This document shows, piece after piece, positions 1 to 64,000 of a stretch of DNA of 64,000 nt; position 1 is the first letter of the stretch, and each line of letters begins with the position of its first letter. The position numbers were made by a program, and so were the translations under genes. The stretch comes from a virus (lineage: Duplodnaviria; Caudoviricetes): positions 489 through 64,488 of IMG/VR virus record IMGVR_UViG_3300036823_000091, one strand, 5' to 3'. The notes below the pieces were generated by a model, which was given only the letters and a program-made list of their open reading frames with translations, was not told where the DNA came from and searched no databases.

Positions 1-500
1 GTAGATTCAAAAATAATAGGCAATATAGCTTGTACTGTATCCTGAAGCCACAAATCTACATACAAGAGATCATTTGCGCCAAATGTGATAGCAGACATGC
101 TGGTAGCAGTAAATGCATAGGCTGTCTTTGTATTGGCAGTGACGCTTTTTGAGATTGTCCCTATAGATGTGTATACGCCGCTAGAATATCGGAAGAAGCG
201 AATAGTAAGGGTAGAGGTATTGTCTCCGGTGAACGTGACTGTTGCACTCCAGTTTCCAGCAGCATACGTTCCTGATCCTGGCTTGTCATAAACCCAACCT
301 TTTCCGGTAGGCGTTGCAGGAATCGCAGTGACGGTTGCTTCCGTTCCGCCTTGAGACAAGATTTCAGAAAAATTATTTGTCCCTGTAAGCGTGGTTGTTT
401 TCGATGTCTCTGTGCCGCCTGTTGCATTCAAGGACATCTTACTAGCTGTGGCTAATGTGCCATCTAAGACTGATGAGCCTCTAATTGTCTGTGTTGCCAT
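1..500 (-). CDS. Putative tail fibre/virion protein, runs off the left edge
   Basis: ATG at 500 after RBS AAGGAGG. Open frame to the window edge (MATQTIRGSSVLDGTLATASKMSLNATGG...), Thr/Gly/Ser-rich, downstream of tail genes. Confidence 0.6.
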   Translation of the reverse strand, partial: MATQTIRGSSVLDGTLATASKMSLNATGGTETSKTTTLTGTNNFSEILSQGGTEATVTAIPATPTGKGWVYDKPGSGTYAAGNWSATVTFTGDNTSTLTIRFFRYSSGVYTSIGTISKSVTANTKTAYAFTATSMSAITFGANDLLYVDLWLQDTVQAILPIIFES

Positions 501-540
501 TCTTTCTCACCTCCTTTCCTTGTACATTTGATGCATATGA

Positions 541-1095
541 TTAGGATAAGTTCAAACCAACAACAGAATGACTAATATTATGCAGAGGCGCTATACCGTC
601 CCTCCATGTGCCAAAGTCATATATAGATGTTTTATAGGCAATGAGACCCAAGACTCGATCCCATATGTAACAATGGCATAATCCCGTTTCTTTATCCCCA
701 ACTGCTCCTACAATCTGGCATTCAAAAGTATCTGCACTCTGTCCCATAAATCTATCCAGGGTCTTGATTTTCATCTGGAAGACACAGCCACGCTCTTTCA
801 CGGGAATTACAGCACTCCCTATCTTGCCGTCTATTCTCTGATGGATAGGGCTACCTTTCTCAATACGGGTATGGTGATATAGTTCTTTAGGAAAGTGCAA
901 CCATACCTCTTTGACTTTATTGATATCCCCTGTTGATATTAAGTCAAGAGTCCAATCTATGGGCCTAATGCCATCCCTAACTACCACACCATGCTCTGAT
1001 ACTTTTTTACCCGTAGTAAGAACTACTTCCCACCATGGCCGTTGTGGATTAATAACATTGCCCATGGTGGCTAAACTTGTTTGAAATTTTCCCAT
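541..1095 (-). CDS. Hypothetical protein
   Basis: Long ORF in the tail operon, GGAGG RBS before ATG at 1095. Confidence 0.6.
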   Translation of the reverse strand: MGKFQTSLATMGNVINPQRPWWEVVLTTGKKVSEHGVVVRDGIRPIDWTLDLISTGDINKVKEVWLHFPKELYHHTRIEKGSPIHQRIDGKIGSAVIPVKERGCVFQMKIKTLDRFMGQSADTFECQIVGAVGDKETGLCHCYIWDRVLGLIAYKTSIYDFGTWRDGIAPLHNISHSVVGLNLS

Positions 1096-1146
1096 TGGAA
1101 CCTCCAAAGAGGCAAGAAGAAAGCCTGCCTCTTGTGCGTGTATTAA

Positions 1147-1929
1147 TCAAGAAAATGCATATTGGAATGAGATAACAGGTGTGATTGCGCTGCCTGTGCT
1201 CATGTTGATGCCCATAAACAAAGCCATTGTCCAATACCACGTGTTAGCAGTAGTTGCTGCTGGAGTCGCAGTACAAAGTATGTATTGTGTCCATCCTTGC
1301 GCAGACTGCCAAGTTGACAACCATGCTGCACTTCCAGGTGATACTGCTCCTGCTGTTCCTGATGTAACTGCCAACGTTGAACCAGCCGCTCCTGCTGCCG
1401 GGGCTTGTGATGAACCATTGCCATAAGCATTAATCTTGAGGTAGCTTGTAGAGCTAGTGTCCGTTGCATGTCCGTTGACAATGGGACTACCCGCTTGGCC
1501 TCCAGGTTGTGTTCCTGCACTAGGAGTTGTGTGCGTGTTATCTCCAAATGCTGAGAATTGAGGAGCTGCCGCAAACGTTCCTAAATTATCCCAACTCCAT
1601 TGCAAAACATTAGAATTGGTTTTGCTTCCATCATAGGTAGCAACCTTCAAACCGGTTGTGTCTGCTGTAAACGCCCACAATTCAGGGACAGCAGCCGTGC
1701 CTGCACTTGGTCTAGTGGTGTAAGGCCAGTTTGCAGATGCTATAGCTGCACCTCCTGCACTTGCAGGACACCAACGAAGCTCATTAGCCCCACTAGAGCC
1801 ACCAAATGCAAGCGCCGTGTTTGTAAACGTCGGTGATGCATCTGTATTAGTGTTGTACTTGGTATTGATCGTAGTGAAATCAGAAATCGTCTTTTGCCTT
1901 TCCTCTACATAATTGCGTTTTATACTCAT
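1147..1929 (-). CDS. Putative virion/tail accessory protein
   Basis: 260-aa ORF rich in Ala/Gly/Thr/Trp, located in the tail module. Start uncertain. Confidence 0.55.
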   Translation of the reverse strand: MSIKRNYVEERQKTISDFTTINTKYNTNTDASPTFTNTALAFGGSSGANELRWCPASAGGAAIASANWPYTTRPSAGTAAVPELWAFTADTTGLKVATYDGSKTNSNVLQWSWDNLGTFAAAPQFSAFGDNTHTTPSAGTQPGGQAGSPIVNGHATDTSSTSYLKINAYGNGSSQAPAAGAAGSTLAVTSGTAGAVSPGSAAWLSTWQSAQGWTQYILCTATPAATTANTWYWTMALFMGINMSTGSAITPVISFQYAFS

Positions 1930-1957
1930 ATGTAGGCTTCAAGCTGACTGCTAACAT

Positions 1958-2167
1958 CTAATCAGTCTTGATAATATTGATAATTGCCATTGCAATGACG
2001 TTAACCGATGGATTCACACCTTGCGTTGCTTGCAAATCCGGTGCTTGTGGATTTGTCCATAACCACACAAGAAAGTCTGGTTCAGTATCTACAAGCTTAG
2101 TGCCGATATAACTGCTCATAGTATCTTTATCGCTCTGTGAGTTCTTTGTGACATATACGTAATTCAT
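1958..2167 (-). CDS. Hypothetical protein
   Basis: AAAGGA RBS, co-oriented with the operon. Confidence 0.5.
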   Translation of the reverse strand: MNYVYVTKNSQSDKDTMSSYIGTKLVDTEPDFLVWLWTNPQAPDLQATQGVNPSVNVIAMAIINIIKTD

Positions 2168-2182
2168 CTGAAATTATCCTTT

Positions 2183-5100
2183 CTAATCAAATACACTTGC
2201 CAGAAGTTTTGACCAGGACCCGGAATTCGGCCCACTTTCGCACGTGATAAGGCTTGTGTAAATTTGTGTTGGATTTCCGCTAGATGCATCTATTGTTGTC
2301 TGTTGTGTAACATCTATCTCAGTGATGAGCATCAATGCATCATTCAAGCTTGTCTCTGGATTGAATACAGGAATTGATTGTCCTATAGCTAAACCTGTTC
2401 GTAGCGTGTTGAATTGTATTTCATTGCCAATTACACCAAATCTCTGGAGAAGGTCATTCGCCATAAATGTGGCTGCTGAGATATTGAGGTTTTGGCTGCT
2501 CACGTCCTCCACCTCCTCAACAATGCCTGTACCTCCTGAGATAGCAGCAAATTGAGCTTGTGAAGTCGTGTTAGGGAATTGTCCGGTATTGTCAACTACA
2601 ACGCTTGTAGAGAACTGATAGACGTAATCAGGGAAAAACAATTCATCAGTATTTTGCAAGATTGCTCCACTGCTATCTTGATCAATTGCGGCACTATTAG
2701 GAGTCCAGTAAAAATCCTTGCCTGTATCTACACCTTTCACGCCTACGATTTGCAGTTGATTGTTTAGATAGATCGTTGGTTCTTCTACTAATATTCCACC
2801 TAATGTCCACGATTGTGTTGTACCATCACCTGCCTTTTTTTCTGTATCCGTTCCTGTTGCAATGACTCCTGTGATTATTTGTCTGTTTCTATAGAGATCA
2901 CCGCTATTCTTGAGATATAAGCCACTTACCATGATATCTTTATCGGTGAGTATCCAAGGTGCTGGATTTGCTTGATAGAGAGCAAAGATCATATTGAGAT
3001 TGTTATCTATCTTCCAATAGGTATTACTCTTTTTAGACAAATCATCCATATTTGCTGAAATGTAGGTATAGAGATAAGAGGCAGTAGGTATTAATGACCC
3101 TAGTGCGATGTTGGGATGCAATGCAGCCATAACAAGATCAGTAAGAGCAGGTGTTGCAGTAGGATCGGTGCTCGTTAGGGTAACTCTTGTAAAGGAGTTG
3201 ACTCCAGATAAGCTTTGTCCTTGTGGCTGCACTCTGAAGTTATAGAAGTGAGCTGAGCCCGTGACATTGATCAAGCCAGTTTTACCTGCAGCCGTGATTG
3301 AGCTATCTGTTGCTGAGAGCACGCTGTTACCATCAAAGTAGACCGTGATAGCATTGCCGATCATCGTAGCTCTAGCGCGGTATGGAGTCCCTCTTGTAAA
3401 GCCAATAGCTGTACTTGACCCAAGTTGAGTCTTGACGTTGCTTACAATCTTAAACAGCTTCAGAACATTGGTAGAACCTGCACTGGATGCGCTATCGAAA
3501 ATATCTAGCTCATAGAAGTTGCTTGCATCCTGCTCTCTCCAGACAAGTCCAGCTTGATCGGCTCTATCACTGTCAATAATGAGATCAACATCCTTGGGGG
3601 AAGCAGACGGTTGACTTGTTAATGGTCCCACGCTATAGAAAGTAGAAGGGGAAGACTGACTGTTGTATTCAGTGCCGATCCACCCTGCAGTCCTCACTGA
3701 ATTGGAATAATGCACCTCATCGATATCACCTTGAAAAAAGCCAGTAATCCAAGCTTTCCCGCCTATCCTGAGAGGATGAGTTACTGCCTGTGGAGCAACC
3801 GATGATTGAGAGGAGTCCTGTGCACCGTTAATGTACATAATAACAGTACTTGAGCTATACGTAACGGCTATGTGAGTCCAAGTGTTTAGTGGTATAGTTG
3901 CGGTTGAAAACTTGTCTTGAGATCCTGCAGGCCACCACCATAATCTACCCGTCGTATCAATACCGATAATATATCCGTTTGTGCCTCCATCCTCATTTCT
4001 GTCTATAATCGTTGCTCCATAAGATCCAAATGCGCTAGCAAAAGATGCTTGGTTAAATGCACTTGGATTAATCCAGAAGCTATATGTAAGAGTAGAAACT
4101 GTATTTAAGTTAGAAGCATTGGGAATATTTACATAATCACTTGAGCCATTATATGAGAGAGATTTACCTATTTGTCCACTAGTTGATAGGAGGTTGGTAT
4201 TCTGTTGTGCAGTTCCGTCATTTGCATTAGATGTGCTGTCATTTACTGAAGTAGAAGCTGCATTATCATAAGAGTGCATAACGAGCTTGAAGTTACTGTC
4301 CCATACACCTGTAATAAATTCCTGAGATGTAGATATTGAAGGGTTGCCAACATACATATAGAACACGGTATCAACTGTATGAGAAACAGTAGCTACTGAT
4401 ACCCACATTGCAATTTCACCAATGACAGGATCATAGTATTCAATCTCGAAAAAGAGTGCTCCTGTCTCTGTGCTATCGCTGAATATGATGTCGTATCCGT
4501 GAATATTTTGTACTAATCCTCTATTTGAGACATGAGCAAGATTAGGATCAATGATATGTACAAGAACAGGAAAACTTGAAAGGTCTGCTCCTCCAACAAC
4601 TTTTGTATGGTCGATTGTGAGCTTATACTTGTATGAGTATCCGGTGTTGTACCAAACTGGATTAGAAAGCTGCATGTCACTAGAGCCACCTGAGACATCT
4701 AGTCGTGAGCTAGCCGTGTTCCATGTCCAGGTGCCTGCCGATCCTCCAGTTTTGTTGAGATGGGTATAGTTGAGATGAGTATCAACTGCAAAGCTATCCA
4801 AGGATGCAAGAGGCTGTGAGGTGAGCCCAGCTATTGCTCCTCCATTGTTGACGTTTGTCCAGCTTGTTGAACCGTTTGGGCTTGTAGCGACTACAACCGA
4901 CGTGTTGGGAGGCGTAATTGCCTCCCAATTCACGACGGAAGAGCCGCATACAAGTGCAGGAGACAAGGAGAGAGCAGGAGAAATACGCGTTCCAGTTGAG
5001 CTAAATCCGCCTAAAACATAGAGTGTCATATCTTGGATTTGAGGCAAGACAGTAGATGTATTGCAGCTAAAGAGCATTTGAAGCAGGAGATTAACACCGG

Positions 5101-7453
5101 AAAGAGACTGCCCAGGTGTAAGGTTTGGCAGAGGCCCTCCATTGGTGCAAAGTTGCCATGTGCTCCCGCCATTGACACTTGCCCAAAAATTGTTTGCTAC
5201 CTGTGTTGTGTCAGTTGAGACATCATCCCATTGGATTACAGAATTAAGATAGGTTCCTGCTCCTGATAGGGATATTGATTGTGATGTCCAATTGCTCCCA
5301 GAAGAGAGATTCGTTGTGGAGATCCCAAAATTATCAAATGTGCCAATATATCCATCTGTTGTAGAAGTATTCGAGATCCGAACGCCCACATTGCCTGCCG
5401 CTCCATAGGTTGCATCCGTAATCTGAAATGCAAGAGTATCATCAAAATATATATTGTGACTTGATCCAACTACAACAATCTTAATATGATGCATTGCTTG
5501 TGATGTGAGCCCTACTGTTGCAGTACCTATTTGCGTTGGTGAAAAGTTACTTGAAGCCCCTGCATTATTTGAGCCTCTAAAGAGCTTAATAGATGTCCCA
5601 ATGATCTCTAGAGCATAAGCAAACGTGCCATCATAGTTTGACCATCCTGTTGTCCTGTATACACTTCCAACCTTCATGAGAGTATTGTCAACTGCTACGT
5701 CGTATTCCTTTTGGAAGTCGCCCCACGTTCCAGCGAAATCCATTCTAGAACGACCTTCTGTGCTTTGATGGACTTCCATCCTGAGTTGTCTGGAGTCTAC
5801 ATACTGCCAGCAGCTATTCGCGTTATTTGGTCCCGTCGCACCTCCTCCAAAGAGCGTTTGTCCAGCGATGGCCCCGCTGATGCTGCCGCTATCCCAATTT
5901 CTTACAGCCCCAAATGGCGCAATAGTGTTACTTGCTGCTTGTGCGTTTGTAAATGAACCACCATTCCATTGTGCAGTAGTAGTATATTCTGCATTTATAT
6001 CGCTTTTTGTAGCATTATACGATGGCTGCATAACCATCTCTACAGAATTGAGCATTGGCTGCTGTGTTGGATCGGCTCCTGCACCTTGCGTAAACGATTG
6101 AAGAAATTGAATAGTTTTACCAGATAAGGACTGTCCAGCTAGCAAGGCAGGCAGTGACGTGTTATTTATGCATGGGGTGTAGCTATTTCCTCCATCAATG
6201 GAGTACTGTGTTGAAAAGCTATAACCTGTTGGAAGTGTTGTCTGATAGGTAAGAAAAGAGCTTTTGAGTATATTGACAGGACTAATATTATATCCTGGAG
6301 ATACGCGATTTGCCGATGAACAATCATAGGTATTCACGATTGTCACGGGCGTATCATTGTATCCCTGCCTATACATCTGTTGTGGAAGATTTGAACCGAA
6401 TGGTCCTCCGCTAAAGAACGTGCCGTGATTTGTACCGCCACTATCGAGCCACACTACATTTTTTGCGTACCCTGTATAGGTACCTGATGAATCGCCTTCT
6501 ATGGCGAACATCGCGTATACAATTGTTTTACCAGCAAAGGTGTCCATCAGAAATGATCGGTGATACCACTGATCCGTTGCATATCCTTTTAAGTCCGTTC
6601 CTGGATGAGGACTTTTGTTTTGTGCATCAAAATACTGTCCATTATTAGATACTGCATTATCTCGTAAAGTTGATCCATCACTAAATACAAGGTCTAGAGC
6701 GATTTTTGCTTCTGGGCTAGAAGAAGATATCCATAGGTCATAAGTGAAGTATCTGCCTGAAACGACTGTTATTGAGCCAGTCCAAAACTTGATATAGGAG
6801 TAGCTATTCGTAACGGCTGCGATACTTTGCGTTGCCTGTATCTTCATAGCGGCAGTTGCACTAGGTCCTAGAGCACTTCCCGTAGTAGCCATATTCGTAA
6901 GCGTGCCTTGACTAAAGGTAGATGCGCTATTTTCAAAGATCGTTATGCCATTTCCAGCAGCCGCTAATTCAAGGTCTCCTCCATTGTTACTTGTGGCAGC
7001 CGTACCTGAGAGTGTTCCCTGTGCAAAATTTGCTTGTGTATTATCTTCATCAATTGCATAATTTGCTGTTACACCTTCTAGCGCAAGAACATCATTTATC
7101 ATTCCTGCTACGACTACACCAGCGTATTGATTTGTATATGTTTTATTGGTTGTCCTCTTTAAAGCAATGAAATGATTATCTATGCATACTATTTGGTGAT
7201 AGCGTACTGAAGAAGCGCCAGGAGCTTTTATAATCTCTGAAGTGTTCACATATCCTTTGAAGAGTGTCCCCAGCAATGTATCAGTAAGAGTTACTTGTTG
7301 ACCTTTGCTGAATATCCATGCACTATTTACATCAAGGACAGTGAGATCTAGCTCAGATGACTCATCAATCTTTGTGGAGAGCTTGAAGCTGCCATCATTC
7401 AATATGGGATAGGGGACTCCTGCAATAGTGAGAGTGAGAGTTGTGACCGCCAT
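2183..7453 (-). CDS. Large tail hub/receptor-binding protein with DUF2341-like and LamG/concanavalin-like domains
   Basis: 1756 aa directly after the tape measure. Hub-like N and C termini, DUF2341-like segment (FPVLV..DIIF..WV..FYMYVGNP), LamG segment (WTHIAVTY..MYING..IGG..FQGDIDEV). Confidence 0.75.
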   Translation of the reverse strand: MAVTTLTLTIAGVPYPILNDGSFKLSTKIDESSELDLTVLDVNSAWIFSKGQQVTLTDTLLGTLFKGYVNTSEIIKAPGASSVRYHQIVCIDNHFIALKRTTNKTYTNQYAGVVVAGMINDVLALEGVTANYAIDEDNTQANFAQGTLSGTAATSNNGGDLELAAAGNGITIFENSASTFSQGTLTNMATTGSALGPSATAAMKIQATQSIAAVTNSYSYIKFWTGSITVVSGRYFTYDLWISSSSPEAKIALDLVFSDGSTLRDNAVSNNGQYFDAQNKSPHPGTDLKGYATDQWYHRSFLMDTFAGKTIVYAMFAIEGDSSGTYTGYAKNVVWLDSGGTNHGTFFSGGPFGSNLPQQMYRQGYNDTPVTIVNTYDCSSANRVSPGYNISPVNILKSSFLTYQTTLPTGYSFSTQYSIDGGNSYTPCINNTSLPALLAGQSLSGKTIQFLQSFTQGAGADPTQQPMLNSVEMVMQPSYNATKSDINAEYTTTAQWNGGSFTNAQAASNTIAPFGAVRNWDSGSISGAIAGQTLFGGGATGPNNANSCWQYVDSRQLRMEVHQSTEGRSRMDFAGTWGDFQKEYDVAVDNTLMKVGSVYRTTGWSNYDGTFAYALEIIGTSIKLFRGSNNAGASSNFSPTQIGTATVGLTSQAMHHIKIVVVGSSHNIYFDDTLAFQITDATYGAAGNVGVRISNTSTTDGYIGTFDNFGISTTNLSSGSNWTSQSISLSGAGTYLNSVIQWDDVSTDTTQVANNFWASVNGGSTWQLCTNGGPLPNLTPGQSLSGVNLLLQMLFSCNTSTVLPQIQDMTLYVLGGFSSTGTRISPALSLSPALVCGSSVVNWEAITPPNTSVVVATSPNGSTSWTNVNNGGAIAGLTSQPLASLDSFAVDTHLNYTHLNKTGGSAGTWTWNTASSRLDVSGGSSDMQLSNPVWYNTGYSYKYKLTIDHTKVVGGADLSSFPVLVHIIDPNLAHVSNRGLVQNIHGYDIIFSDSTETGALFFEIEYYDPVIGEIAMWVSVATVSHTVDTVFYMYVGNPSISTSQEFITGVWDSNFKLVMHSYDNAASTSVNDSTSNANDGTAQQNTNLLSTSGQIGKSLSYNGSSDYVNIPNASNLNTVSTLTYSFWINPSAFNQASFASAFGSYGATIIDRNEDGGTNGYIIGIDTTGRLWWWPAGSQDKFSTATIPLNTWTHIAVTYSSSTVIMYINGAQDSSQSSVAPQAVTHPLRIGGKAWITGFFQGDIDEVHYSNSVRTAGWIGTEYNSQSSPSTFYSVGPLTSQPSASPKDVDLIIDSDRADQAGLVWREQDASNFYELDIFDSASSAGSTNVLKLFKIVSNVKTQLGSSTAIGFTRGTPYRARATMIGNAITVYFDGNSVLSATDSSITAAGKTGLINVTGSAHFYNFRVQPQGQSLSGVNSFTRVTLTSTDPTATPALTDLVMAALHPNIALGSLIPTASYLYTYISANMDDLSKKSNTYWKIDNNLNMIFALYQANPAPWILTDKDIMVSGLYLKNSGDLYRNRQIITGVIATGTDTEKKAGDGTTQSWTLGGILVEEPTIYLNNQLQIVGVKGVDTGKDFYWTPNSAAIDQDSSGAILQNTDELFFPDYVYQFSTSVVVDNTGQFPNTTSQAQFAAISGGTGIVEEVEDVSSQNLNISAATFMANDLLQRFGVIGNEIQFNTLRTGLAIGQSIPVFNPETSLNDALMLITEIDVTQQTTIDASSGNPTQIYTSLITCESGPNSGSWSKLLASVFD

Positions 7454-10179
7454 TATTTTCGTACCCCCTTAGCTCGTATTGCATTTGCTATATGAGGGCC
7501 AAGTTTTGAGGTGACTTCCTTACCATCTATGTAAATGTGGTTTTCAATTGGTTGGTTATTGCCATTGCTGTTACCAGCAGCTAGTGCAGCTAGGACTGCA
7601 GCCGATGAGTTTGAGGTACTACTACTTCCTGGATAAGGAAGCTTATTCATAGTAGAGTCGAGCTTGGACATATTCGAGAGAATGCCAGTGCTGATCTGCT
7701 CAGGGATGAGAGACCCTTGTAGCTGGAGATCTCTAAGAGGACCAATCTTAGCTGGAGAATGAGGCAAGTGAGCAGAGATGAAATCAGTAACCGCGCCTAT
7801 TGCACTTCCTACTGCTCCTATAGCTGCTCGTATTCCATTCGCTATACCATTGACAATATTTGATCCTGCATTTGTTGCATCTGTTATAATAGTATTCCAT
7901 AAATTGCTTATCATTCCAGGAAGAGTATTCAAAAATCCCATCACTTTTCCTGGAAGCTGGGAAAACCAGTTGATAACCCCATTTACAAGACCTAGTACCT
8001 GCTGTACTGCATCTACATTTAGTTGTATAAACCAACTAATTAAATTTGATACAAAAGCTACAACAGCCGATACGACTGCTGTCACCATATTCCCTATCCA
8101 TGTGATAATACCGTTTACCATATCCGGTATGATGGAATGTCCTACCAATTGATCATAGAGGCTCACAAAGAAGCCAAGAAACCCTTGGACAAAACCTGAT
8201 ATAAGCCCCCATATAGTGCCAAATACTGTTGTAAACAGCCCTACAACTGCTGTCCATAAACCAACAAAAATGTTATAAAGTCCTTGCAGTATTTGATATA
8301 GAGCAGGGCCTAAATCGCTAAAATTACCTGTTATAAGGTCAATAATGACACGGAGTATCCCGCCTACAAACTGCACTACTCCAGTGAAAAACTGAATAAT
8401 ACCAGCTAAAACAGCAGCTAACCCTGTTATCAGATAAGCAAATCCTTTCGCTAATCCTGTTATAACGCCTGTAAGTGCTGCTATTGCTGTTATGACTACT
8501 ACGCCTACAATTGCTGCTAATGCTTGCCACAAGAGAGAGAGAGATGAGAGAGCAGACCCTAATTGTTGGAACATTGGCAGGAGCTGCCCTTTCCAGACTG
8601 TGTTCACAAGATAATCCCATAGTGGTGTAAAGACAGAAGACAGGAAGCTCCCAAGGTCCTTGAGCATGTTAATCAGACCTTGTAGAGCAGCATTCCCCCC
8701 TAAAGCAGCACCTACAGCAAGGAATGCTGCTTTTAATTGATTGAAATAGATAATAACAAGAGCTATAGCACCGCCAATAAGCAAGAACGGCCAAGCAAAT
8801 AGAAGAAATGCACCAATAGCAGGCAGAGCAGCAATGGTTACGGACACAAGAGCAGCAACTAAGAGACCACCAAGAACACCAGCTAGAACAGCAGCGCCTA
8901 CTTGCAGAGCTTGCATAGCAGCATGATTTTGTTGGAAGAAGGTAACAGCACCTTTCACGAAATTAGCTACATTCGTGATAGCTCCACTTAATGCATTTGT
9001 AGCATTAACCAAGATACCACTAGTTGAAATCCAATTGCCAAATGAGGTAACAATAGGCATAACAGCAGATAGAAGATTACTTACTGCTGGAAGCAAAGCT
9101 GTGCCGATCTTGATACCCATGGTCTCCAGAGTCTCTTGCGCTTGCGATATCTTGAAATTGAAGTCTTGTTGAACGTTTGACCAACCCTGTATAGTGCTGC
9201 CACCCGATTTTACTGAACCAGAAATATTATCAACATTTGCCTTAAATGTAGCTAAGTCTGAGCCTGTCAAGTTCATAATACCTTGCATGCTCTTTGTGCC
9301 ACCGACCATGTTTGAAATAGCTGCAATATAACCAGCACTTCCAACGGGGAACTTTTTGCCTGCAGCATCAGTGATCATTTCTAATGCCGAAGGTAGAGAG
9401 ACTTTCATTTCAGCAGCAACATCTTCAGATTTGAGACCAAGAGCTTTCATAGCATCAGAAGCTTTTGATGTGGGGTTTTCTATTGCCATGATGGTCTGCC
9501 TAAGATAGGTAGAGGCCTGAGAAGCAGGGATAGTTTTCGCGGTCATTGTTGCCATTGCAGCAGATACATCAGTAAGTGAAACACCAGATTTAGCGGCTAT
9601 TGGCTCTACATTTGCCAATGCATGAGCCAAATCTCCCATGTTTGTCTGTCCTGATTTTACTGTTGCAACAAGGGTGTTAACAGCTTGAGATGCAGTAAGA
9701 TTGGAGTCTTTGTAGTTGAGCATGGCCCCCGTAACAGCCTGCGCAGTTACCCCTAGATCCGCATTTCCTACACGAGCCCCCTCCGCTGCATTTTTCAGCA
9801 CGTCAAGGCCCGTTTTACCGTGAAAGCCTGCACTTTCTATCATGTACATCCCGTCAGTGAGTTGCTTTGTGGATGTACCTGTTTGTATGGCTAAATCGAG
9901 AATACCATTGGAAACCATCTTGATATTGCTAGCTGACTCTCCTGCTCCTGTTACAAGAGTTGTCATGCCTTGTTGGAAATCACCAGCCATCTTGGTAGCA
10001 GCAATACCTCCTGCAATAGCAGCACCCGCTACAGCAGTAAAGGCAACAGCAGTAGCGCCAAGGATTTTGCTGCCTGTCCCGCCTAGATCGGCTATATTGC
10101 TCTTTGCTTGATTTACGCCGCTTTGCAGTCCACTCACATTTGCTGTGAAGTTGACCACCATTGTACCAAGAACGCCCAA
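7453..10179 (-). CDS. Tape measure protein (TP901-type core)
   Basis: Ala/Gly-rich helical protein with Trp/Phe-spaced repeats and a C-terminal LPHSPAKIGPL motif. Probable TTG start at 10179 after GGAG. Confidence 0.9.
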   Translation of the reverse strand: MGVLGTMVVNFTANVSGLQSGVNQAKSNIADLGGTGSKILGATAVAFTAVAGAAIAGGIAATKMAGDFQQGMTTLVTGAGESASNIKMVSNGILDLAIQTGTSTKQLTDGMYMIESAGFHGKTGLDVLKNAAEGARVGNADLGVTAQAVTGAMLNYKDSNLTASQAVNTLVATVKSGQTNMGDLAHALANVEPIAAKSGVSLTDVSAAMATMTAKTIPASQASTYLRQTIMAIENPTSKASDAMKALGLKSEDVAAEMKVSLPSALEMITDAAGKKFPVGSAGYIAAISNMVGGTKSMQGIMNLTGSDLATFKANVDNISGSVKSGGSTIQGWSNVQQDFNFKISQAQETLETMGIKIGTALLPAVSNLLSAVMPIVTSFGNWISTSGILVNATNALSGAITNVANFVKGAVTFFQQNHAAMQALQVGAAVLAGVLGGLLVAALVSVTIAALPAIGAFLLFAWPFLLIGGAIALVIIYFNQLKAAFLAVGAALGGNAALQGLINMLKDLGSFLSSVFTPLWDYLVNTVWKGQLLPMFQQLGSALSSLSLLWQALAAIVGVVVITAIAALTGVITGLAKGFAYLITGLAAVLAGIIQFFTGVVQFVGGILRVIIDLITGNFSDLGPALYQILQGLYNIFVGLWTAVVGLFTTVFGTIWGLISGFVQGFLGFFVSLYDQLVGHSIIPDMVNGIITWIGNMVTAVVSAVVAFVSNLISWFIQLNVDAVQQVLGLVNGVINWFSQLPGKVMGFLNTLPGMISNLWNTIITDATNAGSNIVNGIANGIRAAIGAVGSAIGAVTDFISAHLPHSPAKIGPLRDLQLQGSLIPEQISTGILSNMSKLDSTMNKLPYPGSSSTSNSSAAVLAALAAGNSNGNNQPIENHIYIDGKEVTSKLGPHIANAIRAKGVRK

Positions 10180-10194
10180 AGTGATTACTCCAAC

Positions 10195-10256
10195 AAAAAA
10201 GGTGCTCTCTCCAGAACTATCCAGAGAAAACACCTGATGCTTTAAGCATGGTCTAA
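10195..10256 (-). terminator. Intrinsic terminator preceded by the AGAY-stem-loop-CRGG motif (copy C)
   Basis: TTAGAC C ATGC-TTAAA-GCAT CAGGTGTTTTCTC...GAGAGAGCACC TTTTTT. Confidence 0.7.
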
Positions 10257-10263
10257 GTGTTAA

Positions 10264-10814
10264 TTATTTCTTCTTTGCATCCTCTATAGCTTTTTCTTCA
10301 TCTTCTTGCACTATAGTGTAGAATGCTATCCACTCATTGAATTTTGTGTTACCTATCTCCTTTAGCATTTTGTCAGGATCTACGCGCTTCATGTCTTTTG
10401 CTAAGCGGAAAGAGAACCTTCTACGATCGTCGGATCTGAGTCTTTTTTTTCTTCTTCAAGCTTTATATTGAGTCCACTCTGCTTGATCGCTTGTGTTGCT
10501 ATTGCTACAAGCGGCCTAACGTTCTTGGCTAGCAATGGCTGCAAGAAACCGTTGCTCCAAATCGGTCCTCCATCAGGATCATCCGCATTCCTTACACTGG
10601 CAATAAGCATTTTCGCCATAAGCTTTTTCTGATCGGTGTTGCCATCCTTATCACTACAGCTATTCAGAATATTTCCTGCTGTATCGGCATCCAATTCTCG
10701 AACGACCAAGTGAACGCCTTTTCCTTGTAGTGTCTTGGGTAAGCTGCTCTCTGGAATTGGAGATTCCTCCAGAACGTCATCCATCCAAAGTGTTCTAATT
10801 TTATCGGTGTCCAT
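10264..10814 (-). CDS. Tail assembly chaperone G/GT with programmed -1 frameshift
   Basis: G frame is 10401-10814. Slippery GAA AAA AAA G at about 10442-10451. The -1 frame is open to 10264 and encodes a T-like ..KFNEWIAFY.. segment. Confidence 0.85.
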
Positions 10815-10856
10815 TGATATCTCCCTACATTTAATTTCGATCATGATCAATAATTG

Positions 10857-11498
10857 CTATGAAGCAATAAAGTAGATTGCTCCATCGCTTGTAAAACTTA
10901 GATCCTCACTAGTAAGATCTTTTTCTGATATCTTGATGCTATCATCCTTCATGAGTGCAAAGCATTCATATCTTTGTTGTGCATTCCTCCCATTATAGAG
11001 GGATAGAAGCAGTCTTTGACTAAGATAGCCGAGATATGATGTATCAATCCACCATTTACCTAAACTGACATCACTATCACCTAATGTGGCTATTTTCGTT
11101 TTCCAAGGCACAGGTGGATTTGTGAATACTGTTGAGTCCATTACATCTAATTGTGTTTTGATGTCTACGCTCTTAGCATCGCCTATGAATGCGAGTGCCA
11201 TGTATTTTCCGCTTACACGGGCTGACGGTGTGCCACCTGTAACAGCACTGGCAAATGTGATCATGCCTCCAACGTACTGCACCGTATAGGTAGAGGGATT
11301 GGCAGTAGTCCAGGTGCTACCATCAGGAGCAGTTTGAACCGTCAAGGCTACATCAGGGTCCCAATAGCGATGGATGTCCGTTTCTGATAATGAGAAATGG
11401 ATATGATCTCCACTATCTGTTAAGACAAGATTGGTAAAGGTGATACTTGGTTGTACAGCAAGCCAAATGCCTGCTAAGTATCCTGGTATTGCTGTCAT
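10857..11498 (-). CDS. Second tail-tube-like protein with N-terminal insertion
   Basis: C-terminal half aligns by eye with 11514-11927 (KSV.IK..D..D.T...WK.KI..L.D). Confidence 0.6.
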   Translation of the reverse strand: MTAIPGYLAGIWLAVQPSITFTNLVLTDSGDHIHFSLSETDIHRYWDPDVALTVQTAPDGSTWTTANPSTYTVQYVGGMITFASAVTGGTPSARVSGKYMALAFIGDAKSVDIKTQLDVMDSTVFTNPPVPWKTKIATLGDSDVSLGKWWIDTSYLGYLSQRLLLSLYNGRNAQQRYECFALMKDDSIKISEKDLTSEDLSFTSDGAIYFIAS

Positions 11499-11513
11499 AT
11501 CTCTTTACCTCTC

Positions 11514-11927
11514 TTACAGCGTTCCAGACACAATTGCTCCGGTTCCCTCAAGATCGAATGACACGTTTTGTTCACTTTTCACGTCAATCTTGATACCTTC
11601 ACTTTTTACCAGTACTGTACCTGAGTACTTGGGTTTGCCAGTTCCTAGTCCAAGTGGAGCAACAAGCCAAGCTGCACTCGTTCCAGGATTAGTGATGATA
11701 TTGGCTTGTAGAGCCGCTTGTTCTGCATCAGTCATATCTAGATTGCCATCAAATGACATTGTGTAGTCAGCTAGACCGCCTATCTTCTTTTTCCATTGAC
11801 CGTCTGCAAGAGCTGTAATATCAAGAATGTCATTGCCTATCTTGATATTGACACTCTTAATACCTGTTATAGTTGTAGGTGTTGGTCCTATTTGGATAAT
11901 TGCTATATATCCAGGCTGTGCTGTCAT
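11514..11927 (-). CDS. Major tail tube protein
   Basis: 137 aa after the tail terminator. Motifs WKKKIGGLADYTMSFDG and SFDLEGTG. Confidence 0.8.
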   Translation of the reverse strand: MTAQPGYIAIIQIGPTPTTITGIKSVNIKIGNDILDITALADGQWKKKIGGLADYTMSFDGNLDMTDAEQAALQANIITNPGTSAAWLVAPLGLGTGKPKYSGTVLVKSEGIKIDVKSEQNVSFDLEGTGAIVSGTL

Positions 11928-11932
11928 GTGCC

Positions 11933-12355
11933 TTACTCCTCACTATAGAGCATATATTGAACGAGTCCATGTAACGTCAACCCGTCCGGGTCCGGTAAAA
12001 ATTTGCTTGAATCATACATAGTTGATACATGATCTTGTGTTGTTAGATTTAGATGTACTTGATCTAACAGTTGATTTAATCTAGCTAAAATCATTTGTGC
12101 ATTTTTGTTTCCTTTTGCTCTACTCCATATATGAATAGTGAACGTTACATCATATCCTCTTCTACCTAGTGTATTGTTCGGTTTTTCTACAATGTCACCT
12201 ATGGTTAGATAATCGAATGGCTGATTTTCTGGTACAGCCATATCGTCAAACACACCAGTTATGCCTAAACTAGTAAGAGTAGCATCAAGCACATCTCCAG
12301 GTACAAGAAGTGCTGATACTGCTGTTTGTATCTCACTTGACGCTGTTTGTACCAT
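11933..12355 (-). CDS. Tail terminator (DUF3168-like)
   Basis: VFDD..PE..PFDYLTIG..TIHIWS..DPDG.T.HG pattern and gene position. Confidence 0.8.
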   Translation of the reverse strand: MVQTASSEIQTAVSALLVPGDVLDATLTSLGITGVFDDMAVPENQPFDYLTIGDIVEKPNNTLGRRGYDVTFTIHIWSRAKGNKNAQMILARLNQLLDQVHLNLTTQDHVSTMYDSSKFLPDPDGLTLHGLVQYMLYSEE

Positions 12356-12572
12356 TTGGCACCTCTGAACACTGGCATTTTGCTAGCTGGTTAAGCTTTA
12401 CTGCTAGGAATTCCCAAGTTTCCCTCTTCAGGCTTGCATCGATAACAAATGATGATTTCCTATACCCGCAGCTTGCACAGAGAGTGAGAATGTATTCAGA
12501 TCTTGAGACAATGAGTAGTTTAGGAGTGAGAGTAAGAAAAGTCTCACCTACTTGGATGCTATTTCTTTTCAT
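12333..12572 (-). CDS. Small hypothetical protein with CxxC
   Basis: Overlapping start/stop coupling with both neighbours. Confidence 0.45.
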   Translation of the reverse strand: MKRNSIQVGETFLTLTPKLLIVSRSEYILTLCASCGYRKSSFVIDASLKRETWEFLAVKLNQLAKCQCSEVPNGTNSVK

Positions 12573-12922
12573 AGGTCATCTTCTCTTTTCTGCCTTACCC
12601 ATATGCAATTCCAGTTTTCCTCTTCATCCTCATCATCTTCTATTGTTCCATTGCCAGGAAATAAATATTTGCCATATTTTGTTGCTCCATCACTAAAAGT
12701 AAGCTTTACTCTTGTGTAAGGGCCTGCTACCATTTTTCTCCATTCGCTCTTTTTGCTAGAAACATCAATAATATCTGTCCCAATAGACCACGCTGTCACC
12801 GCGTCTGTCGATCTGTGAAGCTTATCTAGCCATTGCTTGATATTTGTGCTAAATGAACTTTCACCTAGTCTTCCCATCAATTGCGCAAAGTTTTCACCGT
12901 TTGCATTTACAGCATTAGTCAT
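12569..12922 (-). CDS. Hypothetical protein inserted in the neck module
   Basis: ATG at 12922 just after the HK97 gp10 stop, GAGGAG RBS. Confidence 0.55.
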   Translation of the reverse strand: MTNAVNANGENFAQLMGRLGESSFSTNIKQWLDKLHRSTDAVTAWSIGTDIIDVSSKKSEWRKMVAGPYTRVKLTFSDGATKYGKYLFPGNGTIEDDEDEEENWNCIWVRQKREDDL

Positions 12923-12924
12923 GT

Positions 12925-13293
12925 CTACAATATCTCCTCTAAGGCTGCTTGTAACTCCGTACAGCTTTCTTGAAATGCGGGTCCCAAAAATGCCTGAGAT
13001 GCCATTTTTACCGTTCCTAATTCCACGTACCATGCTCTATCACCGCCATCTAGCAATCCATTCCCAAATGATACTTCATACCCGTTTTCTATTTTCGCTG
13101 TCTGTCCTGAATCTCTTAGGTGAATATCATCATCTCTGTGATGTATCTCATCGTATGGGCAAAGATCCTGAGCTGCTACAAGTGTTCCATCTGCTGCAGA
13201 CTTGAATTCAGGCATGATCTTTGCTAAGACTTCAGCAGAGATTTGACTTAATGCTGCTTCAACTGACTCTGCACCTTCAATCGTTACTGACAT
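12925..13293 (-). CDS. HK97 gp10-like tail-completion protein
   Basis: YVELGTVKMASQAFLGPA motif. Confidence 0.85.
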   Translation of the reverse strand: MSVTIEGAESVEAALSQISAEVLAKIMPEFKSAADGTLVAAQDLCPYDEIHHRDDDIHLRDSGQTAKIENGYEVSFGNGLLDGGDRAWYVELGTVKMASQAFLGPAFQESCTELQAALEEIL

Positions 13294-13306
13294 AAATCAC
13301 GCCTTT

Positions 13307-13690
13307 CTAGTGTGTGCTACCTGCCGCTTGCGTTTCTTCACACTGCAATAATATTTTCGTTCTACGTTCATCAGGCACGCCAGTTGATCGAATGTTAAAT
13401 ATACGATCTCCATACACCACACGCTGAATATCATTTATGTTTAAATTAGGTCTATATCTAATTTCAAATACGACAAATGCACTAGGATATACCTGTTGAG
13501 CCACCCAAGACTCATCTCCTTTTCGTGGAGCAGGACTATACATCATTTTGGCTGGAACTCTAGAGCAACCTGGAAGTGTAGCCCACGTTTGTGTTACGCC
13601 TCTCTGTCCGTCAGGAGTATCTATAGGCGTCTGCAATGCAATGCGCCTATTCATTTTCCCTGATTGAACAATTGCTGGATTTGTTGGCAT
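13307..13690 (-). CDS. Head closure (SPP1 gp16-like) protein
   Basis: GKMNRRIALQ..DGQ.G...W..IRYRP..RVVYG.RIFNI. Confidence 0.85.
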   Translation of the reverse strand: MPTNPAIVQSGKMNRRIALQTPIDTPDGQRGVTQTWATLPGCSRVPAKMMYSPAPRKGDESWVAQQVYPSAFVVFEIRYRPNLNINDIQRVVYGDRIFNIRSTGVPDERRTKILLQCEETQAAGSTH

Positions 13691-13693
13691 ATC

Positions 13694-14350
13694 CTACAAC
13701 TCCCACACTCTATATCTAGCAAATGCGTCAATAATATTTTGTGGTACTTCTGCGTCTTCCCTGTTGTTGTACCAATGTGAAACAAGACGCTTTAGAAGTG
13801 TCAAGGTATTTCCAGGCAAGAACTGTGAGGCTGTGTATCCGGCAACATAAGTGAGTCTATAGCGTGTTGCAGCTAATATGGTAAAAATGTTCAGCTTATT
13901 TGGATCAACATTCTGATCTAGACGATAATTGGCATTGCCTTCGTCATCCAATGCTGTAAGCTCAGTCCACTCAGGTACATCCATCTTTGTGAGCTGATAC
14001 TCAACTGTTGTGAGTGTCTGCACTGGAGTCATTGGCATTTTTAAGCCGACTAGTGCATTCCCAAAGAGTGGAACATCAGGACGTTCAGCTAGTCTCCAGG
14101 AGTCGAACGGTACGCCCACAGGACCGGACAGAGACCCTGTTGGCATTGGATCAGGCTCAATAGTAGCCTGGATAGTTTGAGTGCTCAGTGCTCGTTTCTG
14201 TATCTTCTCCGCCTCTCTCCTTGCATCTACAATGAGCTGAGCAATTAGCGTATCTTCATCATCGAAATCGACACGCATAAACGTTTTTGCATCAGCTAGT
14301 GAAAGAGGCTCGACACTTGGTTCATTGAGCACTAGATACGATACAGGCAT
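13694..14350 (-). CDS. Head-tail connector (gp6-like)
   Basis: EPLSLADAKTFMRVD..DEDTLI ... LVSHWYNNRE. Confidence 0.9.
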   Translation of the reverse strand: MPVSYLVLNEPSVEPLSLADAKTFMRVDFDDEDTLIAQLIVDARREAEKIQKRALSTQTIQATIEPDPMPTGSLSGPVGVPFDSWRLAERPDVPLFGNALVGLKMPMTPVQTLTTVEYQLTKMDVPEWTELTALDDEGNANYRLDQNVDPNKLNIFTILAATRYRLTYVAGYTASQFLPGNTLTLLKRLVSHWYNNREDAEVPQNIIDAFARYRVWEL

Positions 14351-14384
14351 TCAAACTATCCTTCTAATTTTTGATCATGACAAT

Positions 14385-14783
14385 TTATTCAGCAAAGCTC
14401 CATGTGCCTTGCTTCTCACCTGTTGGATCGCACTCAACAGAAGTAACCCAAAATTGACCACTACCACCCGGATGAGCAGTGATGAAATCGTTTACATTGT
14501 CAGTAATCACCTGACCATTAATGAGAGCATCCGGTGTATCTCCCCAGACCTTGACAATGATGAGAGGTCTTTTCTCTCCAGGGTGATAACCGTCTTTGAG
14601 CACATAATCAACAATGTTTCCACGCTTAGGCACACGCCCACTTGTAGCAACAGGAGCCCTCTTAGTAGGTGGTTGTTCTGGAGGTGTTGCACTCTTAGTT
14701 GTGGAAGTATCTCCAGTTACCACAGGTGTTTTACCTGTATCCTCTTCCACAGGAGGTGTAACCTTAGTAGGATCTACACTCAT
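14385..14783 (-). CDS. Hypothetical head-module protein
   Basis: GAGGT RBS, Pro/Thr-rich N terminus. Confidence 0.55.
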   Translation of the reverse strand: MSVDPTKVTPPVEEDTGKTPVVTGDTSTTKSATPPEQPPTKRAPVATSGRVPKRGNIVDYVLKDGYHPGEKRPLIIVKVWGDTPDALINGQVITDNVNDFITAHPGGSGQFWVTSVECDPTGEKQGTWSFAE

Positions 14784-14856
14784 ATTAACCTCAAAATCTA
14801 TCTGTGCTGGTGTCACCCATTAAGAATGACACCGCTACTATTCATGGCAGATCAGC

Positions 14857-15273
14857 TTAGTTTGGACTACCAACTGGCAGGTTATGAGCACCGCCTACAA
14901 TCCAAAGCAAGCCGTAGATTGCGCCTGATGTTGCGCCTGATACGGTATCTACAGCTTTTACATACCGTTGATTACCTAAGTATCCTACCTTTTGTACCGC
15001 ATTCTGCTGACCTGTACCTGCAATAGCTGTAAATGAGCCTTGCAAGTAGGTAGCAGCTACATCAGTCCAGTTTGTGTTGTCTGGAGAGTCTTGCAATTTG
15101 AACGTGTGCGTGCCATCAGTCCAAGCGCCAACCTCTAATACAGCTACAAGTGCATCTACACCGCTTTCATAAGCCGTCCGGTCAATGCCTGTTGAGCTCA
15201 CAGTTGCGGCATGTGCAGCAGGGTTAAGATCAGGCACTACACCAATTCTGTTATATAAGTCATAAATTGCCAT
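14857..15273 (-). CDS. Putative capsid decoration protein
   Basis: Directly after the capsid gene. KLQDS.D...WTDV and GY.G..RYV pattern. Confidence 0.6.
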   Translation of the reverse strand: MAIYDLYNRIGVVPDLNPAAHAATVSSTGIDRTAYESGVDALVAVLEVGAWTDGTHTFKLQDSPDNTNWTDVAATYLQGSFTAIAGTGQQNAVQKVGYLGNQRYVKAVDTVSGATSGAIYGLLWIVGGAHNLPVGSPN

Positions 15274-15354
15274 TTATTTATCTATCCTCTGAATGCTCCC
15301 AATTTTCAATCATGATCAATAAATCAGGAGCACTAGTTTATCTACTCCTAAAGA

Positions 15355-16668
15355 TTAGCTATGAAGCTTCATCACTTTTATTGCTTCTGCAAGCTTCACA
15401 CCACCGCCAAACCTGTAATAACCCATATAACCGACCGCATTCTGATCGGCGTATCTCTCCATTAATACCTGAATACTAACTTGCTTACGAATAACAAGCT
15501 GATAGCCAGTTTTGAAGTTACCAAATGCAACCGCAAACGCACTAGCAGCCATCTGCGGCATGTCAGGCATTTCATAGTATGGATATCCCCAGAGTTGTCC
15601 AGGAAGGTCATTCGTACCAAATGGAGTCCACAATGGTCTACCCTGAGAGTCAGTCAACCCGCGAATAGCGCCTAGGGTCTCGGTTGTGAATGCCCAAGAC
15701 GCGCCTTTACGGTATCCGGTTTTCAGGCTGTGCATGAGCTTGGTGAAGTCACCCACTGCAAAGGTAGCTGCAGTAGAACTGAGAGTGAAATTGCCATTCC
15801 CAATAATGCCAGTATCAGTCAAGAAACCTTGGCATTGCCCTACTCCAGAGCCAAGACCGTTAATGACTTCATTACCTTCAAGTTTTGCAAACTGCACACC
15901 AAAGTCCTGCATGATGAATGAGCCTAGATCAAGTTCACTATCATCAAGATCAGTTCTGGAGATTAAACAGAGTGCATAAGACTCGTAAGGAAACACCTGT
16001 ACCATACCGAACTTTGGATTTTGTGTCTCAGTACGGGTTGCTTGCTCCGTTACTCTCACAGCAGATGAGGTTTGTGTCCTCTTTGGAGTCATGACGTAAG
16101 GCTTAGTCGTTGTGCGGATATCGACAAGGCTATGCATGTCAGACACAAGCACAATGGCTTCAATAAGCTCTTGGACGTATTCTGGAATAGTTAGAAAGCC
16201 ACCAGTTGTAGCATCAGCTTCAAAAAGCGTTTTGTACTCGTTGTCCTGCCCATGACCTACTGTCATACCAGTTTCGAGACCAGCTTCTTGATCATGCTTG
16301 ACGTATTTGCGCTCTTCAGAAGAGAGACGGCCCCATCCGGTCTTAAGAGCTTTCTGGAATGCGCTAACTCGAGATTTCTTCTCGGCTTCAGGATCGTTAC
16401 CAGCACCTTGTCCAGGACGATTAGCAGCAGCCTGCCATGCTTTGATGACTGCCTCTTGATCCTTATTTTTCTGCGCTAAATCCTTGATCTCACCTTCAAG
16501 CTTACGGTGCTGATTCTCAAGCCGCTCAATAAATTGTTTTGTTTCTCCTGAAAGTGCTTCCAGGGCATTTGTGCTTTCACGAATTGGCCCAACCTCTTCA
16601 TCTAAAGCTTGTTTAAAGAGATGTGCCACATTCGCATTCTTTTCCTTCAGTTCTGCTAATACAGTCAT
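15355..16668 (-). CDS. Major capsid protein, HK97 family
   Basis: Coiled-coil delta domain, GGFLTIPE, L.DSQGRPLW, FGNF, RFGG. Confidence 0.95.
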   Translation of the reverse strand: MTVLAELKEKNANVAHLFKQALDEEVGPIRESTNALEALSGETKQFIERLENQHRKLEGEIKDLAQKNKDQEAVIKAWQAAANRPGQGAGNDPEAEKKSRVSAFQKALKTGWGRLSSEERKYVKHDQEAGLETGMTVGHGQDNEYKTLFEADATTGGFLTIPEYVQELIEAIVLVSDMHSLVDIRTTTKPYVMTPKRTQTSSAVRVTEQATRTETQNPKFGMVQVFPYESYALCLISRTDLDDSELDLGSFIMQDFGVQFAKLEGNEVINGLGSGVGQCQGFLTDTGIIGNGNFTLSSTAATFAVGDFTKLMHSLKTGYRKGASWAFTTETLGAIRGLTDSQGRPLWTPFGTNDLPGQLWGYPYYEMPDMPQMAASAFAVAFGNFKTGYQLVIRKQVSIQVLMERYADQNAVGYMGYYRFGGGVKLAEAIKVMKLHS

Positions 16669-16707
16669 TGTATATATTTCCCTTATGTTCTGAAACTAAA
16701 TGTTGAT

Positions 16708-18369
16708 TTAAGCAAGCAATGCTTCAAGATCATCTATTGTGATTTCAGTGCTTTTGGGCGGCTGTTTTTCGCGTGTGAGTGTCTGTGGAGGCGGCTCACG
16801 GCGCTTCTCACTTTGAATGTTCTGTGAGTTGCTTTTTCCATTGTCGTTGTCTTCAGCGAAGGCCGGACCTTGGTCTTCAGATTGATAGAGGTTCGTAAGA
16901 TCGCTAGCTTTTTTCTGCAGGCTGCCAGCATTCTGCGCAAGTTCATCTGACATGTTTTGCATCTTTTTCGATACATCCATCACGCTCTTGACATGTTCAG
17001 AAAGTGCCGATTTTGTATCATCTGAGAAACGAGCACCTGACTTGATATCAGGCTTATCACCCCGTGACATTGCATCGTAGCCGCCTACGCGTAAGCTGTA
17101 AGGGACATAACAATTGCTTGAATAGCCATAGGTGTCACTGATGTAATTAGCAAGCCCACAACCCATTGCTTTTTCAGTCCATGGGCCAATAGCTTCTTCA
17201 AATTGCTGAAGGGCAGCACTCATATCAGCTTGGGGTTGATCTCCCATGCAAAACAGCTCCATCATGGCTTGGGTAAGAGTATTGACTAAATCCCCCCAAT
17301 CCTCTAGGCAATCAGCAGCTTGTGTTGCTTGGAAAAGAGTATTGAAGTCTTTTCTTTGTGGTTTGTTCTCATTCATTTTGTCTTTATCTTCCCATGGAGG
17401 TGTCATATCCATTTTAGAATAATATTTTGCGACTTTTGCCTTTACTCCTGCTACATCACCATCAGGTATGTTTACACCGCCCATAGAGCCTTGTAGCACA
17501 CCTGCAACGCTGATAATGCCTTGAGGAACAGCCATCATTTTGTCCCCAACCTTGGCAACAAAAGGAAGTTTACAATCCCCCAATTTGGTAGGCGGATTCT
17601 CTGCTACCCAAAAGAAGCACTGCGCAACTTTTTTCCAGTCGAGATCATCACCGTCAGCAGCATATTCTTGGATATCCTTACTGGCTTGTCCTGAGTCCCA
17701 TTTGGTATCTCTGTCCGCAAGAGCCCAGGTCGTTTTGCCTGAAGCCGATTTCTCTAGCACAGCATTATCTCCTTGTATAGATAATTCAGGAACAGTAAAT
17801 ATCTTTGAAGCATCTTTGGACTTTACTGATGTAACCACAGCAAGGTCATTCATTGGAAACACTACTGCACTTCCTTCCCAAATTGCTACTTCTAATAGAT
17901 TTCTAATCATTTTGCCTTTTTCATTTACATATTCATAGCGTATAGTTTTATATCCCATAGATTGTTTTAACAGACCAGTATTATAAGTATCACCCTTAAA
18001 ACATGAATATACATTTCTTGCTCTCTCTATATCCAAAATAAGCTGCGTTTTGATGAAGAGACCTGCAGGATCATCACCTTTTGCCTTTACCTCATCAGCA
18101 TCAAAAATACCGCCTATTGGTGGTTCACTTGGGTCATGGTTCCACAGATAAGGCCATAGATATTCAAGACTATGAGCAGATTTATGAGCATAAGAATCAT
18201 TCAAAGTCTTTTTAAAGGCATTTGCCATTGATCGATCATCGCCTTCATCGATATTGCCAATGACATTTAGAAATCCTTCAATAATACCTCGTTTATCATC
18301 AGTTGCTTTAACCTGATAAGAAATTGCTTTGAATTCAGGAGGTCTTGGAATAAGTACATTGACCGTCAT
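16708..18369 (-). CDS. HK97 prohead protease with long C-terminal extension
   Basis: LWNHD..PIG, SMGY and EGSAVVFPMN in aa 1-185, followed by about 370 extra residues. Confidence 0.85.
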   Translation of the reverse strand: MTVNVLIPRPPEFKAISYQVKATDDKRGIIEGFLNVIGNIDEGDDRSMANAFKKTLNDSYAHKSAHSLEYLWPYLWNHDPSEPPIGGIFDADEVKAKGDDPAGLFIKTQLILDIERARNVYSCFKGDTYNTGLLKQSMGYKTIRYEYVNEKGKMIRNLLEVAIWEGSAVVFPMNDLAVVTSVKSKDASKIFTVPELSIQGDNAVLEKSASGKTTWALADRDTKWDSGQASKDIQEYAADGDDLDWKKVAQCFFWVAENPPTKLGDCKLPFVAKVGDKMMAVPQGIISVAGVLQGSMGGVNIPDGDVAGVKAKVAKYYSKMDMTPPWEDKDKMNENKPQRKDFNTLFQATQAADCLEDWGDLVNTLTQAMMELFCMGDQPQADMSAALQQFEEAIGPWTEKAMGCGLANYISDTYGYSSNCYVPYSLRVGGYDAMSRGDKPDIKSGARFSDDTKSALSEHVKSVMDVSKKMQNMSDELAQNAGSLQKKASDLTNLYQSEDQGPAFAEDNDNGKSNSQNIQSEKRREPPPQTLTREKQPPKSTEITIDDLEALLA

Positions 18370-20933
18370 GATAATTTTGCCTCCATTAAACGTCTATATT
18401 CTTGTAACGACGATAACGCGGGTCGATTTTCCTTAGCTGATTTGGTGCTCTCTTCTTTTTGTCGAGTGTAATCACCCTCATCCCTTTGCGGAATTCGTGT
18501 TTGGGTTGCAGTGTCTTGATATAGTTCTCTTTTTGCCTTTTCACTCTTTGCCTCATAAAGTGCTTCAATCTCCTTATCTGGCATAGTTGAGAGATAACTT
18601 TGAATATCGTTGAGGATTGCATCAATGTTCGATTTTTCTGAAGCATATTGCTCATCTCCAATAGAGAATGAATATCGGTCATCACCAACACAAAGCCATA
18701 ATTCATTGAAAGAGAGATCAAGAGCAGGAATATCATTTATTGGCATAGGATCATCAGGATCAATGTAAGCTAGAGTGATATGGGGTTGGTAGTCAAAATT
18801 GCTAGCAATAGTGATATTTGATGCTTCAAGCTGTTTTACTAAATTTGCTCTCCAATCTTGCAAGCCACTGATATTGACGGCAGCCCACACTGGAGAGAGT
18901 CCATCACTTTGATCAGAAGGACTGAAGCGACCGACTCCACTTGTTGTGCCTTCTAATGGAGCTGCTTCAGAGGCATAACCAGCTAGCAGTTTCTTGAGAG
19001 TGGGAATATTGAGATCAATCTCGTTTTTATCCCCAAGGAAAGCTAGAGTAATGTGAAGGTCTTCAGCGGGCTCTCCATCAGGGATAGCAAGCTGCTTAGA
19101 TACCTTTGGATCAATGAAGAGTGCAATCATCACTCCAGTATGCTCATTGTCCTTTACGGCTCTCTGAATGCCATTGTGAGACTTACCACTATCACCATTA
19201 GAAGTATTGTCATCTCTATTGTCTGAAGAATGAGCATCTTTTTCACGTTGTGCTGCTACGTCTCTAGCATGCCTACTTGCAAGCAAAGCTACACCGAACG
19301 CTGCAGCAAGAGTTGCAAATCCCCATCCTGAAACATGAGATGCATCAACCTCATCAGGGATGTACAAAGTGTGAGCTTGGCAACAGCAGTATTTATGGCA
19401 ATCATCTGGAGTACTACAGCCATTAGGGAATGTGTCATCAATCCCAACCATCACGCCATCATTCTCCATGCAGAAGTCGCATGCATCAGGAGCACACTTC
19501 CAAGTCTTGTAGTTTGCATCTTGACTTGATTTTCGATAGCGGCTCTTTCCTGCCTGATCCTCCTGTTGTTGTGGTTTTCCTGGAGTCGGTTTCTTTGGAG
19601 GTACGGAGTCAACGATTTGAGCAGGCGGCAAGTTGAGAGGCTCAGGAACCGCAGGAGGTGGAGCTGCAGGCATGGTCAAGCTCTGCTCAGCATACTTATC
19701 AAAGTCTTCCTGTCTTACCAAGATCCCACCCAAGCGATAGACTTTACCATTCTTGTTGACAGGTAAAGCAAGTTGCTTTTGTGCATCGCTTTGCATCAAA
19801 AGTCCACTTTCCCACAATATGTTGATTTGATCTATTTGCGCCTGTCTTTTTGCTTGATACAATTCTTGTAGTACTTCAATATCTGCTGTGTCATATGTGT
19901 AATATGCACCCATTTGCTTGAGATCTTTGTACATCGGCACAAGCCACATATTTATGTGATCTCTAAATCTGTCCATCTTGGGTAGAACATTATCGGTATA
20001 GAGAGATAATTTAGCTTCTTTCGCATTAGCAAAAGTCTTACCAGCACTGTCCCCAACCAACTCAGGAGCAATGTCAAAGATGCTTGCAATATCACGCGTG
20101 TTGAGCTCACGTGACTCTAGCCAATCAAGCTCATATGGGCTCATAGACATCTGTTGCCACGTCATATCACCCTCTAGAAGAAGTGGCATACCTGAATTGC
20201 GCTTACCTGAATACCTACGTCGTAATTCTTCCTTCATCTGACTTCTCTGCTCTGTTGTCAAGTATCCTTTAGCAAAGAAAACAGAGGCAGGTTTGCCAGC
20301 ATTTTGCATGAGAGCGGTATTCCAAGCATTTCCCTCATTTTGCTGATCAATGAGGTTAGAGGCAACTTCAATAGGGGAAAGACCATAAAAATCATTATCG
20401 TAAGCAGGAAACTTCAAGTGTAAAACTTCATTTACATCAAAGTCTTGAGCAACAGAAGTACCATATCCATAAATATATCCATCAATATCTTTTTCACCTA
20501 TAACGATTTTTGTTCGATCAGGTCGCAATGTCCATAATTCTACAGGTGGTTCATTGGGATTAATACAATTTGCATAGATATAGGAATTGCCTGCTATATG
20601 CCAAAAACCAAAGATTTGCTCAATAAATGCACCTGATGCATGCTTGGGATTAGGTTTCTTCCAAAGGTCTAATAGCGCATGAGTCTTGATTTCTCTCGAC
20701 ATTGTTTCATCAGTATAGAGCTTCCACTTAATACCAGAGGCTACACCTGAGATCTTGTTGATGCAGTTGTAGACCGTGCCATTGCGCCTATAGCCCTCTC
20801 TTGTAAAAGCTTGATAGGATTTATCACTCCAGACAGGTTGTCCAGGTGAAAAGAATTGTGTTGCTACAGCATAGGAAGGATCATTCTTTGTCTGTCTGTT
20901 GAAGATGTTTTTTGTCCAGCTCACTATTCCCAT
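18366..20933 (-). CDS. Portal protein (HK97 family) fused to a MuF-like Cys motif and a 2H phosphoesterase domain
   Basis: Portal motifs (LWTLRPDR, YGLSPI, IASIFDIAPELVG), KTW..D.C..C..DG..F..G..HKYCCC, and two HITL motifs. Confidence 0.88.
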   Translation of the reverse strand: MGIVSWTKNIFNRQTKNDPSYAVATQFFSPGQPVWSDKSYQAFTREGYRRNGTVYNCINKISGVASGIKWKLYTDETMSREIKTHALLDLWKKPNPKHASGAFIEQIFGFWHIAGNSYIYANCINPNEPPVELWTLRPDRTKIVIGEKDIDGYIYGYGTSVAQDFDVNEVLHLKFPAYDNDFYGLSPIEVASNLIDQQNEGNAWNTALMQNAGKPASVFFAKGYLTTEQRSQMKEELRRRYSGKRNSGMPLLLEGDMTWQQMSMSPYELDWLESRELNTRDIASIFDIAPELVGDSAGKTFANAKEAKLSLYTDNVLPKMDRFRDHINMWLVPMYKDLKQMGAYYTYDTADIEVLQELYQAKRQAQIDQINILWESGLLMQSDAQKQLALPVNKNGKVYRLGGILVRQEDFDKYAEQSLTMPAAPPPAVPEPLNLPPAQIVDSVPPKKPTPGKPQQQEDQAGKSRYRKSSQDANYKTWKCAPDACDFCMENDGVMVGIDDTFPNGCSTPDDCHKYCCCQAHTLYIPDEVDASHVSGWGFATLAAAFGVALLASRHARDVAAQREKDAHSSDNRDDNTSNGDSGKSHNGIQRAVKDNEHTGVMIALFIDPKVSKQLAIPDGEPAEDLHITLAFLGDKNEIDLNIPTLKKLLAGYASEAAPLEGTTSGVGRFSPSDQSDGLSPVWAAVNISGLQDWRANLVKQLEASNITIASNFDYQPHITLAYIDPDDPMPINDIPALDLSFNELWLCVGDDRYSFSIGDEQYASEKSNIDAILNDIQSYLSTMPDKEIEALYEAKSEKAKRELYQDTATQTRIPQRDEGDYTRQKEESTKSAKENRPALSSLQEYRRLMEAKLS

Positions 20934-22621
20934 CCATCCACCCCACTTTCAAACCAATTACCCTCATCCTCATTGATAGATTTATGATTCGCTTGGAACA
21001 CAGACGGGTATTGAGTACCATCTGCTACTTCTTGTTCCATGGAAGTATCACCATCATCATCCATAGACCAAATCATAGAACCGGATGGATTTACGATATC
21101 ATCAGCAGCCATGGAAAAAGTGTCAACAATATCATCATGAGCTGCCATGGGGAATAAAAGCAACTCTGTTTCCATGTCATTCTGATAAGAGACACCTTTA
21201 CGGAAATAGATTTTTCCATTTTCCATCCATATAGATGCCATAGAGGCACGTGCCTTTTTATCTCCCTTGCCAGTAGTATTATATTCACGACATGGAACAC
21301 CTTCAATAAGAGCTTGCTGGACTAATGCTACTTGGTAGGCGGTGCTTTCAATTTTAAAATAGATACCTCTATATTGAAGATTTAAAAGACGCAATTGCTT
21401 TAATTGATCAGGATTATTAATGTGACCTCGAATCATGTCAATGAGAACAAGGTCACGTTCTGGAGTAACGGCCCATATGGAGAAGACGGTAAAATCAGCG
21501 GTTTGCTTTTTACTAATTGCCAAGTCAACCGTTGAAAATATCCTACATCGCTCTTTGAGGATTGAACGTGTTCCCTCTGGAGTCTCTAGGATGTATGCCT
21601 CTTCAGTTTCAGTAAAGTACCGGAACCATTTCTTATTAAATTGCGTGCCGCCTGAAGGAGCTGGTGACTGTTGGTATTGAGCTGCATACCCAATACTGCC
21701 AAGATCTCTCTTGTATCGTGCAATTGTCTCCTGATTAAAGCGTTCAGGACATAATAATTCGCCTTCTTTAGTTCTGGGATCTTCCCAACCTATGGAGGTG
21801 AAACACTTTCTTGCAGGTTCAAATTCAGCAGGAAGATTAAGGTGTACCCAATCAGGCCTTTCAGACAAGATAATACCTGAAACATCCTCTTCATGAATGC
21901 GTTGTCCTATAACCATCATTTTGTCATGGTTAGCATCATTCATGCGGTTCGACCATGTTTCTCTAAACCACCGTGTTGCTGCATCTCTATCTGCACTGCC
22001 ATATGCCTCATCAGCAGCATGAGCATCATCTATAATTAAAACACTGCCACCATGTCCTGTAGCACTTGCCGCAACAGAGGTAACCATTTGATACCCTAAC
22101 TTATCATTCATAAAAAATCGTTTTGCGTTTTGTTCTTTACTTAGATCAAAGTCAGGTTCTCTAGTAAATTCCATCAACCCCGTATCGGTCGCCAATGTAA
22201 AACTTTGTCCATATCTCTCCTGAAACCATTGTGAGTCAATAAGGTTACGTTTCTTGAGATTGTCCCTAGTAGCTAAATCCAAGCTATAAGAAGCAGAGAG
22301 AAACCTTTCATCAGGTTTTTGCAACCATCCCCACACAGGCCATATGACACTGCATATAGTGCTTTTTGAATGTCTAGGAGGAATATTGATTAATAGAAAC
22401 CGTATTTTCCCTAGTGATAATGCGGTTAAATGTTCACAAATAGCGTCAAGATACCAACTGCCAATAAAAGGTGCAGGATCAACATATTTCCACGCGCCTA
22501 TAACAAATTGCTTGAGATCACGTCTCATCTCTTCAGCTTCAGCAATCATTAGGAGAGTATCAGCAAGTTTTTGATTCTGAGTAGCTGGAATAGAGGGAAC
22601 TGCATATCTAGGCATGAGCAT
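20924..22621 (-). CDS. terL: Terminase large subunit
   Basis: INIPPRHSKS (Walker A), LIIDD (Walker B), QRIHE.D, HDDIVD nuclease motif. Confidence 0.95.
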   Translation of the reverse strand: MLMPRYAVPSIPATQNQKLADTLLMIAEAEEMRRDLKQFVIGAWKYVDPAPFIGSWYLDAICEHLTALSLGKIRFLLINIPPRHSKSTICSVIWPVWGWLQKPDERFLSASYSLDLATRDNLKKRNLIDSQWFQERYGQSFTLATDTGLMEFTREPDFDLSKEQNAKRFFMNDKLGYQMVTSVAASATGHGGSVLIIDDAHAADEAYGSADRDAATRWFRETWSNRMNDANHDKMMVIGQRIHEEDVSGIILSERPDWVHLNLPAEFEPARKCFTSIGWEDPRTKEGELLCPERFNQETIARYKRDLGSIGYAAQYQQSPAPSGGTQFNKKWFRYFTETEEAYILETPEGTRSILKERCRIFSTVDLAISKKQTADFTVFSIWAVTPERDLVLIDMIRGHINNPDQLKQLRLLNLQYRGIYFKIESTAYQVALVQQALIEGVPCREYNTTGKGDKKARASMASIWMENGKIYFRKGVSYQNDMETELLLFPMAAHDDIVDTFSMAADDIVNPSGSMIWSMDDDGDTSMEQEVADGTQYPSVFQANHKSINEDEGNWFESGVDGWE

Positions 22622-23216
22622 TGCCCTCCTTCAATCGGAGGGCAAACGACTTCATTTCTGCAAGCTGAGCAGGTGCTAGGGAACGGGTATCAATGGTCAA
22701 AGTAGTGGAATTGACTAATTGAATATTAGTATTAATTTCTGTTTCTGGTGATTGGTATTCAGAGAGATTCGCTTTAGCGTAGGCAATGGCTAGAGTATCG
22801 CTGTACTTACGAACCATCACAGGGTTCGTCTTACGCATGAGAGGCTTTCCACGCTTGTCGTACTTTTGATCTCCATTGTCATCAGTAGCAGGTTCTTCTT
22901 CATAGACAATCTGCCCTTGGCTTACCATCGGTTCTAGCCACCCGATAACACCACGTCGGTAAATCGAGCTACGAGCTATATCCTTTGTTCGTTCTAGAGA
23001 CTCGTCCCACTGCTTAGCAAATTTAGGATCTGCTTCACGCCACTTGTATACAGCCTCACGAGACATATCAATATGCTCACAAGCAAAAGAGACATTAGGA
23101 TCTTCACGAAGAAATGCTATAAACTTTTCCTTCGCTTCCTTACGTGCTTGCGCTCTGCTTAACGCACGTGTATGATTGTCAACTTTGTCAACTTGCAAGC
23201 TTGTCTCTTGTCTCAA
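22608..23216 (-). CDS. terS: Terminase small subunit
   Basis: N-terminal HTH (VSFAC...SREAVYKWR..DPKF), KYSDTL motif, directly upstream of terL. Confidence 0.75.
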   Translation of the reverse strand: MRQETSLQVDKVDNHTRALSRAQARKEAKEKFIAFLREDPNVSFACEHIDMSREAVYKWREADPKFAKQWDESLERTKDIARSSIYRRGVIGWLEPMVSQGQIVYEEEPATDDNGDQKYDKRGKPLMRKTNPVMVRKYSDTLAIAYAKANLSEYQSPETEINTNIQLVNSTTLTIDTRSLAPAQLAEMKSFALRLKEGNAHA

Positions 23217-23226
23217 GAATAGACTC

Positions 23227-23451
23227 CTAGTCCCCTAAGTGTCTCCAGCTATGCTGCACACCATCTGCATGCCAAGGCACATCCTCAAGTGTCTTTGCCT
23301 CACCATCAATCTCAGTCTCTAGTGTTGCATGGTGGGACCCGTTCTTAGGTTCAACATGTTTAATGGTAGCCTTGTGCTTCCCCTTATAAGGATCAGTGTA
23401 CTCAACTACATCCTCTACATCTGTCTGCTTCCCGTCAATCTCGTATGGCAT
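23227..23451 (-). CDS. Hypothetical protein
   Basis: GAGGG RBS, co-oriented. Confidence 0.55.
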   Translation of the reverse strand: MPYEIDGKQTDVEDVVEYTDPYKGKHKATIKHVEPKNGSHHATLETEIDGEAKTLEDVPWHADGVQHSWRHLGD

Positions 23452-23462
23452 ATATCCCTCTT

Positions 23463-23708
23463 TTACTGTGATTGGCTAGTCTCTTCTACTGGTGAAACAA
23501 GAATGTCAAACTGCCGATTGATAGGAGCATTCAAGAACACTTGTGCAGCAGCAGGGTTGACGATGAGCATTTGAATAGTCCCTTGTGGTGTAGCTGGCCC
23601 AAATGGCTCACCTTGTACAGGCGCTAATGTGATATTGGTTGCTTCAGTGTTTCCGTAGGGTACTCTTCTTACCTCTTGTAAGAAAAATCTTGCTCTCACC
23701 GATGACAT
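23463..23708 (-). CDS. Hypothetical phage protein (VRARF..ATPQG.I...I.NPAA)
   Basis: AGGAG RBS, first gene after terminator copy B. Confidence 0.6.
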   Translation of the reverse strand: MSSVRARFFLQEVRRVPYGNTEATNITLAPVQGEPFGPATPQGTIQMLIVNPAAAQVFLNAPINRQFDILVSPVEETSQSQ

Positions 23709-23733
23709 ATATTCTCTCCTGCTTCAGAACAAT

Positions 23734-23800
23734 AAAAACCGGACATCTTCCCTCGTTCATATTGATTGAAGGAAAATGCCCGGGCGTTGCGCCTATCTTG
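23734..23800 (-). terminator. Intrinsic terminator preceded by the AGAY-stem-loop-CRGG motif (copy B)
   Basis: CAAGAT A GGCG-CAA-CGCC CGGGCATTTTCCTTC...GAGGGAAGATGTCCGG TTTTT. Confidence 0.7.
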
Positions 23801-23827
23801 GCATTGAAATATTCTATTGTGTAAGAG

Positions 23828-24014
23828 TGGAAAGGTGAGGATTTGCACCTCACATGGATTATGGATAGGCGTGTGCCGACGCCTGCGTTTTACTCCCTAC
23901 TCCTGTGTGCTCACGACCTTGGCTAATGTCAGTTACTCAAAGAGTAGGTTTTCCCCAGCGGCAACCTGTAGAGACTCCATAATCTGATTAGTATTCCCTT
24001 TTCTACCACTCTCC
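23828..24014 (-). ncRNA. tRNA-like structured RNA (about 187 nt)
   Basis: Acceptor-like GGAGAG/CTTTCC-A, T-arm GTGAGG-TGCAAAT-CCTCAC, 9-bp helix GATTATGGA/TCCATAATC enclosing about 110 nt with further hairpins. Confidence 0.55.
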
Positions 24015-24104
24015 ATAATCTGAGTCCTATTCCAGAACACCGGCAGTCATACGACTACCCCTGAACAGAGTTCTCAAAATGTTCCGAATATACTCACTAC
24101 ATCA

Positions 24105-24133
24105 ACTATAGCACACACCCAAAACATAATCAA
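24105..24133 (-). promoter_or_regulatory. Sigma70-type promoter for the ncRNA and late operon
   Basis: TTGATT-17 nt-TATAGT with extended -10 TG. Confidence 0.6.
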
Positions 24134-24158
24134 GTGTCAAGAGGACAAGTGGACAAAA

Positions 24159-24341
24159 TTACGCTTTTGCTGCTGCTTGTTTCCGTTTCTGTCTAGCTCT
24201 TGCTCTTGCTCGCTTCCAGCCACGCTTCGATACAGCTTTTAAGCTGATGAGTCTTTGTCTCTCACCACGTTCTTGTTGTTCTTTCTTGTGCTTATTGTGT
24301 GATAGCGTCAATTTACAATCTCCTTCCACGCTTTGTCTCAC
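24159..24341 (-). CDS. Small basic hypothetical protein
   Basis: Last ORF of the 24-31.7 kb operon, Arg/Lys-rich. Start uncertain. Confidence 0.35.
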   Translation of the reverse strand: MRQSVEGDCKLTLSHNKHKKEQQERGERQRLISLKAVSKRGWKRARARARQKRKQAAAKA

Positions 24342-24606
24342 TCATAATACACATTTCACCATCTGAGCTAAGCATTACATCACAAAGCAATTCTTTAGTG
24401 TGTTCTGCATTTATACCATCCACGCTAAATTCCACTGTGTTTCTCCCTAGCACAAGAGATGTACTACCTAAAGGCTTAAGATATTCCGTCTCTGAAGAAT
24501 TATCGACACGGATAACTTGATACTCTGGATACTCCTTCTCAACAAATTCACGTACCTGTTGATGTATGTCTTCAAGTTGCTTAAAGATTGCTAGTTGATT
24601 GATCAT
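24313..24606 (-). CDS. Hypothetical protein
   Basis: GAGGAG RBS, tightly packed operon. Confidence 0.55.
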   Translation of the reverse strand: MINQLAIFKQLEDIHQQVREFVEKEYPEYQVIRVDNSSETEYLKPLGSTSLVLGRNTVEFSVDGINAEHTKELLCDVMLSSDGEMCIMSETKRGRRL

Positions 24607-24966
24607 TTAATTCTCCTCTGTGAATATGCTACTTGTTGTCCATTTCTTTTTGTGTTCAATACATTTACTCATCTGATCCAAAGTCATCTTCTGAACAAAA
24701 CCGTCTGTACTGCCACTTGCAGAAATGTCACTCCAATTCATCCAATCCTCTACAATATCAGCAGGACCTTGATGTATCACGGCGCTTGCTTCGATATCAT
24801 GTATCATATAGCTGAATTCAAAGTCTCTCTGCAATCTCATTGTGCATACTTTTACTTCTAATGCGTTACTGAAACGTGTAACTCTAAAGGCTCCAATGAC
24901 ATCATCAGGACTGAAGACTTTCACCATTTCCTCGTATTCAGCTTTTGTTGGGCCTTTGCTGTCCAT
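24607..24966 (-). CDS. Hypothetical protein
   Basis: Probable start MDSKG just after the DUF3307 stop. Confidence 0.5.
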   Translation of the reverse strand: MDSKGPTKAEYEEMVKVFSPDDVIGAFRVTRFSNALEVKVCTMRLQRDFEFSYMIHDIEASAVIHQGPADIVEDWMNWSDISASGSTDGFVQKMTLDQMSKCIEHKKKWTTSSIFTEEN

Positions 24967-24980
24967 CTCTATGACCTTTC

Positions 24981-25283
24981 TTAATGTATGAACATTAGAA
25001 TAATCACTATAGTTAGAATATGCAAAAGCTGATCTAGCCAAATCCATGGGATTATATGATATCGTGATTTGAGTGCATCCACAATAAAGTGAGGAACAAA
25101 CAAGGCAAGAGCTTGCCAAGGAGTCACATGTGCAAAGAGCAAGAATACCCCTGTATATTCAGCACAATGGTAAAAGAGATGCTCCCATGATTTACCCTTC
25201 ATGTCACTCAAGTACTGCCCTTGTAGTGGGAAATCTGCTAAGAAGTGACATGCACACCAAATAAGAAAAACAGAAAGAGTCAT
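24981..25283 (-). CDS. DUF3307-like membrane protein
   Basis: HFLADFPLQ..K, H..Y, HF.VD..K, DQLLH motifs. Confidence 0.75.
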   Translation of the reverse strand: MTLSVFLIWCACHFLADFPLQGQYLSDMKGKSWEHLFYHCAEYTGVFLLFAHVTPWQALALFVPHFIVDALKSRYHIIPWIWLDQLLHILTIVIILMFIH

Positions 25284-25714
25284 CTATTTACCTCTGCAAC
25301 TTTTTTGCACTCAAAACAATTTCTGACTCTGCCTCTTTGCCAATCCTCTTTGGTGTATGGCTCACGATGTGGCATTGTTGCAGGCTTTTCTATGCCAGCA
25401 TAGGCTATTTGTTGCCAGAAACTACCATAATCAGTGTAGCCAGTGAACTGCTCAGGATACCGCTTATTGATCTCAGCAGTCACCTCAGACGGTCTCTCAA
25501 ACGGGACTGGTGGAAGGACAGATGATGCAGGACTCATGTGTACAGTTCCATGTTGGAGCACCTCTAATTCAGAAGCATCATGATGGCCTGCACTATCAAT
25601 CATGTACATTCCAGCAAGGAAATGAGGTTGCTCTTTCTTCTCAAGCATCTCCTGAGTTGCCACATATGCGCCCCAATAACCATCAGTTGCTACTAATGTT
25701 GCTAGCATTTGCAT
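25280..25714 (-). CDS. Hypothetical protein
   Basis: Coupled ORF in operon. Confidence 0.55.
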   Translation of the reverse strand: MQMLATLVATDGYWGAYVATQEMLEKKEQPHFLAGMYMIDSAGHHDASELEVLQHGTVHMSPASSVLPPVPFERPSEVTAEINKRYPEQFTGYTDYGSFWQQIAYAGIEKPATMPHREPYTKEDWQRGRVRNCFECKKVAEVNR

Positions 25715-26138
25715 TTCCTTCCATCTTCACTGCAAAATCTTTCATCTTATCCTTGCAATAGCTTTTAACCATGTCAATGATCTCACTATTTTTTAGCTTT
25801 TTCCCTTCTAAGTCCTCGCATGCTTGTTTAATACTCATCCATTCGTCAACGGGAAAGTTTAGATAGAGATCACACGAACCTCTAAGCTTAGGCGTGATAG
25901 TTACTCTCTTGAATTCGTGATCATCAGGATGAGACTCTACTTTACACTCAAGATACATTTCTGGAAATTTTCCATCTGGGAAAAGGGGTACCTCATCTGA
26001 CTCTACCGTAAAATTCACCACTTCAGTTAAAAACCCGTGTTTGTTATCCTGTTCAGCTTTTACAAGTTTATAGCCTTCTGGAAGCATGAGCACATCTTTG
26101 ATTGTTAATAGGTCTAGTGGCAAAATTGCTCTACCCAT
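25683..26138 (-). CDS. Hypothetical protein
   Basis: Coupled ORF in operon. Confidence 0.55.
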   Translation of the reverse strand: MGRAILPLDLLTIKDVLMLPEGYKLVKAEQDNKHGFLTEVVNFTVESDEVPLFPDGKFPEMYLECKVESHPDDHEFKRVTITPKLRGSCDLYLNFPVDEWMSIKQACEDLEGKKLKNSEIIDMVKSYCKDKMKDFAVKMEGNANASNISSN

Positions 26139-26554
26139 TATGTTACATCTCCTTCTTTGCCTGTATATTCCATATTCACTTTAAGCTTATATATTGCCTC
26201 TTCGTACTGCTTCAGGTTTTTCTCTTTCCACTCAATAGAGCTTTTGTAGCTCGCAATATCCTTACGGCATTCTGCTGCTTCAGCTTCATACTCTCTCAAC
26301 TTTTCTTGTTCGTTCTGTCCCCCAAGGATATATTTTCTTGCCCATCCTTCAGGATCTTCTAGGTATGCCTTGATATCCTTGAACACTTGACCTTGTATGA
26401 TGTCTTTGTCAGTTCCCCCATAAGGTACCGTGATTTTCTTGCCATTGGTATCAGGAGAGGATAGGGTAACAGCACATTTTATGGTGTAATCCCCATCGTA
26501 CCAAGACTCATCTTGATCTATGTGTATATCTACTTCAGTTTCTTCTACACTCAT
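26138..26554 (-). CDS. Hypothetical coiled-coil protein
   Basis: Coupled ORF, GAGGAG RBS. Confidence 0.55.
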   Translation of the reverse strand: MSVEETEVDIHIDQDESWYDGDYTIKCAVTLSSPDTNGKKITVPYGGTDKDIIQGQVFKDIKAYLEDPEGWARKYILGGQNEQEKLREYEAEAAECRKDIASYKSSIEWKEKNLKQYEEAIYKLKVNMEYTGKEGDVT

Positions 26555-26555
26555 G

Positions 26556-26792
26556 CTAATTCTCCTCTATCTCTTGCTTCCAGCCACACCAGCATTTATG
26601 TGACTTGGTATGAGTAAATTCATGCCCATTGCTACATTTCAGGTCCTCAGTATGGCGATTTGTATCATGATAGTGATGCTTACCTTCACTATCATAAAAA
26701 GGTGATATAAATACTGCCGTAACCATGCCACCTGGAAGGATATCGATCCGTTCTGGAGCTAATCCTTGCTTCTCACATTCTGGACATTTCAC
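26556..26792 (-). CDS. Small Cys/His-rich protein
   Basis: CPEC..C..GH..CWC. Confidence 0.55.
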   Translation of the reverse strand: MKCPECEKQGLAPERIDILPGGMVTAVFISPFYDSEGKHHYHDTNRHTEDLKCSNGHEFTHTKSHKCWCGWKQEIEEN

Positions 26793-26795
26793 ATC

Positions 26796-27125
26796 TCACC
26801 TCAATATCCATACAAGAACAAGTGGAATAGCAACAATAATCGCAATAGTAGCTACACCAGCAAGAGCAGCCACCATTCTGTAAAAGTGATGAACAGCCAT
26901 CACACTATCAAATGCCTCGTTTAAGCTTATCGGTGATACTGTATCACTAATCAATGCTTTATCAACAGAAGGCACTAATGGAGCAGGATGGTCATTGTAC
27001 TCTTGCCAGATAAGTCCCTCATCTTTGGGCTTGGCTTTGGGCTCATAGCAGACAACGGAATGCTCTTCTTGTTGTGATTCAAGAGACTTCATAAGGGAGA
27101 TGAAAGCTTGATTGCTTTGGCCCAT
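26796..27125 (-). CDS. Hypothetical membrane protein
   Basis: C-terminal hydrophobic helix. Confidence 0.55.
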   Translation of the reverse strand: MGQSNQAFISLMKSLESQQEEHSVVCYEPKAKPKDEGLIWQEYNDHPAPLVPSVDKALISDTVSPISLNEAFDSVMAVHHFYRMVAALAGVATIAIIVAIPLVLVWILR

Positions 27126-27126
27126 A

Positions 27127-27363
27127 CTATTTCCTCACACCTGTCTTAGCCTTTATCTGCTTTACCATCTCCTCTGAAACATCTCTTGCTATTTCTTTTC
27201 TCATATTGCGAACTTCACTCTTTACCTCATGTCTAATCGTGTATTGAAATCCCTCCATAGCCTTGTTAACAGTCTTCTGTATCATCTCTTGAATGGCTTC
27301 CAAGAGAGCATCCATACCCGCAGGCTCTTTTTCAGACCGTTCTTCTTTTACTTCGTAATCCAT
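27127..27363 (-). CDS. Hypothetical protein
   Basis: GAGGA RBS. Confidence 0.5.
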   Translation of the reverse strand: MDYEVKEERSEKEPAGMDALLEAIQEMIQKTVNKAMEGFQYTIRHEVKSEVRNMRKEIARDVSEEMVKQIKAKTGVRK

Positions 27364-27368
27364 GATAT

Positions 27369-28394
27369 TTATCCTCTTAAGCCCGTAATACTAACAAGAC
27401 TCCAGCCGCTTTTGAGATTGATACAGCGTTTTTGGGCAAACTCCTCTACAGTCTTTCTTGATTCGTTTTCCAGCACCATACTACTGTGCTCACGTACATC
27501 CCAAGAGTTTTTCATCACATTGCATGATATTCTAAAGTTTCCAGCATGAGAAGCTGTGAACACTCTACCAAAGTGCTGCAAAACTGCTCTACCTATCACA
27601 TCAAAAAGTGCTGTACTCTCCTCTTGCTTCTTGGGAGATTTGAGCTTATCAATGAGTTCAGAAAGGCTTTGTGCTCTTGCCCATGTTGCATCATCAGGCT
27701 CAGCAGGATACCAACCTTTGAAAATATCGATATCATGCATATCTACAATGTCATCAGTGTGTCTGTGCATACCTATACATTCTTTGCTCTTAAAGATGAT
27801 ATAACGAGCTTGATGAGCAACATGGCATCTAACTACAATATCTCCATTAGTGATTACTGCTGGTGAATAGTATCCTTGTACTTTTCTTGCCTCTTCAATA
27901 GCATCAACAAAGGAGTGAGTCTTCTGCTTCTTGACAGTCTCTTTATTGATGAAATCCTCATAGACACGATTTAGTAGAGGATATGCCCTATCCCCAAGTT
28001 CTATCTCCCTTGGAAATGTCTCTACATACTCAAGAAGCAGTGCGTACATGTCTTTTACGCAATCATCACTGTTTACAGGAGGTTTGGAGTGTTTGTTTTC
28101 TACCTTGCCTAGTACAGTTTCTTTGAATGCTCTCTTGCCTTCTTCAGTCAAATGAACATTTATCGCAATGCTCTGATTTTGCGCCTCTCGTATCTTTTGT
28201 GTGAACTGCTTTCCGTCCATGTATATACCTGATTGATTTGGGCGTTCCTCTGCTTTGATAGTGCAACATCCTTCACTGCCACTTATAGGATAGGAGAAAT
28301 CCCACTTAGGAGCTTCAAACAGCACTCTAGAGCCATTAGCTAACAGTACTTCACCTTTGAGAGGCCCGTATGGAGAGAGATTAGTTATTGCCAT
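27369..28394 (-). CDS. Hypothetical protein
   Basis: Long ORF, AGGAGG RBS before MAITNL. Confidence 0.6.
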   Translation of the reverse strand: MAITNLSPYGPLKGEVLLANGSRVLFEAPKWDFSYPISGSEGCCTIKAEERPNQSGIYMDGKQFTQKIREAQNQSIAINVHLTEEGKRAFKETVLGKVENKHSKPPVNSDDCVKDMYALLLEYVETFPREIELGDRAYPLLNRVYEDFINKETVKKQKTHSFVDAIEEARKVQGYYSPAVITNGDIVVRCHVAHQARYIIFKSKECIGMHRHTDDIVDMHDIDIFKGWYPAEPDDATWARAQSLSELIDKLKSPKKQEESTALFDVIGRAVLQHFGRVFTASHAGNFRISCNVMKNSWDVREHSSMVLENESRKTVEEFAQKRCINLKSGWSLVSITGLRG

Positions 28395-28614
28395 GTGTCT
28401 CCTCCTTGAAGAGAACAATCTTGTCTTCAGGCTTGACCTGTATCATCTTCCCACAGCCATTAGGGCAGGGAACAATCTGCTCTGTAAATTGCACGGGAGG
28501 ATTTTTGCCAGCATTCCTAACAGCTTGTCCAAGATTTTCAAACAACGTAGCAAATGCATTTACTATTGACACATCTTGCCATTTGTGGCACTTTTCGCAT
28601 ATATATAGGAGCAT
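28381..28614 (-). CDS. Zinc-ribbon protein
   Basis: CEKC...CPNGCG. Confidence 0.55.
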   Translation of the reverse strand: MLLYICEKCHKWQDVSIVNAFATLFENLGQAVRNAGKNPPVQFTEQIVPCPNGCGKMIQVKPEDKIVLFKEETHGNN

Positions 28615-29265
28615 TTAGTCTCCTCCATCAAAGAAACTAAAGCTTTGACCACTTCCACCTCTAGTAGTTCTTGATGTTGCATGAGCTACATTATCAAACG
28701 TTCGTGATGTATCACTGCTAGCATAGCTCATCGTGTTACCTTGCGATATCCCTAAATCACCTGCGATAGACCATGCATCCTGATCAGCTCCAAGGTAAAC
28801 GAATGTCCAGTTTTTAGCAGCTTCTCTTTCCTTAATGCCAGTGATAACGTGCTCTTTCTTGTATTCCTTTGATGCATTTTCGTAGCCATCGGTCATGATA
28901 ATCATTATCACGGGATTTTCACCGTATGGTTTGTCAGGAGTACTCCAGCTCTCTTTAGCAACTGAGAAGCCATGACCTATAGCATCATAGAGAGCTGTAG
29001 TATCCATAGGAGTGTAATTCTTGTCTGTAAGTTGAGGGACTTCCTCCAGAGACAAGTTAGCAAACAGAGGTCTTACCTTTGTACCGAACTTGATAGCAGT
29101 TAGGCTATACTTGTTCCCATCTCCTTTGAGCTTCTCAACATAGGAGTTAAATCCTCCACGTACATCCTTAGCTGCTGTGGACATCGAACCTGACTCATCG
29201 ATGATGAAAATCACGTTCGTTTGCTTGACTGCTGGAGTCTTCTTTGTCTTTTTAGTTGTTGCCAT
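28615..29265 (-). CDS. von Willebrand factor A domain protein
   Basis: MIDAS motif DESGSM, T.LYDAIG, TDG.EN.S.EY. Confidence 0.9.
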   Translation of the reverse strand: MATTKKTKKTPAVKQTNVIFIIDESGSMSTAAKDVRGGFNSYVEKLKGDGNKYSLTAIKFGTKVRPLFANLSLEEVPQLTDKNYTPMDTTALYDAIGHGFSVAKESWSTPDKPYGENPVIMIIMTDGYENASKEYKKEHVITGIKEREAAKNWTFVYLGADQDAWSIAGDLGISQGNTMSYASSDTSRTFDNVAHATSRTTRGGSGQSFSFFDGGD

Positions 29266-29266
29266 G

Positions 29267-29704
29267 TTACCAGTTACCTTCCTTTATCTTTTTGTCTAGC
29301 TGTACATTCTGCTCACGTAACATCCTATCAGCTAGCAAGACTTCTGGTTTTTCGCCTACTGTGTAATCCCCTACTACCTCTTCATAAGTTGCAATAAATA
29401 CATCTGGTTTACATGGATACATCTCTTGTTTAATTCCTGTAATCACCCAATCACCAGGACAGACGATGTGTCCACCTTCTAGAGTGTCAATCCAGCCATG
29501 ATTATGCATTCGTATCTTGCAATGCTCACACAAACGGCCTCCATCCCCGTCTGGAGTGCGATAGTATCGAACAACTTTTCCCTCGCTCATGAAACCCGTT
29601 CCCTCGTCTGAAGCAATCGGGTAACAGGCGTCTTGTGGATGGTCTCCATTCTTGAACCATTGATTTGCCTCTATAACAATTGGCTTTTTGCGAAATTTGG
29701 GCAT
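29267..29704 (-). CDS. Conserved phage protein (TLEG..PGDW..YPCKPD family)
   Basis: KFRKKP..IEA.QW and TLEG/PGDW motifs. Confidence 0.75.
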   Translation of the reverse strand: MPKFRKKPIVIEANQWFKNGDHPQDACYPIASDEGTGFMSEGKVVRYYRTPDGDGGRLCEHCKIRMHNHGWIDTLEGGHIVCPGDWVITGIKQEMYPCKPDVFIATYEEVVGDYTVGEKPEVLLADRMLREQNVQLDKKIKEGNW

Positions 29705-29705
29705 A

Positions 29706-29903
29706 CTATTCCTCTTCCTCTAATCTCTCTATCAACTCCTCTAGTGCATCAGCTTTAGCCTCACGCCTTGATGCTATTATCGCCAGTTCACTTATACGTT
29801 GTGCATAGACAGACTTAAGCGCCTGTTCTAGCGTTTCACTGGCTTTCCTGTTCCACTTGGCTTTTAGCTCTTCAGCAATCTTAATCACACGCTGTTTTTC
29901 CAT
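29706..29903 (-). CDS. Hypothetical protein
   Basis: AAGGAG RBS. Confidence 0.5.
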   Translation of the reverse strand: MEKQRVIKIAEELKAKWNRKASETLEQALKSVYAQRISELAIIASRREAKADALEELIERLEEEE

Positions 29904-30084
29904 ACATCTCCTTCAAAACGCTTGCAAAAGCTGCATCATACTCTTCTTGACTCGCATGCTTGCTTGGGACACCCAACATAGAAGGAGTAATAGCAAACAT
30001 GCTCACAATGTCTCTGGTGTTCTGATCTCTTGCTTCCTGAAATGCTTTGTCCTGTTCGGATAACTCAAGAGGTTTCCATTCCAT
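29881..30084 (-). CDS. Hypothetical protein
   Basis: TGATG-coupled start MEWKPL. Confidence 0.45.
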   Translation of the reverse strand: MEWKPLELSEQDKAFQEARDQNTRDIVSMFAITPSMLGVPSKHASQEEYDAAFASVLKEMYGKTACD

Positions 30085-30254
30085 CAATGTGCTCCGAACA
30101 ATACAAAGATACCTAATAGAGCTATAAGTGCCAAGAGGCCATATATTATAGATCTCCATACATTACGAGCCACTATTGCACTAATAGCAATATCTCCTGA
30201 ACGAATGAGAACAAACAGGAGAAGGATGAATGTAGGTTGTAGTATTGTTGACAT
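30084..30254 (-). CDS. Small two-TM protein (56 aa, below the ORF-track cutoff)
   Basis: MSTILQPTFILLLFVLIRSG...IIYGLLALIALLGIFVLFGAH, coupled to the next ORF. Confidence 0.5.
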   Translation of the reverse strand: MSTILQPTFILLLFVLIRSGDIAISAIVARNVWRSIIYGLLALIALLGIFVLFGAH

Positions 30255-30266
30255 GTTGTTCCCTTT

Positions 30267-30359
30267 CTAAGGCGTATCAATCCATTTCAAGATAACAATG
30301 GTTATGCAAATGAGCCCTATGACAATCACAGTAGCCCAGGACCCATCAAGAGCAGGCAT
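30267..30359 (-). CDS. 30-aa single-TM peptide
   Basis: MPALDGSWATVIVIGLICITIVILKWIDTP fills a gap in the operon. Confidence 0.35.
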   Translation of the reverse strand: MPALDGSWATVIVIGLICITIVILKWIDTP

Positions 30360-30362
30360 ATG

Positions 30363-30755
30363 CTAGTCCATCCATTCAATATGCGCATTGGGTTGACCTG
30401 AAGCATCAGGATAACAATGGATTTGCCGTAGCTGATCAATGCTCTTGTAGTACCCATTGGTTTCAGTCTTGAGCCAGAACAAGTGACAGGTGCCATCGGG
30501 CCATTGAACGCCCACTGCGATTTCACCAGTCCCAGAGATTCCGGTGATATCAGTAGACCTCACAAGCTTGAAGCGTGAAAATGTCTCTTTAGGCTGTACA
30601 GTGTTATCGTTCATGGTATGTGCTACCTTTCTTTGAGCCTGAACAACATTAATAGAAGACTCTTCACCAAAGCTCATGGTGATATTTTGACCTTCCCCTA
30701 TGCACTGCCCTATCACATGCCCTCTATTTGTGATGTTAAATTTGTTGCTATCCAT
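30363..30755 (-). CDS. Conserved phage hypothetical protein
   Basis: F.LVR..D.TGISGTG..A.GVQW.DG motif. Confidence 0.65.
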   Translation of the reverse strand: MDSNKFNITNRGHVIGQCIGEGQNITMSFGEESSINVVQAQRKVAHTMNDNTVQPKETFSRFKLVRSTDITGISGTGEIAVGVQWPDGTCHLFWLKTETNGYYKSIDQLRQIHCYPDASGQPNAHIEWMD

Positions 30756-30763
30756 TACTTACC

Positions 30764-31510
30764 TCATTCTGGATAATTGGCTCTAACTCGTCCAATTACC
30801 TCATCATAATACTCTTGATCGAACTTCCATCCTTGTGCTTCAGAAAAGCTATCCACACGATAAGACAACTCATCTAGGCTATAAGAGTGAGCCATTCCGT
30901 ATCTATCTTGAAGCCACTCAACAAAAGCTGTCAAAGCTTCTGCTGGATAGATGTTATTTCCGCGTGTCGATCTCTGGAGGTCCTGGATTTGCTTTAACTT
31001 ATCAATTGAGAGGTCGAGATCAGTGTCGTTAATGGTGGTCTTGATACGGTTATCGTCTAGCTTCTTGAGGTCAGGTTTTTGTTGTCCACAGCAGGGACAA
31101 CACTCTACTACTTCAGCATGAGCCACTATATCCATAACAGGAGCATACGCCCACAGAATCGCTCTAGACCAATCTTTAACATCAATGTCAATCACTCTCA
31201 CATGATAGATATGATCAATGCTTTCACCTGTATCAGCATCAGTGAGCTTAGTAGATGCTCCAATACCACCATCATTCTGGATACGAACTCCGCGGGGTCG
31301 TTTAGGAGGTTCTTGCTCTATTTCTTTTGCGTAACCTTCTAATTTTTGCCCTACTGCCTCTCTTATTTCCTTTGAAGGTAGCGTATCTCCATGATCAATT
31401 ATATATGTCTTTTTGTCTTCCCAATAGCTGATATGCGTCTCCATATCAGGGAAGTCTCTCTTAAGCTTCTCCTCAATGAGCTTTGCTGTATGCTCGTTAT
31501 GCTTGCTCAT
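30764..31510 (-). CDS. Hypothetical protein
   Basis: 248-aa ORF with CPCC. Confidence 0.6.
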   Translation of the reverse strand: MSKHNEHTAKLIEEKLKRDFPDMETHISYWEDKKTYIIDHGDTLPSKEIREAVGQKLEGYAKEIEQEPPKRPRGVRIQNDGGIGASTKLTDADTGESIDHIYHVRVIDIDVKDWSRAILWAYAPVMDIVAHAEVVECCPCCGQQKPDLKKLDDNRIKTTINDTDLDLSIDKLKQIQDLQRSTRGNNIYPAEALTAFVEWLQDRYGMAHSYSLDELSYRVDSFSEAQGWKFDQEYYDEVIGRVRANYPE

Positions 31511-31700
31511 CTATCACTACCTCACCACTTCTCTTGAGTGCATCCTTCAGCTTCTCTTCCCCATCATACACACAAACCTCATCATCTTTGTCTACATACG
31601 CTACTTTCCCCTTCTCGAACACCACGCCTTCATACTCATACTTCTGAAGCTTCCCAAATCCGGTTGGACGTTCAGTGTGAGTGATCTTGATCTGTTTCAT
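31497..31700 (-). CDS. Hypothetical protein
   Basis: GAGGT RBS directly after terminator copy A. Confidence 0.55.
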   Translation of the reverse strand: MKQIKITHTERPTGFGKLQKYEYEGVVFEKGKVAYVDKDDEVCVYDGEEKLKDALKRSGEVVIDEQA

Positions 31701-31714
31701 GAGTTACCTCACAT

Positions 31715-31781
31715 AAAAATAGCATCCCCAAATACCAGCTACACTGGTAAAGAGATGCCTGACGCTTTTCGCGTTGTCTAA
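31715..31781 (-). terminator. Intrinsic terminator preceded by the AGAY-stem-loop-CRGG motif (copy A)
   Basis: TTAGAC A ACGC-GAAAA-GCGT CAGGCATCTC..TACCAG-TGTAG-CTGGTA..GGGATGCT ATTTTT. Confidence 0.7.
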
Positions 31782-31806
31782 GCACTTGTTATTCCGTTGT
31801 TAGTTA

Positions 31807-32082
31807 CTACTTGTCATAATTAGAAGGAGCTGCATAACGCATGTCTTGCCTTCTATTGGGCTTGGCTCTTTTACGTGCCTTGTCTGTTACTGAGAAACCT
31901 TTTGTTCCAAGACGTATCCCGTAACCGTCATCTTGAAATTTAAATTCAATCCTGCCATGTCCACCTGATTGAGCTATTAATTGCTTCTTAGCTTTATAAT
32001 AAGCCCATATCTCTAAATCCTCTTCATCTATCATTTCAGGCATGGATATCTTACTTGTTATGTTATCCATGATTATGTCCAT
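31807..32082 (-). CDS. Small protein with DUF2292/YezD-like core and basic tail, candidate antiterminator
   Basis: GGHGRIEFKFQDDG resembles the DUF2292 G.V.I..QDG pattern (by eye). It has its own promoter and sits just before motif copy A. Confidence 0.5.
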   Translation of the reverse strand: MDIIMDNITSKISMPEMIDEEDLEIWAYYKAKKQLIAQSGGHGRIEFKFQDDGYGIRLGTKGFSVTDKARKRAKPNRRQDMRYAAPSNYDK

Positions 32083-32115
32083 TTTGTATATCTAAAAGGA
32101 CAATGTTATGGAGAT

Positions 32116-32144
32116 AGAGTACCACGTGAACAACACAAAATCAA
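32116..32144 (-). promoter_or_regulatory. Sigma70-type promoter
   Basis: TTGATT-17 nt-TACTCT with extended TG, same -35 as the promoter at 24105-24133. Confidence 0.55.
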
Positions 32145-32238
32145 GATGACCAAACAACATACTGCCAGCCATCTTGATTTTTGATCATGATGATTATTTG
32201 AGACAGTCAACACACAACCTGTATGTCTTGTCGGTATC

Positions 32239-32536
32239 TGGCAAGGATTCGTTCCTACAACAGCCATATGAGACCGAGAAGCCTGTAAAATTGCAGGTGC
32301 CGTTGATAATCACTCATACATGCGAAGAAGCCCTTGATGGATTGCACAGGCAGATAGAAATCTGTCGGCAGAAATTGCAGCTAAGTTGCTTTAGTCGCAG
32401 TGTATTTCAAGTATTGTATGAAAACTCACGTAATACTAGCAACGGTTTTTAGCTGTTAATAGAAGTTCTTTTATATCTATCATGTGAGAGCAGTTTTACG
32501 GGCCAATATGGCTGTCCTGGGAAGGAATCCTTGCCA
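32239..32536. mobile_element. 298-bp MITE-like element
   Basis: 31-bp terminal inverted repeats with 4 mismatches (TGGCAAGGATTCsTTCCyA..ACAGCCATAT), no transposase, no clear target duplication. Confidence 0.6.
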
Positions 32537-33456
32537 TAGGCCTTGTCCCCTTCTCCAACCATCTCAGAGATGTGATCAGGAGCAGGCATGCTACAACAAT
32601 GACAAACTGGAATCTCGAATAGTTTGAACTTGCCAGGAATTTGCACAAACGGCATCTCTTTAATATCAGCTAGTTGCAACCCGTATTGTTCCCACACTTT
32701 CCAATCGCCATCATCATGCCAGTCCAGAACATCTACAAGATTGCATTGCCCAGCTACACCTCCAGAAACATAGTCAGCTTTGTTCTTTGGCATGAGCCCG
32801 TAAATCTTCCTAGCGTCGTCATCACCGATCATACGACTAAAGGCGTGCCATACAGATGATGAAGCAAGCTTGCCTTTCTCAAAGAACTCACTATCAAAGC
32901 TTCCAGCTCTCAAGAAGATAGACCCTCTGTACTTCGTTGTCCAAGTGCGATTCTCTATAAGCTTGGGAGGTATGCCATGTTCCTGGAGTAGCTTGCCATT
33001 CATGATTATCCAGTACCAGGGCTCCATTATAGAGATACAGAAACCCATTCCTGGAGATGGTGTAATTCCAGGATGGACAACCTCTACATCTGGCATTGCG
33101 CCTTTAAGCAAGTCAACTATGACCTTACGGTGACAAAGCTCAAATTCAGGACAACCACAGAGTATGATGATATCATGTCCTTCATTAAGATACTGTGTCA
33201 AGCCTTTAATGCCTGTAACGGGATTAGCTAGCCTAATAGGACCTCCATTGCTATAATTGACGTTTCCTAAGAATTTACCTGCAAACCTATATCTCTCTCC
33301 ATATTTGGCTTGCAAGCTTTCTTTGCGCCATTCTGGAGTGTTACGAGACCATGGCGTGTAGCGTGTATCTATCAGGAGTGTCTTACTATCCTGCATGAGT
33401 TGTTCAACTTGGCTACCTGCTCTAGATCGGTAGCCTACCGGGTAGATTCTGGGCAT
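32449..33456 (-). CDS. DUF488-like plus ASCH domain fusion, C terminus disrupted by the MITE-like element
   Basis: LIDTR..PWS, LGN, C.....CHR (DUF488). ISIMEPW..I...K.IENRTW.T.YRG (ASCH). Confidence 0.75.
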   Translation of the reverse strand: MPRIYPVGYRSRAGSQVEQLMQDSKTLLIDTRYTPWSRNTPEWRKESLQAKYGERYRFAGKFLGNVNYSNGGPIRLANPVTGIKGLTQYLNEGHDIIILCGCPEFELCHRKVIVDLLKGAMPDVEVVHPGITPSPGMGFCISIMEPWYWIIMNGKLLQEHGIPPKLIENRTWTTKYRGSIFLRAGSFDSEFFEKGKLASSSVWHAFSRMIGDDDARKIYGLMPKNKADYVSGGVAGQCNLVDVLDWHDDGDWKVWEQYGLQLADIKEMPFVQIPGKFKLFEIPVCHCCSMPAPDHISEMVGEGDKAYGKDSFPGQPYWPVKLLSHDRYKRTSINS

Positions 33457-33465
33457 ATTCCCTCC

Positions 33466-34338
33466 TTAGAACAGTGTAGCTATCTGGTTTTCCCGTCTCA
33501 TCTTTTGTTGATACACCGAATCAACCGGATGATATGAGTTGCTCATCACAAAATCAGGGAACTCTATCCACTGTCTACCGTCAAGTTCTGGAGTTGAGAT
33601 CTTCTTCCCATCAGTACCTAGGGATTGCTTGAAGAAGAATTTGCATCCATGATACTGACAAAGATCTCTGAGATGCCTCATCCAATCCAGGCTCATTGGG
33701 CGTGCTCCATGACCTGACTCACATCCTCCAATAATCCAAGAGATACCCATCAGATCAAGTCCAGATGGATGCCCTAGAGCAGGCTCGTAACTTACGAATG
33801 TGATAGGGATACCTGCCATATCCTTAGCTTTCCTGAGATGCGAGATGCGCCCACGCTGTGCATAAGACTCACAAGTGACTCCAGCCCATATATGAGAGGG
33901 CCATTGACGTTCCCCTGTCTCCTCCTCAATCACATCTAGCAGTTGAGGCAACATGAGGAGCATTCTATTAGCTCTCTTTGTGAGGAGCTGATAGATATGC
34001 CAGTTACCCCTACACATCATCCTAAACATATCTAACACAAAATCAACCGGAATATCTTCATGACACCAATCTGACATGCTATTCACAAAGTACGCTCTAT
34101 GTTTCTGTTGCTTCAGAGGATAGTCGAGACGCTCAGGCCATAGCCTCAAGTCAAATCCTTGCTCATAGGGATGTCCCTTAGTACCCCTAAAACGTTCTGC
34201 TAACACTTCTGCATAACATCTATCGCATCCAGGTGATATTTTGTCACATCCCGTTACTGAATTAATCGACTCTCCAATGAACTGGAGACCATTTGAATCG
34301 ACTACATGAGTCCATTCAATCTTAGTCTTCCCTGGCAT
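33466..34338 (-). CDS. DUF5131 (phage Gp37/Gp68) three-Cys radical-SAM-like protein
   Basis: TKIEW, GCDKISPGCDRCYA, FVNSMSD..H, LLTKR, SYEP, WII.G.ESG, FFFKQ. Confidence 0.92.
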   Translation of the reverse strand: MPGKTKIEWTHVVDSNGLQFIGESINSVTGCDKISPGCDRCYAEVLAERFRGTKGHPYEQGFDLRLWPERLDYPLKQQKHRAYFVNSMSDWCHEDIPVDFVLDMFRMMCRGNWHIYQLLTKRANRMLLMLPQLLDVIEEETGERQWPSHIWAGVTCESYAQRGRISHLRKAKDMAGIPITFVSYEPALGHPSGLDLMGISWIIGGCESGHGARPMSLDWMRHLRDLCQYHGCKFFFKQSLGTDGKKISTPELDGRQWIEFPDFVMSNSYHPVDSVYQQKMRRENQIATLF

Positions 34339-34543
34339 TTAAGTCTTCTCCTATGACTATCTCACGCACTAACGCCTTATTTCCATCCACAAAATGTGCA
34401 TACTCTCCACTACTAAGCAAGATGCACAACCATTGTGAATCAGAACTTGAGTAGCGATACTCTGATTTTACAGCCCGTACTCCATCTTGATCCATGAAGA
34501 TAGCGCCTTTACGCAGATCATCTAGAGTTGTCCATTCAGGCAT
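34322..34543 (-). CDS. Hypothetical protein
   Basis: AAGGAG RBS. Confidence 0.5.
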   Translation of the reverse strand: MPEWTTLDDLRKGAIFMDQDGVRAVKSEYRYSSSDSQWLCILLSSGEYAHFVDGNKALVREIVIGEDLNARED

Positions 34544-34662
34544 GTTTTGTTTCTCCTTTCAATCTAGCAATCTCCCTTGCAAGGAGATCATTCACAAACC
34601 TACTTCTGTCCCCATCTGGAAGACTGTCAATAAATTCAGCAAGCTTTCGATCAAGAGAAATT

Positions 34663-34920
34663 TCAAGTTTCTTCATGCTTCTTGCTTCTCCATTCAACGT
34701 ATTGAGGATGCTGTTTAATGTAATCCTCTACAAACTTGCTACGCACTCCAGATTTCATTGACCTTAAGAAGTCTGCCACATCCATATCAAATGTCATATC
34801 AATATGAACTTTACTTTTACCTCCTGATGGCCTGCCTCTTCCCCTTTTCTCAGGTTGCTCACTCAAGAATCGCCTCCAGATTTCTATCTCGCAATCAAGA
34901 ACTCTTCCGATTTTTCCCAC
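34663..34920 (-). CDS. AT-hook/ribbon-helix-helix DNA-binding protein
   Basis: RGRGRP followed by VHIDMTFDMDV..FL...RSKFVE..I. Confidence 0.6.
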   Translation of the reverse strand: MGKIGRVLDCEIEIWRRFLSEQPEKRGRGRPSGGKSKVHIDMTFDMDVADFLRSMKSGVRSKFVEDYIKQHPQYVEWRSKKHEET

Positions 34921-35324
34921 ATCGCTACATCTAACATTTCCCCTGCCTTTGTGCGAAGCATGCCATCTTCTTCGCGGTAGATCTCAATGCAGAGGCTTGT
35001 CCATCCTGAGAAAAGATTGATGCAAGAGCCAACGGAATCCCGCTGCCATTCCATTTCCCCTGTGCAGAGAAAGTTGATATTGTAACCTAGCTCTTTAAGC
35101 CAGATCTCGATTGGAGAGTTGCACTGATCGCCGATCTCAAATTTTCGACCATGTTTACGGATGATTTTGCGTAGCCATTTCTGGAAGTCACCCGCTGTAA
35201 GTTTCATTAGCTTAGCGGGTGTCTCTTGTTCCATAAAGAGATTTGCATTGATAGCGGGAGGTGGAACGATTTCACGGATTGACTTTACCGCTACGACTTC
35301 TTGGATGCTCATAAGTGCTGGCAT
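34884..35324 (-). CDS. Hypothetical protein
   Basis: GAAAGGA RBS, first gene after a promoter. Confidence 0.55.
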   Translation of the reverse strand: MPALMSIQEVVAVKSIREIVPPPAINANLFMEQETPAKLMKLTAGDFQKWLRKIIRKHGRKFEIGDQCNSPIEIWLKELGYNINFLCTGEMEWQRDSVGSCINLFSGWTSLCIEIYREEDGMLRTKAGEMLDVAMWEKSEEFLIAR

Positions 35325-35365
35325 TTGATTTGTCCTTTCAATCTATGGTTTTCTCATCTACAAGA

Positions 35366-35394
35366 ATTATAATACATATGTATTTAAAATGCAA
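35366..35394 (-). promoter_or_regulatory. Sigma70 promoter with palindromic operator
   Basis: TTGCAT-17-TATAAT, palindrome AATACATATGTATT over the spacer. Confidence 0.7.
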
Positions 35395-35484
35395 GTAGTT
35401 TAGAGACCAATTTCCAGACAAACAAAAAAGACAGCTCAGACCGTGTATGTCCAAGCTGTCCAAGGAGAAAAAGAAAGGCAAACG

Positions 35485-35928
35485 CTAGGGAGCTGTCTGT
35501 TGCGTTGCCTCTTGCGTTGGCTGTACTGGAGCTGTCTCTTGAGTTGCTAATGGCTGTGTATCCCCAAGATGTGCTCCGAGATACTGAGGTACCACTACTT
35601 GCTCTTGTGTCTGTTGTGGAGCAGGTACAACAGGTTCCATCTTCTTCTCATAGTTATTAACAATATCTAATCCAAGGTGTCTAAAAACGTCATTGAAGAT
35701 AAGTTCTGCTTCTGTTTCAATACCCTTAAAACAGTGCTGTATAACTATCCACTCTTTACGAGCATCAAATACAGCTTTTTCAATGAGAGACTTGTCTTGT
35801 GTAGCTTTAGCAGCTTCAGCGTGAGCTTTGAACTTCTCAATCCTGTCTGCAGCTACTTGAAGTTGATCATTCATATCTGGAGAAACCCCTGTTAAAATTT
35901 TATGAAGATATGATATCATACTCTGCAT
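35485..35928 (-). CDS. Hypothetical protein with Gln/Pro-rich tail
   Basis: Followed by a hairpin and U-tract terminator at about 35424-35461. Confidence 0.5.
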   Translation of the reverse strand: MQSMISYLHKILTGVSPDMNDQLQVAADRIEKFKAHAEAAKATQDKSLIEKAVFDARKEWIVIQHCFKGIETEAELIFNDVFRHLGLDIVNNYEKKMEPVVPAPQQTQEQVVVPQYLGAHLGDTQPLATQETAPVQPTQEATQQTAP

Positions 35929-36252
35929 ATGTCCGAAAGACCTTTGTGGGAATTGATAATAATTCTCATTTTTATCATACTAAGCAAAAGGAGCAAGTCA
36001 GTCTTGATCACCTACCAACTACAGCACAAGTCGAACAGAAGATACACCGTATGCCAGACGTGTAAATATGATCTATACTCACCATATCACGATATGTATC
36101 ATCACATATACGAATTGAAGCAAATAGCCAAGCTTAGCAATATACAGATAATAGATACTGATAAGTCAATTATAGTGGAAAGTGAATATCAAGGGAAGAA
36201 GTATAGAGGAGTGATGTATCCTGTGAAAGAGGAGGATAATGATGTACAATGA
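35929..36252 (+). CDS. Hypothetical protein (start uncertain)
   Basis: Coupled (ATGA) to the next ORF. Confidence 0.35.
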   Translation: MSERPLWELIIILIFIILSKRSKSVLITYQLQHKSNRRYTVCQTCKYDLYSPYHDMYHHIYELKQIAKLSNIQIIDTDKSIIVESEYQGKKYRGVMYPVKEEDNDVQ

Positions 36253-36461
36253 GTGATGAACTTATTATTAGGCATAGAATATATCACAGGCAAAAGCTAT
36301 GGTGGATAGGCAAAGTCATTATTATAAACAACAAAAAGTGTTTTATGCCTTACACTGATATTTATAGTCCCACAGGATATGGCTATAAAGACAGAGAAAT
36401 AGCGAAGAAAGTCGCTAAAGGTCTACAAGAAGCGATAGAGAAGCGAAGGATGAAATGCTGA
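36249..36461 (+). CDS. Hypothetical protein
   Basis: GAGGAGG upstream. Confidence 0.45.
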   Translation: MSDELIIRHRIYHRQKLWWIGKVIIINNKKCFMPYTDIYSPTGYGYKDREIAKKVAKGLQEAIEKRRMKC

Positions 36462-36557
36462 CTAATTCATATCCTCCATAAAATGCTGCTTCAATATCTT
36501 CTAAGGACAATCTCTTGAAAGATGAGAGACTGTCCTCTGTTATGGCAGGTAGGTTAT

Positions 36558-36833
36558 TTATTCCTCTTCCTCACTTTCATCATCATCTTCATCGTCATCA
36601 TCAATCCAATTGGAACGAATAAATTCTTCCCCATTTAGAATATCTTCCCATTTCCTAATGTTTGCATACTCATCCATATTTTTGCAGTAATCTCCTAAGA
36701 AACTAGGCATACCATCAAGAATATCAACAACCTTCTGATATGCTATATTCAGCTCTTGCAATTCTTCTTTGCTGAGGACTGCACTACCGTCTTCATTTCT
36801 GATCATGGTTTCTCTCTTTCTTTTTTGCTGCAT
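36558..36833 (-). CDS. Hypothetical acidic protein
   Basis: Downstream of the Xis-like gene. Confidence 0.45.
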   Translation of the reverse strand: MQQKRKRETMIRNEDGSAVLSKEELQELNIAYQKVVDILDGMPSFLGDYCKNMDEYANIRKWEDILNGEEFIRSNWIDDDDEDDDESEEEE

Positions 36834-37011
36834 ATGCCTCTATATCAATACGATTATATAAATTGCATCTATCATGCATCTTCACAGAGCGGACGTTCTT
36901 AATCTGATGGATATAGTCAACCCGTATCGGGCGGCCTAATTCTGCTGATAAAAAGCACGCCGCTTGGCTAGCAGGAATATAGTCTGAAAGTGCTGTGATT
37001 TTTTTTGGCAT
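36793..37011 (-). CDS. Excisionase-like winged-HTH protein
   Basis: YIPASQAA..LS...GRPI..DY..., similar to 46671-46958, divergent from the recombinase operon. Confidence 0.6.
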   Translation of the reverse strand: MPKKITALSDYIPASQAACFLSAELGRPIRVDYIHQIKNVRSVKMHDRCNLYNRIDIEAYAAKKKERNHDQK

Positions 37012-37154
37012 CTTTCACCTTGTATCAATGTTCTCTTGTCATGATTATATCACCAAATATTCTCTTACAAAAGCTTGCTTTTTTCGCTTATGTAAGATAA
37101 AATTGTAGAGTATAGATACCGATACTTTAACAATATAGGAAGGAAAATCCAGCC

Positions 37155-37781
37155 ATGCATCGACTTATTGCACCACCGTTTTTAGACCCAAGACTGATGA
37201 ACACCAGTCAACAAGAGGCAAGTGTCATTAATAGTTCATCTGTTTGTATTGGAGATCAAGTATTTCATTTAGCTAATCCTGAAGAAATTGCCCTCCAATC
37301 ATCGCAAAAAGTGTTTATTTTACTGTTTCAGCATTTCTATCTTGAAACTGAAGAAGAGCAAAAACAGAAGAGACGTCAAGTAGAGGAAAGACAGCAAAGA
37401 GAAAAGGAAGAGACGAAAGTTCAGCTTAACAAATGGAGAGAGGAAGCAGAAGCATTTAATGCTCATATCTGTATTCCAGTGAAATGGGTTCCAGGCTATA
37501 AAGATGTCCTTTCCGGTCTTACAGAAAATAGCTGGGGGAATGGACGCAACAAAGCAACGGTTAACCATATCTTGTTACAAGAAGACTTAGATGATGGTAG
37601 ATTGCATCGCAAGCAAGGAGACTTTCTTTGCTCCTCATCAGAAAAACAAAATGGAAAGCGATGGCACCCTTGGAATTGTGAAGACCCTATGAGTCTTGCT
37701 TATGATGGCAATGGAAGTGAATATCAGGGGAAGATAACCTGTAAATCTTGTCTACAGATAGCAAAGAGATGGGAGAGATAG
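37155..37781 (+). CDS. Hypothetical protein
   Basis: 208 aa, upstream promoter TTGCTT-17-TAAAAT at 37075-37103. Confidence 0.6.
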   Translation: MHRLIAPPFLDPRLMNTSQQEASVINSSSVCIGDQVFHLANPEEIALQSSQKVFILLFQHFYLETEEEQKQKRRQVEERQQREKEETKVQLNKWREEAEAFNAHICIPVKWVPGYKDVLSGLTENSWGNGRNKATVNHILLQEDLDDGRLHRKQGDFLCSSSEKQNGKRWHPWNCEDPMSLAYDGNGSEYQGKITCKSCLQIAKRWER

Positions 37782-37785
37782 CATA

Positions 37786-38778
37786 ATGGATATTATACCT
37801 ATACCATCACAGCCTCTCTCAGTAGGACAACTAGCAAATGAATATGCTGCTTCAAATGTCTTTAACGACTACAAGCAAAAGCTAGCTGATAACACACTCA
37901 AGAGACAACAAGATGATATCAAGCTGTTTTCTGCTTTCCTCAAGAATATAGGCATGCAGAGAGACAATTTGATGTCTGATCCTACAGAATGGCAAGGTAT
38001 CACCTTTGGTCTTGTAGAAGCTTTCAAGAGATGGCAGTTAGATCAGGGATATGCTATTGCTTCTATAAACGCACATTTGTCTAGTGTGAAAGTATATGCA
38101 AGCCTAGCAACTACGTCAGGAGCTATCTCAGCAGAAGATTATGCAATGATAAAGATGGTAAAGAGTTACAGACATAAGGAAGGAAGAAATGTAGATACTA
38201 AACGAGAGGTAGCACGTGTTGGCAGCAAGAAAGCCGATGCGGTGTCTCTCACACAGGAGCAAGCCAAACAGCTTAAGAGTCAACCAAACACGGCACAGGG
38301 ACGACGTGACACGTTTCTGATGTGTTTGCTCTTAGATCATGGCCTTCGATGTGGTGAAGTAGCAGGATTGTCCCCTAAATGCCTCAATCTCGCAGAAGGA
38401 ACGCTTATCTTCTATCGGCAAAAGGTAGATAAGACGCAAATTCATAAGCTGACCAGGGATACACTCCTGGCCGCCATGCGTTATCTAGAGATCTGCAAAC
38501 CAAGGGAGTATCTACTAATGGGTAGTAGGAAAGGCGGTAACCTGGAAGGTAGAATGAGTGAACGTGCTATCACTGATCGCGTGAGAGAGCTGGGTGAGAG
38601 AATAGGAATTAAGGGACTCTCAGCTCATGATTGTAGACACGATTGGGCTAAAGATGCTATCAAGAATACAGACATCAAATCTCTACAACAAGCTGGAGGA
38701 TGGAGCAGTTCAGCTATGCCACTACGGTATGCCGATGATGCTAAGATTGCCAATGAAGGCGTAAATTTATCTAGATAG
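37786..38778 (+). CDS. Tyrosine recombinase/integrase
   Basis: Catalytic residues GLR, K, HDCRH, GGW, RY. Confidence 0.92.
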   Translation: MDIIPIPSQPLSVGQLANEYAASNVFNDYKQKLADNTLKRQQDDIKLFSAFLKNIGMQRDNLMSDPTEWQGITFGLVEAFKRWQLDQGYAIASINAHLSSVKVYASLATTSGAISAEDYAMIKMVKSYRHKEGRNVDTKREVARVGSKKADAVSLTQEQAKQLKSQPNTAQGRRDTFLMCLLLDHGLRCGEVAGLSPKCLNLAEGTLIFYRQKVDKTQIHKLTRDTLLAAMRYLEICKPREYLLMGSRKGGNLEGRMSERAITDRVRELGERIGIKGLSAHDCRHDWAKDAIKNTDIKSLQQAGGWSSSAMPLRYADDAKIANEGVNLSR

Positions 38779-38790
38779 AAAGGAATCACA

Positions 38791-39312
38791 ATGCCAACAA
38801 CCCTACAAGACCTACGCAAAGCCAAGTATCCTACCATCAAAGCTTTTGCTGCATCATGGGGATACTCTACTTCAAAAGCCTCATATCTCCTAAGAGGCAA
38901 GTATCAGTACACTATAACCAAAGAAGAAGTACAAAAGCTAGCTGATATTCTTGAAGTATCATTTGATCAAGTTGTAGATGCTGCGAACAATACCTATATG
39001 GAGGATAGAGACTTTGTTCTTGACCGTGATTGGAAGCTGAAAGATCGATGGGTACATCAAGAAAAGATCTATGAAGAGGCACGCAAATGGAGTGAGAGCA
39101 GAGATAGAGGACACTTCTACACCATAAATCTTCCATGGCGTGATACTTTCAGCTTCCTAGGACTAACCTCCAGCGCTACGGAAGCTGAGATCAAGCACGC
39201 TTTTCGTGATAAAGTACGTGAGATGGCAGACGGAAAAGGAGGATACAATGGGGATATGGATAAACTTGTGCAAGCAAAAGAGAAGGCTCTAGCACATGCG
39301 AGGAAAGTATGA
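38791..39312 (+). CDS. XRE-HTH plus degenerate J-domain protein
   Basis: N-terminal HTH. C terminus LGL.SSAT..EIK.AFR....MADGKGG..M..L..A.E. Confidence 0.6.
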   Translation: MPTTLQDLRKAKYPTIKAFAASWGYSTSKASYLLRGKYQYTITKEEVQKLADILEVSFDQVVDAANNTYMEDRDFVLDRDWKLKDRWVHQEKIYEEARKWSESRDRGHFYTINLPWRDTFSFLGLTSSATEAEIKHAFRDKVREMADGKGGYNGDMDKLVQAKEKALAHARKV

Positions 39313-39644
39313 TGAAACTCACAAAAGCGATCTTCCACAGGAGCTATCCAGGAGCAGTCCTGTGTACGCTCTCTCCTAAGCCTGCCATTGCTCATATCTG
39401 TAGACAAGGTGGTCATGGAGGAAAGGAATATAAAGTTAAGGAATGGTACATTGTAAGTGTTGAGCCTATCCAGATTAATAGTGAAGGCTATGCAACTATC
39501 TCACCTAAAACATGGTACGGCACATCATTCCACACACTTGATGGTTGCCTCAAGTGGTTTCGAGAGCATAAGATCGATGTCAATCAAGGCTGGTATCCAA
39601 CCAGAGGAATAGAACGCTGGTATGAGCTTGGTAGCAATAAATGA
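39309..39644 (+). CDS. Hypothetical protein
   Basis: ATGA-coupled. Confidence 0.55.
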   Translation: MMKLTKAIFHRSYPGAVLCTLSPKPAIAHICRQGGHGGKEYKVKEWYIVSVEPIQINSEGYATISPKTWYGTSFHTLDGCLKWFREHKIDVNQGWYPTRGIERWYELGSNK

Positions 39645-39865
39645 ATACACCAAATACCTACACTTGTGCTATATGCCATCAAAACTTCACCAAAGGACAA
39701 GACGATGAAACAGCAATAGCAGAAACAAAAGAGTATTTTACTAGTGTTAACCTTGATGATTGCGCTATAGTATGTGAGGATTGTTTTGAGAGGATTAGAC
39801 CTGAGAAACACCCAACAGAATACAAAGCATCTTTACTAGATATGTGGTTGAGAAAGAACATATAA
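39641..39865 (+). CDS. Zinc-finger protein
   Basis: CAIC...CEDC. Confidence 0.55.
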   Translation: MNTPNTYTCAICHQNFTKGQDDETAIAETKEYFTSVNLDDCAIVCEDCFERIRPEKHPTEYKASLLDMWLRKNI

Positions 39866-39896
39866 ATGCTCACTACCTAACATAGTGAGCATTCTT
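39864..39896. terminator. Hairpin between convergent genes
   Basis: AATGCTCACTA-cctaaca-TAGTGAGCATT. Confidence 0.6.
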
Positions 39897-39905
39897 TATA
39901 TTGCG

Positions 39906-40091
39906 CTATACCGATGTATTGACAACATTGATAGGCACTTGAGGTACAACATTAACAGTAGTGCCATTTAATGCTTGTACTGTGATTGGTGTACTAGTGA
40001 TATTAGCGACGTTGACATCACCAATGCAAACACCGCCTAGAACCTGTTCAAGCTCCTCATCGGTTAACTCACGCTCGTTTTCGTTGGACAA
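39906..40091 (-). CDS. Double-glycine-leader precursor peptide
   Basis: AAGGAGG RBS plus TTG start, leader ELTDEELEQVLGG, 41-aa Val/Asn/Thr-rich core. Confidence 0.8.
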   Translation of the reverse strand: MSNENERELTDEELEQVLGGVCIGDVNVANITSTPITVQALNGTTVNVVPQVPINVVNTSV

Positions 40092-40160
40092 GATAACCTC
40101 CTTGTGTAATTTTGTTCTATTGTCGAACAGACTGATGAGTCATGTCAAGCTCAACAATAA

Positions 40161-40200
40161 GAAAGCCACTAGAGGCAAGTTGCCAATGCCTCTAGTGGCT
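40161..40200. terminator. Stable hairpin upstream of the peptide gene
   Basis: AGCCACTAGAGGCA-loop-TGCCTCTAGTGGCT. Confidence 0.6.
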
Positions 40201-40230
40201 ATGCTCACTCCCCTGGAGCACTTTGAGAGA

Positions 40231-40550
40231 TTATAACACCTCATCCATAATCTCAGTCATCTCAAGAGGTGCTCCATTCTCACGATAATAGGCTATCATC
40301 TCCAGTACTGATACCTCTTGTATATGCTCAAACTTCACACTATCATATCTCCCATCACTTTTAATATGAAGATGCACCATAGTGTAGCTAGGCTTGTCTA
40401 AGCCACCTCTATAACTACCCTTGTCAAATAGTGTCACAAATGTGCTATTTTCAGCTTTCAGTCCATTGGATATGCTCTATGCTTATATCGCATGTTGAAG
40501 CGATAAGCAAAAGCTTCTGTGTTTGGTGGAAAATTAGTTGTTTGTTGCAT
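40231..40550 (-). pseudogene. Frameshifted small gene
   Basis: RBS and ATG at 40550 (MQQTTNFPP..) stop early. Another frame continues into ..FVTLFDKGSYRGG. Confidence 0.35.
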
Positions 40551-40755
40551 TGCTATCTCCTTGCTTGATTTGTTCTAACTGTTCTATTAAGTGCTCAATA
40601 CTATTAAATGTCAGATAAGTATATGGAGCACTATTAGCACGTATACACCCTGACTTATCACGATGTATCTGGAGAGACGGTACTCTTACACCATAGGTCT
40701 CTTCTTCAACTTTTTGAGCATATTCAGCAAATAGCTTGAATGCTTTCTCTAGCAT
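40534..40755 (-). CDS. Hypothetical protein
   Basis: GGAGG RBS. Confidence 0.5.
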   Translation of the reverse strand: MLEKAFKLFAEYAQKVEEETYGVRVPSLQIHRDKSGCIRANSAPYTYLTFNSIEHLIEQLEQIKQGDSNATNN

Positions 40756-40830
40756 CTTTCCTCCAGAACCTTTCCCTTTTCTTTGCAGATATCACATCGT
40801 ATAAAGCCGCCTATTGGCATGTTAACCTCC

Positions 40831-41601
40831 TTAATTCACTAATTTGTTGATAGCCACATCTTTACCAGCAACTAAGCCATCCACATATCCTGCTCGTTTC
40901 CTACGTTGGTCATTGTCGAAGTAGTTATCATGCTTCCTCGTTTGTGGAAACACTTCATCTAGTTTGTCACTTACAGCCTTGTCCTGCACCACCACAAGTG
41001 CTCTCATCTTGCTAGGATCAGGGGCTTCAATCAGTCCTGCCACCTCATCAGCTTCAGCATCCTCCTGTGTTCGTTTCTGCTCAGATAGTCCCTGAGCTGC
41101 TTCAAATTGGTCATACAGCCTCACGCTGATCATGTCGGCGCAGCCCGTGTAGAAGTTCACATTATAGGCTTGTCTGGTGATTGTCAGCTCACGTACCCTA
41201 TGGAGATAGTTCCAGAAAGCACCTTCTGCTAGTGGCAAGATCTCTTTCAGGAGATACTCAAACAACTCCAGACAGAACGCAATATTAATCTCAGTGCCAA
41301 ATATCCAACCAAGATTACCACGACTGCTCCATACCAGCTTACAGAAGTTTGTCTTGCAAATACTATCCAGCAATTGCTTCTGCCACTTTCGATTCGACTT
41401 GAACCGATACTCTACAAACCCGATTGTGCTACTCTCAGTATGCAGCTCGTTCTCCTGGATATTCCAGGACTGCATGAGTTGCTGAGCTTTAACAGCAAAA
41501 GCTGCTGCTAGTTGTTCGTTCTTGTTTTTGTGATCTTGCGCATTTGCCAGTAAAGACTTGACTTTGCGCATGATATCTTCTTTTGTGTATTGCGCTTGCA
41601 T
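40831..41601 (-). CDS. DUF2786-domain phage protein
   Basis: I..KVKSLLA.A......E...A.A..KAQ.LM N terminus, NFY.G, GY..G. Confidence 0.8.
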   Translation of the reverse strand: MQAQYTKEDIMRKVKSLLANAQDHKNKNEQLAAAFAVKAQQLMQSWNIQENELHTESSTIGFVEYRFKSNRKWQKQLLDSICKTNFCKLVWSSRGNLGWIFGTEINIAFCLELFEYLLKEILPLAEGAFWNYLHRVRELTITRQAYNVNFYTGCADMISVRLYDQFEAAQGLSEQKRTQEDAEADEVAGLIEAPDPSKMRALVVVQDKAVSDKLDEVFPQTRKHDNYFDNDQRRKRAGYVDGLVAGKDVAINKLVN

Positions 41602-42125
41602 TATGCTTTACTCCTCTCTTCCTTATCTTTCAAATAATCCCGTACATAAGATGCAATTTTCATGCAATCCATTTCATCTGTCAAAGTGCGATAGAAACCA
41701 CATCTTGAAGGATTTCCACTACTGTCCTTACTGAGTAGCCTATTGACGACTTTGTACCTCTTCTTCCATTCCTGATCAGAAACATCATCGGGTTTATCTG
41801 AGTTGCTTTGATAATGGAAGTCCACTAGCAATCCCTCCTGTACCTCTGTCTCATACAGTGAATAATCCACACCAAAGAACTGGATATAGAGCTTTGAGGT
41901 ATCAACATAGATCACAACACTAGCATCGATGTTGAATGGAGATCTGAAACCTGCATTCGTGTGCTCCATCAACTTCTCGAAAAGATCAAAGTCAACCTTC
42001 TTTGAGAATGGAGCAACTTGATAAACAAGAGCTTCCATATGCTTCTCTTTTAGCTGCTGCAGCCACGTATCAAGCTGAACAAGGTTCATGGTTGTACGAT
42101 ACAGGTTATACATCTTTGTGCTCAT
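41601..42125 (-). CDS. Hypothetical protein
   Basis: AGGAG RBS, coupled. Confidence 0.55.
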   Translation of the reverse strand: MSTKMYNLYRTTMNLVQLDTWLQQLKEKHMEALVYQVAPFSKKVDFDLFEKLMEHTNAGFRSPFNIDASVVIYVDTSKLYIQFFGVDYSLYETEVQEGLLVDFHYQSNSDKPDDVSDQEWKKRYKVVNRLLSKDSSGNPSRCGFYRTLTDEMDCMKIASYVRDYLKDKEERSKA

Positions 42126-42562
42126 TGCGCTATCTCTCCTATTTCTTGCCACTGCCATTCAGCAGCATTAAAATCTTGCCACTTCTCACCATCGATATAC
42201 ACATGCCAGACCTCTAAATCTTCCTCATCCACTAAAACGGCTATGTTCCTCTTTGAGAGCTTCTGCTCTATTTCAAGCTTCTCACGGATCAAGCTAGACG
42301 AACGAGCAAAATCATCTTTATCTGATGCTAGATCAGAGTCGATATCACAGCTAGCCATCCTCTCTACTTGCTGCTTTATGGCCTCATCCCAAGCTGATTC
42401 CCATCCTTTGATATACCTCTCCTGAGAGGACTTTTCCTTATAGTCTCTCTCAATATCTGCTCTACCTTCATCCATGAAAATGCGTTTTGTGACAGTAGGG
42501 TACATTTTCAGATACTCCAGAGCTTCTTTCTTGCCCATGTATTGCGGTGTTTTGAATGGCAT
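42122..42562 (-). CDS. Hypothetical protein
   Basis: Coupled ORF. Confidence 0.55.
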   Translation of the reverse strand: MPFKTPQYMGKKEALEYLKMYPTVTKRIFMDEGRADIERDYKEKSSQERYIKGWESAWDEAIKQQVERMASCDIDSDLASDKDDFARSSSLIREKLEIEQKLSKRNIAVLVDEEDLEVWHVYIDGEKWQDFNAAEWQWQEIGEIAQ

Positions 42563-42955
42563 TTAACTCTCCTCACTTTTCGCATTATTTGCTATCATCT
42601 TCCTCCAGTATGCTCCTTCATCTGGAACCAGATTAGCAATCCTAGCACCTTCAATCATCAACTTTTCTCGTACAGACTCACCATTGATAGTAACATCTAG
42701 CAGCAACCCACGTTTCAAGAGGTGTCTTAAGTACTCTTGTTGCATACCAGTAGGATATTCTGCATTCAAGCGGATATGCAGCTCTGTACACGCCTTACCA
42801 TCAAATGTTGGACTCGAGTATCCTGATGGCATTTCACCCTCCTCATAAGGGAAAGGTTTTACCATATAAGCTGAAATGTCAGGCTCAGTCCTAAAATACA
42901 ACTCATCAGTTATAACTAAACCTAATCGTGTTTCTAAGTTATCTGTCATGATCAA
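42563..42955 (-). CDS. Hypothetical protein
   Basis: AGGAGG RBS. Confidence 0.55.
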   Translation of the reverse strand: MIMTDNLETRLGLVITDELYFRTEPDISAYMVKPFPYEEGEMPSGYSSPTFDGKACTELHIRLNAEYPTGMQQEYLRHLLKRGLLLDVTINGESVREKLMIEGARIANLVPDEGAYWRKMIANNAKSEES

Positions 42956-42964
42956 TAATTCCTC

Positions 42965-43210
42965 CTAGCTTTTCTTTCCTGTTAGCCAATACCGAGCTAT
43001 ATCAATCAAAGCGCCTATGCCAAATTCCTTGTTAGTACTTCCATCCCACTCTTCTTCTTCACCCCAGAAACCCCACATCATTTGTGTTAACCATCGCCTC
43101 TCATCTTCTGCTAAGTCTGGGACTTCCATCTCATCACATGACCACTCCTTGACTTGCTCGTCTAACTCCTTGAGTAGAAAGAGCAGGACCTTCTTTTGTA
43201 TTTTATCCAT
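42965..43210 (-). CDS. Hypothetical protein
   Basis: Co-oriented ORF with RBS. Confidence 0.5.
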   Translation of the reverse strand: MDKIQKKVLLFLLKELDEQVKEWSCDEMEVPDLAEDERRWLTQMMWGFWGEEEEWDGSTNKEFGIGALIDIARYWLTGKKS

Positions 43211-43262
43211 AATAATCCCTTTCTAGGGACTACCCTCATTTGAAGATAGTCCCACTACTAAA

Positions 43263-44396
43263 CTATGCCGCATCTTTTGCATCTAGATACTTCTCAATTG
43301 TATCTAGTCGAGATGGTGTAAGATGTGATGTATGGGTAACATTTGCATTAAGAATGGAGCTAGCGAACTTCAAGAATGCTGCAACATTCTTTACAGCATC
43401 CCCTTCCACAACTTCAAATTGATTGAGAACTTTTGCACGGTCAAGAGCCGCGTTCATCCTCACTTTGAGAGCTTTTGTAAGATCGGGCTCCTCTTGCTTA
43501 GGTGCTGCAGGCTGTTCCTTTTGCACTGGCTGTACAGGCTTGGATGCTTTAGCCTGATTATACTCGCGTAAGTCAGCATTGAGTTGAGTGATGACAGCTT
43601 TGGCATCTTCAGATGTCAATCCATCTGTCCCTAACTCAGGTTTTCCCATTTTAGCCTGAAGCATCTGGATTGTCTTGATTTGTCCAGCATTAATTGGTGC
43701 AGGATCACTGTTAGTTACTACCTCTACTTTCTGAACACGACTAGCTGTCTGCTTCAGAGCTTCATTCTCTTCATTGGACTCTACTTCAGGAACAATAGTA
43801 ATCACGGTCTTTTCACTATCAGCTTGAAGCATCTCTTCATGAAGATAGAGACCTCCACATTCCTCTTCAAATGCGCCTCTTAGAGCATCAGCTAAAGCAC
43901 ATTTGAGAAGCATTAGCTTGCCCATCTTCTCCCAGAAGTGAGTTAACCCACCTCCACTATTCTGGGATTTGTATTGAGCCTTTTCATCAAAGTAGGCAAC
44001 TCCCCATACAGGAACTCTAAAGCCATTGCGATACACGCCTATACGAGCTGCGTAGGGATGCTTGCCTAACTTCTTAGGCCATAGCTTGTAGAAATTACCC
44101 TCTTCATCACCCCATTCAGGTTCGGTTGTACCCTCAAATTGTCCGGTTCTTAGAGCTAGAGCTCTCAATCCTCCAATAGTGATCTGAGGGGTATAAACAG
44201 TCTTTTTTTGGTTACTATCATATCTCCCTACTAGGCACATTTGACCACGCATAGGAGATAGGCGATACGTTCTACATTTCTCAATAAAGATTTGCCAAGC
44301 ATCATTAGGCGTGTTTGCGGGTGCAAAGTGTTTCTTGAAGATGTCTAGCTCTTCTGTAGGATCTGTAAGAGCTAGAGATTTGGAGTCGATTGCCAT
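43263..44396 (-). CDS. RecT/Red-beta-like single-strand annealing protein
   Basis: F...C....LSP..., I.GLR.LA.RTGQF.G, W.KM...ML.KCA.A.ALR.AF. Confidence 0.88.
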   Translation of the reverse strand: MAIDSKSLALTDPTEELDIFKKHFAPANTPNDAWQIFIEKCRTYRLSPMRGQMCLVGRYDSNQKKTVYTPQITIGGLRALALRTGQFEGTTEPEWGDEEGNFYKLWPKKLGKHPYAARIGVYRNGFRVPVWGVAYFDEKAQYKSQNSGGGLTHFWEKMGKLMLLKCALADALRGAFEEECGGLYLHEEMLQADSEKTVITIVPEVESNEENEALKQTASRVQKVEVVTNSDPAPINAGQIKTIQMLQAKMGKPELGTDGLTSEDAKAVITQLNADLREYNQAKASKPVQPVQKEQPAAPKQEEPDLTKALKVRMNAALDRAKVLNQFEVVEGDAVKNVAAFLKFASSILNANVTHTSHLTPSRLDTIEKYLDAKDAA

Positions 44397-44479
44397 TGTC
44401 TTTACCTTTCGTTCGGTTCTCTCAATGTCATACTAAATTATTCCAATACTAAATGATACAATACCTTCTTAGCCAAGCC

Positions 44480-44752
44480 TTATTGGCATATCCAATCGCG
44501 CACTACTCTAGATCCAAGATTACTAAACATATATCCACCATTCATCTGAGTACCGAATACAAGAAGATCGTTACTTTTGTGAAGCATTGATCTCAGCTCC
44601 ACATACCTCGTTACAAGTCGAAGCCAAGCAGCATCATGCGACCATCTCCAATTGGCAATCCGAGACTTGATATCTTCATACTCTGCGATCTGTTCGGCAG
44701 TGCCGTAAAAACTTGAGGATGCTTGCTCACAAGAAATTTTATCGATTGCCAT
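44480..44752 (-). CDS. Hypothetical protein
   Basis: GAAAGG RBS. Confidence 0.5.
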   Translation of the reverse strand: MAIDKISCEQASSSFYGTAEQIAEYEDIKSRIANWRWSHDAAWLRLVTRYVELRSMLHKSNDLLVFGTQMNGGYMFSNLGSRVVRDWICQ

Positions 44753-44772
44753 GTTGTTTTACCTTTCTGGTT

Positions 44773-45015
44773 TTATATTGCATCTGCCTGAATATGGCAA
44801 ATTCTACACAATGCCGCAAGATTTTCTCTCCGAATATCATGTTTGTCGTGGCGGCCTCCTGGCTTATTAGCATAAGGAATGCCAACATGATGCGTTGAAA
44901 GCTTCGTAAACTTAACAGGTTTTTTGCAGTACTCACAATGACCATTAGCCAGTCTACGAATAATTCGTGAAACTTTAGGCCAACAAGAGGGATACTTGGC
45001 CTTATCACGTGGCAT
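44773..45015 (-). CDS. Small HNH endonuclease
   Basis: YP..W, CEYC, L.THH, NLAALCRICH. Confidence 0.8.
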   Translation of the reverse strand: MPRDKAKYPSCWPKVSRIIRRLANGHCEYCKKPVKFTKLSTHHVGIPYANKPGGRHDKHDIRRENLAALCRICHIQADAI

Positions 45016-45032
45016 AATGACACCGTTCCTTC

Positions 45033-45212
45033 CTACCAGCCCCAAGGGCAACATCGTGGATTACCGCAGTAGCTATCTTCTGACTTGGCAACATGTCCAC
45101 ATATTCCCCGTACACCCTTTTGATCATAGCTATTCAGGCAGACACTGCGGGATAGCTTCTGGCTTGTTTGCTTGCTAGTACCCTGCTTACTACTTGTCGT
45201 CTGTGTTATCAT
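45033..45212 (-). CDS. 59-aa Cys-rich protein
   Basis: GAAAGGA RBS, ..VCLNS..GICGH..YCGNPRCCPWGW, below the ORF-track cutoff. Confidence 0.5.
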   Translation of the reverse strand: MITQTTSSKQGTSKQTSQKLSRSVCLNSYDQKGVRGICGHVAKSEDSYCGNPRCCPWGW

Positions 45213-45327
45213 TACACTGTCCTTTCAGGACTAGGAACCCTTGGGTTCTGAACTATGGCCCTCGTTGCTGGTAAGTTTTGACCGACCTGTCCAGCGATGG
45301 GGGTTGTTTGTTTTCTTAACTGTCTAT

Positions 45328-45356
45328 AGTGTACGCCGTCGGATATTATTTGTCAA
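45328..45356 (-). promoter_or_regulatory. Sigma70 promoter
   Basis: TTGACA-17-TACACT. Confidence 0.7.
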
Positions 45357-45404
45357 GGGCTTTTGAGGCCAATTTCTAGACTTGCAATAATTCGTCATGA
45401 TAGT

Positions 45405-46577
45405 TTATTTCTCCGCTTGTTCCTGTTGTAGCCTTGCCTGAAGACTTCTAGCTCTAGCAGGTTTCTCTATCTTCAATCGTGTATATGCTGGCGTTTGATC
45501 TAGCTTAGGGCCGTACGTTGGCTGTGGTTCTGGTTTCACAATATGGAGAGTTGGTTTTGCTTCCTGAGCAGTCTGTCCTATCCGATCTTCAGTATAGTTG
45601 GGAGTACCTGTCAAGGTTTGACGCTTAGGAGCTGCTTGACTCATCTTCCATACACGAGCCGTGAATTGGCTAGCTACTGTTGACAGCTTGCCTCTGTGTT
45701 GTTGCCAGAACGGGTCCTTGTCATTCCAGATATCATTGAAGACAAATTCCACTTGCTCAGGTGTAGCACCTTGGCTACGCAGCTCCTGAATGGCTGTATC
45801 ATTCTTCTCATTGTGAGGAACCTTGAATTCAGAAGCATAGCCTTTCTGATGGCATAGGCAATCAAAGAGAGGGTAGCCCACTTCAGTAGGTTTCGTCTCC
45901 TGAGAAAGAGATTTTTGAGAAGAGAGAGAGGGAGAAAGAACGCTCGGCCCTGGTGATGTTGGAGATTTTTGAGCAACGTTCGTCTTCTCTCTTTGCGTTT
46001 CTATGTTATGTTTCTGTGTAGATTCTATGTTGTATTCAATTTTGGACGGGTCATCGTCCATTTTTGAATGCGTTACCCGTTCAATTTTGGACGTATCAGG
46101 TTCAATTTTAGACGCGTCCATTTTTGAACGTGTGTCTTTTTTGGACGTATCCACTTTTGGATGTACGTCTTGAATGCCTCGTTCAGGCAATTGCCTAAGC
46201 CGATTATTCAACTCCTTACAATTCAGAATATACTTATAGGTATTTTTACCGAACATCTTGTAAGGCTCTTTGGAGAGCAATCCATCACCTAGTAACTCAT
46301 CCAAGCTGTCAATGATGACAGTCCTCCCAAACATACCATACATGGAGTCAATCCACTGCTGATATGTCATAAAAATAGCAATGTCCTCTTTCTTTCCTCT
46401 TTTGTTGTTTGTCCAGTTCTCAAGAATAGCCAAAATCAAGGCTTTACAGTGAGCAGAGGCTACGCTTTTCTTGCCCTCCCTCTTGTAGGTGCAATTTATG
46501 CATATAATAAGGAATTCCTCTCGAAACTCAACAAAGTAGTAGTTTGCCCTATGTTCAATGATACTGTTGTTGCTCAT
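45405..46577 (-). CDS. Replication initiator protein (lambda O-like layout)
   Basis: N-terminal wHTH-like region, central repeat-encoding linker, C-terminal helical domain. Confidence 0.75.
   Translation of the reverse strand: MSNNSIIEHRANYYFVEFREEFLIICINCTYKREGKKSVASAHCKALILAILENWTNNKRGKKEDIAIFMTYQQWIDSMYGMFGRTVIIDSLDELLGDGLLSKEPYKMFGKNTYKYILNCKELNNRLRQLPERGIQDVHPKVDTSKKDTRSKMDASKIEPDTSKIERVTHSKMDDDPSKIEYNIESTQKHNIETQREKTNVAQKSPTSPGPSVLSPSLSSQKSLSQETKPTEVGYPLFDCLCHQKGYASEFKVPHNEKNDTAIQELRSQGATPEQVEFVFNDIWNDKDPFWQQHRGKLSTVASQFTARVWKMSQAAPKRQTLTGTPNYTEDRIGQTAQEAKPTLHIVKPEPQPTYGPKLDQTPAYTRLKIEKPARARSLQARLQQEQAEK
46035..46165. repeat. Iterons, probable replication origin
   Basis: Seven TTTT(G/T/A)GA repeats at about 46040, 46061, 46085, 46106, 46121, 46139 and 46155, inside the initiator gene. 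Confidence 0.75.
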
Positions 46578-46670
46578 ACGTGATATCCTTAATTTAAGTA
46601 GTTAGGGCGCACAGCGGCTCGGCTAGTCGATCCCGGCAAGTTTCAACTTAGCAAAATGCTGTGTGCCTGG

Positions 46671-46958
46671 CTATGCAGCTTCCTGAGTCGGCTTATCCTT
46701 TTTAACTTCCTCCGAAGCAGGCTCTTTCTTCTTGTTGTTCTTTGACCATTTCTCGCCTCTACCCATCACCTTATATTCATCAATCTGGCTTTTTTTGTAG
46801 AGGCTGTATTTTGGCCCTAACTTAAGTCGCTCTACCTTGCCAATTTTTGCAAGAGTCCTCAAATAGGACTCGTCTATCTTCTTTCCCTCGCTGTTATCTG
46901 ACAACTTTTTAAGTGCCTCTTCTGGTGTATACCACTCAGCAGGATTGTAATTTTCCAT
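46671..46958 (-). CDS. Excisionase-like winged-HTH regulator
   Basis: WYTPEEA...LS.....I..SYLR.L...GK, similar to 36793-37011. Confidence 0.65.
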   Translation of the reverse strand: MENYNPAEWYTPEEALKKLSDNSEGKKIDESYLRTLAKIGKVERLKLGPKYSLYKKSQIDEYKVMGRGEKWSKNNKKKEPASEEVKKDKPTQEAA

Positions 46959-46982
46959 AGGTTTTTACCTCCTTACGGATCA

Positions 46983-47067
46983 ATAATATACGAGGACGAT
47001 CAATTTTGTCAAGGATTCAAAATTGACCCTAAAACCTATTGACATAGTATCAATCATCGGGTATTAT
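46983..47067. promoter_or_regulatory. Divergent sigma70 promoters
   Basis: Plus: TTGACA(47039)-17-TATTAT. Minus: TTGACA-18-TATTAT. Confidence 0.7.
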
Positions 47068-47107
47068 ATCTATGCAAGCAAGTTAATCAACCGAAGGGAG
47101 CAATGCA

Positions 47108-47683
47108 ATGGCAACACGAACAACCACCACAAAGAAAGTCAATAATTGGTATTTAAAGTACGCTGCGAATGAAATGCTTATCGATATGGACGAGCAGGGA
47201 CTCTTCTGTCAAGTACCAAGTGAGCATCATGAGGATAAGTTGTACATTGTTCGTGTTGACGAATCGGGCGTTGCTCCAGTGGCAACGAGCTGTGATTGTC
47301 CTAGTTACAAAGAGTGCAAGCACATGACAATTGTAGATACCTACTACAAGCGTATCTACAAAACAAACATTGCAAAAGCGGAAGCCAAGAAAGCCGCTGA
47401 AGTTGAGCAAATTGCTGAAGAGCTTGATATTCCTGCTGAAGAAGTTGCCAAGATTGCTCTTATAGCTGCTGAGTACCAACAGGAGATCAAACCCAAGCAT
47501 ACAGATCTAGAGCTTCCAATAGGCCCTGGAGATACCCGTAAACGTAAACCTCGCAAGTATGCAACTGAGATGATGGAAGCTCAACAGCACTATGCTTCAG
47601 TGAAGAGTCAGATGGCAGAGATTCGAGAGAGACGTGAAGCTGAAGAAGGCAATTTGTACAGGCCATACGCTTTGATGCGCTAA
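47108..47683 (+). CDS. SWIM zinc-finger protein
   Basis: Y.V......CDCP....CKH. Confidence 0.7.
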   Translation: MATRTTTTKKVNNWYLKYAANEMLIDMDEQGLFCQVPSEHHEDKLYIVRVDESGVAPVATSCDCPSYKECKHMTIVDTYYKRIYKTNIAKAEAKKAAEVEQIAEELDIPAEEVAKIALIAAEYQQEIKPKHTDLELPIGPGDTRKRKPRKYATEMMEAQQHYASVKSQMAEIRERREAEEGNLYRPYALMR

Positions 47684-47711
47684 GGGCGAATAGCTAGAAA
47701 GGACAAATATC

Positions 47712-47903
47712 ATGACAAACAGGCAAGAATACATTGAAAACAAAATTGATCACTTTGAACGTACCTTTGAATTTGATAGTCTTGCAAGACTTAAGAAGCT
47801 TGCAAACGAGAAAGGTGTTATTGTAAACAGCCGAAGCAAGAAAGCATACATTGAGGCTCTTGTAACTTGGTATCGTCAAATCGTTGAAAAAGAAGTAGCA
47901 TAG
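47712..47903 (+). CDS. Small SAP/Rho-N-like protein
   Basis: LARLKKLA..KGV....KKA.I..L. Confidence 0.45.
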   Translation: MTNRQEYIENKIDHFERTFEFDSLARLKKLANEKGVIVNSRSKKAYIEALVTWYRQIVEKEVA

Positions 47904-48021
47904 TTAGAAAGAATAAGTATATGTCAACACCAGCAATTATTGGAAGAACGATATCGACAACAGGGTGGTTTATTGAAAGATATCAACTTGTCTTTGTATC
48001 ACGACCAAATGAGGGATAATT

Positions 48022-48384
48022 ATGTTAGCACAAGTACGAACAAAACTCGCAAATCTAGAGGCATTCTGCCAAGTCTGTCCTCCAGACAATGAGGTGACTA
48101 CATTCCTAGCAGATCTAGGCTTTCATCTCGCATTCTCCATGCCAATTGTCAGGTATGGCAAGAGATCAGGGCAGAATGTACCTGATCTTCCTGCTCAATA
48201 TCACTACGAAGATGATCACAACACTGAGATCATCTACCTAGCCGGAAAAGACCATTCTGCACGTGATGAACCATTTTATCCACAACATGCGTCTAGATGG
48301 TGGATATACGCTGGCTCAAGTCAGTACAGCTATAATCTTGTATTGCAGGCACTTAGTGCGAGATATGGCTTGTCGTGGAAATAA
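48022..48384 (+). CDS. Hypothetical protein
   Basis: GAGGG RBS, followed by a terminator. Confidence 0.6.
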   Translation: MLAQVRTKLANLEAFCQVCPPDNEVTTFLADLGFHLAFSMPIVRYGKRSGQNVPDLPAQYHYEDDHNTEIIYLAGKDHSARDEPFYPQHASRWWIYAGSSQYSYNLVLQALSARYGLSWK

Positions 48385-48396
48385 TCCCATATCAGG

Positions 48397-48434
48397 ATAG
48401 AGCAGGTTACAAAACACAACCTGCTCTATTTTTT
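48397..48434 (+). terminator. Intrinsic terminator
   Basis: ATAGAGCAGGTT-loop-AACCTGCTCTAT TTTTT. Confidence 0.7.
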
Positions 48435-49356
48435 ATGATGATAGGCATATTTTGTTGATATTAGCAACACATGCAGTAGACGTTACTGTAGACGTACTTG
48501 TAGGAGTTGCAATAGACGTACTTGTTGCATTTGGTGTTGTCTTAGGAATGATTGACTGTATCGTAGGCGCTACATTACTTACAGGCACTTTATCTTGACG
48601 AGGTGTTGAATGTATTTCAGGACTTTTATCCTGATGGGGGAATACCACATGTTTATCTAACGGTTTGATGAAATGCGGACTGCTTGCAGGGCTTGAAAGC
48701 TGAATAACTTTGATGGTAATCGCCAAGAAGAGGAGAATTAGTAGCGCAATTAAAATGCGCCTCATCGCGTTCAATCCCCTAAATTTCATCCTCCTCACTG
48801 CACTTGGGTCCTTACCTATCATACAACCGACTTCCTCTGTACTATACCCAAGAATGATTGTCCCACTGAGAACTTGTCTTTGCTCCTCTGTTATGGCATT
48901 AAATGCCTCTGTTGCAACACCTTGATCATCTGTTACACAAGGATTTTCTGTTACAGTCTCCAGAGGAACACATACTGGCTGTTTCTTTTGTTTGCGATAG
49001 TAGTCTGCTATAGTAATCCTTGCGACACGGAGAAGCCAAGCTCTGAAACCAACTTCATTGTTGGCTCTTACCTTGTGAACATTCTCTACCATCTTTTCAA
49101 ATACGTTAGAGGTCAAATCCTCTGCTGCGTGGTAGTCCTTTACGTTATTGTAAATATACCCAAATACGCATGAAAAGAAATGCTGGTATAAATAAGTGAT
49201 GCCATCAACATTTCCACTTTTCGCACTTTTGAGTGTGTTGCAAAATAAATCAACTGCTTCAGCAGACTGTCCTAGAGTAACCATGCTATCCCTCCTAGTT
49301 GGTTGCACCCTAACTAATGCTGTGATAGCATCGATGATAGCGTATTTGTCAAGCAT
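48433..49356 (-). CDS. ECF sigma factor with C-terminal TM helix and Pro/Thr-rich tail
   Basis: Region 2 (AEDL...VF, FRAWL.RVAR...DYYR), region 4 (EEQRQVL..GYS.EE....G....V), ILIALLILLFLAITI. Confidence 0.85.
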   Translation of the reverse strand: MLDKYAIIDAITALVRVQPTRRDSMVTLGQSAEAVDLFCNTLKSAKSGNVDGITYLYQHFFSCVFGYIYNNVKDYHAAEDLTSNVFEKMVENVHKVRANNEVGFRAWLLRVARITIADYYRKQKKQPVCVPLETVTENPCVTDDQGVATEAFNAITEEQRQVLSGTIILGYSTEEVGCMIGKDPSAVRRMKFRGLNAMRRILIALLILLFLAITIKVIQLSSPASSPHFIKPLDKHVVFPHQDKSPEIHSTPRQDKVPVSNVAPTIQSIIPKTTPNATSTSIATPTSTSTVTSTACVANINKICLSS

Positions 49357-49416
49357 ATGTAAATATTTGTATCTTGTGTAGTAATAAGCTCATCTATTGA
49401 AAGAAGGTAAAGATGT

Positions 49417-49932
49417 ATGGAAGAAGAACAGAAGACTTTTATTGCAGAGATATTTCTTTGGCGTGCAAGATTTCTTTTCGGAATATTGCTAAATGATATC
49501 TTTGAAAAGACTGATATCAGTCAGGGAAGACTTGGGAAAGCAGCAAAGGAATATAGGAAATATCTAAAATCAAAGGGATATTTGTACTCAAAAAGTGATA
49601 CAGGTACTATAGATCAATCTGGCATATCAAGGATCATCAATGTAGAGCGTCCCCCTGGTTATGCTCAGATTTACATCTGGCTTAATGTTGTTCGCAAATA
49701 TCTTGAAAGCGAAAAGTACCGCAATAAGTGCAGAATTGAAGATATAGAAGCTTTTCAGTTTACAAAGGAGCTTGAATCGGATATATACCGACTTGCTTTC
49801 TGCGGTACTCCAGAGGAGGTTGTGGCAGCTTATAAAAGGCACCAACATTTGATTGATGAAGACTCTCCTGAGTTCATTGCAGCTTATGAGAAGCATAAAG
49901 CCATGTTAGAGGAAGGTGATACCAATTTTTAG
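49417..49932 (+). CDS. HTH-like regulator, paralog of 50607-51188
   Basis: FG.LL..., Q..ISR.....P.Y.Q.YIW..VV..., FT.ELE..., P.EV are shared with the paralog. Confidence 0.6.
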   Translation: MEEEQKTFIAEIFLWRARFLFGILLNDIFEKTDISQGRLGKAAKEYRKYLKSKGYLYSKSDTGTIDQSGISRIINVERPPGYAQIYIWLNVVRKYLESEKYRNKCRIEDIEAFQFTKELESDIYRLAFCGTPEEVVAAYKRHQHLIDEDSPEFIAAYEKHKAMLEEGDTNF

Positions 49933-50037
49933 CCAGTTTTCAAAATTGGCCGAGAGGCCGTCACAAAAGGGGATATTTTTTACATCTATGCTATCGGAAG
50001 TTTTTCAACGAGGTCGCGGACCTCCTGATGCCTGAAG

Positions 50038-50307
50038 GTGATTTGTATGACATATAATCTGAAAGGCAAAAGGATGATTAACAACAACCAAAGTGAGGTA
50101 TCACGTCTTGAGGCAGAGATTGAGTTAGAGAATGCAGCCTGCCGATACGCCTTAAATGCTCCATCTCTAGGAGTAGCAAGGCATAGTTTCATCACAAGCA
50201 AGATGGAACGTATTGGCGAGTTGCATGAGGATTTGAAAACAAGGATAGGAGAGGAGAAGACAGCTAGGTTCATTGTGAGAACGATGAATCATGGCGACTC
50301 GAAATAG
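50038..50307 (+). CDS. Small hypothetical protein (SEV.RL...IE.E..ARH.FIT..ME)
   Basis: RBS present. The motif recalls a family I associate with Ktedonobacteria (not verified). Confidence 0.55.
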   Translation: MICMTYNLKGKRMINNNQSEVSRLEAEIELENAACRYALNAPSLGVARHSFITSKMERIGELHEDLKTRIGEEKTARFIVRTMNHGDSK

Positions 50308-50507
50308 AAGAGTTGCCAGACAGGAACGCGCAATTCCTGCGCAATACTCTCTATTGACTCAAAACGAGGCCCAAACAGTCCTTGTTCGATCCTGTTAATT
50401 TCTTCACGCGTTAGGCCTATTTTTACGCCCAGTTGCAACTGTGTCATCCCTTTTTGTTGCCTAAGCTCTCTTAGCCGATTGCCAAACAACACTTTTAATG
50501 ATGACAT
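50289..50507 (-). CDS. XRE-family HTH regulator (controller-protein-like)
   Basis: FG.RLRELR...GMTQ..L....G.....I.RIE.G, upstream palindrome ATGTGAC-N7-GTCACAT at 50560-50580. Confidence 0.85.
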   Translation of the reverse strand: MSSLKVLFGNRLRELRQQKGMTQLQLGVKIGLTREEINRIEQGLFGPRFESIESIAQELRVPVWQLFYFESP

Positions 50508-50606
50508 TGCACTCCCCATGGACAATTTGCCCACAGGGTAGCATAATCTAGGCCTAACGATGTGACATAAAACGTCACATTAGAAATTGAGGAGGAAAAT
50601 AAGCAG

Positions 50607-51188
50607 TTAGCATTGCAATTCAGGCTCCTGCTCTTTTATTTTAGCTAGGTCTTTTGTCACACGGTTAACTATTTGTAGATCAAAATCAGTTTGAGGAATG
50701 ATTTCTGTTCCTCTAGGAAGTCTCCTAGGAACATGGTCAAAGTCCCTAAAGGCAAGAGACGCTTTAATTACTTCTTGAGGGGAGGAATAACCTGAAAGAG
50801 TCCAAAGAGCTGCTTCTAGTTCTGGAGTAAATTCTGGTATCTCAAGATTCTTGTCTTCAAATATTTTCTTGATCCTTGGATCATTGTAGTGTCGTTTCAC
50901 TACAGTAATCCAAATATAGGCTTGAATGTAAGATGGCCTCTGTTTGCCTCTGAAAACCCTGGAGACAACTTCTTGAAGCATTGAGCTTACAGGATCATCA
51001 GGAGTAATAAACCCAGCCTTTTCTAGTTGTGCATATTCAGCTTGCCCATACTTTTCAAGCAATGACTGCGTAACGCCAGTGGCTTCACATACTTGCTTTA
51101 AAAGCGTGCCAAATCTGAATATAGGATTTCCATGCATAAGCTCATTTAAGTAGAAACCGATGTATTTATCCTCATCGTTTTCAGCCAT
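50607..51188 (-). CDS. HTH-like regulator, paralog of 49417-49932
   Basis: Shared motifs with the paralog, GAGG RBS before MAEND. Confidence 0.6.
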   Translation of the reverse strand: MAENDEDKYIGFYLNELMHGNPIFRFGTLLKQVCEATGVTQSLLEKYGQAEYAQLEKAGFITPDDPVSSMLQEVVSRVFRGKQRPSYIQAYIWITVVKRHYNDPRIKKIFEDKNLEIPEFTPELEAALWTLSGYSSPQEVIKASLAFRDFDHVPRRLPRGTEIIPQTDFDLQIVNRVTKDLAKIKEQEPELQC

Positions 51189-51471
51189 AGAAACCTCTTT
51201 CATTAAAAAGCCAGAAAGGAGGACAAAAGCCCTTGACAATCGGCATATAAAAATATTAAAATGCCGGAACATTAGAAGTTCTCTAGACTTCTAGAAAGAA
51301 GCCACTAAACTTCTAAATCGTTGCAGCATTCACTTGGTATGGTAAGCCAATTCCCTAACATTTGTTATTTATTTTACAAATGTCAGACCTTATATTGTCG
51401 TTGCCAATTCTAGCATATGCAAATATTCAAATGCAAGAATGGCAGATTTTATACCACGTTTCTTGTAAAGA

Positions 51472-51981
51472 ATGGACTATCATATGTCAGAGAACATTAG
51501 AAAACCGCCCAGACTCAAGAAACCCTTTGACCCGATAACCCCTACCCACCTAGATCCAGAGGATGAGAAAATCCTTCGTGAAATCCGTGTAGCGACACTC
51601 TCAGAACAGAGAACCAGCGAACTAAGAGCCATAACCACAGATGCATCAATGAGGGCTCTTCCTCATTATCCCCATCCTCACACTTTTTACTTTATCTCGT
51701 CTAGCGAAAATCCCTGCATATTCGGAGAATTGCAAAATGCTACTTGTGAGCATATTTGCGCATGCCGCCCTAAGTATTTTTGGAATTTTCCAAGGGAGAT
51801 CATCCTACCGCCCTCGCTTCATGAGCGTCTAGAGTTCAACATGCTTGCGCCGCAAACGTTTAACGGAGTATATCTGTTTATTATTGCTCCAATGATAAAC
51901 CATCGTCCAATTCCTGTGTATCTTGATAAGCACCGTGGTATCACTTTACCACATGATACTATTATGTGTCTACTGTCTTGA
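51472..51981 (+). CDS. Hypothetical protein
   Basis: 169-aa ORF. Confidence 0.5.
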   Translation: MDYHMSENIRKPPRLKKPFDPITPTHLDPEDEKILREIRVATLSEQRTSELRAITTDASMRALPHYPHPHTFYFISSSENPCIFGELQNATCEHICACRPKYFWNFPREIILPPSLHERLEFNMLAPQTFNGVYLFIIAPMINHRPIPVYLDKHRGITLPHDTIMCLLS

Positions 51982-52094
51982 TTGCATATACTACTCTATT
52001 AGTCGGCAAGAGTGGACATAATGTTATGTCAACTCCCAAAAAGTACTAGTGTTGTCATTTTAGTGCAGCATTAAGCTGCAAGGAGATCTTAGCA

Positions 52095-52916
52095 ATGTTA
52101 GATTTACAACAATCCACAAACAAGCAATTCCAGTTCTTGAAGTTGATAAGACAAGAAGAGGAGGAAGAAACACAAGAAACACAACTTATGACAGCACTGC
52201 GAGTTGAAAGGACATCTACACCAGATGTACACGCTACAGAAGAGCATTCAACTCCAGAAGAGTTAGAAGAGGACAAATGGCTTATTGAGCCATTAGAGAG
52301 TGATAAAAAACCAAATACCCCCGCATGGGAGGAACTCAAGAAGTTGGCAGATATCGCTGTGCAAAGAACCGAACAGCAGTACAGAGAAGCAGAGCAAGCA
52401 AGGAAAGCCATGCAAGAGCTGGAAGCACTTGCAAACAAACGAGAGCAACATGTGGAGGAACCAACAATGATCAAGGATGAAGAGATCACTAGTCCTGAGA
52501 AACAGCCAACACTGTTTATGCCAGCACTGCCTAGATTGGCAAATCCAATAACGCCTATCCCTCCTTCAGTCCTGCCTACTGAAGAGCCTGCTCAAGAAAA
52601 GAGCCAGGAGAGAAATAGCGACCCTATGATGAAGCCAAACCTCTCTTACTACATGAAGGATATCAGTCCTCTCATACTGATTTGGGGTGCTATTGGTGAA
52701 CATATGAGCAAATACCGCAATAATATCCCATTGTGTGTATACGTATCCAAAAGGCTAATTACCTTGCTAGCAGATGACATAAAACGCATAATGGGTGAAG
52801 ATGTTCTCTTCTATGGTCATGTTCCATTTCCAACTCCAGAGGGGACAGTCCCTATCTCTGTTAGAATCAAGGAGTCTATGGGCATTTCTATCCATAAGGT
52901 GGAATGTATCAGTTAG
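52095..52916 (+). CDS. Hypothetical protein, acidic low-complexity
   Basis: AAGGAG RBS. Confidence 0.6.
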   Translation: MLDLQQSTNKQFQFLKLIRQEEEEETQETQLMTALRVERTSTPDVHATEEHSTPEELEEDKWLIEPLESDKKPNTPAWEELKKLADIAVQRTEQQYREAEQARKAMQELEALANKREQHVEEPTMIKDEEITSPEKQPTLFMPALPRLANPITPIPPSVLPTEEPAQEKSQERNSDPMMKPNLSYYMKDISPLILIWGAIGEHMSKYRNNIPLCVYVSKRLITLLADDIKRIMGEDVLFYGHVPFPTPEGTVPISVRIKESMGISIHKVECIS

Positions 52917-52925
52917 TTTCAGTAA

Positions 52926-53252
52926 ATGGCCCGTGCTGTTTTACGGGCCTTATATGGGGTTCTTATGAATACACTTGACCCAATGAGCAGACTAAAACAC
53001 TACTTTCAAGCTGAGAAAGCACGTGAAGATATAAGAGAAGAAATGCGTAAGGAAATGGAAATGCCTCTTGTGATATCAGGACCTGATATCAAGGAAGAGG
53101 AGTATATTAATGGATATACTACACACGAAATGTTTACACTCAATAACATGCTAGCTCAGACGAAAGAGCTAGGTATTAAAAAGCCAAAACACAATTACAT
53201 TACCGATCTTCTTACGAGAGGCTTTAGAGTCATCAAGAACATGAAAGGATAG
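52926..53252 (+). CDS. Hypothetical protein
   Basis: Co-oriented ORF. Confidence 0.5.
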   Translation: MARAVLRALYGVLMNTLDPMSRLKHYFQAEKAREDIREEMRKEMEMPLVISGPDIKEEEYINGYTTHEMFTLNNMLAQTKELGIKKPKHNYITDLLTRGFRVIKNMKG

Positions 53253-53256
53253 CAAG

Positions 53257-53646
53257 TTGAGCATATTTCAAACGCAACGATCTAAGCAGATTGAGATCTG
53301 TATACAAGAGATCGTGCAAAGTACTCCTACATTGCCATCAAGACTAACAATAGCAGATTGGTTAAAAGATGCTTTAGATGACAAAGGAATAAATATAACT
53401 TTGGAACAGGCTTACTACAGAGTTGTAGTTTATACCAACAAACAGGAGTCCTCACGGAACTTCAAGATAACACCATCCATCCCGTACCCGGCTACCATCA
53501 ACAAGCCAGTTCAACCAAGCTTCTGGACAAAGATTACAGGTCTTTTCCATCGTGAGCCAAGTATTCAGGAATATCTGCTATCAGATGATCAAATTCACCA
53601 TAGTGGTGAGAATGAGTATTATGAGCACATTGAAGATGAGGAATAG
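53257..53646 (+). CDS. Hypothetical protein
   Basis: GAAAGGA RBS with TTG start. Confidence 0.5.
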   Translation: MSIFQTQRSKQIEICIQEIVQSTPTLPSRLTIADWLKDALDDKGINITLEQAYYRVVVYTNKQESSRNFKITPSIPYPATINKPVQPSFWTKITGLFHREPSIQEYLLSDDQIHHSGENEYYEHIEDEE

Positions 53647-53661
53647 AGAAAGGTATTTTAC

Positions 53662-54789
53662 ATGCGCATTACATGTAAACAGCAAGATCTCAGAAAAGGT
53701 TTGTCCATTGTAGAACATGCCGTATCTGGCAAGAGTACACTGCCGATCCTCTCCAATATTTTATTGGCAACTGACCAGGGACGATTGAAGCTCTATGCAA
53801 CCAACCTAGAGATCGGTATCAGCTTTTGGGTAGATGCAGACATCATTGAGGAGGGAACTACAACCGTTCCTGCTAAGACGTTCTCAGAGCTTGTAGCTAG
53901 TCTAGCATCTGGAGATCTAGACCTAAGCAGCTCAGATGAGACTCACACCACAAACGTCAAATCTGCTAAGAGCAATGCGAACATCAGGGGACTAGACCCG
54001 TCTGAATATCCAGCAGCCCCAAATTCTGAAGGAGCTGAAGCGCCTATCTCTATAGAAGCAAATCTGCTCAAAGAAATGATCAATCAGGTTGCTTTTGCCG
54101 CAGCCAGTGATGACTCACGTCCGGTCTTGTCTGGAGTACTTATTGAAATCAGCAACGAGAAATTGTCCTTTGCCGCAGCCGATTCTTTCCGTTTGGCACT
54201 CAGGGAGACGCCACTTCCAGGTTATGACCATTTGGTCTATAGCAACATATTGGTACCCGCCAAGACCTTATCAGAATTAGGTAAAATTCTGCCTTCAGAG
54301 GGCACTGTAGAGATGATCGTCACTCCAAACCGTAGTCAGGTACTCTTCCATACAGAGGCTCTAGATTTGGTTTCTCGTTTGATTGAGGGCACATTCCCAA
54401 ACATACGCGCAGCCATACCTAAGCAGCCTGCCACTAAAGTCACACTGGAGACAAAGGACTTTGCTGCAGCCGTCAAGATGGTGACTCCCTTTGCTAGAGA
54501 TAATTCCAATATCACTCGTGTCAAGGTCACTAATGGAATTACAGGCGAATTGACGCTAGAAGCAAACACTGAAGACATAGGCGATAACACGGTTACTGTT
54601 AATGCATCCATTGACGGACCTGACACAAATATCATCTTTAACACAAAGTATCTTAGTGACGTTCTAGCCATCATCAATAGCCCTGAAACAACCCTACTAC
54701 TCAATACCGGTGCATCCTCTGGAATTATTAGACCTGCAGATAACGAAGATTATACCTATGTCATTATGCCAATGTCAGTGAACAGATAG
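53662..54789 (+). CDS. dnaN: DNA polymerase III beta sliding clamp
   Basis: LPILSNILL, ATNLEI, SRPVLSGV, AADSFRLA, SRLIEG.FP, YVIMP, 375 aa. Confidence 0.97.
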   Translation: MRITCKQQDLRKGLSIVEHAVSGKSTLPILSNILLATDQGRLKLYATNLEIGISFWVDADIIEEGTTTVPAKTFSELVASLASGDLDLSSSDETHTTNVKSAKSNANIRGLDPSEYPAAPNSEGAEAPISIEANLLKEMINQVAFAAASDDSRPVLSGVLIEISNEKLSFAAADSFRLALRETPLPGYDHLVYSNILVPAKTLSELGKILPSEGTVEMIVTPNRSQVLFHTEALDLVSRLIEGTFPNIRAAIPKQPATKVTLETKDFAAAVKMVTPFARDNSNITRVKVTNGITGELTLEANTEDIGDNTVTVNASIDGPDTNIIFNTKYLSDVLAIINSPETTLLLNTGASSGIIRPADNEDYTYVIMPMSVNR

Positions 54790-54794
54790 GATTT

Positions 54795-55730
54795 TTGATC
54801 ATGACAATTAATTCTGAAGTGCTATTCCAAGAGCTTAATGGAGAGTTTAATGCTGGCTTTCCATCTATTCCATCTCAAGTATTTCACACAAGCAAAGGCA
54901 TACCATATCTTAAAAAGCCTGGAATAGCATGTATAGGTCGCACCATGACGGCTATAGATTCTATGCAAGATTTTCTCAATGGATTTGATAGCTCATTACG
55001 TTTTCCCGAATACCTCCATGATAATGGTATCTCAGGAGGTAGAGCGTTCCTAGATGGTGCTGATATTTGCAAGATTGCAGGCCAATTGTGCTACATGAGT
55101 TTTGGGACTAATCGCACTTGGAACAAAGATGCTGAGAAGTATTTTAATAATATTAAAGCATCAGGACATGGGAGTGTCCTTGAAGCTTTCAATATCACCA
55201 TACTAGCTTATGGTGACTCAAGAAGCTTGACACATGAATGGGCACGCCATAGACACCTTTCATACTCCCAAGTGAGTCAGAGGTATGTTTCAGGTAAAAC
55301 ACTACGATTTGTTGAAAGACCTGAATGGCAAGCAGATGAGCATTTACATCTACGATTTGAAGATCGAATCGACCGTGCGGCACAAGAGTACAACGAATTG
55401 ACTGAAATCTTGCTCCTAGATCAGCAACAAGGCAAGCAGCTATTAAGTGCTGAAGCAAAAACTGATCTCAGAAAAAAAGTCAGACAAGCAGCTCGTTCTT
55501 GTCTGCCAAATGAAACAGAGGCCCCAATCATCGTTACTGGCAATGCACGTGCCTGGAGACACTTCCTAGAGATGAGAGCATCAGAACATGCAGAGATTGA
55601 GATTAGGGAACTAGCAACAAGGATATTTCTTTGTCTTTATCAGATTGACCCTATCCTGTTTGGAGATTACAGGCTTGAAAAATTGCAAGATGGTACCCAT
55701 GTAGTAAGTACAGAGTACAGAAAGGTGTAG
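54795..55730 (+). CDS. thyX: FAD-dependent thymidylate synthase
   Basis: GHGSVLE, RHRHLSYSQVS (RHRX7S), AR..LP, N.RAWRHF..R...HA..EIR. Confidence 0.95.
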   Translation: MIMTINSEVLFQELNGEFNAGFPSIPSQVFHTSKGIPYLKKPGIACIGRTMTAIDSMQDFLNGFDSSLRFPEYLHDNGISGGRAFLDGADICKIAGQLCYMSFGTNRTWNKDAEKYFNNIKASGHGSVLEAFNITILAYGDSRSLTHEWARHRHLSYSQVSQRYVSGKTLRFVERPEWQADEHLHLRFEDRIDRAAQEYNELTEILLLDQQQGKQLLSAEAKTDLRKKVRQAARSCLPNETEAPIIVTGNARAWRHFLEMRASEHAEIEIRELATRIFLCLYQIDPILFGDYRLEKLQDGTHVVSTEYRKV

Positions 55731-55735
55731 CAAGG

Positions 55736-56179
55736 ATGTTAACACAACGGGAAATCGATATCCTCAAACTCTTGGCACAAGGACACAATGATACCCAAAT
55801 AGCTAAGAAGATGGCGTACATGGAGAACACAGTAAGGCATTATCTCTCAAGCATTAGGCAGAAACTTGGTTACTCGAAATATACACGTGAAGATATAGGA
55901 GCAATGCGGGTACGGCTAGCCATATACGCAGTTAGCACAGGTCTGTACAGTCCAAAACCAGAACAATATAGCTCACCAAGTCGCACACATGTGATTGAAA
56001 TGCGCCACAAACACGCCGCAGGCAACAGAGTACGTATTATCAACAAAGAACACAAGCTATATAAAGAGTACGGCATTATAAAGTCACTAATGCCGTATAC
56101 ATTCAAAAATCCTGCATACGATGTTGGATTTGGAGATAAGACGATAGCCATGTCAGAAAGCTCACTGGAGAAAGCATAA
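55736..56179 (+). CDS. LuxR-type HTH protein with C-terminal KOW/SH3-like domain
   Basis: LT.REI.IL.LLA.G....IA.....E.TV..Y.S.I..KLG. Confidence 0.8.
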   Translation: MLTQREIDILKLLAQGHNDTQIAKKMAYMENTVRHYLSSIRQKLGYSKYTREDIGAMRVRLAIYAVSTGLYSPKPEQYSSPSRTHVIEMRHKHAAGNRVRIINKEHKLYKEYGIIKSLMPYTFKNPAYDVGFGDKTIAMSESSLEKA

Positions 56180-56366
56180 TGCTGATCACATTCATATTTT
56201 ACGCTATAATATATCGCAATATTATAGTAATGGTAATCATACTTATATTTGCACTTATTGGTATTATTGCAGCATTTACAACATAGGACAAAACATGCCA
56301 TTAGGTATTCTTGCTATTTGGATTGTGCTTACAGTTATTAGATATTTTAGGAGGAGGAGCAAACAA

Positions 56367-56801
56367 ATGAACAAGTACGGATTGTCACTTATAGAGATTG
56401 GAACACTCATATTAATATCAGAAGGCAAAAGCATTGATGAGATTGTCAAGAACGGATATCCATCAATTGAGAAGTTTGATGACACCATTAGAAACATAAT
56501 GGATAAGACAAACGCGAATACTTGGGAGGAACTAAAGGCGATTGGATCACAATTGGTGCATATATCCAAAACACCTTCTACAGTGATTGAACCGATCAAG
56601 ATCGCAAATGACTATGATGATCTCTTAAAAGAGCACATAGAAGGTTTCTGCTACCTGTATGAAAAGCTAATCGAAGAGCACAAAATGCTATGCAATCAAT
56701 GCCATGAAGTTGCTCCAGGTCTTCATGCGATGTGCAATGAGCAAGGGAGATTGAGAGCTAAGAAGCTTGACTGGATGGACAGATTAATAACTAGGCTTTA
56801 G
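56367..56801 (+). CDS. Degenerate LuxR-like protein, target gene of the TnpB cassette
   Basis: GLS..E...L.LI.EG.S..EI, AGGAGG RBS, ends LD-WMDRLITRL. Confidence 0.65.
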   Translation: MNKYGLSLIEIGTLILISEGKSIDEIVKNGYPSIEKFDDTIRNIMDKTNANTWEELKAIGSQLVHISKTPSTVIEPIKIANDYDDLLKEHIEGFCYLYEKLIEEHKMLCNQCHEVAPGLHAMCNEQGRLRAKKLDWMDRLITRL

Positions 56802-56821
56802 ATCGGAGGAATATATTTAGT

Positions 56822-57298
56822 ATGACAAAACTAGCAAACGTGATTATTCCAGTTAGTGAGGCAAAATTGCAAGAACGTCAAGTCACTGTACAAGTGCTCA
56901 CAATTGGCACTAAGCAGATTACACAAGCACTGTATAAACAGCTAACAGAAGTGAACATAAGAGATGAAGACGGACTCATAAACCCCTTTACAGGCAAAGT
57001 GCAAGGGACTATATGGGGATGGGTTAACTTACATGATAACTGCATGTTCGATAAAAAGGATCATCTCCATGTCGTTTGGGAGAGTAATGGTGAACTAAAA
57101 AAATCAGAAGTTCATTTACCCTGGACTAAAACCTCTTCCTCATATGGCAGCATCCACATGACGAGCTACTGTACTGAATTGGCCAATAAGGGTAAAATAG
57201 ATGAACTTAACCAACTAAGAGCAAATTGGCTGATAAGTTGGCAGACTTGCAAAAATGCTGGACAGCTCTTCATAGCCGTGTCTGGAGTCTGGAAATGA
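56822..57298 (+). CDS. Hypothetical cargo protein of the cassette
   Basis: GGAGG RBS, V..LTIG.KQIT.A.YKQL..WGWVN.H..HVVW. Confidence 0.65.
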   Translation: MTKLANVIIPVSEAKLQERQVTVQVLTIGTKQITQALYKQLTEVNIRDEDGLINPFTGKVQGTIWGWVNLHDNCMFDKKDHLHVVWESNGELKKSEVHLPWTKTSSSYGSIHMTSYCTELANKGKIDELNQLRANWLISWQTCKNAGQLFIAVSGVWK

Positions 57299-57306
57299 AA
57301 GACAAG

Positions 57307-57567
57307 CTATCCCTCATTCCCAAGATCAACATACACAGAGGCAATGATTTCAGCTCGTTCCTGTGGTGTACACTCCAATGCTGTACACCACGCATTCAGG
57401 GTTTCCCTCTTGGGGACAACTTGACCGATCATTGCTCTAGCCAAGGCGTTGCGCCGAAAACCATGTTGAGCGCTGAAATCAACAACGCTTTTGTACCCTT
57501 TTGCCTTTATTTTCGGATTCATCAAACCTCGAAATCGGACAGGGTTGAACTTTTTTTCTTTGACCAT
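57307..57567 (-). CDS. XRE-like HTH repressor divergent from tnpB
   Basis: GGGAG RBS, HTH-like FSAQHGFRRNALARAMIGQVVP..ETL..W..AL. Confidence 0.65.
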   Translation of the reverse strand: MVKEKKFNPVRFRGLMNPKIKAKGYKSVVDFSAQHGFRRNALARAMIGQVVPKRETLNAWCTALECTPQERAEIIASVYVDLGNEG

Positions 57568-57591
57568 GAAAATACTCCCATAACAAAATTA

Positions 57592-57646
57592 TACCTTGAC
57601 AGGGTACAAAATATACGATATAATAAATCTGTACCTCAAGAAGGTA
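57592..57646 (+). promoter_or_regulatory. Consensus sigma70 promoter flanked by two palindromic operators
   Basis: TTGACA(57596)-17-TATAAT(57619), TACCT-N5-RGGTA at 57592-57606 and 57632-57646. Confidence 0.85.
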
Positions 57647-57708
57647 TATTATTCACATATAATACTTGGCGAAGACATAGATGTCAAGAAGCAAGGAAAA
57701 ACCACAAT

Positions 57709-58905
57709 ATGGCTAAGGCAGAGAAACTCAACCTTCTCAATAAGACATACAAGTTCCGCATTTATCCGAATAAAGCAACTACTGAGAAGCTTCAGTGGAC
57801 ACTTGACAGGTGCAGAGAACTGTATAACGCGGCTTTGCAAGAGCGTAAAGAAGCTTGGAAGTATGCCAAGAAGTCCATTAGCTGGGTTGAGCAGTGTCGC
57901 AGCTTAACCGAGATCAAGGCAGACGTGAGACCTGAATATAAAGAGATTGCTAGCCATGTCTTGCAAGATGTGATACTGCGAGTCGAGAAAGCCTATAAAG
58001 CTTTCTTTAGACGGATCAAGAATGGTGAGACACCCGGCTACCCAAGATTTCAAGGTCGGAATCACTATGACAGCTTTACTTATCCAGACCTATCGAACTG
58101 GAAACTAGAGATTGGAGAGAAAAAGAAAGGCAAGTTAATCCTCTCCAAAGTCGGCCCTATCAATGTCAAGATGCATAGACCAATTGAGGGGAAGATTAAA
58201 ACAATGACGCTCAAACGAGAAGGAGATGAATGGTATGTGGTGTTCTCTTGTGAAGTGGAAACATGTAAGAAACTACCATACACTGATTTCGCAATAGGGC
58301 TAGACTTGGGGCTTTTGCACTTTGCAACCGACTCGTTTGGACAAACGATAGAGAATCCGAGGCACTACCGACGTGCCGAGCAGAAACTTAAGAATGCACA
58401 ACAAGCTCTCTCTCGTAAGAAACGCAGATCGAACCGTCGTAAAAAGGCTGTTCAGAAAGTGACCAGGGCTCATAGAAAGATACGTAACCAAAGAAAAGAT
58501 TTTCTGCACAAACAATCTCGAATACTAGTAGACACCTTTGAAACAATCGTTTTTGAAGATATTCAACCTGCCAATCTTAGCAAGAGGCCAAGACCTAAGC
58601 AGGACGAGAACGGGAAATATCTTCCTAATGGAGCTAGCAAGAAGGCAGGTTTGAATAAGAGTATATTAGATGCTGGCTGGGGAATGTTCATAGCAATGTG
58701 CGAGTACAAGGCTGCGAGTGCTGGTACTCAAGTGCTACGAGTCGATCCCAGGAATACCAGCCAAGTATGCAGTGGCTGTGGCGTCAAAGGACCGCACAAG
58801 GACTTGAGTGTACGTACACATACTTGTTCAAGTTGCGGGCTAGTTCTTGACCGTGATCACAATGCTGCTCTCAACATACTAAAACGCGGCTTAGACGCTG
58901 CATAA
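57709..58905 (+). CDS. tnpB: RNA-guided endonuclease TnpB (398 aa)
   Basis: YKFRIYP, YNAAL, GYPRF, intact RuvC residues GLDLG / VFEDI / DRDHNAALNI, zinc finger CSGC..CSSC. Confidence 0.95.
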   Translation: MAKAEKLNLLNKTYKFRIYPNKATTEKLQWTLDRCRELYNAALQERKEAWKYAKKSISWVEQCRSLTEIKADVRPEYKEIASHVLQDVILRVEKAYKAFFRRIKNGETPGYPRFQGRNHYDSFTYPDLSNWKLEIGEKKKGKLILSKVGPINVKMHRPIEGKIKTMTLKREGDEWYVVFSCEVETCKKLPYTDFAIGLDLGLLHFATDSFGQTIENPRHYRRAEQKLKNAQQALSRKKRRSNRRKKAVQKVTRAHRKIRNQRKDFLHKQSRILVDTFETIVFEDIQPANLSKRPRPKQDENGKYLPNGASKKAGLNKSILDAGWGMFIAMCEYKAASAGTQVLRVDPRNTSQVCSGCGVKGPHKDLSVRTHTCSSCGLVLDRDHNAALNILKRGLDAA

Positions 58906-59005
58906 GCAAGAGACTACCCCAGGAAATGGGGTTCAGAGGACGCGCCTCTGAGAAGCTACGAGACTAAGTCTCATCAGTATTTCACTGGATGGATAAACTT
59001 ATCAC
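58860..59005 (+). ncRNA. Predicted omega/reRNA scaffold plus guide (5' boundary approximate)
   Basis: Hairpins CCCC/GGGG, CAGAGG/CCTCTG and GAGAC/GTCTC ending at TTCAC (58981-58985). Guide TGGATGGATAAACTTATCAC from 58986. Confidence 0.7.
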
Positions 59006-59030
59006 CAAGTTATAGAAAGGATTTTTAATC

Positions 59031-59249
59031 ATGATTGAAAAAGCAAAAGTGCTTGACATGATCGACAAAAAGATCATGGAGCATCAGAAAAACATCACGG
59101 AGTCTCTCAGAGAAGTAAATGCAGCTATAAGCAACCTTGACACTCAAGATGCTCAAAGAAAGTCAGTTGATGTCGCTAAGCATCAAGCAAAAGTTGATGC
59201 TTTAAACGAGATTAGAAAACAAATTAGCTTATGGTGCAAGCCACAATAG
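59031..59249 (+). CDS. Hypothetical coiled-coil protein
   Basis: GAAAGGA RBS. Confidence 0.55.
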   Translation: MIEKAKVLDMIDKKIMEHQKNITESLREVNAAISNLDTQDAQRKSVDVAKHQAKVDALNEIRKQISLWCKPQ

Positions 59250-59261
59250 AAGGAGAATATC

Positions 59262-59774
59262 ATGAACGAGAATGCCTTAGCACAAAAATGCTTCAATGCA
59301 CTTAATAAAGTAACTAAATGGAGGACAATTTTTTGCGGGTGGCAGCTAGGGACCCGACCATTAGGAGATCCCGAATCTGATGCCGTAAGAGATCATAGGG
59401 AAGTCACGATCCTAGAGCGTCTGGAGATTTCAGCACTGAAGCAAATCCTCATAGGGGTTGAGTTCTCACAAGAGGATTTCAATCAGGCATTAACAATCTG
59501 GAGTCAAGGTACGGACACATCAATAGACAATGCTACACAGGAGCATAGAGCTGTAACTATTTCTTTGCGAGTTGAGATCTCGGCTCTTCTACAAGTGCTT
59601 TTCCAGAAAGGCATTTTAACCTTAGAAGACTATCAGAAAGCCCTCATCCAAGAGTGTGATTATCTGGAGATGGACTATCAGAAGCGTTTTCCAGGCATGG
59701 AATCAACGGATACAGGCATGCACTTTTACGATGTCAACAAAGCAGCTAAAACGATGAAAAACTGGAAGCCATAG
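59262..59774 (+). CDS. Hypothetical protein with internal duplication
   Basis: HR.VTI..R.EISAL occurs twice. Confidence 0.65.
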   Translation: MNENALAQKCFNALNKVTKWRTIFCGWQLGTRPLGDPESDAVRDHREVTILERLEISALKQILIGVEFSQEDFNQALTIWSQGTDTSIDNATQEHRAVTISLRVEISALLQVLFQKGILTLEDYQKALIQECDYLEMDYQKRFPGMESTDTGMHFYDVNKAAKTMKNWKP

Positions 59775-59784
59775 GAGATATTTT

Positions 59785-60516
59785 ATGAGCAACGAACAAA
59801 ATACATGACATTTATCAGATAAAATTTCGCCTCTATCAGATAACTTTTCCGACCCATTGGAGCTGTAAAGCGTGCGAAAACGGGTGTGCTTCTATCACAT
59901 AACTTTTCTGCCTAATGTGTCCACCGTTTTCAAAGAGTATTTGGTACGAGTTTTCTCTGTTTTTGCCCCACAAGGAAAAGTTATCCGATAAAAACGAAAA
60001 GTTATGCGATTGAAACAACGCCGCTCTAGAAGCGCTTCCAGACGACTGGACGAAAAGTTATGTGATTAAAAACGGTGCGTTTGCCTTTTCGTTAGACGGC
60101 AACTGAGCCATGCAAACGTTTCGGCGAGGTCTGGAAAAGTTATGCGATTGAGCCGGTCATCTACTTCTAGCCTTCGATCAGCCTCACATGCCAATGTGGA
60201 GCTAGGCGACGAAAAGTTATGTGATTGAAAAGCGAAAAGTTATTCGAAAAATGTCAATACATCACCAGACAAAGACAAGATCACCATTGAGCTAGATGAC
60301 ACAGACAGTTATATTTTAGCAGAGGCAATTGCAGAACGTGTGCAAAAACTGTCAAAAGACACATCTATGACTAGCGTGTGCAAATTAGTCGTCTTGCAAG
60401 GAATTACACATCAAATACTAGAAAAGTGTATGGGCATGATCGATGAAGGATTGAGCCAAGAGGACATGCTGCTTCAAGCCCTCAAAAGAGAAAGAGAGAT
60501 GAAAGGTGGCAAATGA
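59785..60516 (+). pseudogene. Small gene interrupted by the mini-transposon
   Basis: Removing the element and one ATACA copy restores MSNEQNT-SPDKDKITIELDD...EMKGGK*. Confidence 0.85.
59806..60256. mobile_element. 451-bp non-autonomous TG..CA (Tn7/Mu-like) mini-transposon
   Basis: Ends TGACATTT / AAATGTCA, 5-bp target duplication ATACA, nine GAAAAGTTATnnGAT-like sites (3 in one orientation on the left, 6 in the other on the right). Confidence 0.88.
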
Positions 60517-60769
60517 AGCAAAGGTTATTTACGTTACTGCCATGCAAGGCACTAGACTCTCTATTTGCGGCTATTGTCGCAAGGTAACCGGAAATGTAAC
60601 AGCTATCATCTCAACACCATTTTATGAGCTAGTGAGTCCTGAAAGTTCTCCTAAGCCTGAAATGTTGAACATTCGGTTTAAACCAGTTGAGCACTGCACG
60701 TGTATAGAAGAAGTGCTGAAAGGGACCACGGTGAAGCAATCGAAAGGAGACCAAAGTGAATTGGGATGA
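60506..60769 (+). CDS. Hypothetical Cys-containing protein
   Basis: Coupled ORF. Confidence 0.5.
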   Translation: MANEAKVIYVTAMQGTRLSICGYCRKVTGNVTAIISTPFYELVSPESSPKPEMLNIRFKPVEHCTCIEEVLKGTTVKQSKGDQSELG

Positions 60770-61109
60770 TATGACACCTATTGAGAAAAATGCAATCGTC
60801 GCACAGATCGTGTTCAAACGCAAGCTTCTTGATGGGACAATACTGCTTACGGAAGGCAGAGAACTTGTACCGCATTACTCTACAGATTGGCATGCGGCAT
60901 GGCAGATCTTCAAAAACATCGATGAGTTGCCAGATGATATTTGGGATGCAAAAATCAGAAAACAAATCTTCTGGAAAGCATTGGGAATCACTGACTATCT
61001 CAATCCTGATGCCCTTGTTGTTGCTTGGAAGCAGGTTGTATCTTGGACACCCAAGTTAGTTTGTAGAGCAGCATTGAAAGCGTATGGAGTAAAGAGTGAT
61101 TGCACTTGA
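60756..61109 (+). CDS. Phage hypothetical protein (P.YSTD..AAW..P..VC.AAL.A)
   Basis: Motif typical of the phage ABA-sandwich/BC1872-like family. Confidence 0.6.
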   Translation: MNWDDMTPIEKNAIVAQIVFKRKLLDGTILLTEGRELVPHYSTDWHAAWQIFKNIDELPDDIWDAKIRKQIFWKALGITDYLNPDALVVAWKQVVSWTPKLVCRAALKAYGVKSDCT

Positions 61110-61276
61110 AACAAGATTAAGACACCTAAACGCTGAGGAGCTAAAGCGCAAGTTCAAAGAGAAGCAGGACAAGGCTACTAAGTCTCAAATCAAAGAGAAA
61201 GAGCACAAACTAGTATCTATCGCAGTACAAACACCACAATATATTTGCATGGCAAGAGGCTAAGGAGTAATAAAAC

Positions 61277-61543
61277 ATGAAAGACCTTCGTAAGCAAATA
61301 GAGCTATTCATGGAAGCTAGCGTGCTTCATGTCGTAGACATGGATAATCCTAGTTCAGTTGATGCATTAAAGTCTGCCCATATTAATTTAGCAAAATGTA
61401 TACATCTTGAAGCTCAAACTTATCTCTTAATCCAAATACTCGACATGCTTGGCAATATCAATGAAAAGCTTGCCATGGCGAATATCAATATCCAGGATGT
61501 TGGGCAAGAGGTATCAAAACTGAATCCGGAGTACAAGTCATGA
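61277..61543 (+). CDS. Hypothetical protein
   Basis: AAGGAG RBS. Confidence 0.55.
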   Translation: MKDLRKQIELFMEASVLHVVDMDNPSSVDALKSAHINLAKCIHLEAQTYLLIQILDMLGNINEKLAMANINIQDVGQEVSKLNPEYKS

Positions 61544-61842
61544 CAGAAATATCCCTAAAACAGAATACACAGTTTTCAGGACACGCCAAGACTGTCTACG
61601 AAAAGCTCTATGATCAATTCAGCAATTTAATGATACAAGAGTCTGACGGATCATATCAGGGAAGAGACAAAGAAGCTGAGCAGACAAGGCAAGGCATCAT
61701 TGAGACCATTGCAGAATGTGACTATGACCTCGTAAAGCACACAGTAGAGCATATTGACCCCAAAGATCTTGACGTGCTAGGAATTGAAGAGACTGTACAG
61801 AGGATACCAGATCTTACAACATGGTCCAAGGAGGATAACTAA
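61540..61842 (+). CDS. Hypothetical protein
   Basis: ATGA-coupled. Confidence 0.55.
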   Translation: MTEISLKQNTQFSGHAKTVYEKLYDQFSNLMIQESDGSYQGRDKEAEQTRQGIIETIAECDYDLVKHTVEHIDPKDLDVLGIEETVQRIPDLTTWSKEDN

Positions 61843-62102
61843 TGCCACAATTCATCCAACTAGGGAATTTATTTATCAACACATCTGATATTGTTTATGT
61901 AGATTTTAGCGATGACAATAGCGTTATGCTTATTTTGTCATCTATTGATAAAGAAGCATACGGAAGGCAATTCCTTGCTAGTGAGGAGATGCGGTTCTCA
62001 GCAGAGACACCAGAATACCATGCATTGCGAACATGGCTGTTAGGAAGTTGCCTAATGTTAGTGCCGTTCCCTGGAAAGGACAAGAGCACATGCACTCCCT
62101 GA
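61842..62102 (+). CDS. Hypothetical protein
   Basis: AGGAGG RBS. Confidence 0.55.
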   Translation: MPQFIQLGNLFINTSDIVYVDFSDDNSVMLILSSIDKEAYGRQFLASEEMRFSAETPEYHALRTWLLGSCLMLVPFPGKDKSTCTP

Positions 62103-62542
62103 AAATAGCACGCAAACAATTAAAATTATCCCAGCTTGAGGTTGCCAACGCAGTGGGAGTTACTGCTAGACAAGTTATCAGGTGGGAGCAAGGCAAATCT
62201 ACACCACAACCTAGACACCGGATGAAGCTAGAGAAATTAGGACTGCTGCAGCATGCAATTGAAGAAGAGGAGCAAGAGAAAATGTTGAGGCACAGTGAGC
62301 ACATGGCCTATAGGATGTACGTAGCAGATTACGAAGCAACCAATACAGAGCTTGACGGTCCTCTTCTAACTTGGGATGAGCTCACTGAGGAAGAGCAAAC
62401 AGCCTACCTTAGACACGTCGAGACGGCCTTCATCTATCTTTTTGAGCACGGCAGGATAAGCGGGTGGATTAGTCATGAAACTCTAGAGAAGCTTAGTGCT
62501 GAATATGGGACACATATTTCAGAGCAAGTGAGTAAGCAATGA
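62090..62542 (+). CDS. XRE-family HTH protein
   Basis: LK.AR..L.LSQ.EVA..VGV....V.RWE.G...P. Confidence 0.8.
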   Translation: MHSLKIARKQLKLSQLEVANAVGVTARQVIRWEQGKSTPQPRHRMKLEKLGLLQHAIEEEEQEKMLRHSEHMAYRMYVADYEATNTELDGPLLTWDELTEEEQTAYLRHVETAFIYLFEHGRISGWISHETLEKLSAEYGTHISEQVSKQ

Positions 62543-62775
62543 AAACTGAGCAAATGCTTGATTTAGCATCCAAGATTGCAACACAAGCAAATAATCTCAA
62601 GAGTGATGTACATACTTATGCCTGCACTCCAGAAGAGGAGCAAAAGAATGCAGTACTAGCAAACATATCAGTACTTCTTGATCTTACAAACAATCTAATA
62701 GACACAGTATGCGCAAAAGAGTTGAAAGAGTACAATGCCCTATTTCAACTCTGGAAACAGGAAAAGGACAAATGA
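62539..62775 (+). CDS. Hypothetical protein
   Basis: ATGA-coupled. Confidence 0.5.
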   Translation: MKTEQMLDLASKIATQANNLKSDVHTYACTPEEEQKNAVLANISVLLDLTNNLIDTVCAKELKEYNALFQLWKQEKDK

Positions 62776-62975
62776 AACACATCAATAACGCTATCATCAC
62801 TCTATTACTATTCATACTCTATATTGTCGCTATGTTCGTTGGTATACTCATCTTACTCATCGGCTATATTCCATGTTTGATACTAGACATGCTTGAAGCA
62901 TACAATAAGCACAAGCATATGAGCAGATTATGCAAAGTGGCAGATATTACTTTCATGAAGGACATAAATAGTTGA
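62772..62975 (+). CDS. Hypothetical membrane protein
   Basis: Long hydrophobic stretch, ATGA-coupled start MKHIN. Confidence 0.45.
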   Translation: MKHINNAIITLLLFILYIVAMFVGILILLIGYIPCLILDMLEAYNKHKHMSRLCKVADITFMKDINS

Positions 62976-63038
62976 TTTATACAAGAGATGCTAGAGAGGT
63001 TCTTGCTTGGTTAGAGCTAAAGAGAAGGAGCAAGACAA

Positions 63039-63371
63039 ATGGCAGACCAATTGAACATACAGGAGCAATCTGCACAGAAGAAGGGACATGTTATTATCCC
63101 TAACTATTTACCATTTTTAGAGCAAGAGCAGATATGGATCAACAATAAGCAAGAAAAGCTAACTATTGCTGAAGCTCTAGGATTTCGCATCTACGAACTA
63201 GAGAAGAGGATATTTATCACACAAAAGGAGGTAGAGGAGATAAATACTTTAACTAAAATATTGAGCAGATTAGGTTATGATGTGCATGAAAAGAAGTCAG
63301 GCGAATGGACAAGAGCACATAGCAAATCTGAATTGTTTCATCGTGTCAAGAAAGAGGAGAGTGAGGCATGA
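63039..63371 (+). CDS. Hypothetical protein
   Basis: AAGGAG RBS. Confidence 0.55.
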   Translation: MADQLNIQEQSAQKKGHVIIPNYLPFLEQEQIWINNKQEKLTIAEALGFRIYELEKRIFITQKEVEEINTLTKILSRLGYDVHEKKSGEWTRAHSKSELFHRVKKEESEA

Positions 63372-63667
63372 GCAAATGGGAAGAGACAATAGTGCCTATT
63401 TGTCAAAAACGGTTCTATCCGCTGGCTGTAGGATTTCGCACACGTAAGCGGTATGTGCCACGGAAAGTACAATTTGGCAATACTGGCAATAATCTGGTAA
63501 TGATGCATGAACCTATGGTGGCACTCATAGCAAGCTGGGGAAGTCCCTATGGAGACGATGAAAAATATGTACAATGGATGCAACCATCAACTGCACTTAA
63601 TTTGCTTAAATGGCTGCAAGATAATGAAGAACTACTAAAGCAATTATTAAAGGAAGAGGTAGATTGA
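63368..63667 (+). CDS. Hypothetical protein
   Basis: ATGA-coupled. Confidence 0.55.
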   Translation: MSKWEETIVPICQKRFYPLAVGFRTRKRYVPRKVQFGNTGNNLVMMHEPMVALIASWGSPYGDDEKYVQWMQPSTALNLLKWLQDNEELLKQLLKEEVD

Positions 63668-63670
63668 AAC

Positions 63671-63889
63671 ATGAGAAAACTCCCTAAACGTCCCAGAACA
63701 TTTGGACGTACAAAATACAAATCACGCAAGAAGAAGCAAAGAAGATTTTCAAGTGCTAGATTTTCTAAAATGATTGACAAGATGATTAATAGCCCAGTAT
63801 ATCGGTATTACATCAAGTATGACGAACATGGTCAATATTCAGGCGTAGGGGTTGATTTTGATGGACCTAAAAAGGAGCAGCGAACATGA
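63671..63889 (+). CDS. Basic hypothetical protein
   Basis: GAGG RBS. Confidence 0.45.
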   Translation: MRKLPKRPRTFGRTKYKSRKKKQRRFSSARFSKMIDKMINSPVYRYYIKYDEHGQYSGVGVDFDGPKKEQRT

Positions 63890-64000
63890 AAAACAATACT
63901 AAACTACTAGTTTTATCTTTCACATTTTCAATTATAACCATCATATTATGCATAGTACAGCAATACTCCATAGTTTGGGATTGGTTTTATGCAGCATTAA

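Follow-up and report, generated by a model that had tools for sequence, protein, structure and literature searches.

A candidate HutP-like antitermination cassette in uncultured soil phages, formed by a small-protein gene and a terminator-overlapping RNA motif

The locus

We analysed a stretch of 64,000 nt from a virus of the class Caudoviricetes (IMG/VR record IMGVR_UViG_3300036823_000091, positions 489 to 64,488), hereafter the window. The features on which the analysis is based are the following, where P1 and P2 are the two helices of the RNA motif described below.

32141..32177, minus strand: AT-rich hairpin with a T-run, upstream of the small gene, dG -14.8 kcal/mol
31807..32082, minus strand: small gene, an ORF of 91 aa from its first ATG, for which homologs were found (basic C-terminal tail: KARKRAKPNRRQDMRY)
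31712..31785, minus strand: motif copy A, with P1 5′ strand GTGCTT (31785-31780), AGAC (31779-31776), spacer A (31775), P2 ACGC/GCGT with loop GAAAA (31774-31762), C (31761) and P1 3′ strand AGGCAT (31760-31755)
31759-31721, minus strand: terminator hairpin of copy A, whose 5′ arm overlaps the P1 3′ strand, with T-run 31720-31712
24105..24133, minus strand: promoter-like site, TTGATT-17-TATAGT with an upstream TG, heading a leader of ~300 nt that ends in copy B
23730..23805, minus strand: motif copy B, with P1 5′ strand AATGCC (23805-23800), unpaired A (23799), AGAT (23798-23795), spacer A, P2 GGCG/CGCC with loop CAA (23793-23783), C (23782) and GGGCATT common to the terminator hairpin
23783-23739, minus strand: terminator hairpin of copy B, with T-run 23738-23730
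20924..23216, minus strand: terS and terL, the first identified genes behind copy B (PHROGs matches)
10192..10261, minus strand: motif copy C, with P1 5′ strand AACACTT (10261-10255), AGAC (10254-10251), spacer C, P2 ATGC/GCAT with loop TTAAA (10249-10237), C (10236) and AGGTGTT common to the terminator hairpin
10235-10200, minus strand: terminator hairpin of copy C, with T-run 10199-10192
7453..10180, minus strand: tape measure gene behind copy C, with its true start past the terminator at ~10180

The gene context of the three copies was as the first-pass annotation had given it. Copy A begins 21 nt beyond the stop codon of ORF 31807-32082, and this cassette stands first in an 8-kb operon whose genes are mostly unknown; taken by itself, such adjacency could also mean that motif and terminator are the small gene's own 3′ end. 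Downstream of copy B there are two small ORFs, then terS (22608-23216) and terL (20924-22621), while copy C lies between the frameshift extension of the tail chaperone (stop at 10264) and the tape measure gene. No plausible ORF was found in the ~300-nt leader of copy B and no ORF ends within 100 nt upstream of this copy, so that a trans-acting factor fits better there than ribosome coupling.

The small gene had also been called promoter-proximal, which stands only in part. Precisely, the nearest minus-strand promoter-like site of the promoter scan is distant (32442-32413), and a scan of the related record L034 gave none directly upstream of the small gene. A closer site in the window, TTCACG-16-TAACAT at 32130-32103, was read by eye; it agrees at 8 of 12 positions and is below the scan threshold. 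The AT-rich hairpin at 32141..32177 may insulate the cassette from upstream transcription. An integrase at 37786-38778 indicates that the phage is temperate. The window also encodes a sigma-factor homolog (48433-49356), and the motif system therefore need not be the sole regulator of middle and late genes.

The motif in the window

A search of the window on both strands with the pattern AGAY-N-[4 Watson-Crick bp, loop 3-5]-CRGGY gave exactly 3 matches. They lie on the minus strand at 31779, 23798 and 10254, each merged with a strong terminator; the earlier observation that three minus-strand terminators begin with the same element was thus reproduced. In 300 dinucleotide shuffles of the window the mean count was 0.037 and the maximum 1, with 0/300 reaching 3, a control that is post hoc because the pattern was derived from the same three copies, the independent support being that of the relatives. 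In each copy CRGG is the start of the 5′ arm of the terminator hairpin, which is followed by the T-run. The terminators, with dG of -20.2 (copy A), -26.0 (copy B) and -23.0 kcal/mol (copy C), are three of the four strongest on the minus strand between 0 and 36 kb; the fourth, at 35461-35429, is without the motif.

With a covariance model made from them, the three copies scored 39-46 bits, the next best match in the window reaching 12.9 bits. Outside the motif the copies have almost no common sequence, from which it follows that they are not recent duplicates. The Rfam covariance models gave 0 matches at gathering score over the whole window, and near copies A and B the lowest E-values were 0.87 and 5.8, both for unrelated families.

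The small protein and its family

The homologs are 87-88 aa long, which suggests that translation of the small gene really starts at the ATG at 32070 and yields 87 aa. The family is very rare, with 7 representatives among 1.84 billion proteins, and its members, 69-91 aa in size, form three subfamilies with 22-37% identity between them. In the AlphaFold model the protein has a helix (16-35), a β-hairpin (strands 38-47 and 52-62; core pLDDT ~90) and a conserved basic C-terminal tail (KARKRAKPNRRQDMRY). The homodimer model scored 0.50 against 0.07 for the best control, with runs agreeing in at least 88% of contacts and pLDDT of at least 71; a score at that mark was reached by 20/30 proteins solved as one-chain pairs and by 1/23 solved as single chains. 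A dimeric form, with two tails rich in arginine and lysine, is probable. The homolog P0004 (146 aa) is a natural tandem duplication of the domain.

A PDB search with the model gave no fold match, and no known RNA-binding family or fold was matched in Pfam, PHROGs, NCBIfam or the fold search. The gene family is previously undescribed, and protein family and RNA motif are both new.

Co-occurrence of gene and motif in related phages

We considered 19 related records, a small and partly dependent sample (L054 and L056 were found via the motif pattern, L004 and L005 are near-identical, and 7 of the 10 gene-carrying records belong to one subfamily), in which 10 carry exactly one homolog of the small gene and the same 10 carry the strict motif fused to a terminator, against 0 strict sites on either strand in the 9 records without the gene. 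The co-occurrence of the motif with homologs of 31807-32082, a check proposed together with the original observation, was in this way positive. All 12 strict sites face the same way with respect to transcription, and the hairpin to which each is fused has a dG of -17.7 kcal/mol or lower; in the cassettes the motif starts 5-27 nt past the stop codon of the small gene in every case. The RNA architecture is kept although the proteins of different subfamilies are only 22-37% identical. The carriers are a group of uncultured soil phages.

The genes downstream of the cassette vary between phages, while the small gene and the motif remain together. In G002, G003, G006 and G007 terS/terL are directly behind the cassette, in G008 the order is cassette, ParB-like gene and then terS/terL, and in L002 the cassette precedes a ParB-like gene; the cassette thus leads into terS/terL, directly or after one gene, in 5 of 9 relatives. 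The flanking sequence alone, used as a pattern, matched 32 times in 596 Gb of genomes from bacteria and archaea, and P2 pairing, terminator and gene were absent from all 32; in viral contigs the same pattern gave 9 matches, 7 with P2 pairing, terminator and gene together. Neither gene nor motif was found in G004 and L003, whose terL is 63-74% identical, or in L010-L012, relatives of another operon gene, and the system is therefore dispensable.

Each of the nine relatives has one motif site, the extra copies B and C occurring only in the window phage; G007 is a complete genome (91 kb), G003 and G008 are large but incomplete, and the remaining six, at most 20 kb long, are fragments that could miss copies. 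With single-copy relatives, a regulon-like control through several sites is a reading of this one window.

Structure of the motif

A helix that the first-pass annotation had not described, P1, is formed between CRGGY and the bases 5′ of AGAY. Since P1 competes with the terminator stem, it would act as an antiterminator. Its length is 4-7 bp, with a 4-bp core present in 10/10 distinct copies; in 8 of 11 copies (L002 and L004 type) it is limited to the four core pairs. In a register test 45/60 cells paired in register, against 25-48% with the partner slid, except at a slide of +2 (73%), where the pairing comes from a bulged extension of the helix. Three compensatory changes were seen in P1 (U-A to C-G, G-C to A-U and U-A to C-G), and its G-U pairs argue for an RNA on this strand.

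For P2, the claim of stems that differ and yet all pair held in the window, with three 4-bp Watson-Crick helices, and was extended by covariation in the relatives. Six different 4-bp helices occur among the copies, every pair being Watson-Crick, and in the near-identical L004-type group the sole variable P2 pair is UA (3), CG (2) or AU (1). The loop, of 3-6 nt, varies in sequence (GAAAA, CAA, TTAAA, TTT, TAT, TAA). The compensatory changes in P1 and P2 support an RNA structure.

P1 with P2 is the minimum free energy fold of the nascent RNA in 9/9 copies, and the terminator fold, once complete, exceeds the P1 form in stability by 5-11 kcal/mol, again in 9/9 copies. The default would then be termination, and read-through would need a stabilising factor.

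Proposed mechanism

The gene and the RNA fold overlapping the terminator most likely form a self-contained switch that turns on packaging and structural genes. On balance we favour a HutP-like, self-contained and local (non-processive) antitermination cassette, in which protein family and RNA motif are both new. RNA polymerase would transcribe the small gene first and then the motif, and the nascent RNA would form P1 (4-7 bp) and the P2 hairpin, with the AGAY(N)/C internal loop between them. By default, as the 3′ arm of the terminator emerges, the far more stable terminator stem would displace P1 and transcription would stop. Once the small protein has accumulated, we infer that it would bind the P1/AGAY/P2 junction and keep CRGGY in P1, so that the terminator would lose the base of its stem beside the U-tract and the polymerase would read through. 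In most relatives the single cassette heading the terminase and structural operon could serve as a timer for late genes, and in the window phage two extra motif copies would put the terS/terL-head operon and the tape-measure and tail genes under the same factor. The sequence comparisons give good support to the link between protein and motif and to the antiterminator logic; RNA binding by the protein, read-through as its effect and the timing role are what we infer from them.

The positive feedback suggested earlier does not fit the layout. In fact, the small gene is upstream of terminator A, and read-through does not raise its own transcription; the control is better described as a delay or a feed-forward gate.

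Alternative explanations

A real RNA switch could answer to another effector, that is a host factor, a phage protein (e.g. the partner of the sigma-factor homolog) or a small molecule, with the gene merely a passenger of the cassette. The missing match of the protein to any RNA-binding family or fold, the action of copies B and C far from the small gene and the sigma-factor homolog encoded in the window would all agree with this, but we consider it unlikely, given the perfect co-occurrence (10/10 vs 0/9) across subfamilies of such low identity and a gene-motif pair that stays constant while the downstream genes differ. Moreover, ~12 conserved motif positions, paired or unpaired, are few for a metabolite aptamer, and Rfam gave no match.

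The small protein could instead bind the motif and promote termination, in the manner of TRAP or PyrR, thereby limiting late genes or acting in lysogenic silencing. Linkage and structure apply equally to this reading and the phage is temperate; nevertheless we hold it to be quite unlikely. In TRAP- or PyrR-type attenuators the antiterminator is the favoured default, while here the terminator form is already the more stable one in every copy and termination needs no help; a head gene that only ever blocked its own terminase operon would also make little regulatory sense.

We give little probability to the absence of any switch, with hairpin and AGAY as an inherited 3′-end feature (an mRNA stabiliser, an RNase site or a termination helper). 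The motif is always found with a terminator and the relatives carry a single copy, which closes the mRNA of the small gene at its 3′ end, but compensatory changes have preserved P1, which cannot coexist with the terminator base, and a passive element would need neither property. Likewise against it, copies A, B and C are not recent duplicates and the other strong terminator of the same direction is without the motif.

Leader-peptide attenuation, in which a ribosome stopping 5-27 nt before P1 sets the fold and the protein product is irrelevant, would explain the stop codons near P1 in the cassettes and at copy C; it is highly improbable in view of copy B, with no ORF end within 100 nt upstream, and of a protein conserved as a folded domain (22-37% identity, core pLDDT ~90). 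A palindromic DNA site, bound by a dimeric protein as an operator or activator or serving near terS as a packaging signal, is hardly credible. P2 is indeed an inverted repeat, modelling gave a symmetric dimer for the protein and the site lies just before terS in G002, G003, G006 and G007, but the half-sites of copies A, B and C are completely different within one genome, the G-U pairs of P1 exist only in the RNA of this strand, and 12/12 sites have the same orientation to transcription and the terminator fusion.

Resemblance to DUF2292

For the antitermination cassette, the description of the protein as DUF2292-like was reduced to a sub-threshold resemblance. DUF2292 (PF10055; YezD, and OscA, a 'sulfur starvation response protein') was the sole Pfam family appearing at all, below the cut-off: against a gathering score of 22 bits, 3 of 13 members (P0009, P0010 and the L004 protein) scored 15.7, 13.8 and 13.0 bits at profile positions 14-26, and the window protein had no match even at E up to 10. 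Alignment of the family profile with OscA by hhalign gave 18-20% probability over the same strand as in the Pfam matches, and NCBIfam had no match for the family. The likeness lies in size, in the predicted order of helix and β-hairpin and in the strand G-x-G-x-[IV]-E-[IL]-x-[VF]-[QH]-[DN]-G. The phage motif model run on one Pseudomonas genome with oscA gave nothing at E < 0.1, and the searchable part of the literature establishes no function for DUF2292.

As a tentative and rather doubtful extension, the DUF2292 superfamily (OscA, YezD and a divergent phage branch) might comprise widespread, unrecognised dimeric RNA-binding antiterminators, each paired with a mini-hairpin that has one strand in common with an intrinsic terminator, the phage-recruited branch being a portable late-gene timer of gene plus target. 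If this were true, one phage could build a regulon by copying a ~35-nt motif onto other terminators, as in the window.

Comparison with known antitermination systems

Lambda N is a small phage protein with an arginine-rich segment that recognises an RNA hairpin and, with Nus factors, acts processively from a nut site away from the terminators. The cassette resembles it in pairing a small basic phage protein with an RNA hairpin, and the loops of copy A and L002 read GAAAA(U); it differs in that each target terminator carries its own overlapping motif (12/12 sites), in that the loop is not conserved and in that the basic segment is C-terminal. No match to N was found in Pfam or PHROGs. Membership of the ANTAR group (AmiR, NasR, EutV) requires an ANTAR domain and, on the RNA, a tandem pair of hexaloop hairpins; here Pfam gave no match, and the motif has a single hairpin whose loop (3-6 nt) is not conserved in sequence.

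In the lambda Q system (PR′-6S RNA-tR′; PMC7547250) the late transcript stops at a promoter-close terminator until a phage factor permits read-through. Copy B, at the end of its ~300-nt leader before terS, would follow the same logic, but Q binds promoter DNA and modifies the polymerase processively, whereas here a conserved RNA structure competes with the terminator. No Q-family match (Pfam, PHROGs) was found among the window ORFs scanned, a subset of all.

In the CAT/RAT systems (BglG/SacY/LicT; PMC5393181, PMC12591593) a short RNA hairpin with internal loops overlaps the 5′ arm of the terminator and is stabilised by a small dimeric β-rich domain. The overlap is analogous here, the 3′ strand of the motif being common to the terminator 5′ arm; the differences are a different motif consensus, the phage setting and the fact that no phosphotransferase-system control is implied. 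Pfam gave no CAT or PRD match, and 69-91 aa leave no room for a PRD.

HutP of Bacillus subtilis (hutP-hutH) is, according to PMC12591593, encoded by a promoter-proximal regulator gene, with a terminator between hutP and the controlled genes, and binds RNA to give local read-through; it is a hexamer of ~150 aa per subunit, needs histidine and Mg2+, and has two clusters of NAG triplets as its target. The phage protein is of 69-91 aa with a helix and β-hairpin, its proposed target is P1/internal loop/P2, and no ligand is implied; there was no Pfam match, HutP chains were absent among the fold-search matches listed, and the motif has a single AGAY and no NAG clusters. The likeness to HutP is one of layout and of local action, with the proposed regulator gene followed by the terminator and then by the controlled genes. 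Judged by sequence, mutually exclusive helices, covariation and a linked candidate trans-acting factor, which would act by binding, are all present in the cassette, as would be expected of a protein-dependent terminator/antiterminator switch.

Genome context and motif sites

The window covers nearly the whole of the 64,488-base IMG/VR virus record, for which CheckV estimates a completeness of 74%, and the phage is long-tailed. Read along the minus strand from about 36 kb to position 1, genes and motif-bearing terminators (copies A, B and C) are laid out as follows, the last line giving other genes of the window.

From about 36 kb (-): early genes (DUF5131, DUF488), then the small gene (31807-32082)
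31785-31712 (-): copy A, heading the 31.7-24 kb block in a cassette with the small gene
After the small gene (-): an 8-kb block, mostly of genes without known function
23805-23730 (-): copy B, at the end of a structured leader of about 300 nt without a plausible ORF, 3' of a promoter-like site and before terS
Next (-): terS, terL, portal, protease/scaffold and major capsid protein
Last (-): tail genes, tail chaperone with frameshift extension, tape measure gene
10261-10192 (-): copy C, between the tail chaperone and the tape measure gene
Also in the window: integrase, RecT, a sliding-clamp homolog, ThyX, a transposase and a sigma-factor homolog

The tyrosine-integrase homolog (37786-38778, +) indicates that the phage is probably temperate, and IMG/VR lists the related record G006 as a provirus. 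The 307-aa ORF at 48433-49356 (-) matches a PHROG named 'RNA polymerase sigma factor' (E 2e-17), so the phage may own a second layer of middle/late transcription control. In the portal ORF (18366-20933, -, 855 aa) residues ~580-760 match PHROGs for RNA ligase and head maturation protease, and this C-terminal part looks like a fused extra domain. The 559-aa transposase homolog at 57226-58905 (+; phrog_506, E 1.5e-107) suggests an insertion sequence in the phage genome. Megablast found nothing in the phage collection that matched 23400-32400.

The three motif sites have exactly the sequence given by the first-pass annotation, whose description of the motif was confirmed and extended by a script scan, a covariance model and an additional helix (P1, below). 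We scanned both strands with the strict pattern AGAY-N-[4 Watson-Crick pairs, loop 3-5]-CRGGY and obtained exactly three matches, each of them on the minus strand, a count not attained by any of 300 dinucleotide shuffles (mean 0.037). In each copy a strong hairpin, followed by a T-run, has CRGG at the start of its 5' arm. Four minus-strand hairpin/T-run sites within 0-36 kb reach a dG of at least -19 kcal/mol in strength, and three of them carry the motif. The fourth, the terminator at 35461-35429 (-), dG -19 kcal/mol, 3' of the 147-aa gene 35485-35928, is without the motif and hence outside the proposed regulon.

A covariance model built from copies A-C scored its own copies at 39-46 bits and the next match in the window at 12.9 bits; no Rfam family matched the motif. 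The model R1 was too narrow for the copies of one subfamily of the cassette (L004 type, protein of 69 aa), which scored 9 bits, were missed and were recovered via the protein HMM. Against one Pseudomonas genome with oscA its best hit had E 0.13.

The leader before copy B (23806-24100, -) carries the 13-nt sequence TCAGATTATGGAG twice as a direct repeat (24023-24011 and 23987-23975), with AGAT inside each unit, and a hairpin resembling a tRNA T-arm at 23853-23835, notwithstanding which ARAGORN reported zero tRNA in the whole window. Folded together with copy B and its terminator (23725-24100), the leader has a z of -4.45 against shuffles. This leader may function by itself as a terminated RNA, or may hold additional protein sites.

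An alternative helix and its covariation

In addition to the 4-bp hairpin of the motif (P2), we found a helix absent from the first-pass annotation, P1, formed between the 4-7 bases immediately before AGAY and CRGGY with its following bases.

Copy A (-): P1 GUGCUU/AGGCAU
Copy B (-): P1 AAUGCC/GGCAUU
Copy C (-): P1 AACACUU/AGGUGUU

P1 encloses an asymmetric internal loop (5' AGAY-N, 3' C) and the P2 hairpin. Since the same nucleotides are used by P1 and by the base of the terminator stem, P1 would be an antiterminator. In the nascent RNA, before the 3' arm of the terminator, P1 plus P2 was the minimum-energy fold in all nine distinct copies examined; the complete terminator is 5-11 kcal/mol more stable than the P1 form, and when P1 is held the remaining hairpin is short of 4-6 basal pairs and detached from the U-tract. 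Given that the terminator is the more stable once complete, the default would be termination, and read-through would require something that stabilises P1/P2.

The covariation claimed for the P2 stem holds in the larger set, where six forms occur (ACGC/GCGT, ATGC/GCAT, GGCG/CGCC, TGTG/CACA, CGTG/CACG and AGTG/CACT) and each consists of four Watson-Crick pairs. Within the L004-type group, otherwise almost invariant, the sole variable stem pair is UA (3), CG (2) or AU (1); 9 of 500 shuffles matched the number of cells changed on both sides, and pairing is seen in 97% of cells, versus 32-72% with the partner slid. For P1, a 4-bp core was found in every copy, with compensatory changes at three positions and in-register pairing in 45 of 60 cells, versus 25-48% at other slides except slide +2 (73%), which is due to a bulged helix extension in the L004 type. 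Loop sequences vary, the invariant unpaired bases being A-G-A-Y and the C before RGG.

Linkage of the small gene and the motif in related phages

Relatives were gathered via terL, another gene of the operon, the small protein and the flanks of the motif, several whole records were added, and all 19 records were scanned with the small-protein profile and the strict motif. The proposed co-occurrence was found: the gene was present in 10 of the 19 records and the strict motif in the same ten, of which two (L054, L056) had been found via the motif pattern itself, two (L004, L005) are near-identical and seven belong to one subfamily. Each gene-bearing record (10/10) has exactly one homolog, and all 12 strict sites of these records are fused to a hairpin whose dG is at least as strong as -17.7 kcal/mol. 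Neither strand of the nine records that lack the gene has a strict site. In all cassettes the motif starts 5-27 nt 3' of the stop codon of the small gene, across three protein subfamilies with 22-37% identity between them.

As a control, the flank pattern was run over bacterial and archaeal genomes (596 Gb), where it gave 32 matches, none with P2 pairing, terminator or gene. In viral contigs seven of nine matches had P2 pairing, terminator and gene; the other two lie within coding sequence and were set aside as chance. Searches of viral contigs with single sequences and alignments headed by the window-type or L002-type protein returned nothing new, and terL searches returned, in metagenome contigs, mostly records already found and, in genome contigs, nothing. 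No host or isolate prophage was found in the public collections searched. The public runs listed are three DNA runs from soil metagenomes, one of them perhaps the source, with no RNA run among them.

Each relative has one copy of the motif. Downstream genes were read in six of the nine relatives (G002, G003, G006, G007, G008 and L002): the cassette stands directly before terS-terL in G002, G003, G006 and G007, the last a complete 91-kb genome with terminal repeats, it is followed by a ParB-like gene and then terS-terL in G008, and by a ParB-like gene in L002.

About 300 nt upstream of the cassette, L004 (2547-2580, equal to L005 97-130) contains the canonical tRNA T-arm sequence GGTTCGATTCC, so that it probably has a tRNA gene right before its late-gene cassette. 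Upstream of the small gene, L004 (2810-2845), L032, L034, L056, L007 and L054 share a conserved block, CTCTTGCAT...TA[CT]AGT, which is about 40 nt long and in L004-type cassettes lies some 40 nt ahead of the start codon. TTGCAT-N17-TACAGT before L004-type genes, taken by eye for a promoter, fails the criteria of our sigma-70 scan; the block resembles a promoter and could use a different sigma factor.

The small protein

ORF 31807-32082 codes for 91 aa, and its homologs of 87-88 aa suggest that the true start is the second ATG. Pfam, PHROGs and NCBIfam had no match for the window's protein. The family is very rare: three homologs came from a word-indexed search and seven from a profile search through all 1.84 billion representatives, all without a name or named 'hypothetical protein'.

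In the AlphaFold model (13 sequences; mean pLDDT 76, core ~90) one helix (16-35) precedes a beta-hairpin (strands 38-47, 52-62), and the Arg/Lys-rich tail is disordered. Foldseek found nothing in the PDB at E 0.001 or better, the ESM Atlas gave no usable match, and the best match of a wide VIA-align search, GnsA (Z 4.0, rmsd 3.6, 56 residues), was within the noise range of the tool.

Modelling supports a homodimer, with a score of 0.50 (best control 0.07). Of 30 proteins whose solved structures pair two copies of one chain, 20 reached this mark, as did 1 of the 23 solved with a single chain. Contact agreement between runs was at least 88% and pLDDT at least 71, and the predicted interface is the conserved G-x-G-R-I-E-x-K-x-Q strand. 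A 146-aa homolog (P0004) carries two tandem small-protein domains in a single chain, a duplication consistent with the predicted homodimer.

The protein had been called DUF2292-like. DUF2292 is the sole Pfam family to appear, at 13-15.7 bits (cut-off 22) in three family members and on the same profile strand in all three; the window's own protein is without a match, and hhalign against Pseudomonas OscA gives a probability of 18-20%. We therefore regard the relationship as a reasonable lead, short of established membership.

Interpretation

The simplest reading of the cassette is a local, protein-dependent antitermination system. The protein would stabilise P1/P2, the base of the terminator would be lost, and transcription would read through into the late genes; in the window's phage, control would have spread to three operons through copying of the motif. 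Sequence comparisons largely support the antitermination interpretation, in which the binding and the direction of the effect are predictions. The positive feedback put forward in the first-pass annotation was not borne out: as laid out, the small gene is upstream of its own terminator, which would make the cassette a delay gate.

Five alternatives, taken together, have in our judgement slightly under an even chance. The stabiliser may be another effector; the protein may promote termination; the motif may be a passive element of 3' ends; or ribosome coupling may be at work. A DNA site is hard to reconcile with the G-U pairs in P1, which match RNA of this strand rather than a palindrome in DNA.

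If antitermination is correct, the cassette would be a minimal, portable timer of late genes, made of a gene of ~70-90 codons and ~75 nt of RNA (a motif of ~35 nt plus the terminator). To our knowledge, late-gene control is mostly unknown in phages beyond the lambda, T4 and T7 models. The cassette would also provide a first testable function for a family without annotation, possibly also for the larger DUF2292/OscA/YezD group, and a small orthogonal protein-RNA pair of possible use as a synthetic transcription gate.

Comparison with known systems

Local stabilisation of an antiterminator is a known mechanism in bacterial catabolic operons; the papers searched on phage antitermination hold no description of it for phage late genes. 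More broadly, the literature on phage antitermination, DUF2292 and OscA, largely at the level of titles and abstracts, gives no account of this system, and no DUF2292 paper found there is, by its title, about function. In that literature the protein family and the RNA motif are both undescribed; the kind of switch is already known. CAT, ANTAR and HutP are treated in a 2025 review on RNA-binding antiterminators, in which the word 'phage' does not occur (PMC12591593). The layout of the cassette is like that of hutP and the hut terminator, and its RNA logic is like that of RAT/CAT (PMC12591593). From lambda N the cassette differs in mechanism, because each terminator needs an overlapping motif of its own.

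Follow-up and report, generated by a model that had tools for sequence, protein, structure and literature searches.

Features of the locus

The window, the whole 64,000-nt stretch that was analysed, comprises positions 489 to 64,488 of the soil phage record IMGVR_UViG_3300036823_000091 (Caudoviricetes). It possesses a tnpB gene between a small regulator gene, named gene X here, and ORF72. The features of this region are as follows.

56367-56801, + strand: gene X, the target gene; open reading frame of a 144-aa regulator with five homologues
56767-56771, + strand: TTGAC, directly 5' of the resident tail; candidate TAM
56772-56801, + strand: WMDRLITRL*, a re-spelled substitute for the tail; it completes gene X and is absent from all five homologues
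56822-57298, + strand: ORF158, a passenger gene with 26 homologues, directly behind the replacement tail
57307-57567, - strand: HTH86, small Xre/Cro-type HTH protein, divergent from tnpB; weak profile matches
57596-57624, + strand: predicted sigma-70-type promoter toward tnpB, TTGACA-17-TATAAT, 12/12 consensus
57659-57687, - strand: predicted promoter toward HTH86, TTGACA-17-TATTAT, near-consensus (11/12)
57709-58905, + strand: tnpB, ISDra2-type RNA-guided nuclease of 398 aa, from Pfam and structure matches
58906-58985, + strand: non-coding part of the putative omega-RNA scaffold, with hairpins and right end, conserved in relatives
58986-59015, + strand: displaced original tail WMDKLITKL*, now untranslated; the peptide is that of four of the five homologues
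59031-59249, + strand: ORF72, first gene to the right; it adjoins gene X in a cassette-free relative

At its N terminus gene X carries a LuxR/GerE-like HTH; the C-terminal half is rich in Cys, and the tail is invariant. An alternative upstream ATG at 56295 would give a protein of 168 aa. The five homologues show 67-94% protein identity, and one of them is named a CsgD-family regulator at JGI. No Pfam match was obtained for gene X at E<=0.01; a profile search started from it reached the LuxR-repeat protein P0161.

TnpB, its putative omega-RNA and the element ends

TnpB matched HTH_OrfB_IS605 (E 1e-9), OrfB_IS605 (1.9e-25) and Cas12f1-like_TNB (6.8e-25) in Pfam, all above the cut-offs, and the ISDra2 TnpB structures 8h1j and 8bf8 at E of about 1e-63. 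The RuvC residues D199, E283 and D383 align with D191, E278 and D361 of ISDra2, as these are named in PMC10097598, and are invariant in all 15 aligned close homologues, in agreement with the intact D/E/D triad of the original prediction. The CCCC zinc finger (C354, C357, C373, C376) is likewise invariant in 15/15 sequences. On the intact triad, the zinc cysteines, the omega-RNA hairpins and the promoter, the nuclease looks active. The G+C content over 57600-58999, which covers TnpB, is about 0.41-0.49, similar to that of the phage itself. PADLOC models of Cas12 also match the protein, as is expected for TnpB. A type V CRISPR-Cas system (Cas12f and relatives) was set aside, as no repeat array is adjacent: 54000-62000 holds no CRISPR array and only three rows of 15-29 nt. 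TldR, a nuclease-dead TnpB-like repressor, was set aside on the intact RuvC triad.

Three hairpins are predicted in the scaffold (58917-58931, 58933-58951 and 58960-58972), followed by a tail up to TTTCAC, the right end. The scaffold probably starts inside the 3' end of tnpB. The same order of three hairpins is found in the relatives, and stem B with GAGAAGC is nearly identical to that of L083, L089 and L067; the scaffold region matched no Rfam family. Elements of the relatives end in ..GTTCAC, GTCGTCAC or TACTTCAC, and copies from the same genome lose similarity at ..TCAC in six pairs (L083/L089, L061/L078, L061/L088, L078/L088, L066/L081 and L070/L085). By homology to these TnpB relatives the right end is placed at 58985. 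A scaffold at the tnpB 3' end, a conserved end motif and a guide taken from the flank, as predicted here, are the right-end arrangement of the IS200/IS605 family. The guide is described as beginning directly after the conserved UUCAC (PMC11043419). The right end adjoins the original last nine codons of gene X, so that these codons would template the guide.

In the relatives, left ends lie 100-230 nt upstream of the tnpB start. By eye, their left-end motif (GTAAAACCCC, hairpin, GGGGATAGAAG) is absent from the 260 nt that precede tnpB, and 56600-57700 contains no second version of the right-end hairpin. As no left end is recognisable, the block is better regarded as an IS-derived TnpB cassette than as a complete IS. 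Profiles of the Y1 transposase (PF01797) and the serine recombinase (PF00239) had no match in the whole 64,488-base record, while both were positive in control genomes (six for PF01797), bearing out the claim that tnpA is lacking. Most tnpB genes described have no nearby tnpA, so its absence does not exclude membership of the IS200/IS605 family. No other means of moving is visible for the cassette.

In the IS200/IS605 family the TAM stands 5' of the target and corresponds to the left cleavage site of the transposon. Among the seven TAM-contact residues of ISDra2 two are kept (Q80, N124) and five differ (Y52W, S56C, K76S, F77H, T123S). These residues also differ from those of the Chloroflexota relatives, and sites of the relatives look TTAT(C)-like by eye. 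With five of seven contacts changed, homology gives TTGAC no support as TAM; the reconstructed insertion site is what suggests it.

Two tails of one gene

The reconstructed insertion point of the element is marked by TTGAC at 56767-56771. Directly after it stands TGGATGGACAGATTAATAACTAGGCTTTAG (56772-56801), the last nine codons and stop of gene X. At the other end of the block, TTCAC (58981-58985) is followed by TGGATGGATAAACTTATCACCAAGTTATAG (58986-59015), whose initial 16-20 nt are predicted to template the guide. The two 30-mers are identical at 21 of 30 bases, with mismatches at positions 9, 11, 13, 15, 18, 21, 23, 25 and 27; thus the first 8 nt are the same, five mismatches fall in the first 20 and four in the last ten (positions 21-30). 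Of the nine base differences, seven are silent and two exchange K and R. In the repeat search the pair extends to 41 nt with 71% identity (56767-56807 and 58981-59021), and the homology begins exactly at the TTGAC site and at the TnpB right end.

The best ungapped match of the displaced 30-mer in the 5 kb upstream of tnpB is 56772-56801, and 21/30 was reached by none of 300 shuffles (largest 20). In 100,000 random sets of nine substitutions, at least seven of the nine residues were kept without a stop in 0.018%. At the protein level the tail scored 4.78 per residue; among the 20 ORF ends compared, the runner-up had 0.33. The only site in the window within three mismatches of the 20-mer guide is the one at 58986. 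On this substitution pattern the two copies have diverged under selection for the peptide. The sequence readings agree with the original prediction, which had given WMDKLITKL* after TTCAC and WMDRLITRL* at the gene end after TTGAC, the same eight identical bases, five mismatches in 20 and mostly synonymous changes with two K/R swaps, and the shuffle and protein tests support its view of the guide as a second copy of the gene 3' end.

The homologues end in WMDKLITKL in four cases and WMDRLITKL in one, and none has the WMDRLITRL of the window. The usual tail of the family is therefore the one behind the right end, and the tail that gene X now expresses is the exception. By this comparison the expressed tail is a diverged replacement, as was claimed when the cassette was first described as carrying a recoded C terminus, and the displaced tail is the original, common allele. 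The gene X tail is otherwise invariant and varies only at residues 134 (L/R/K), 139 (K/R) and 143 (K/R). Residue 134 lies at the candidate TAM and residue 139 at guide positions 10-12. Judged from their codons, the homologues P0003 (..KKRD..) and P0004 (..NKKD..) could not encode TTGAC at that place.

The resident site retains TTGAC and a perfect TAM-proximal match of 8 nt, and phage-borne TnpB relatives that act as repressors have been described. TnpB might accordingly bind the resident tail or the gene X 3' end uncut and tune ORF158 or gene X. We hold this very improbable: known TldRs are described as nuclease-dead, whereas the RuvC triad is intact here and in 15/15 close homologues, and the perfect match of the guide is the displaced tail, not the resident one.

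Passenger genes and promoters

The cassette contains two more genes, ORF158 and HTH86, which the original prediction left unexplained. Members of the ORF158 family share one motif at the N terminus and another, AGQLFIAVSGVWK, at the C terminus, and Cys, His and Glu positions (C74, H81, H83, E87) are conserved in the alignment. These residues, and its position directly behind the replacement tail, would suit a protein homing endonuclease, in which case the duplicated tail would be a scar of intronless homing and TnpB a later lodger. ORF158 has no Pfam, PHROG or PADLOC match, and its structural model (pLDDT 78.5) found no PDB match at E<=1e-3 (best VIA Z 2.9), which weighs against an endonuclease while leaving room for one. 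This reading, which also makes a coincidence of the exact join between the TnpB right end and the start of the duplicate, hardly deserves credence.

HTH86 matched HTH_31 (E 9e-4) and HTH_26 (E 2e-3) in Pfam, neither of which reached its curated cut-off, and a transcriptional repressor in PHROG (E 5.5e-3). The predicted promoters of HTH86 and tnpB stand back to back, and HTH86 is a candidate repressor of the cassette. A second TTGAC (57596-57600) precedes the tnpB start by 109 nt, inside the left-end range of the relatives; it could be the original left junction.

This second TTGAC, which lies in a CTTGAC read L-D in the frame of gene X, fits a history by accident. An ordinary IS200/IS605 element would have inserted after TTGAC in the gene X tail, and later illegitimate or mosaic recombination with another phage would have brought in a full gene X of another allele, ORF158 and HTH86 in exchange for the left end, the truncated gene and, if there was one, a tnpA. 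TnpB would then be an intact passenger without a role for the phage, in a block that moves by ordinary recombination only. Relatives of ORF158 at JGI have TnpB, gene X, HTH86 or ORF72 nearby in none of 20 loci, suggesting a composite block, and the replacement tail differs beyond the guide as well (4/10 bases at positions 21-30), as a foreign allele would. Such an accident covers the origin of the block, but not why the triad has stayed intact, the omega-RNA conserved and the promoter at consensus, or why a dedicated divergent regulator is maintained. The G+C of TnpB, like that of the phage, also speaks against it, and whatever the origin, the guide now matches the common allele of the relatives.

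Presence and absence of the cassette in other contigs

One contig (X4 record 12; 2,733 nt) has gene X up to 56791, then 107 other letters and the 59031 gene, and is devoid of 56792-59030. Its gene X protein (P0001) ends in WMDKLITKL. A precise empty site would have 25 letters between 56791 and 59031. Thus the cassette-free relative that had been predicted exists, but not with the exact empty junction.

A second contig of 93,207 nt from another study (X2 record 1) covers 55272-59248 with 47 differences. Among the 40 of these that were listed, 32 lie at 55372-55706, one at 56127 and seven at 59010-59054, with none in 56128-59009. Differences are dense outside, with 32 in 335 nt (55372-55706) and 41 in 204 nt (60547-60750), and the flanks of this contig differ by about 6-20% from the window. 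The last Leu codon of the displaced tail is CTT in this phage and TTA in the window (59010, 59012). Further contigs (X3) matched 56418-56935, 57662-58030, 58077-58509 and 58534-58708 with no difference, and a contig of 298 nt spans 56638-56935 without difference. The junctions are not an assembly artefact, being spanned by the 93,207-nt contig (55272-59248) and the 298-nt contig (56638-56935).

A tract of 3.3 kb is therefore about 100% identical in two diverged phages, and its border lies no more than 24 nt from the right end. The first differing marker to the right, 59010, is guide position 25, just past the cut zone of 15-21 bp given for ISDra2 (PMC8612924). By our estimate, so sharp a boundary has a chance of about 9% if crossovers fall uniformly over the 263 nt of homology on the right. 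Identity of the block in a second, diverged background shows copying across. Two hallmarks of homing are found: presence or absence at one site (absent in X4 record 12, present in X2 and X3), and a co-converted flank with a block identical across diverged backgrounds, the latter from a single comparison with 40 of 47 differences listed. The cassette in this second phage fits the homing that was originally proposed.

The phages are highly mosaic, with four other replaced segments (54563-55272, 55732-56186, 59248-60547 and 59773-60515), in line with an accidental origin. The tract that stops within 24 nt of the right end argues against it, and on the whole the accident appears rather unlikely.

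A proposed homing cassette with a rescue tail

It is somewhat probable, from the anatomy of the sequence and the footprint in the population, that the block 56772-58985 is a transposase-less TnpB/omega-RNA cassette for RNA-guided homing, which carries a rescue tail and targets related phages. Its layout in this soil phage is that of a natural cut-and-copy gene drive. The left edge of the cassette supplies diverged replacement codons, and so the regulator gene X stays full length. In a co-infected cell, the TnpB ribonucleoprotein would cut the ordinary allele of a relative (TAM and original tail) 15-21 bp into the tail. The break would be repaired from the cassette-bearing genome by phage recombination, for which a RecT is present, and the repair would copy the cassette, often with neighbouring genes, into the rival. 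Rivals too diverged for repair would simply be destroyed. The RecT, given earlier at 43263, was found at 43806-44348 on the minus strand.

The resident gene would escape because its tail mismatches the guide at positions 9, 11, 13, 15 and 18, and the displaced tail because TTCAC, and not the TAM, precedes it. For ISDra2, double mismatches within positions 1-12 are reported to abolish cleavage (PMC13639567, citing Nakagawa 2023). The resident tail has two mismatches inside this range (9 and 11), and its self-protection is plausible. The element-free allele was compared as protein, and the translated guide region equals the tails of four of the five homologues. Expression of the nuclease may be kept low by the divergent HTH86 and by the pair of consensus promoters standing back to back, as it is by Arc in IS605 elements. 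In plasmid populations, TnpB is described as driving the spread of IS elements without TnpA activity (PMC11870625; PMC13565253).

The same anatomy, with the common tail as guide and a mismatched resident tail, would serve exclusion of competitors without copying. TnpB would then destroy co-infecting or superinfecting relatives with the common tail, and spread of the cassette would be incidental. Such an outcome is described for free-standing homing endonucleases (PMC13565253), and with gene X alleles 67-94% identical many rivals may be too diverged leftward for repair. The presence of RecT and the block of about 100% identity in a second diverged background, which points to copying across, make exclusion alone improbable. 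Thus the gene-drive reading of the original prediction gained from the anatomy, the cassette-free relative and RecT, while the exact empty allele that it had predicted did not appear.

A screen of other accessible viral TnpB loci for the same layout, as had been proposed, was negative: at the DNA level 29 of 31 gave p>=0.1 and two were marginal, and at the protein level none of 26 was convincing. No paper describing such a layout was found in the literature. That the cassette is one member of a class of phage "home-and-rescue" gene drives that is widespread but so far undescribed, taken jointly with the class features and the arms-race footprint given below, is a tentative proposal with slightly less than an even chance. 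If true, the class would consist of TnpB cassettes without transposase and left end that reside inside conserved phage genes, each with a mismatched patch which keeps the host gene working and immune. They would spread in co-infection by cutting rivals under RNA guidance, with neighbouring genes as hitch-hikers, and the variable residues 134, 139 and 143 would record an arms race of the drive with alleles that resist it.

Comparison with known systems

The cassette was compared with ISDra2-type IS200/IS605 elements (Karvelis 2021, PMC8612924; structures 8h1j, 8bf8 and 8exa). Both share the domain set, RuvC triad and zinc finger and an insertion, reconstructed in the present case, 3' of a TTGA(T/C)-like pentamer. 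In both, on prediction here, the scaffold RNA overlaps the gene 3' end and the right end, and the guide is taken from the flank directly after the right end. Unlike ISDra2, the cassette has no TnpA in the whole record and no recognisable left end, differs in five of seven TAM-contact residues with 47-48% identity to the ISDra2-like Deinococcus copies, and carries a replacement for the displaced gene piece and two passenger genes.

In TnpB homing, the element-free site is cut and homologous repair copies the element (Meers 2023, 10.1101/2023.03.14.532601; PMC11870625; "non-restorative homing" in PMC13565253), and the plasmid TnpB gene drive is described as not needing TnpA (PMC11870625; PMC13565253). 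The cases in these accounts concern chromosomes or plasmids and elements that merely interrupt their site. Here, in contrast, the site is inside a conserved phage gene which is kept whole by a mismatched spare tail. Self and non-self alleles are thereby set apart in two ways, through the interruption and through the substitutions.

Intronless homing and localized marker exclusion by SegF, SegB and Mob of T-even phages (PMC13565253) are similar in that a nuclease gene lies between or in conserved phage genes, the target is the allele of the rival and the donor is protected by substitutions, the last two points being proposed for the cassette. Flanking genes are co-converted there in islands without sharp borders (PMC13565253), which the identical tract of 3.3 kb fits. 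In the T-even cases recognition is by protein, whereas here a guide RNA set by the place of insertion is proposed to recognise the target, and the copy that would be protected is a duplicate of the gene end within the cassette.

Integrative elements enter the 3' end of tRNA and tmRNA genes and bring a replacement 3' end. There, too, the substitute 3' part restores the gene and the displaced remnant is left at the far end. Those elements use site-specific integrases and identical cores, in contrast to the unlike copies and the RNA-guided nuclease here.

Arc repressors of IS605 elements (10.64898/2026.09.24.754181) likewise place a small DNA-binding protein beside a strong tnpB promoter. In the Chloroflexota relatives, four of six small ORFs before tnpB match Pfam Arc at E<=0.001, three of them above the curated cut-off. 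HTH86 differs in being an Xre/Cro-type HTH, divergently transcribed, with a weak family match and a presumed repressor role.

Gene X and its two tails

The 3' end of gene X, which codes for a LuxR-type regulator, is found twice in the window, once in the gene itself and once behind a TnpB cassette. The components of the locus are as follows.

56367-56801, plus strand: gene X, LuxR-type regulator
56767-56771: TTGAC in the 3' end of gene X
56772-56801: resident tail of gene X, the expressed, putative replacement
56772-58985: cassette block, including the omega-RNA scaffold
56822-57298: ORF158
57307-57567, minus strand: HTH86
57709-58905: tnpB
58985: right end of the TnpB element
58986-59015: displaced tail, predicted guide template
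59031-59249: ORF72, the next gene

The sequence features described in the original prediction were all borne out; both tails, the TTGAC, the TTCAC right end and the mismatch counts were read in the window. Gene X ends with AAG CTT GAC and then TGG ATG GAC AGA TTA ATA ACT AGG CTT TAG, and the TTTCAC ending at 58985 is directly followed by TGG ATG GAT AAA CTT ATC ACC AAG TTA TAG. The two 30-mers have 21 of 30 bases in common, with the first 8 identical and 5 mismatches in the first 20. Among the nine differences, seven are synonymous and two are K/R swaps. When the 30-mer was shuffled 300 times, no shuffled version reached 21/30 anywhere within the upstream 5 kb, and only 0.018% of random 9-substitution variants retained at least 7 of the 9 residues. 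Both copies have thus been coding ends of the gene X family. The locus is very probably a TnpB cassette placed at a TTGAC in a gene tail, in which the original tail forms the guide template and a replacement tail is in use.

Five homologues of gene X were found, with 67-94% identity. Four of them end in WMDKLITKL and one in WMDRLITKL, and WMDRLITRL of the window is present in none. The family's common tail is therefore the one left untranslated past the right end, and it is the expressed tail that is unusual. Only distant relatives were added when 1.84 billion representatives were searched with a profile, so the gene X family, with its LuxR-like HTH, is a small one among phages. In the five homologues and the window, the last eleven residues of gene X are invariant except residues 134 (L/R/K; alleles with R or K are unable to encode TTGAC), 139 (K/R) and 143 (K/R). 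The codon of residue 134 supplies the TT of TTGAC, and residue 139 corresponds to guide positions 10-12. Variation at these three residues may represent resistance to the nuclease.

Right end and omega-RNA

Relatives with 41-48% identity have in common a GAGAAGC, a hairpin and then a (G/T)TCAC, and no similarity was observed past that point. In Chloroflexota genomes with multiple copies, the similarity between copies ends at the TCAC or one base later (six pairs). In another IS605 TnpB, a conserved TTCAC right end was reported, with the guide beginning directly behind UUCAC (PMC11043419). As the relatives, the copy boundaries and this reported rule agree in setting the right end, 58985 is a real end and the guide template is predicted to run from 58986 onward.

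The window and its relatives show three hairpins in the same order. The stem TTCAGAGGACGCGCCTCTGAGAAGC is near-identical between the window and three Chloroflexota loci (L067, L083 and L089), and stems A and C differ in sequence. RNAalifold, run on a MAFFT alignment, found two of the hairpins and missed the third because stem B was misregistered between subgroups. The scaffold structure is based on single-sequence folds, and in the minimum-energy fold of the window a long-range helix with a second GAGACU replaces the third hairpin. The Rfam search gave nothing beyond a sub-threshold PsrR1 match (21.8 bits against a gathering score of 42), which was read as chance.

TnpB and its regulators

The TnpB protein (398 aa) contains three Pfam domains and matches ISDra2 TnpB structures at E about 1e-63. 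Alignment places D199, E283 and D383 at the catalytic positions D191, E278 and D361, and none of the four zinc cysteines is lost. The start ATG at 57709 agrees with the homologues; a longer ORF of 559 aa (57226-58905) represents tnpB plus an in-frame upstream extension over the opposite-strand HTH gene and the promoters. No Y1 transposase, serine recombinase or CRISPR array was found. Among the seven TAM-contact residues of ISDra2 only Q80 and N124 are kept, the corresponding residues here being W59, C63, S82, H83, Q86, S129 and N130, and no TAM prediction was obtained from the mapped contacts. For relatives, the left ends point to TTAT(C)-like sites; the contact residues of these relatives differ from those of the window. 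The closest homologue possessing both W59 and C63 is P0034.

In relatives, the left end consists of GTAAAACCCC, a hairpin and then GGGGATAGAAG, situated 100-230 nt upstream of the start. This motif is absent upstream of the window tnpB, and its position is taken by back-to-back promoters at 57596-57624 and 57659-57687, with 12/12 and 11/12 consensus matches respectively. A divergent gene for an 86-aa Xre/Cro-like protein (HTH86), with weak family matches, lies upstream of tnpB. Among the Chloroflexota loci L060-L089, the left end and tnpB are in many copies separated by a ribbon-helix-helix gene of 52-60 aa. Of the small ORFs before tnpB in relatives, four of six tested matched Arc in Pfam (E<=0.001), three of them over the curated cut-off, and Arc is reported as a repressor of IS605 promoters (10.64898/2026.09.24.754181). 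By analogy, HTH86 is a plausible functional stand-in for Arc.

ORF158 and the origin of the cassette

ORF158 showed no Pfam, PHROG or PADLOC family match. Its predicted structure gave no fold match, and the three weak BFVD hits are all uncharacterised phage proteins. In the family alignment, a block near the N terminus is strongly conserved (QERQVTV.VLTIGTKQ.TQ.LYKQL .. WGWVNLH.DC .. H.H.IWE.NG.LK), the middle is hypervariable and 0-100 residues long, and AGQLFIAVSGVWK at the C terminus is invariant. Contigs of the same size (81,909; 15,686; 21,383) behind ORF158 and TnpB relatives had given the idea of a regular partnership, which was rejected because linkage was observed at none of 20 JGI loci.

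The divergence between the tails (9/30) is higher than that of the gene body (67/526, window versus X4, a matching contig set from another sample; binomial p about 0.01). The resident tail departs from the original beyond the guide region too. This pattern fits a tail taken from a distant allele. It also fits a two-step origin, in which insertion of an IS was followed by replacement of the broken gene with a foreign gene X, ORF158 and HTH86. Such an origin could be real: a second TTGAC at 57596, which is also a -35 box, could be the old left junction, and the lack of linkage of ORF158 to TnpB elsewhere (0/20) speaks in the same direction. The apparent design may then have arisen by accident, and the capacity of the present arrangement would be unaffected by such an origin.

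Relatives with and without the cassette

The original prediction called for an empty allele in related phages. A cassette-free relative does exist, but it is not the exact site predicted. Record 12 of X4 (2,733 nt) matches 56266-56791 with 67 differences, continues with 107 other letters and then matches 59031-59773 with 83 differences; a precise empty site would have 25 letters in place of 107. This record has the same size as the contig of the homologue P0001, which is 94% identical to gene X and has the tail WMDKLITKL.

The cassette itself was found in two other contig sets. Record 1 of X2 (93,207 nt, from a different study) aligns over 55272-59248 and differs from the window at 47 letters. 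Positions are listed for 40 of these: 32 fall in 55372-55706, one is 56127 and seven fall in 59010-59054. A large part of the cassette is also covered by short X3 contigs, with 0 differences. Outside this tract, the X2 contig is 17-20% different (8/47 letters at 54517-54563 and 41/204 at 60547-60750) or unalignable. Record 11 of X4 is near-identical to the window in thyX, with 5 differences in 921 nt (99.5% identity). Taken together, these match patterns make the window look as if an X2-like segment of 3.3 kb had entered an X4-like backbone. This segment comprises gene X, the LuxR-like gene next to it and the cassette, and its right border lies at most 24 nt from the right end. The first differing right-hand markers, 59010 and 59012 (TTA versus CTT, both Leu; guide positions 25-27), are just past the cut zone of 15-21 bp reported for ISDra2 (PMC8612924). 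These borders match what homing with one-sided co-conversion would leave. Under uniform crossover, the chance of such a sharp right border is estimated at about 9%, with only 263 nt of right-hand homology. In the original prediction the cassette was interpreted as a self-immune homing element; the anatomy and the population footprint are as predicted, and on balance we lean towards a cassette working as an RNA-guided homing or anti-rival element.

Other variation was also observed around the cassette. The LuxR-like gene at 55736-56179 (segment 55732-56186), with thyX just upstream, is represented by 549 other letters in X4, so that a gene-sized mosaic replacement adjoins the cassette. On the other side, 59773-60515 is variable between relatives: X4 has 479 other letters in its place, and 59248-60547 is skipped in X2 and X3. 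One X5 contig (429 nt), identical in sequence to 59829-60256, reached a depth of 26.4, several-fold over other X5 pieces, which fits a small multi-copy mobile element.

A related phage-sized contig was found as 123,440 nt in Logan/ENA and 123,426 nt in JGI (protein pairs P0002/P0153, P0034/P0154 and P0088/P0155). It probably carries two TnpBs with 76% and 67% identity to that of the window, as well as a gene X homologue that ends in WMDRLITKL, and could hold further cassettes of the same kind. The blastn search of 55700-59800 against 50,697 phage records gave no match. Pattern searches for gene X found no relatives in IMG/VR (9 hits with the single protein, 150 with the alignment) or in JGI metagenome contigs (110 hits). 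ORF170 relatives in IMG/VR (11 loci, 35-65% identity) were accompanied by no gene X, ORF72, ORF158, HTH86 or TnpB. No gene X turned up in the 169 genomes searched from the class of G193; this search had no positive control and says little.

Possible self-protection and recurrence

Within the window, the 20-nt guide has no other site within 3 mismatches. The resident tail keeps TTGAC and has mismatches to the guide at positions 9, 11, 13, 15 and 18; the displaced tail is preceded by TTCAC. In ISDra2, double mismatches within positions 1-12 are reported to abolish cleavage (PMC13639567), and for SisTnpB7 single mismatches are reported to matter already at weak TAMs (PMC11043419). By analogy, the resident and displaced tails would both resist the nuclease.

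No second clear case was found among 31 viral TnpB loci at the DNA level or 26 distinct loci at the protein-tail level. In the DNA screen, which includes five identical pairs and leaves out L114, L118 and L121-L123 whose right end was not callable, L095 and L097, each with 20/30, were marginal (p about 0.01 and 0.03, respectively), and the other 29 gave p>=0.1. L095 and L097 are two TnpB copies in one 29,481-nt IMG/VR viral contig; each right-end flank has a 20/30 upstream match, that of L095 opening with 11 identical bases. In the protein-tail screen, the best other hit was L115 with 5/8 residues in a seemingly non-coding frame. In L115 and L117 (about 4950-4985 and 6173-6230), AGGTTATAC.TTG is common to the right-end flank and the DNA before tnpB. 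An SbcC-like ATPase gene starts nearby on the downstream side, and the common stretch may be a duplicated gene start.

Probable host

The window covers positions 489-64488 of an IMG/VR virus record that has 64,488 bases and an estimated completeness of 74%. The most similar TnpB relatives, with 47-64% identity, come from Chloroflexota, where 18 of the 401 genomes sampled match at E<=1e-100, and named hits of the protein search are Ktedonobacteraceae or Dictyobacter. The sequencing runs containing window DNA are soil metagenomes, and no RNA data were listed among them. From the TnpB relatives and the soil runs together, the probable host is a member of the Chloroflexota living in soil. No exact match to guide positions 1-18 was found in the 169 genomes of the class of G193; with 1-2 mismatches, 37 sites were found versus 10 for the reversed control, scattered at one or two per genome. 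We read this as no conserved host target for the guide.

Comparison with known systems

TnpB is among the most abundant prokaryotic genes, and its shown roles are the retention of transposons after excision and the drive of IS elements through plasmid populations. If the homing reading is true, a mobile element can be sustained by its nuclease alone, as it is by protein homing endonucleases, and RNA guidance is able to replace protein recognition in phage-against-phage competition. Such cassettes would also drag neighbour genes between phages and so shape phage mosaicism. The 'cleave and rescue' and homing designs of engineered gene drives would have a natural counterpart in this arrangement, which is predicted to offer a compact nuclease with a natural target and a natural resistant allele.

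In the literature searched, no phage TnpB cassette that brings a substitute gene end was described. Homing by TnpB after excision is reported as established (PMC8612924; 10.1101/2023.03.14.532601), as is TnpA-independent drive in plasmids (PMC11870625). A 2026 review describes 'non-restorative homing' into co-infecting phages or plasmids and treats spread into homologous DNA as theoretical; it also describes free-standing homing endonucleases of T-even phages, in which self and rival are told apart by substitutions and neighbours are co-converted (PMC13565253). Compared with known TnpB homing and the T-even homing endonucleases, what is new here is that the cassette sits in a phage, has lost its transposase and left end, and brings a spare tail for the gene.
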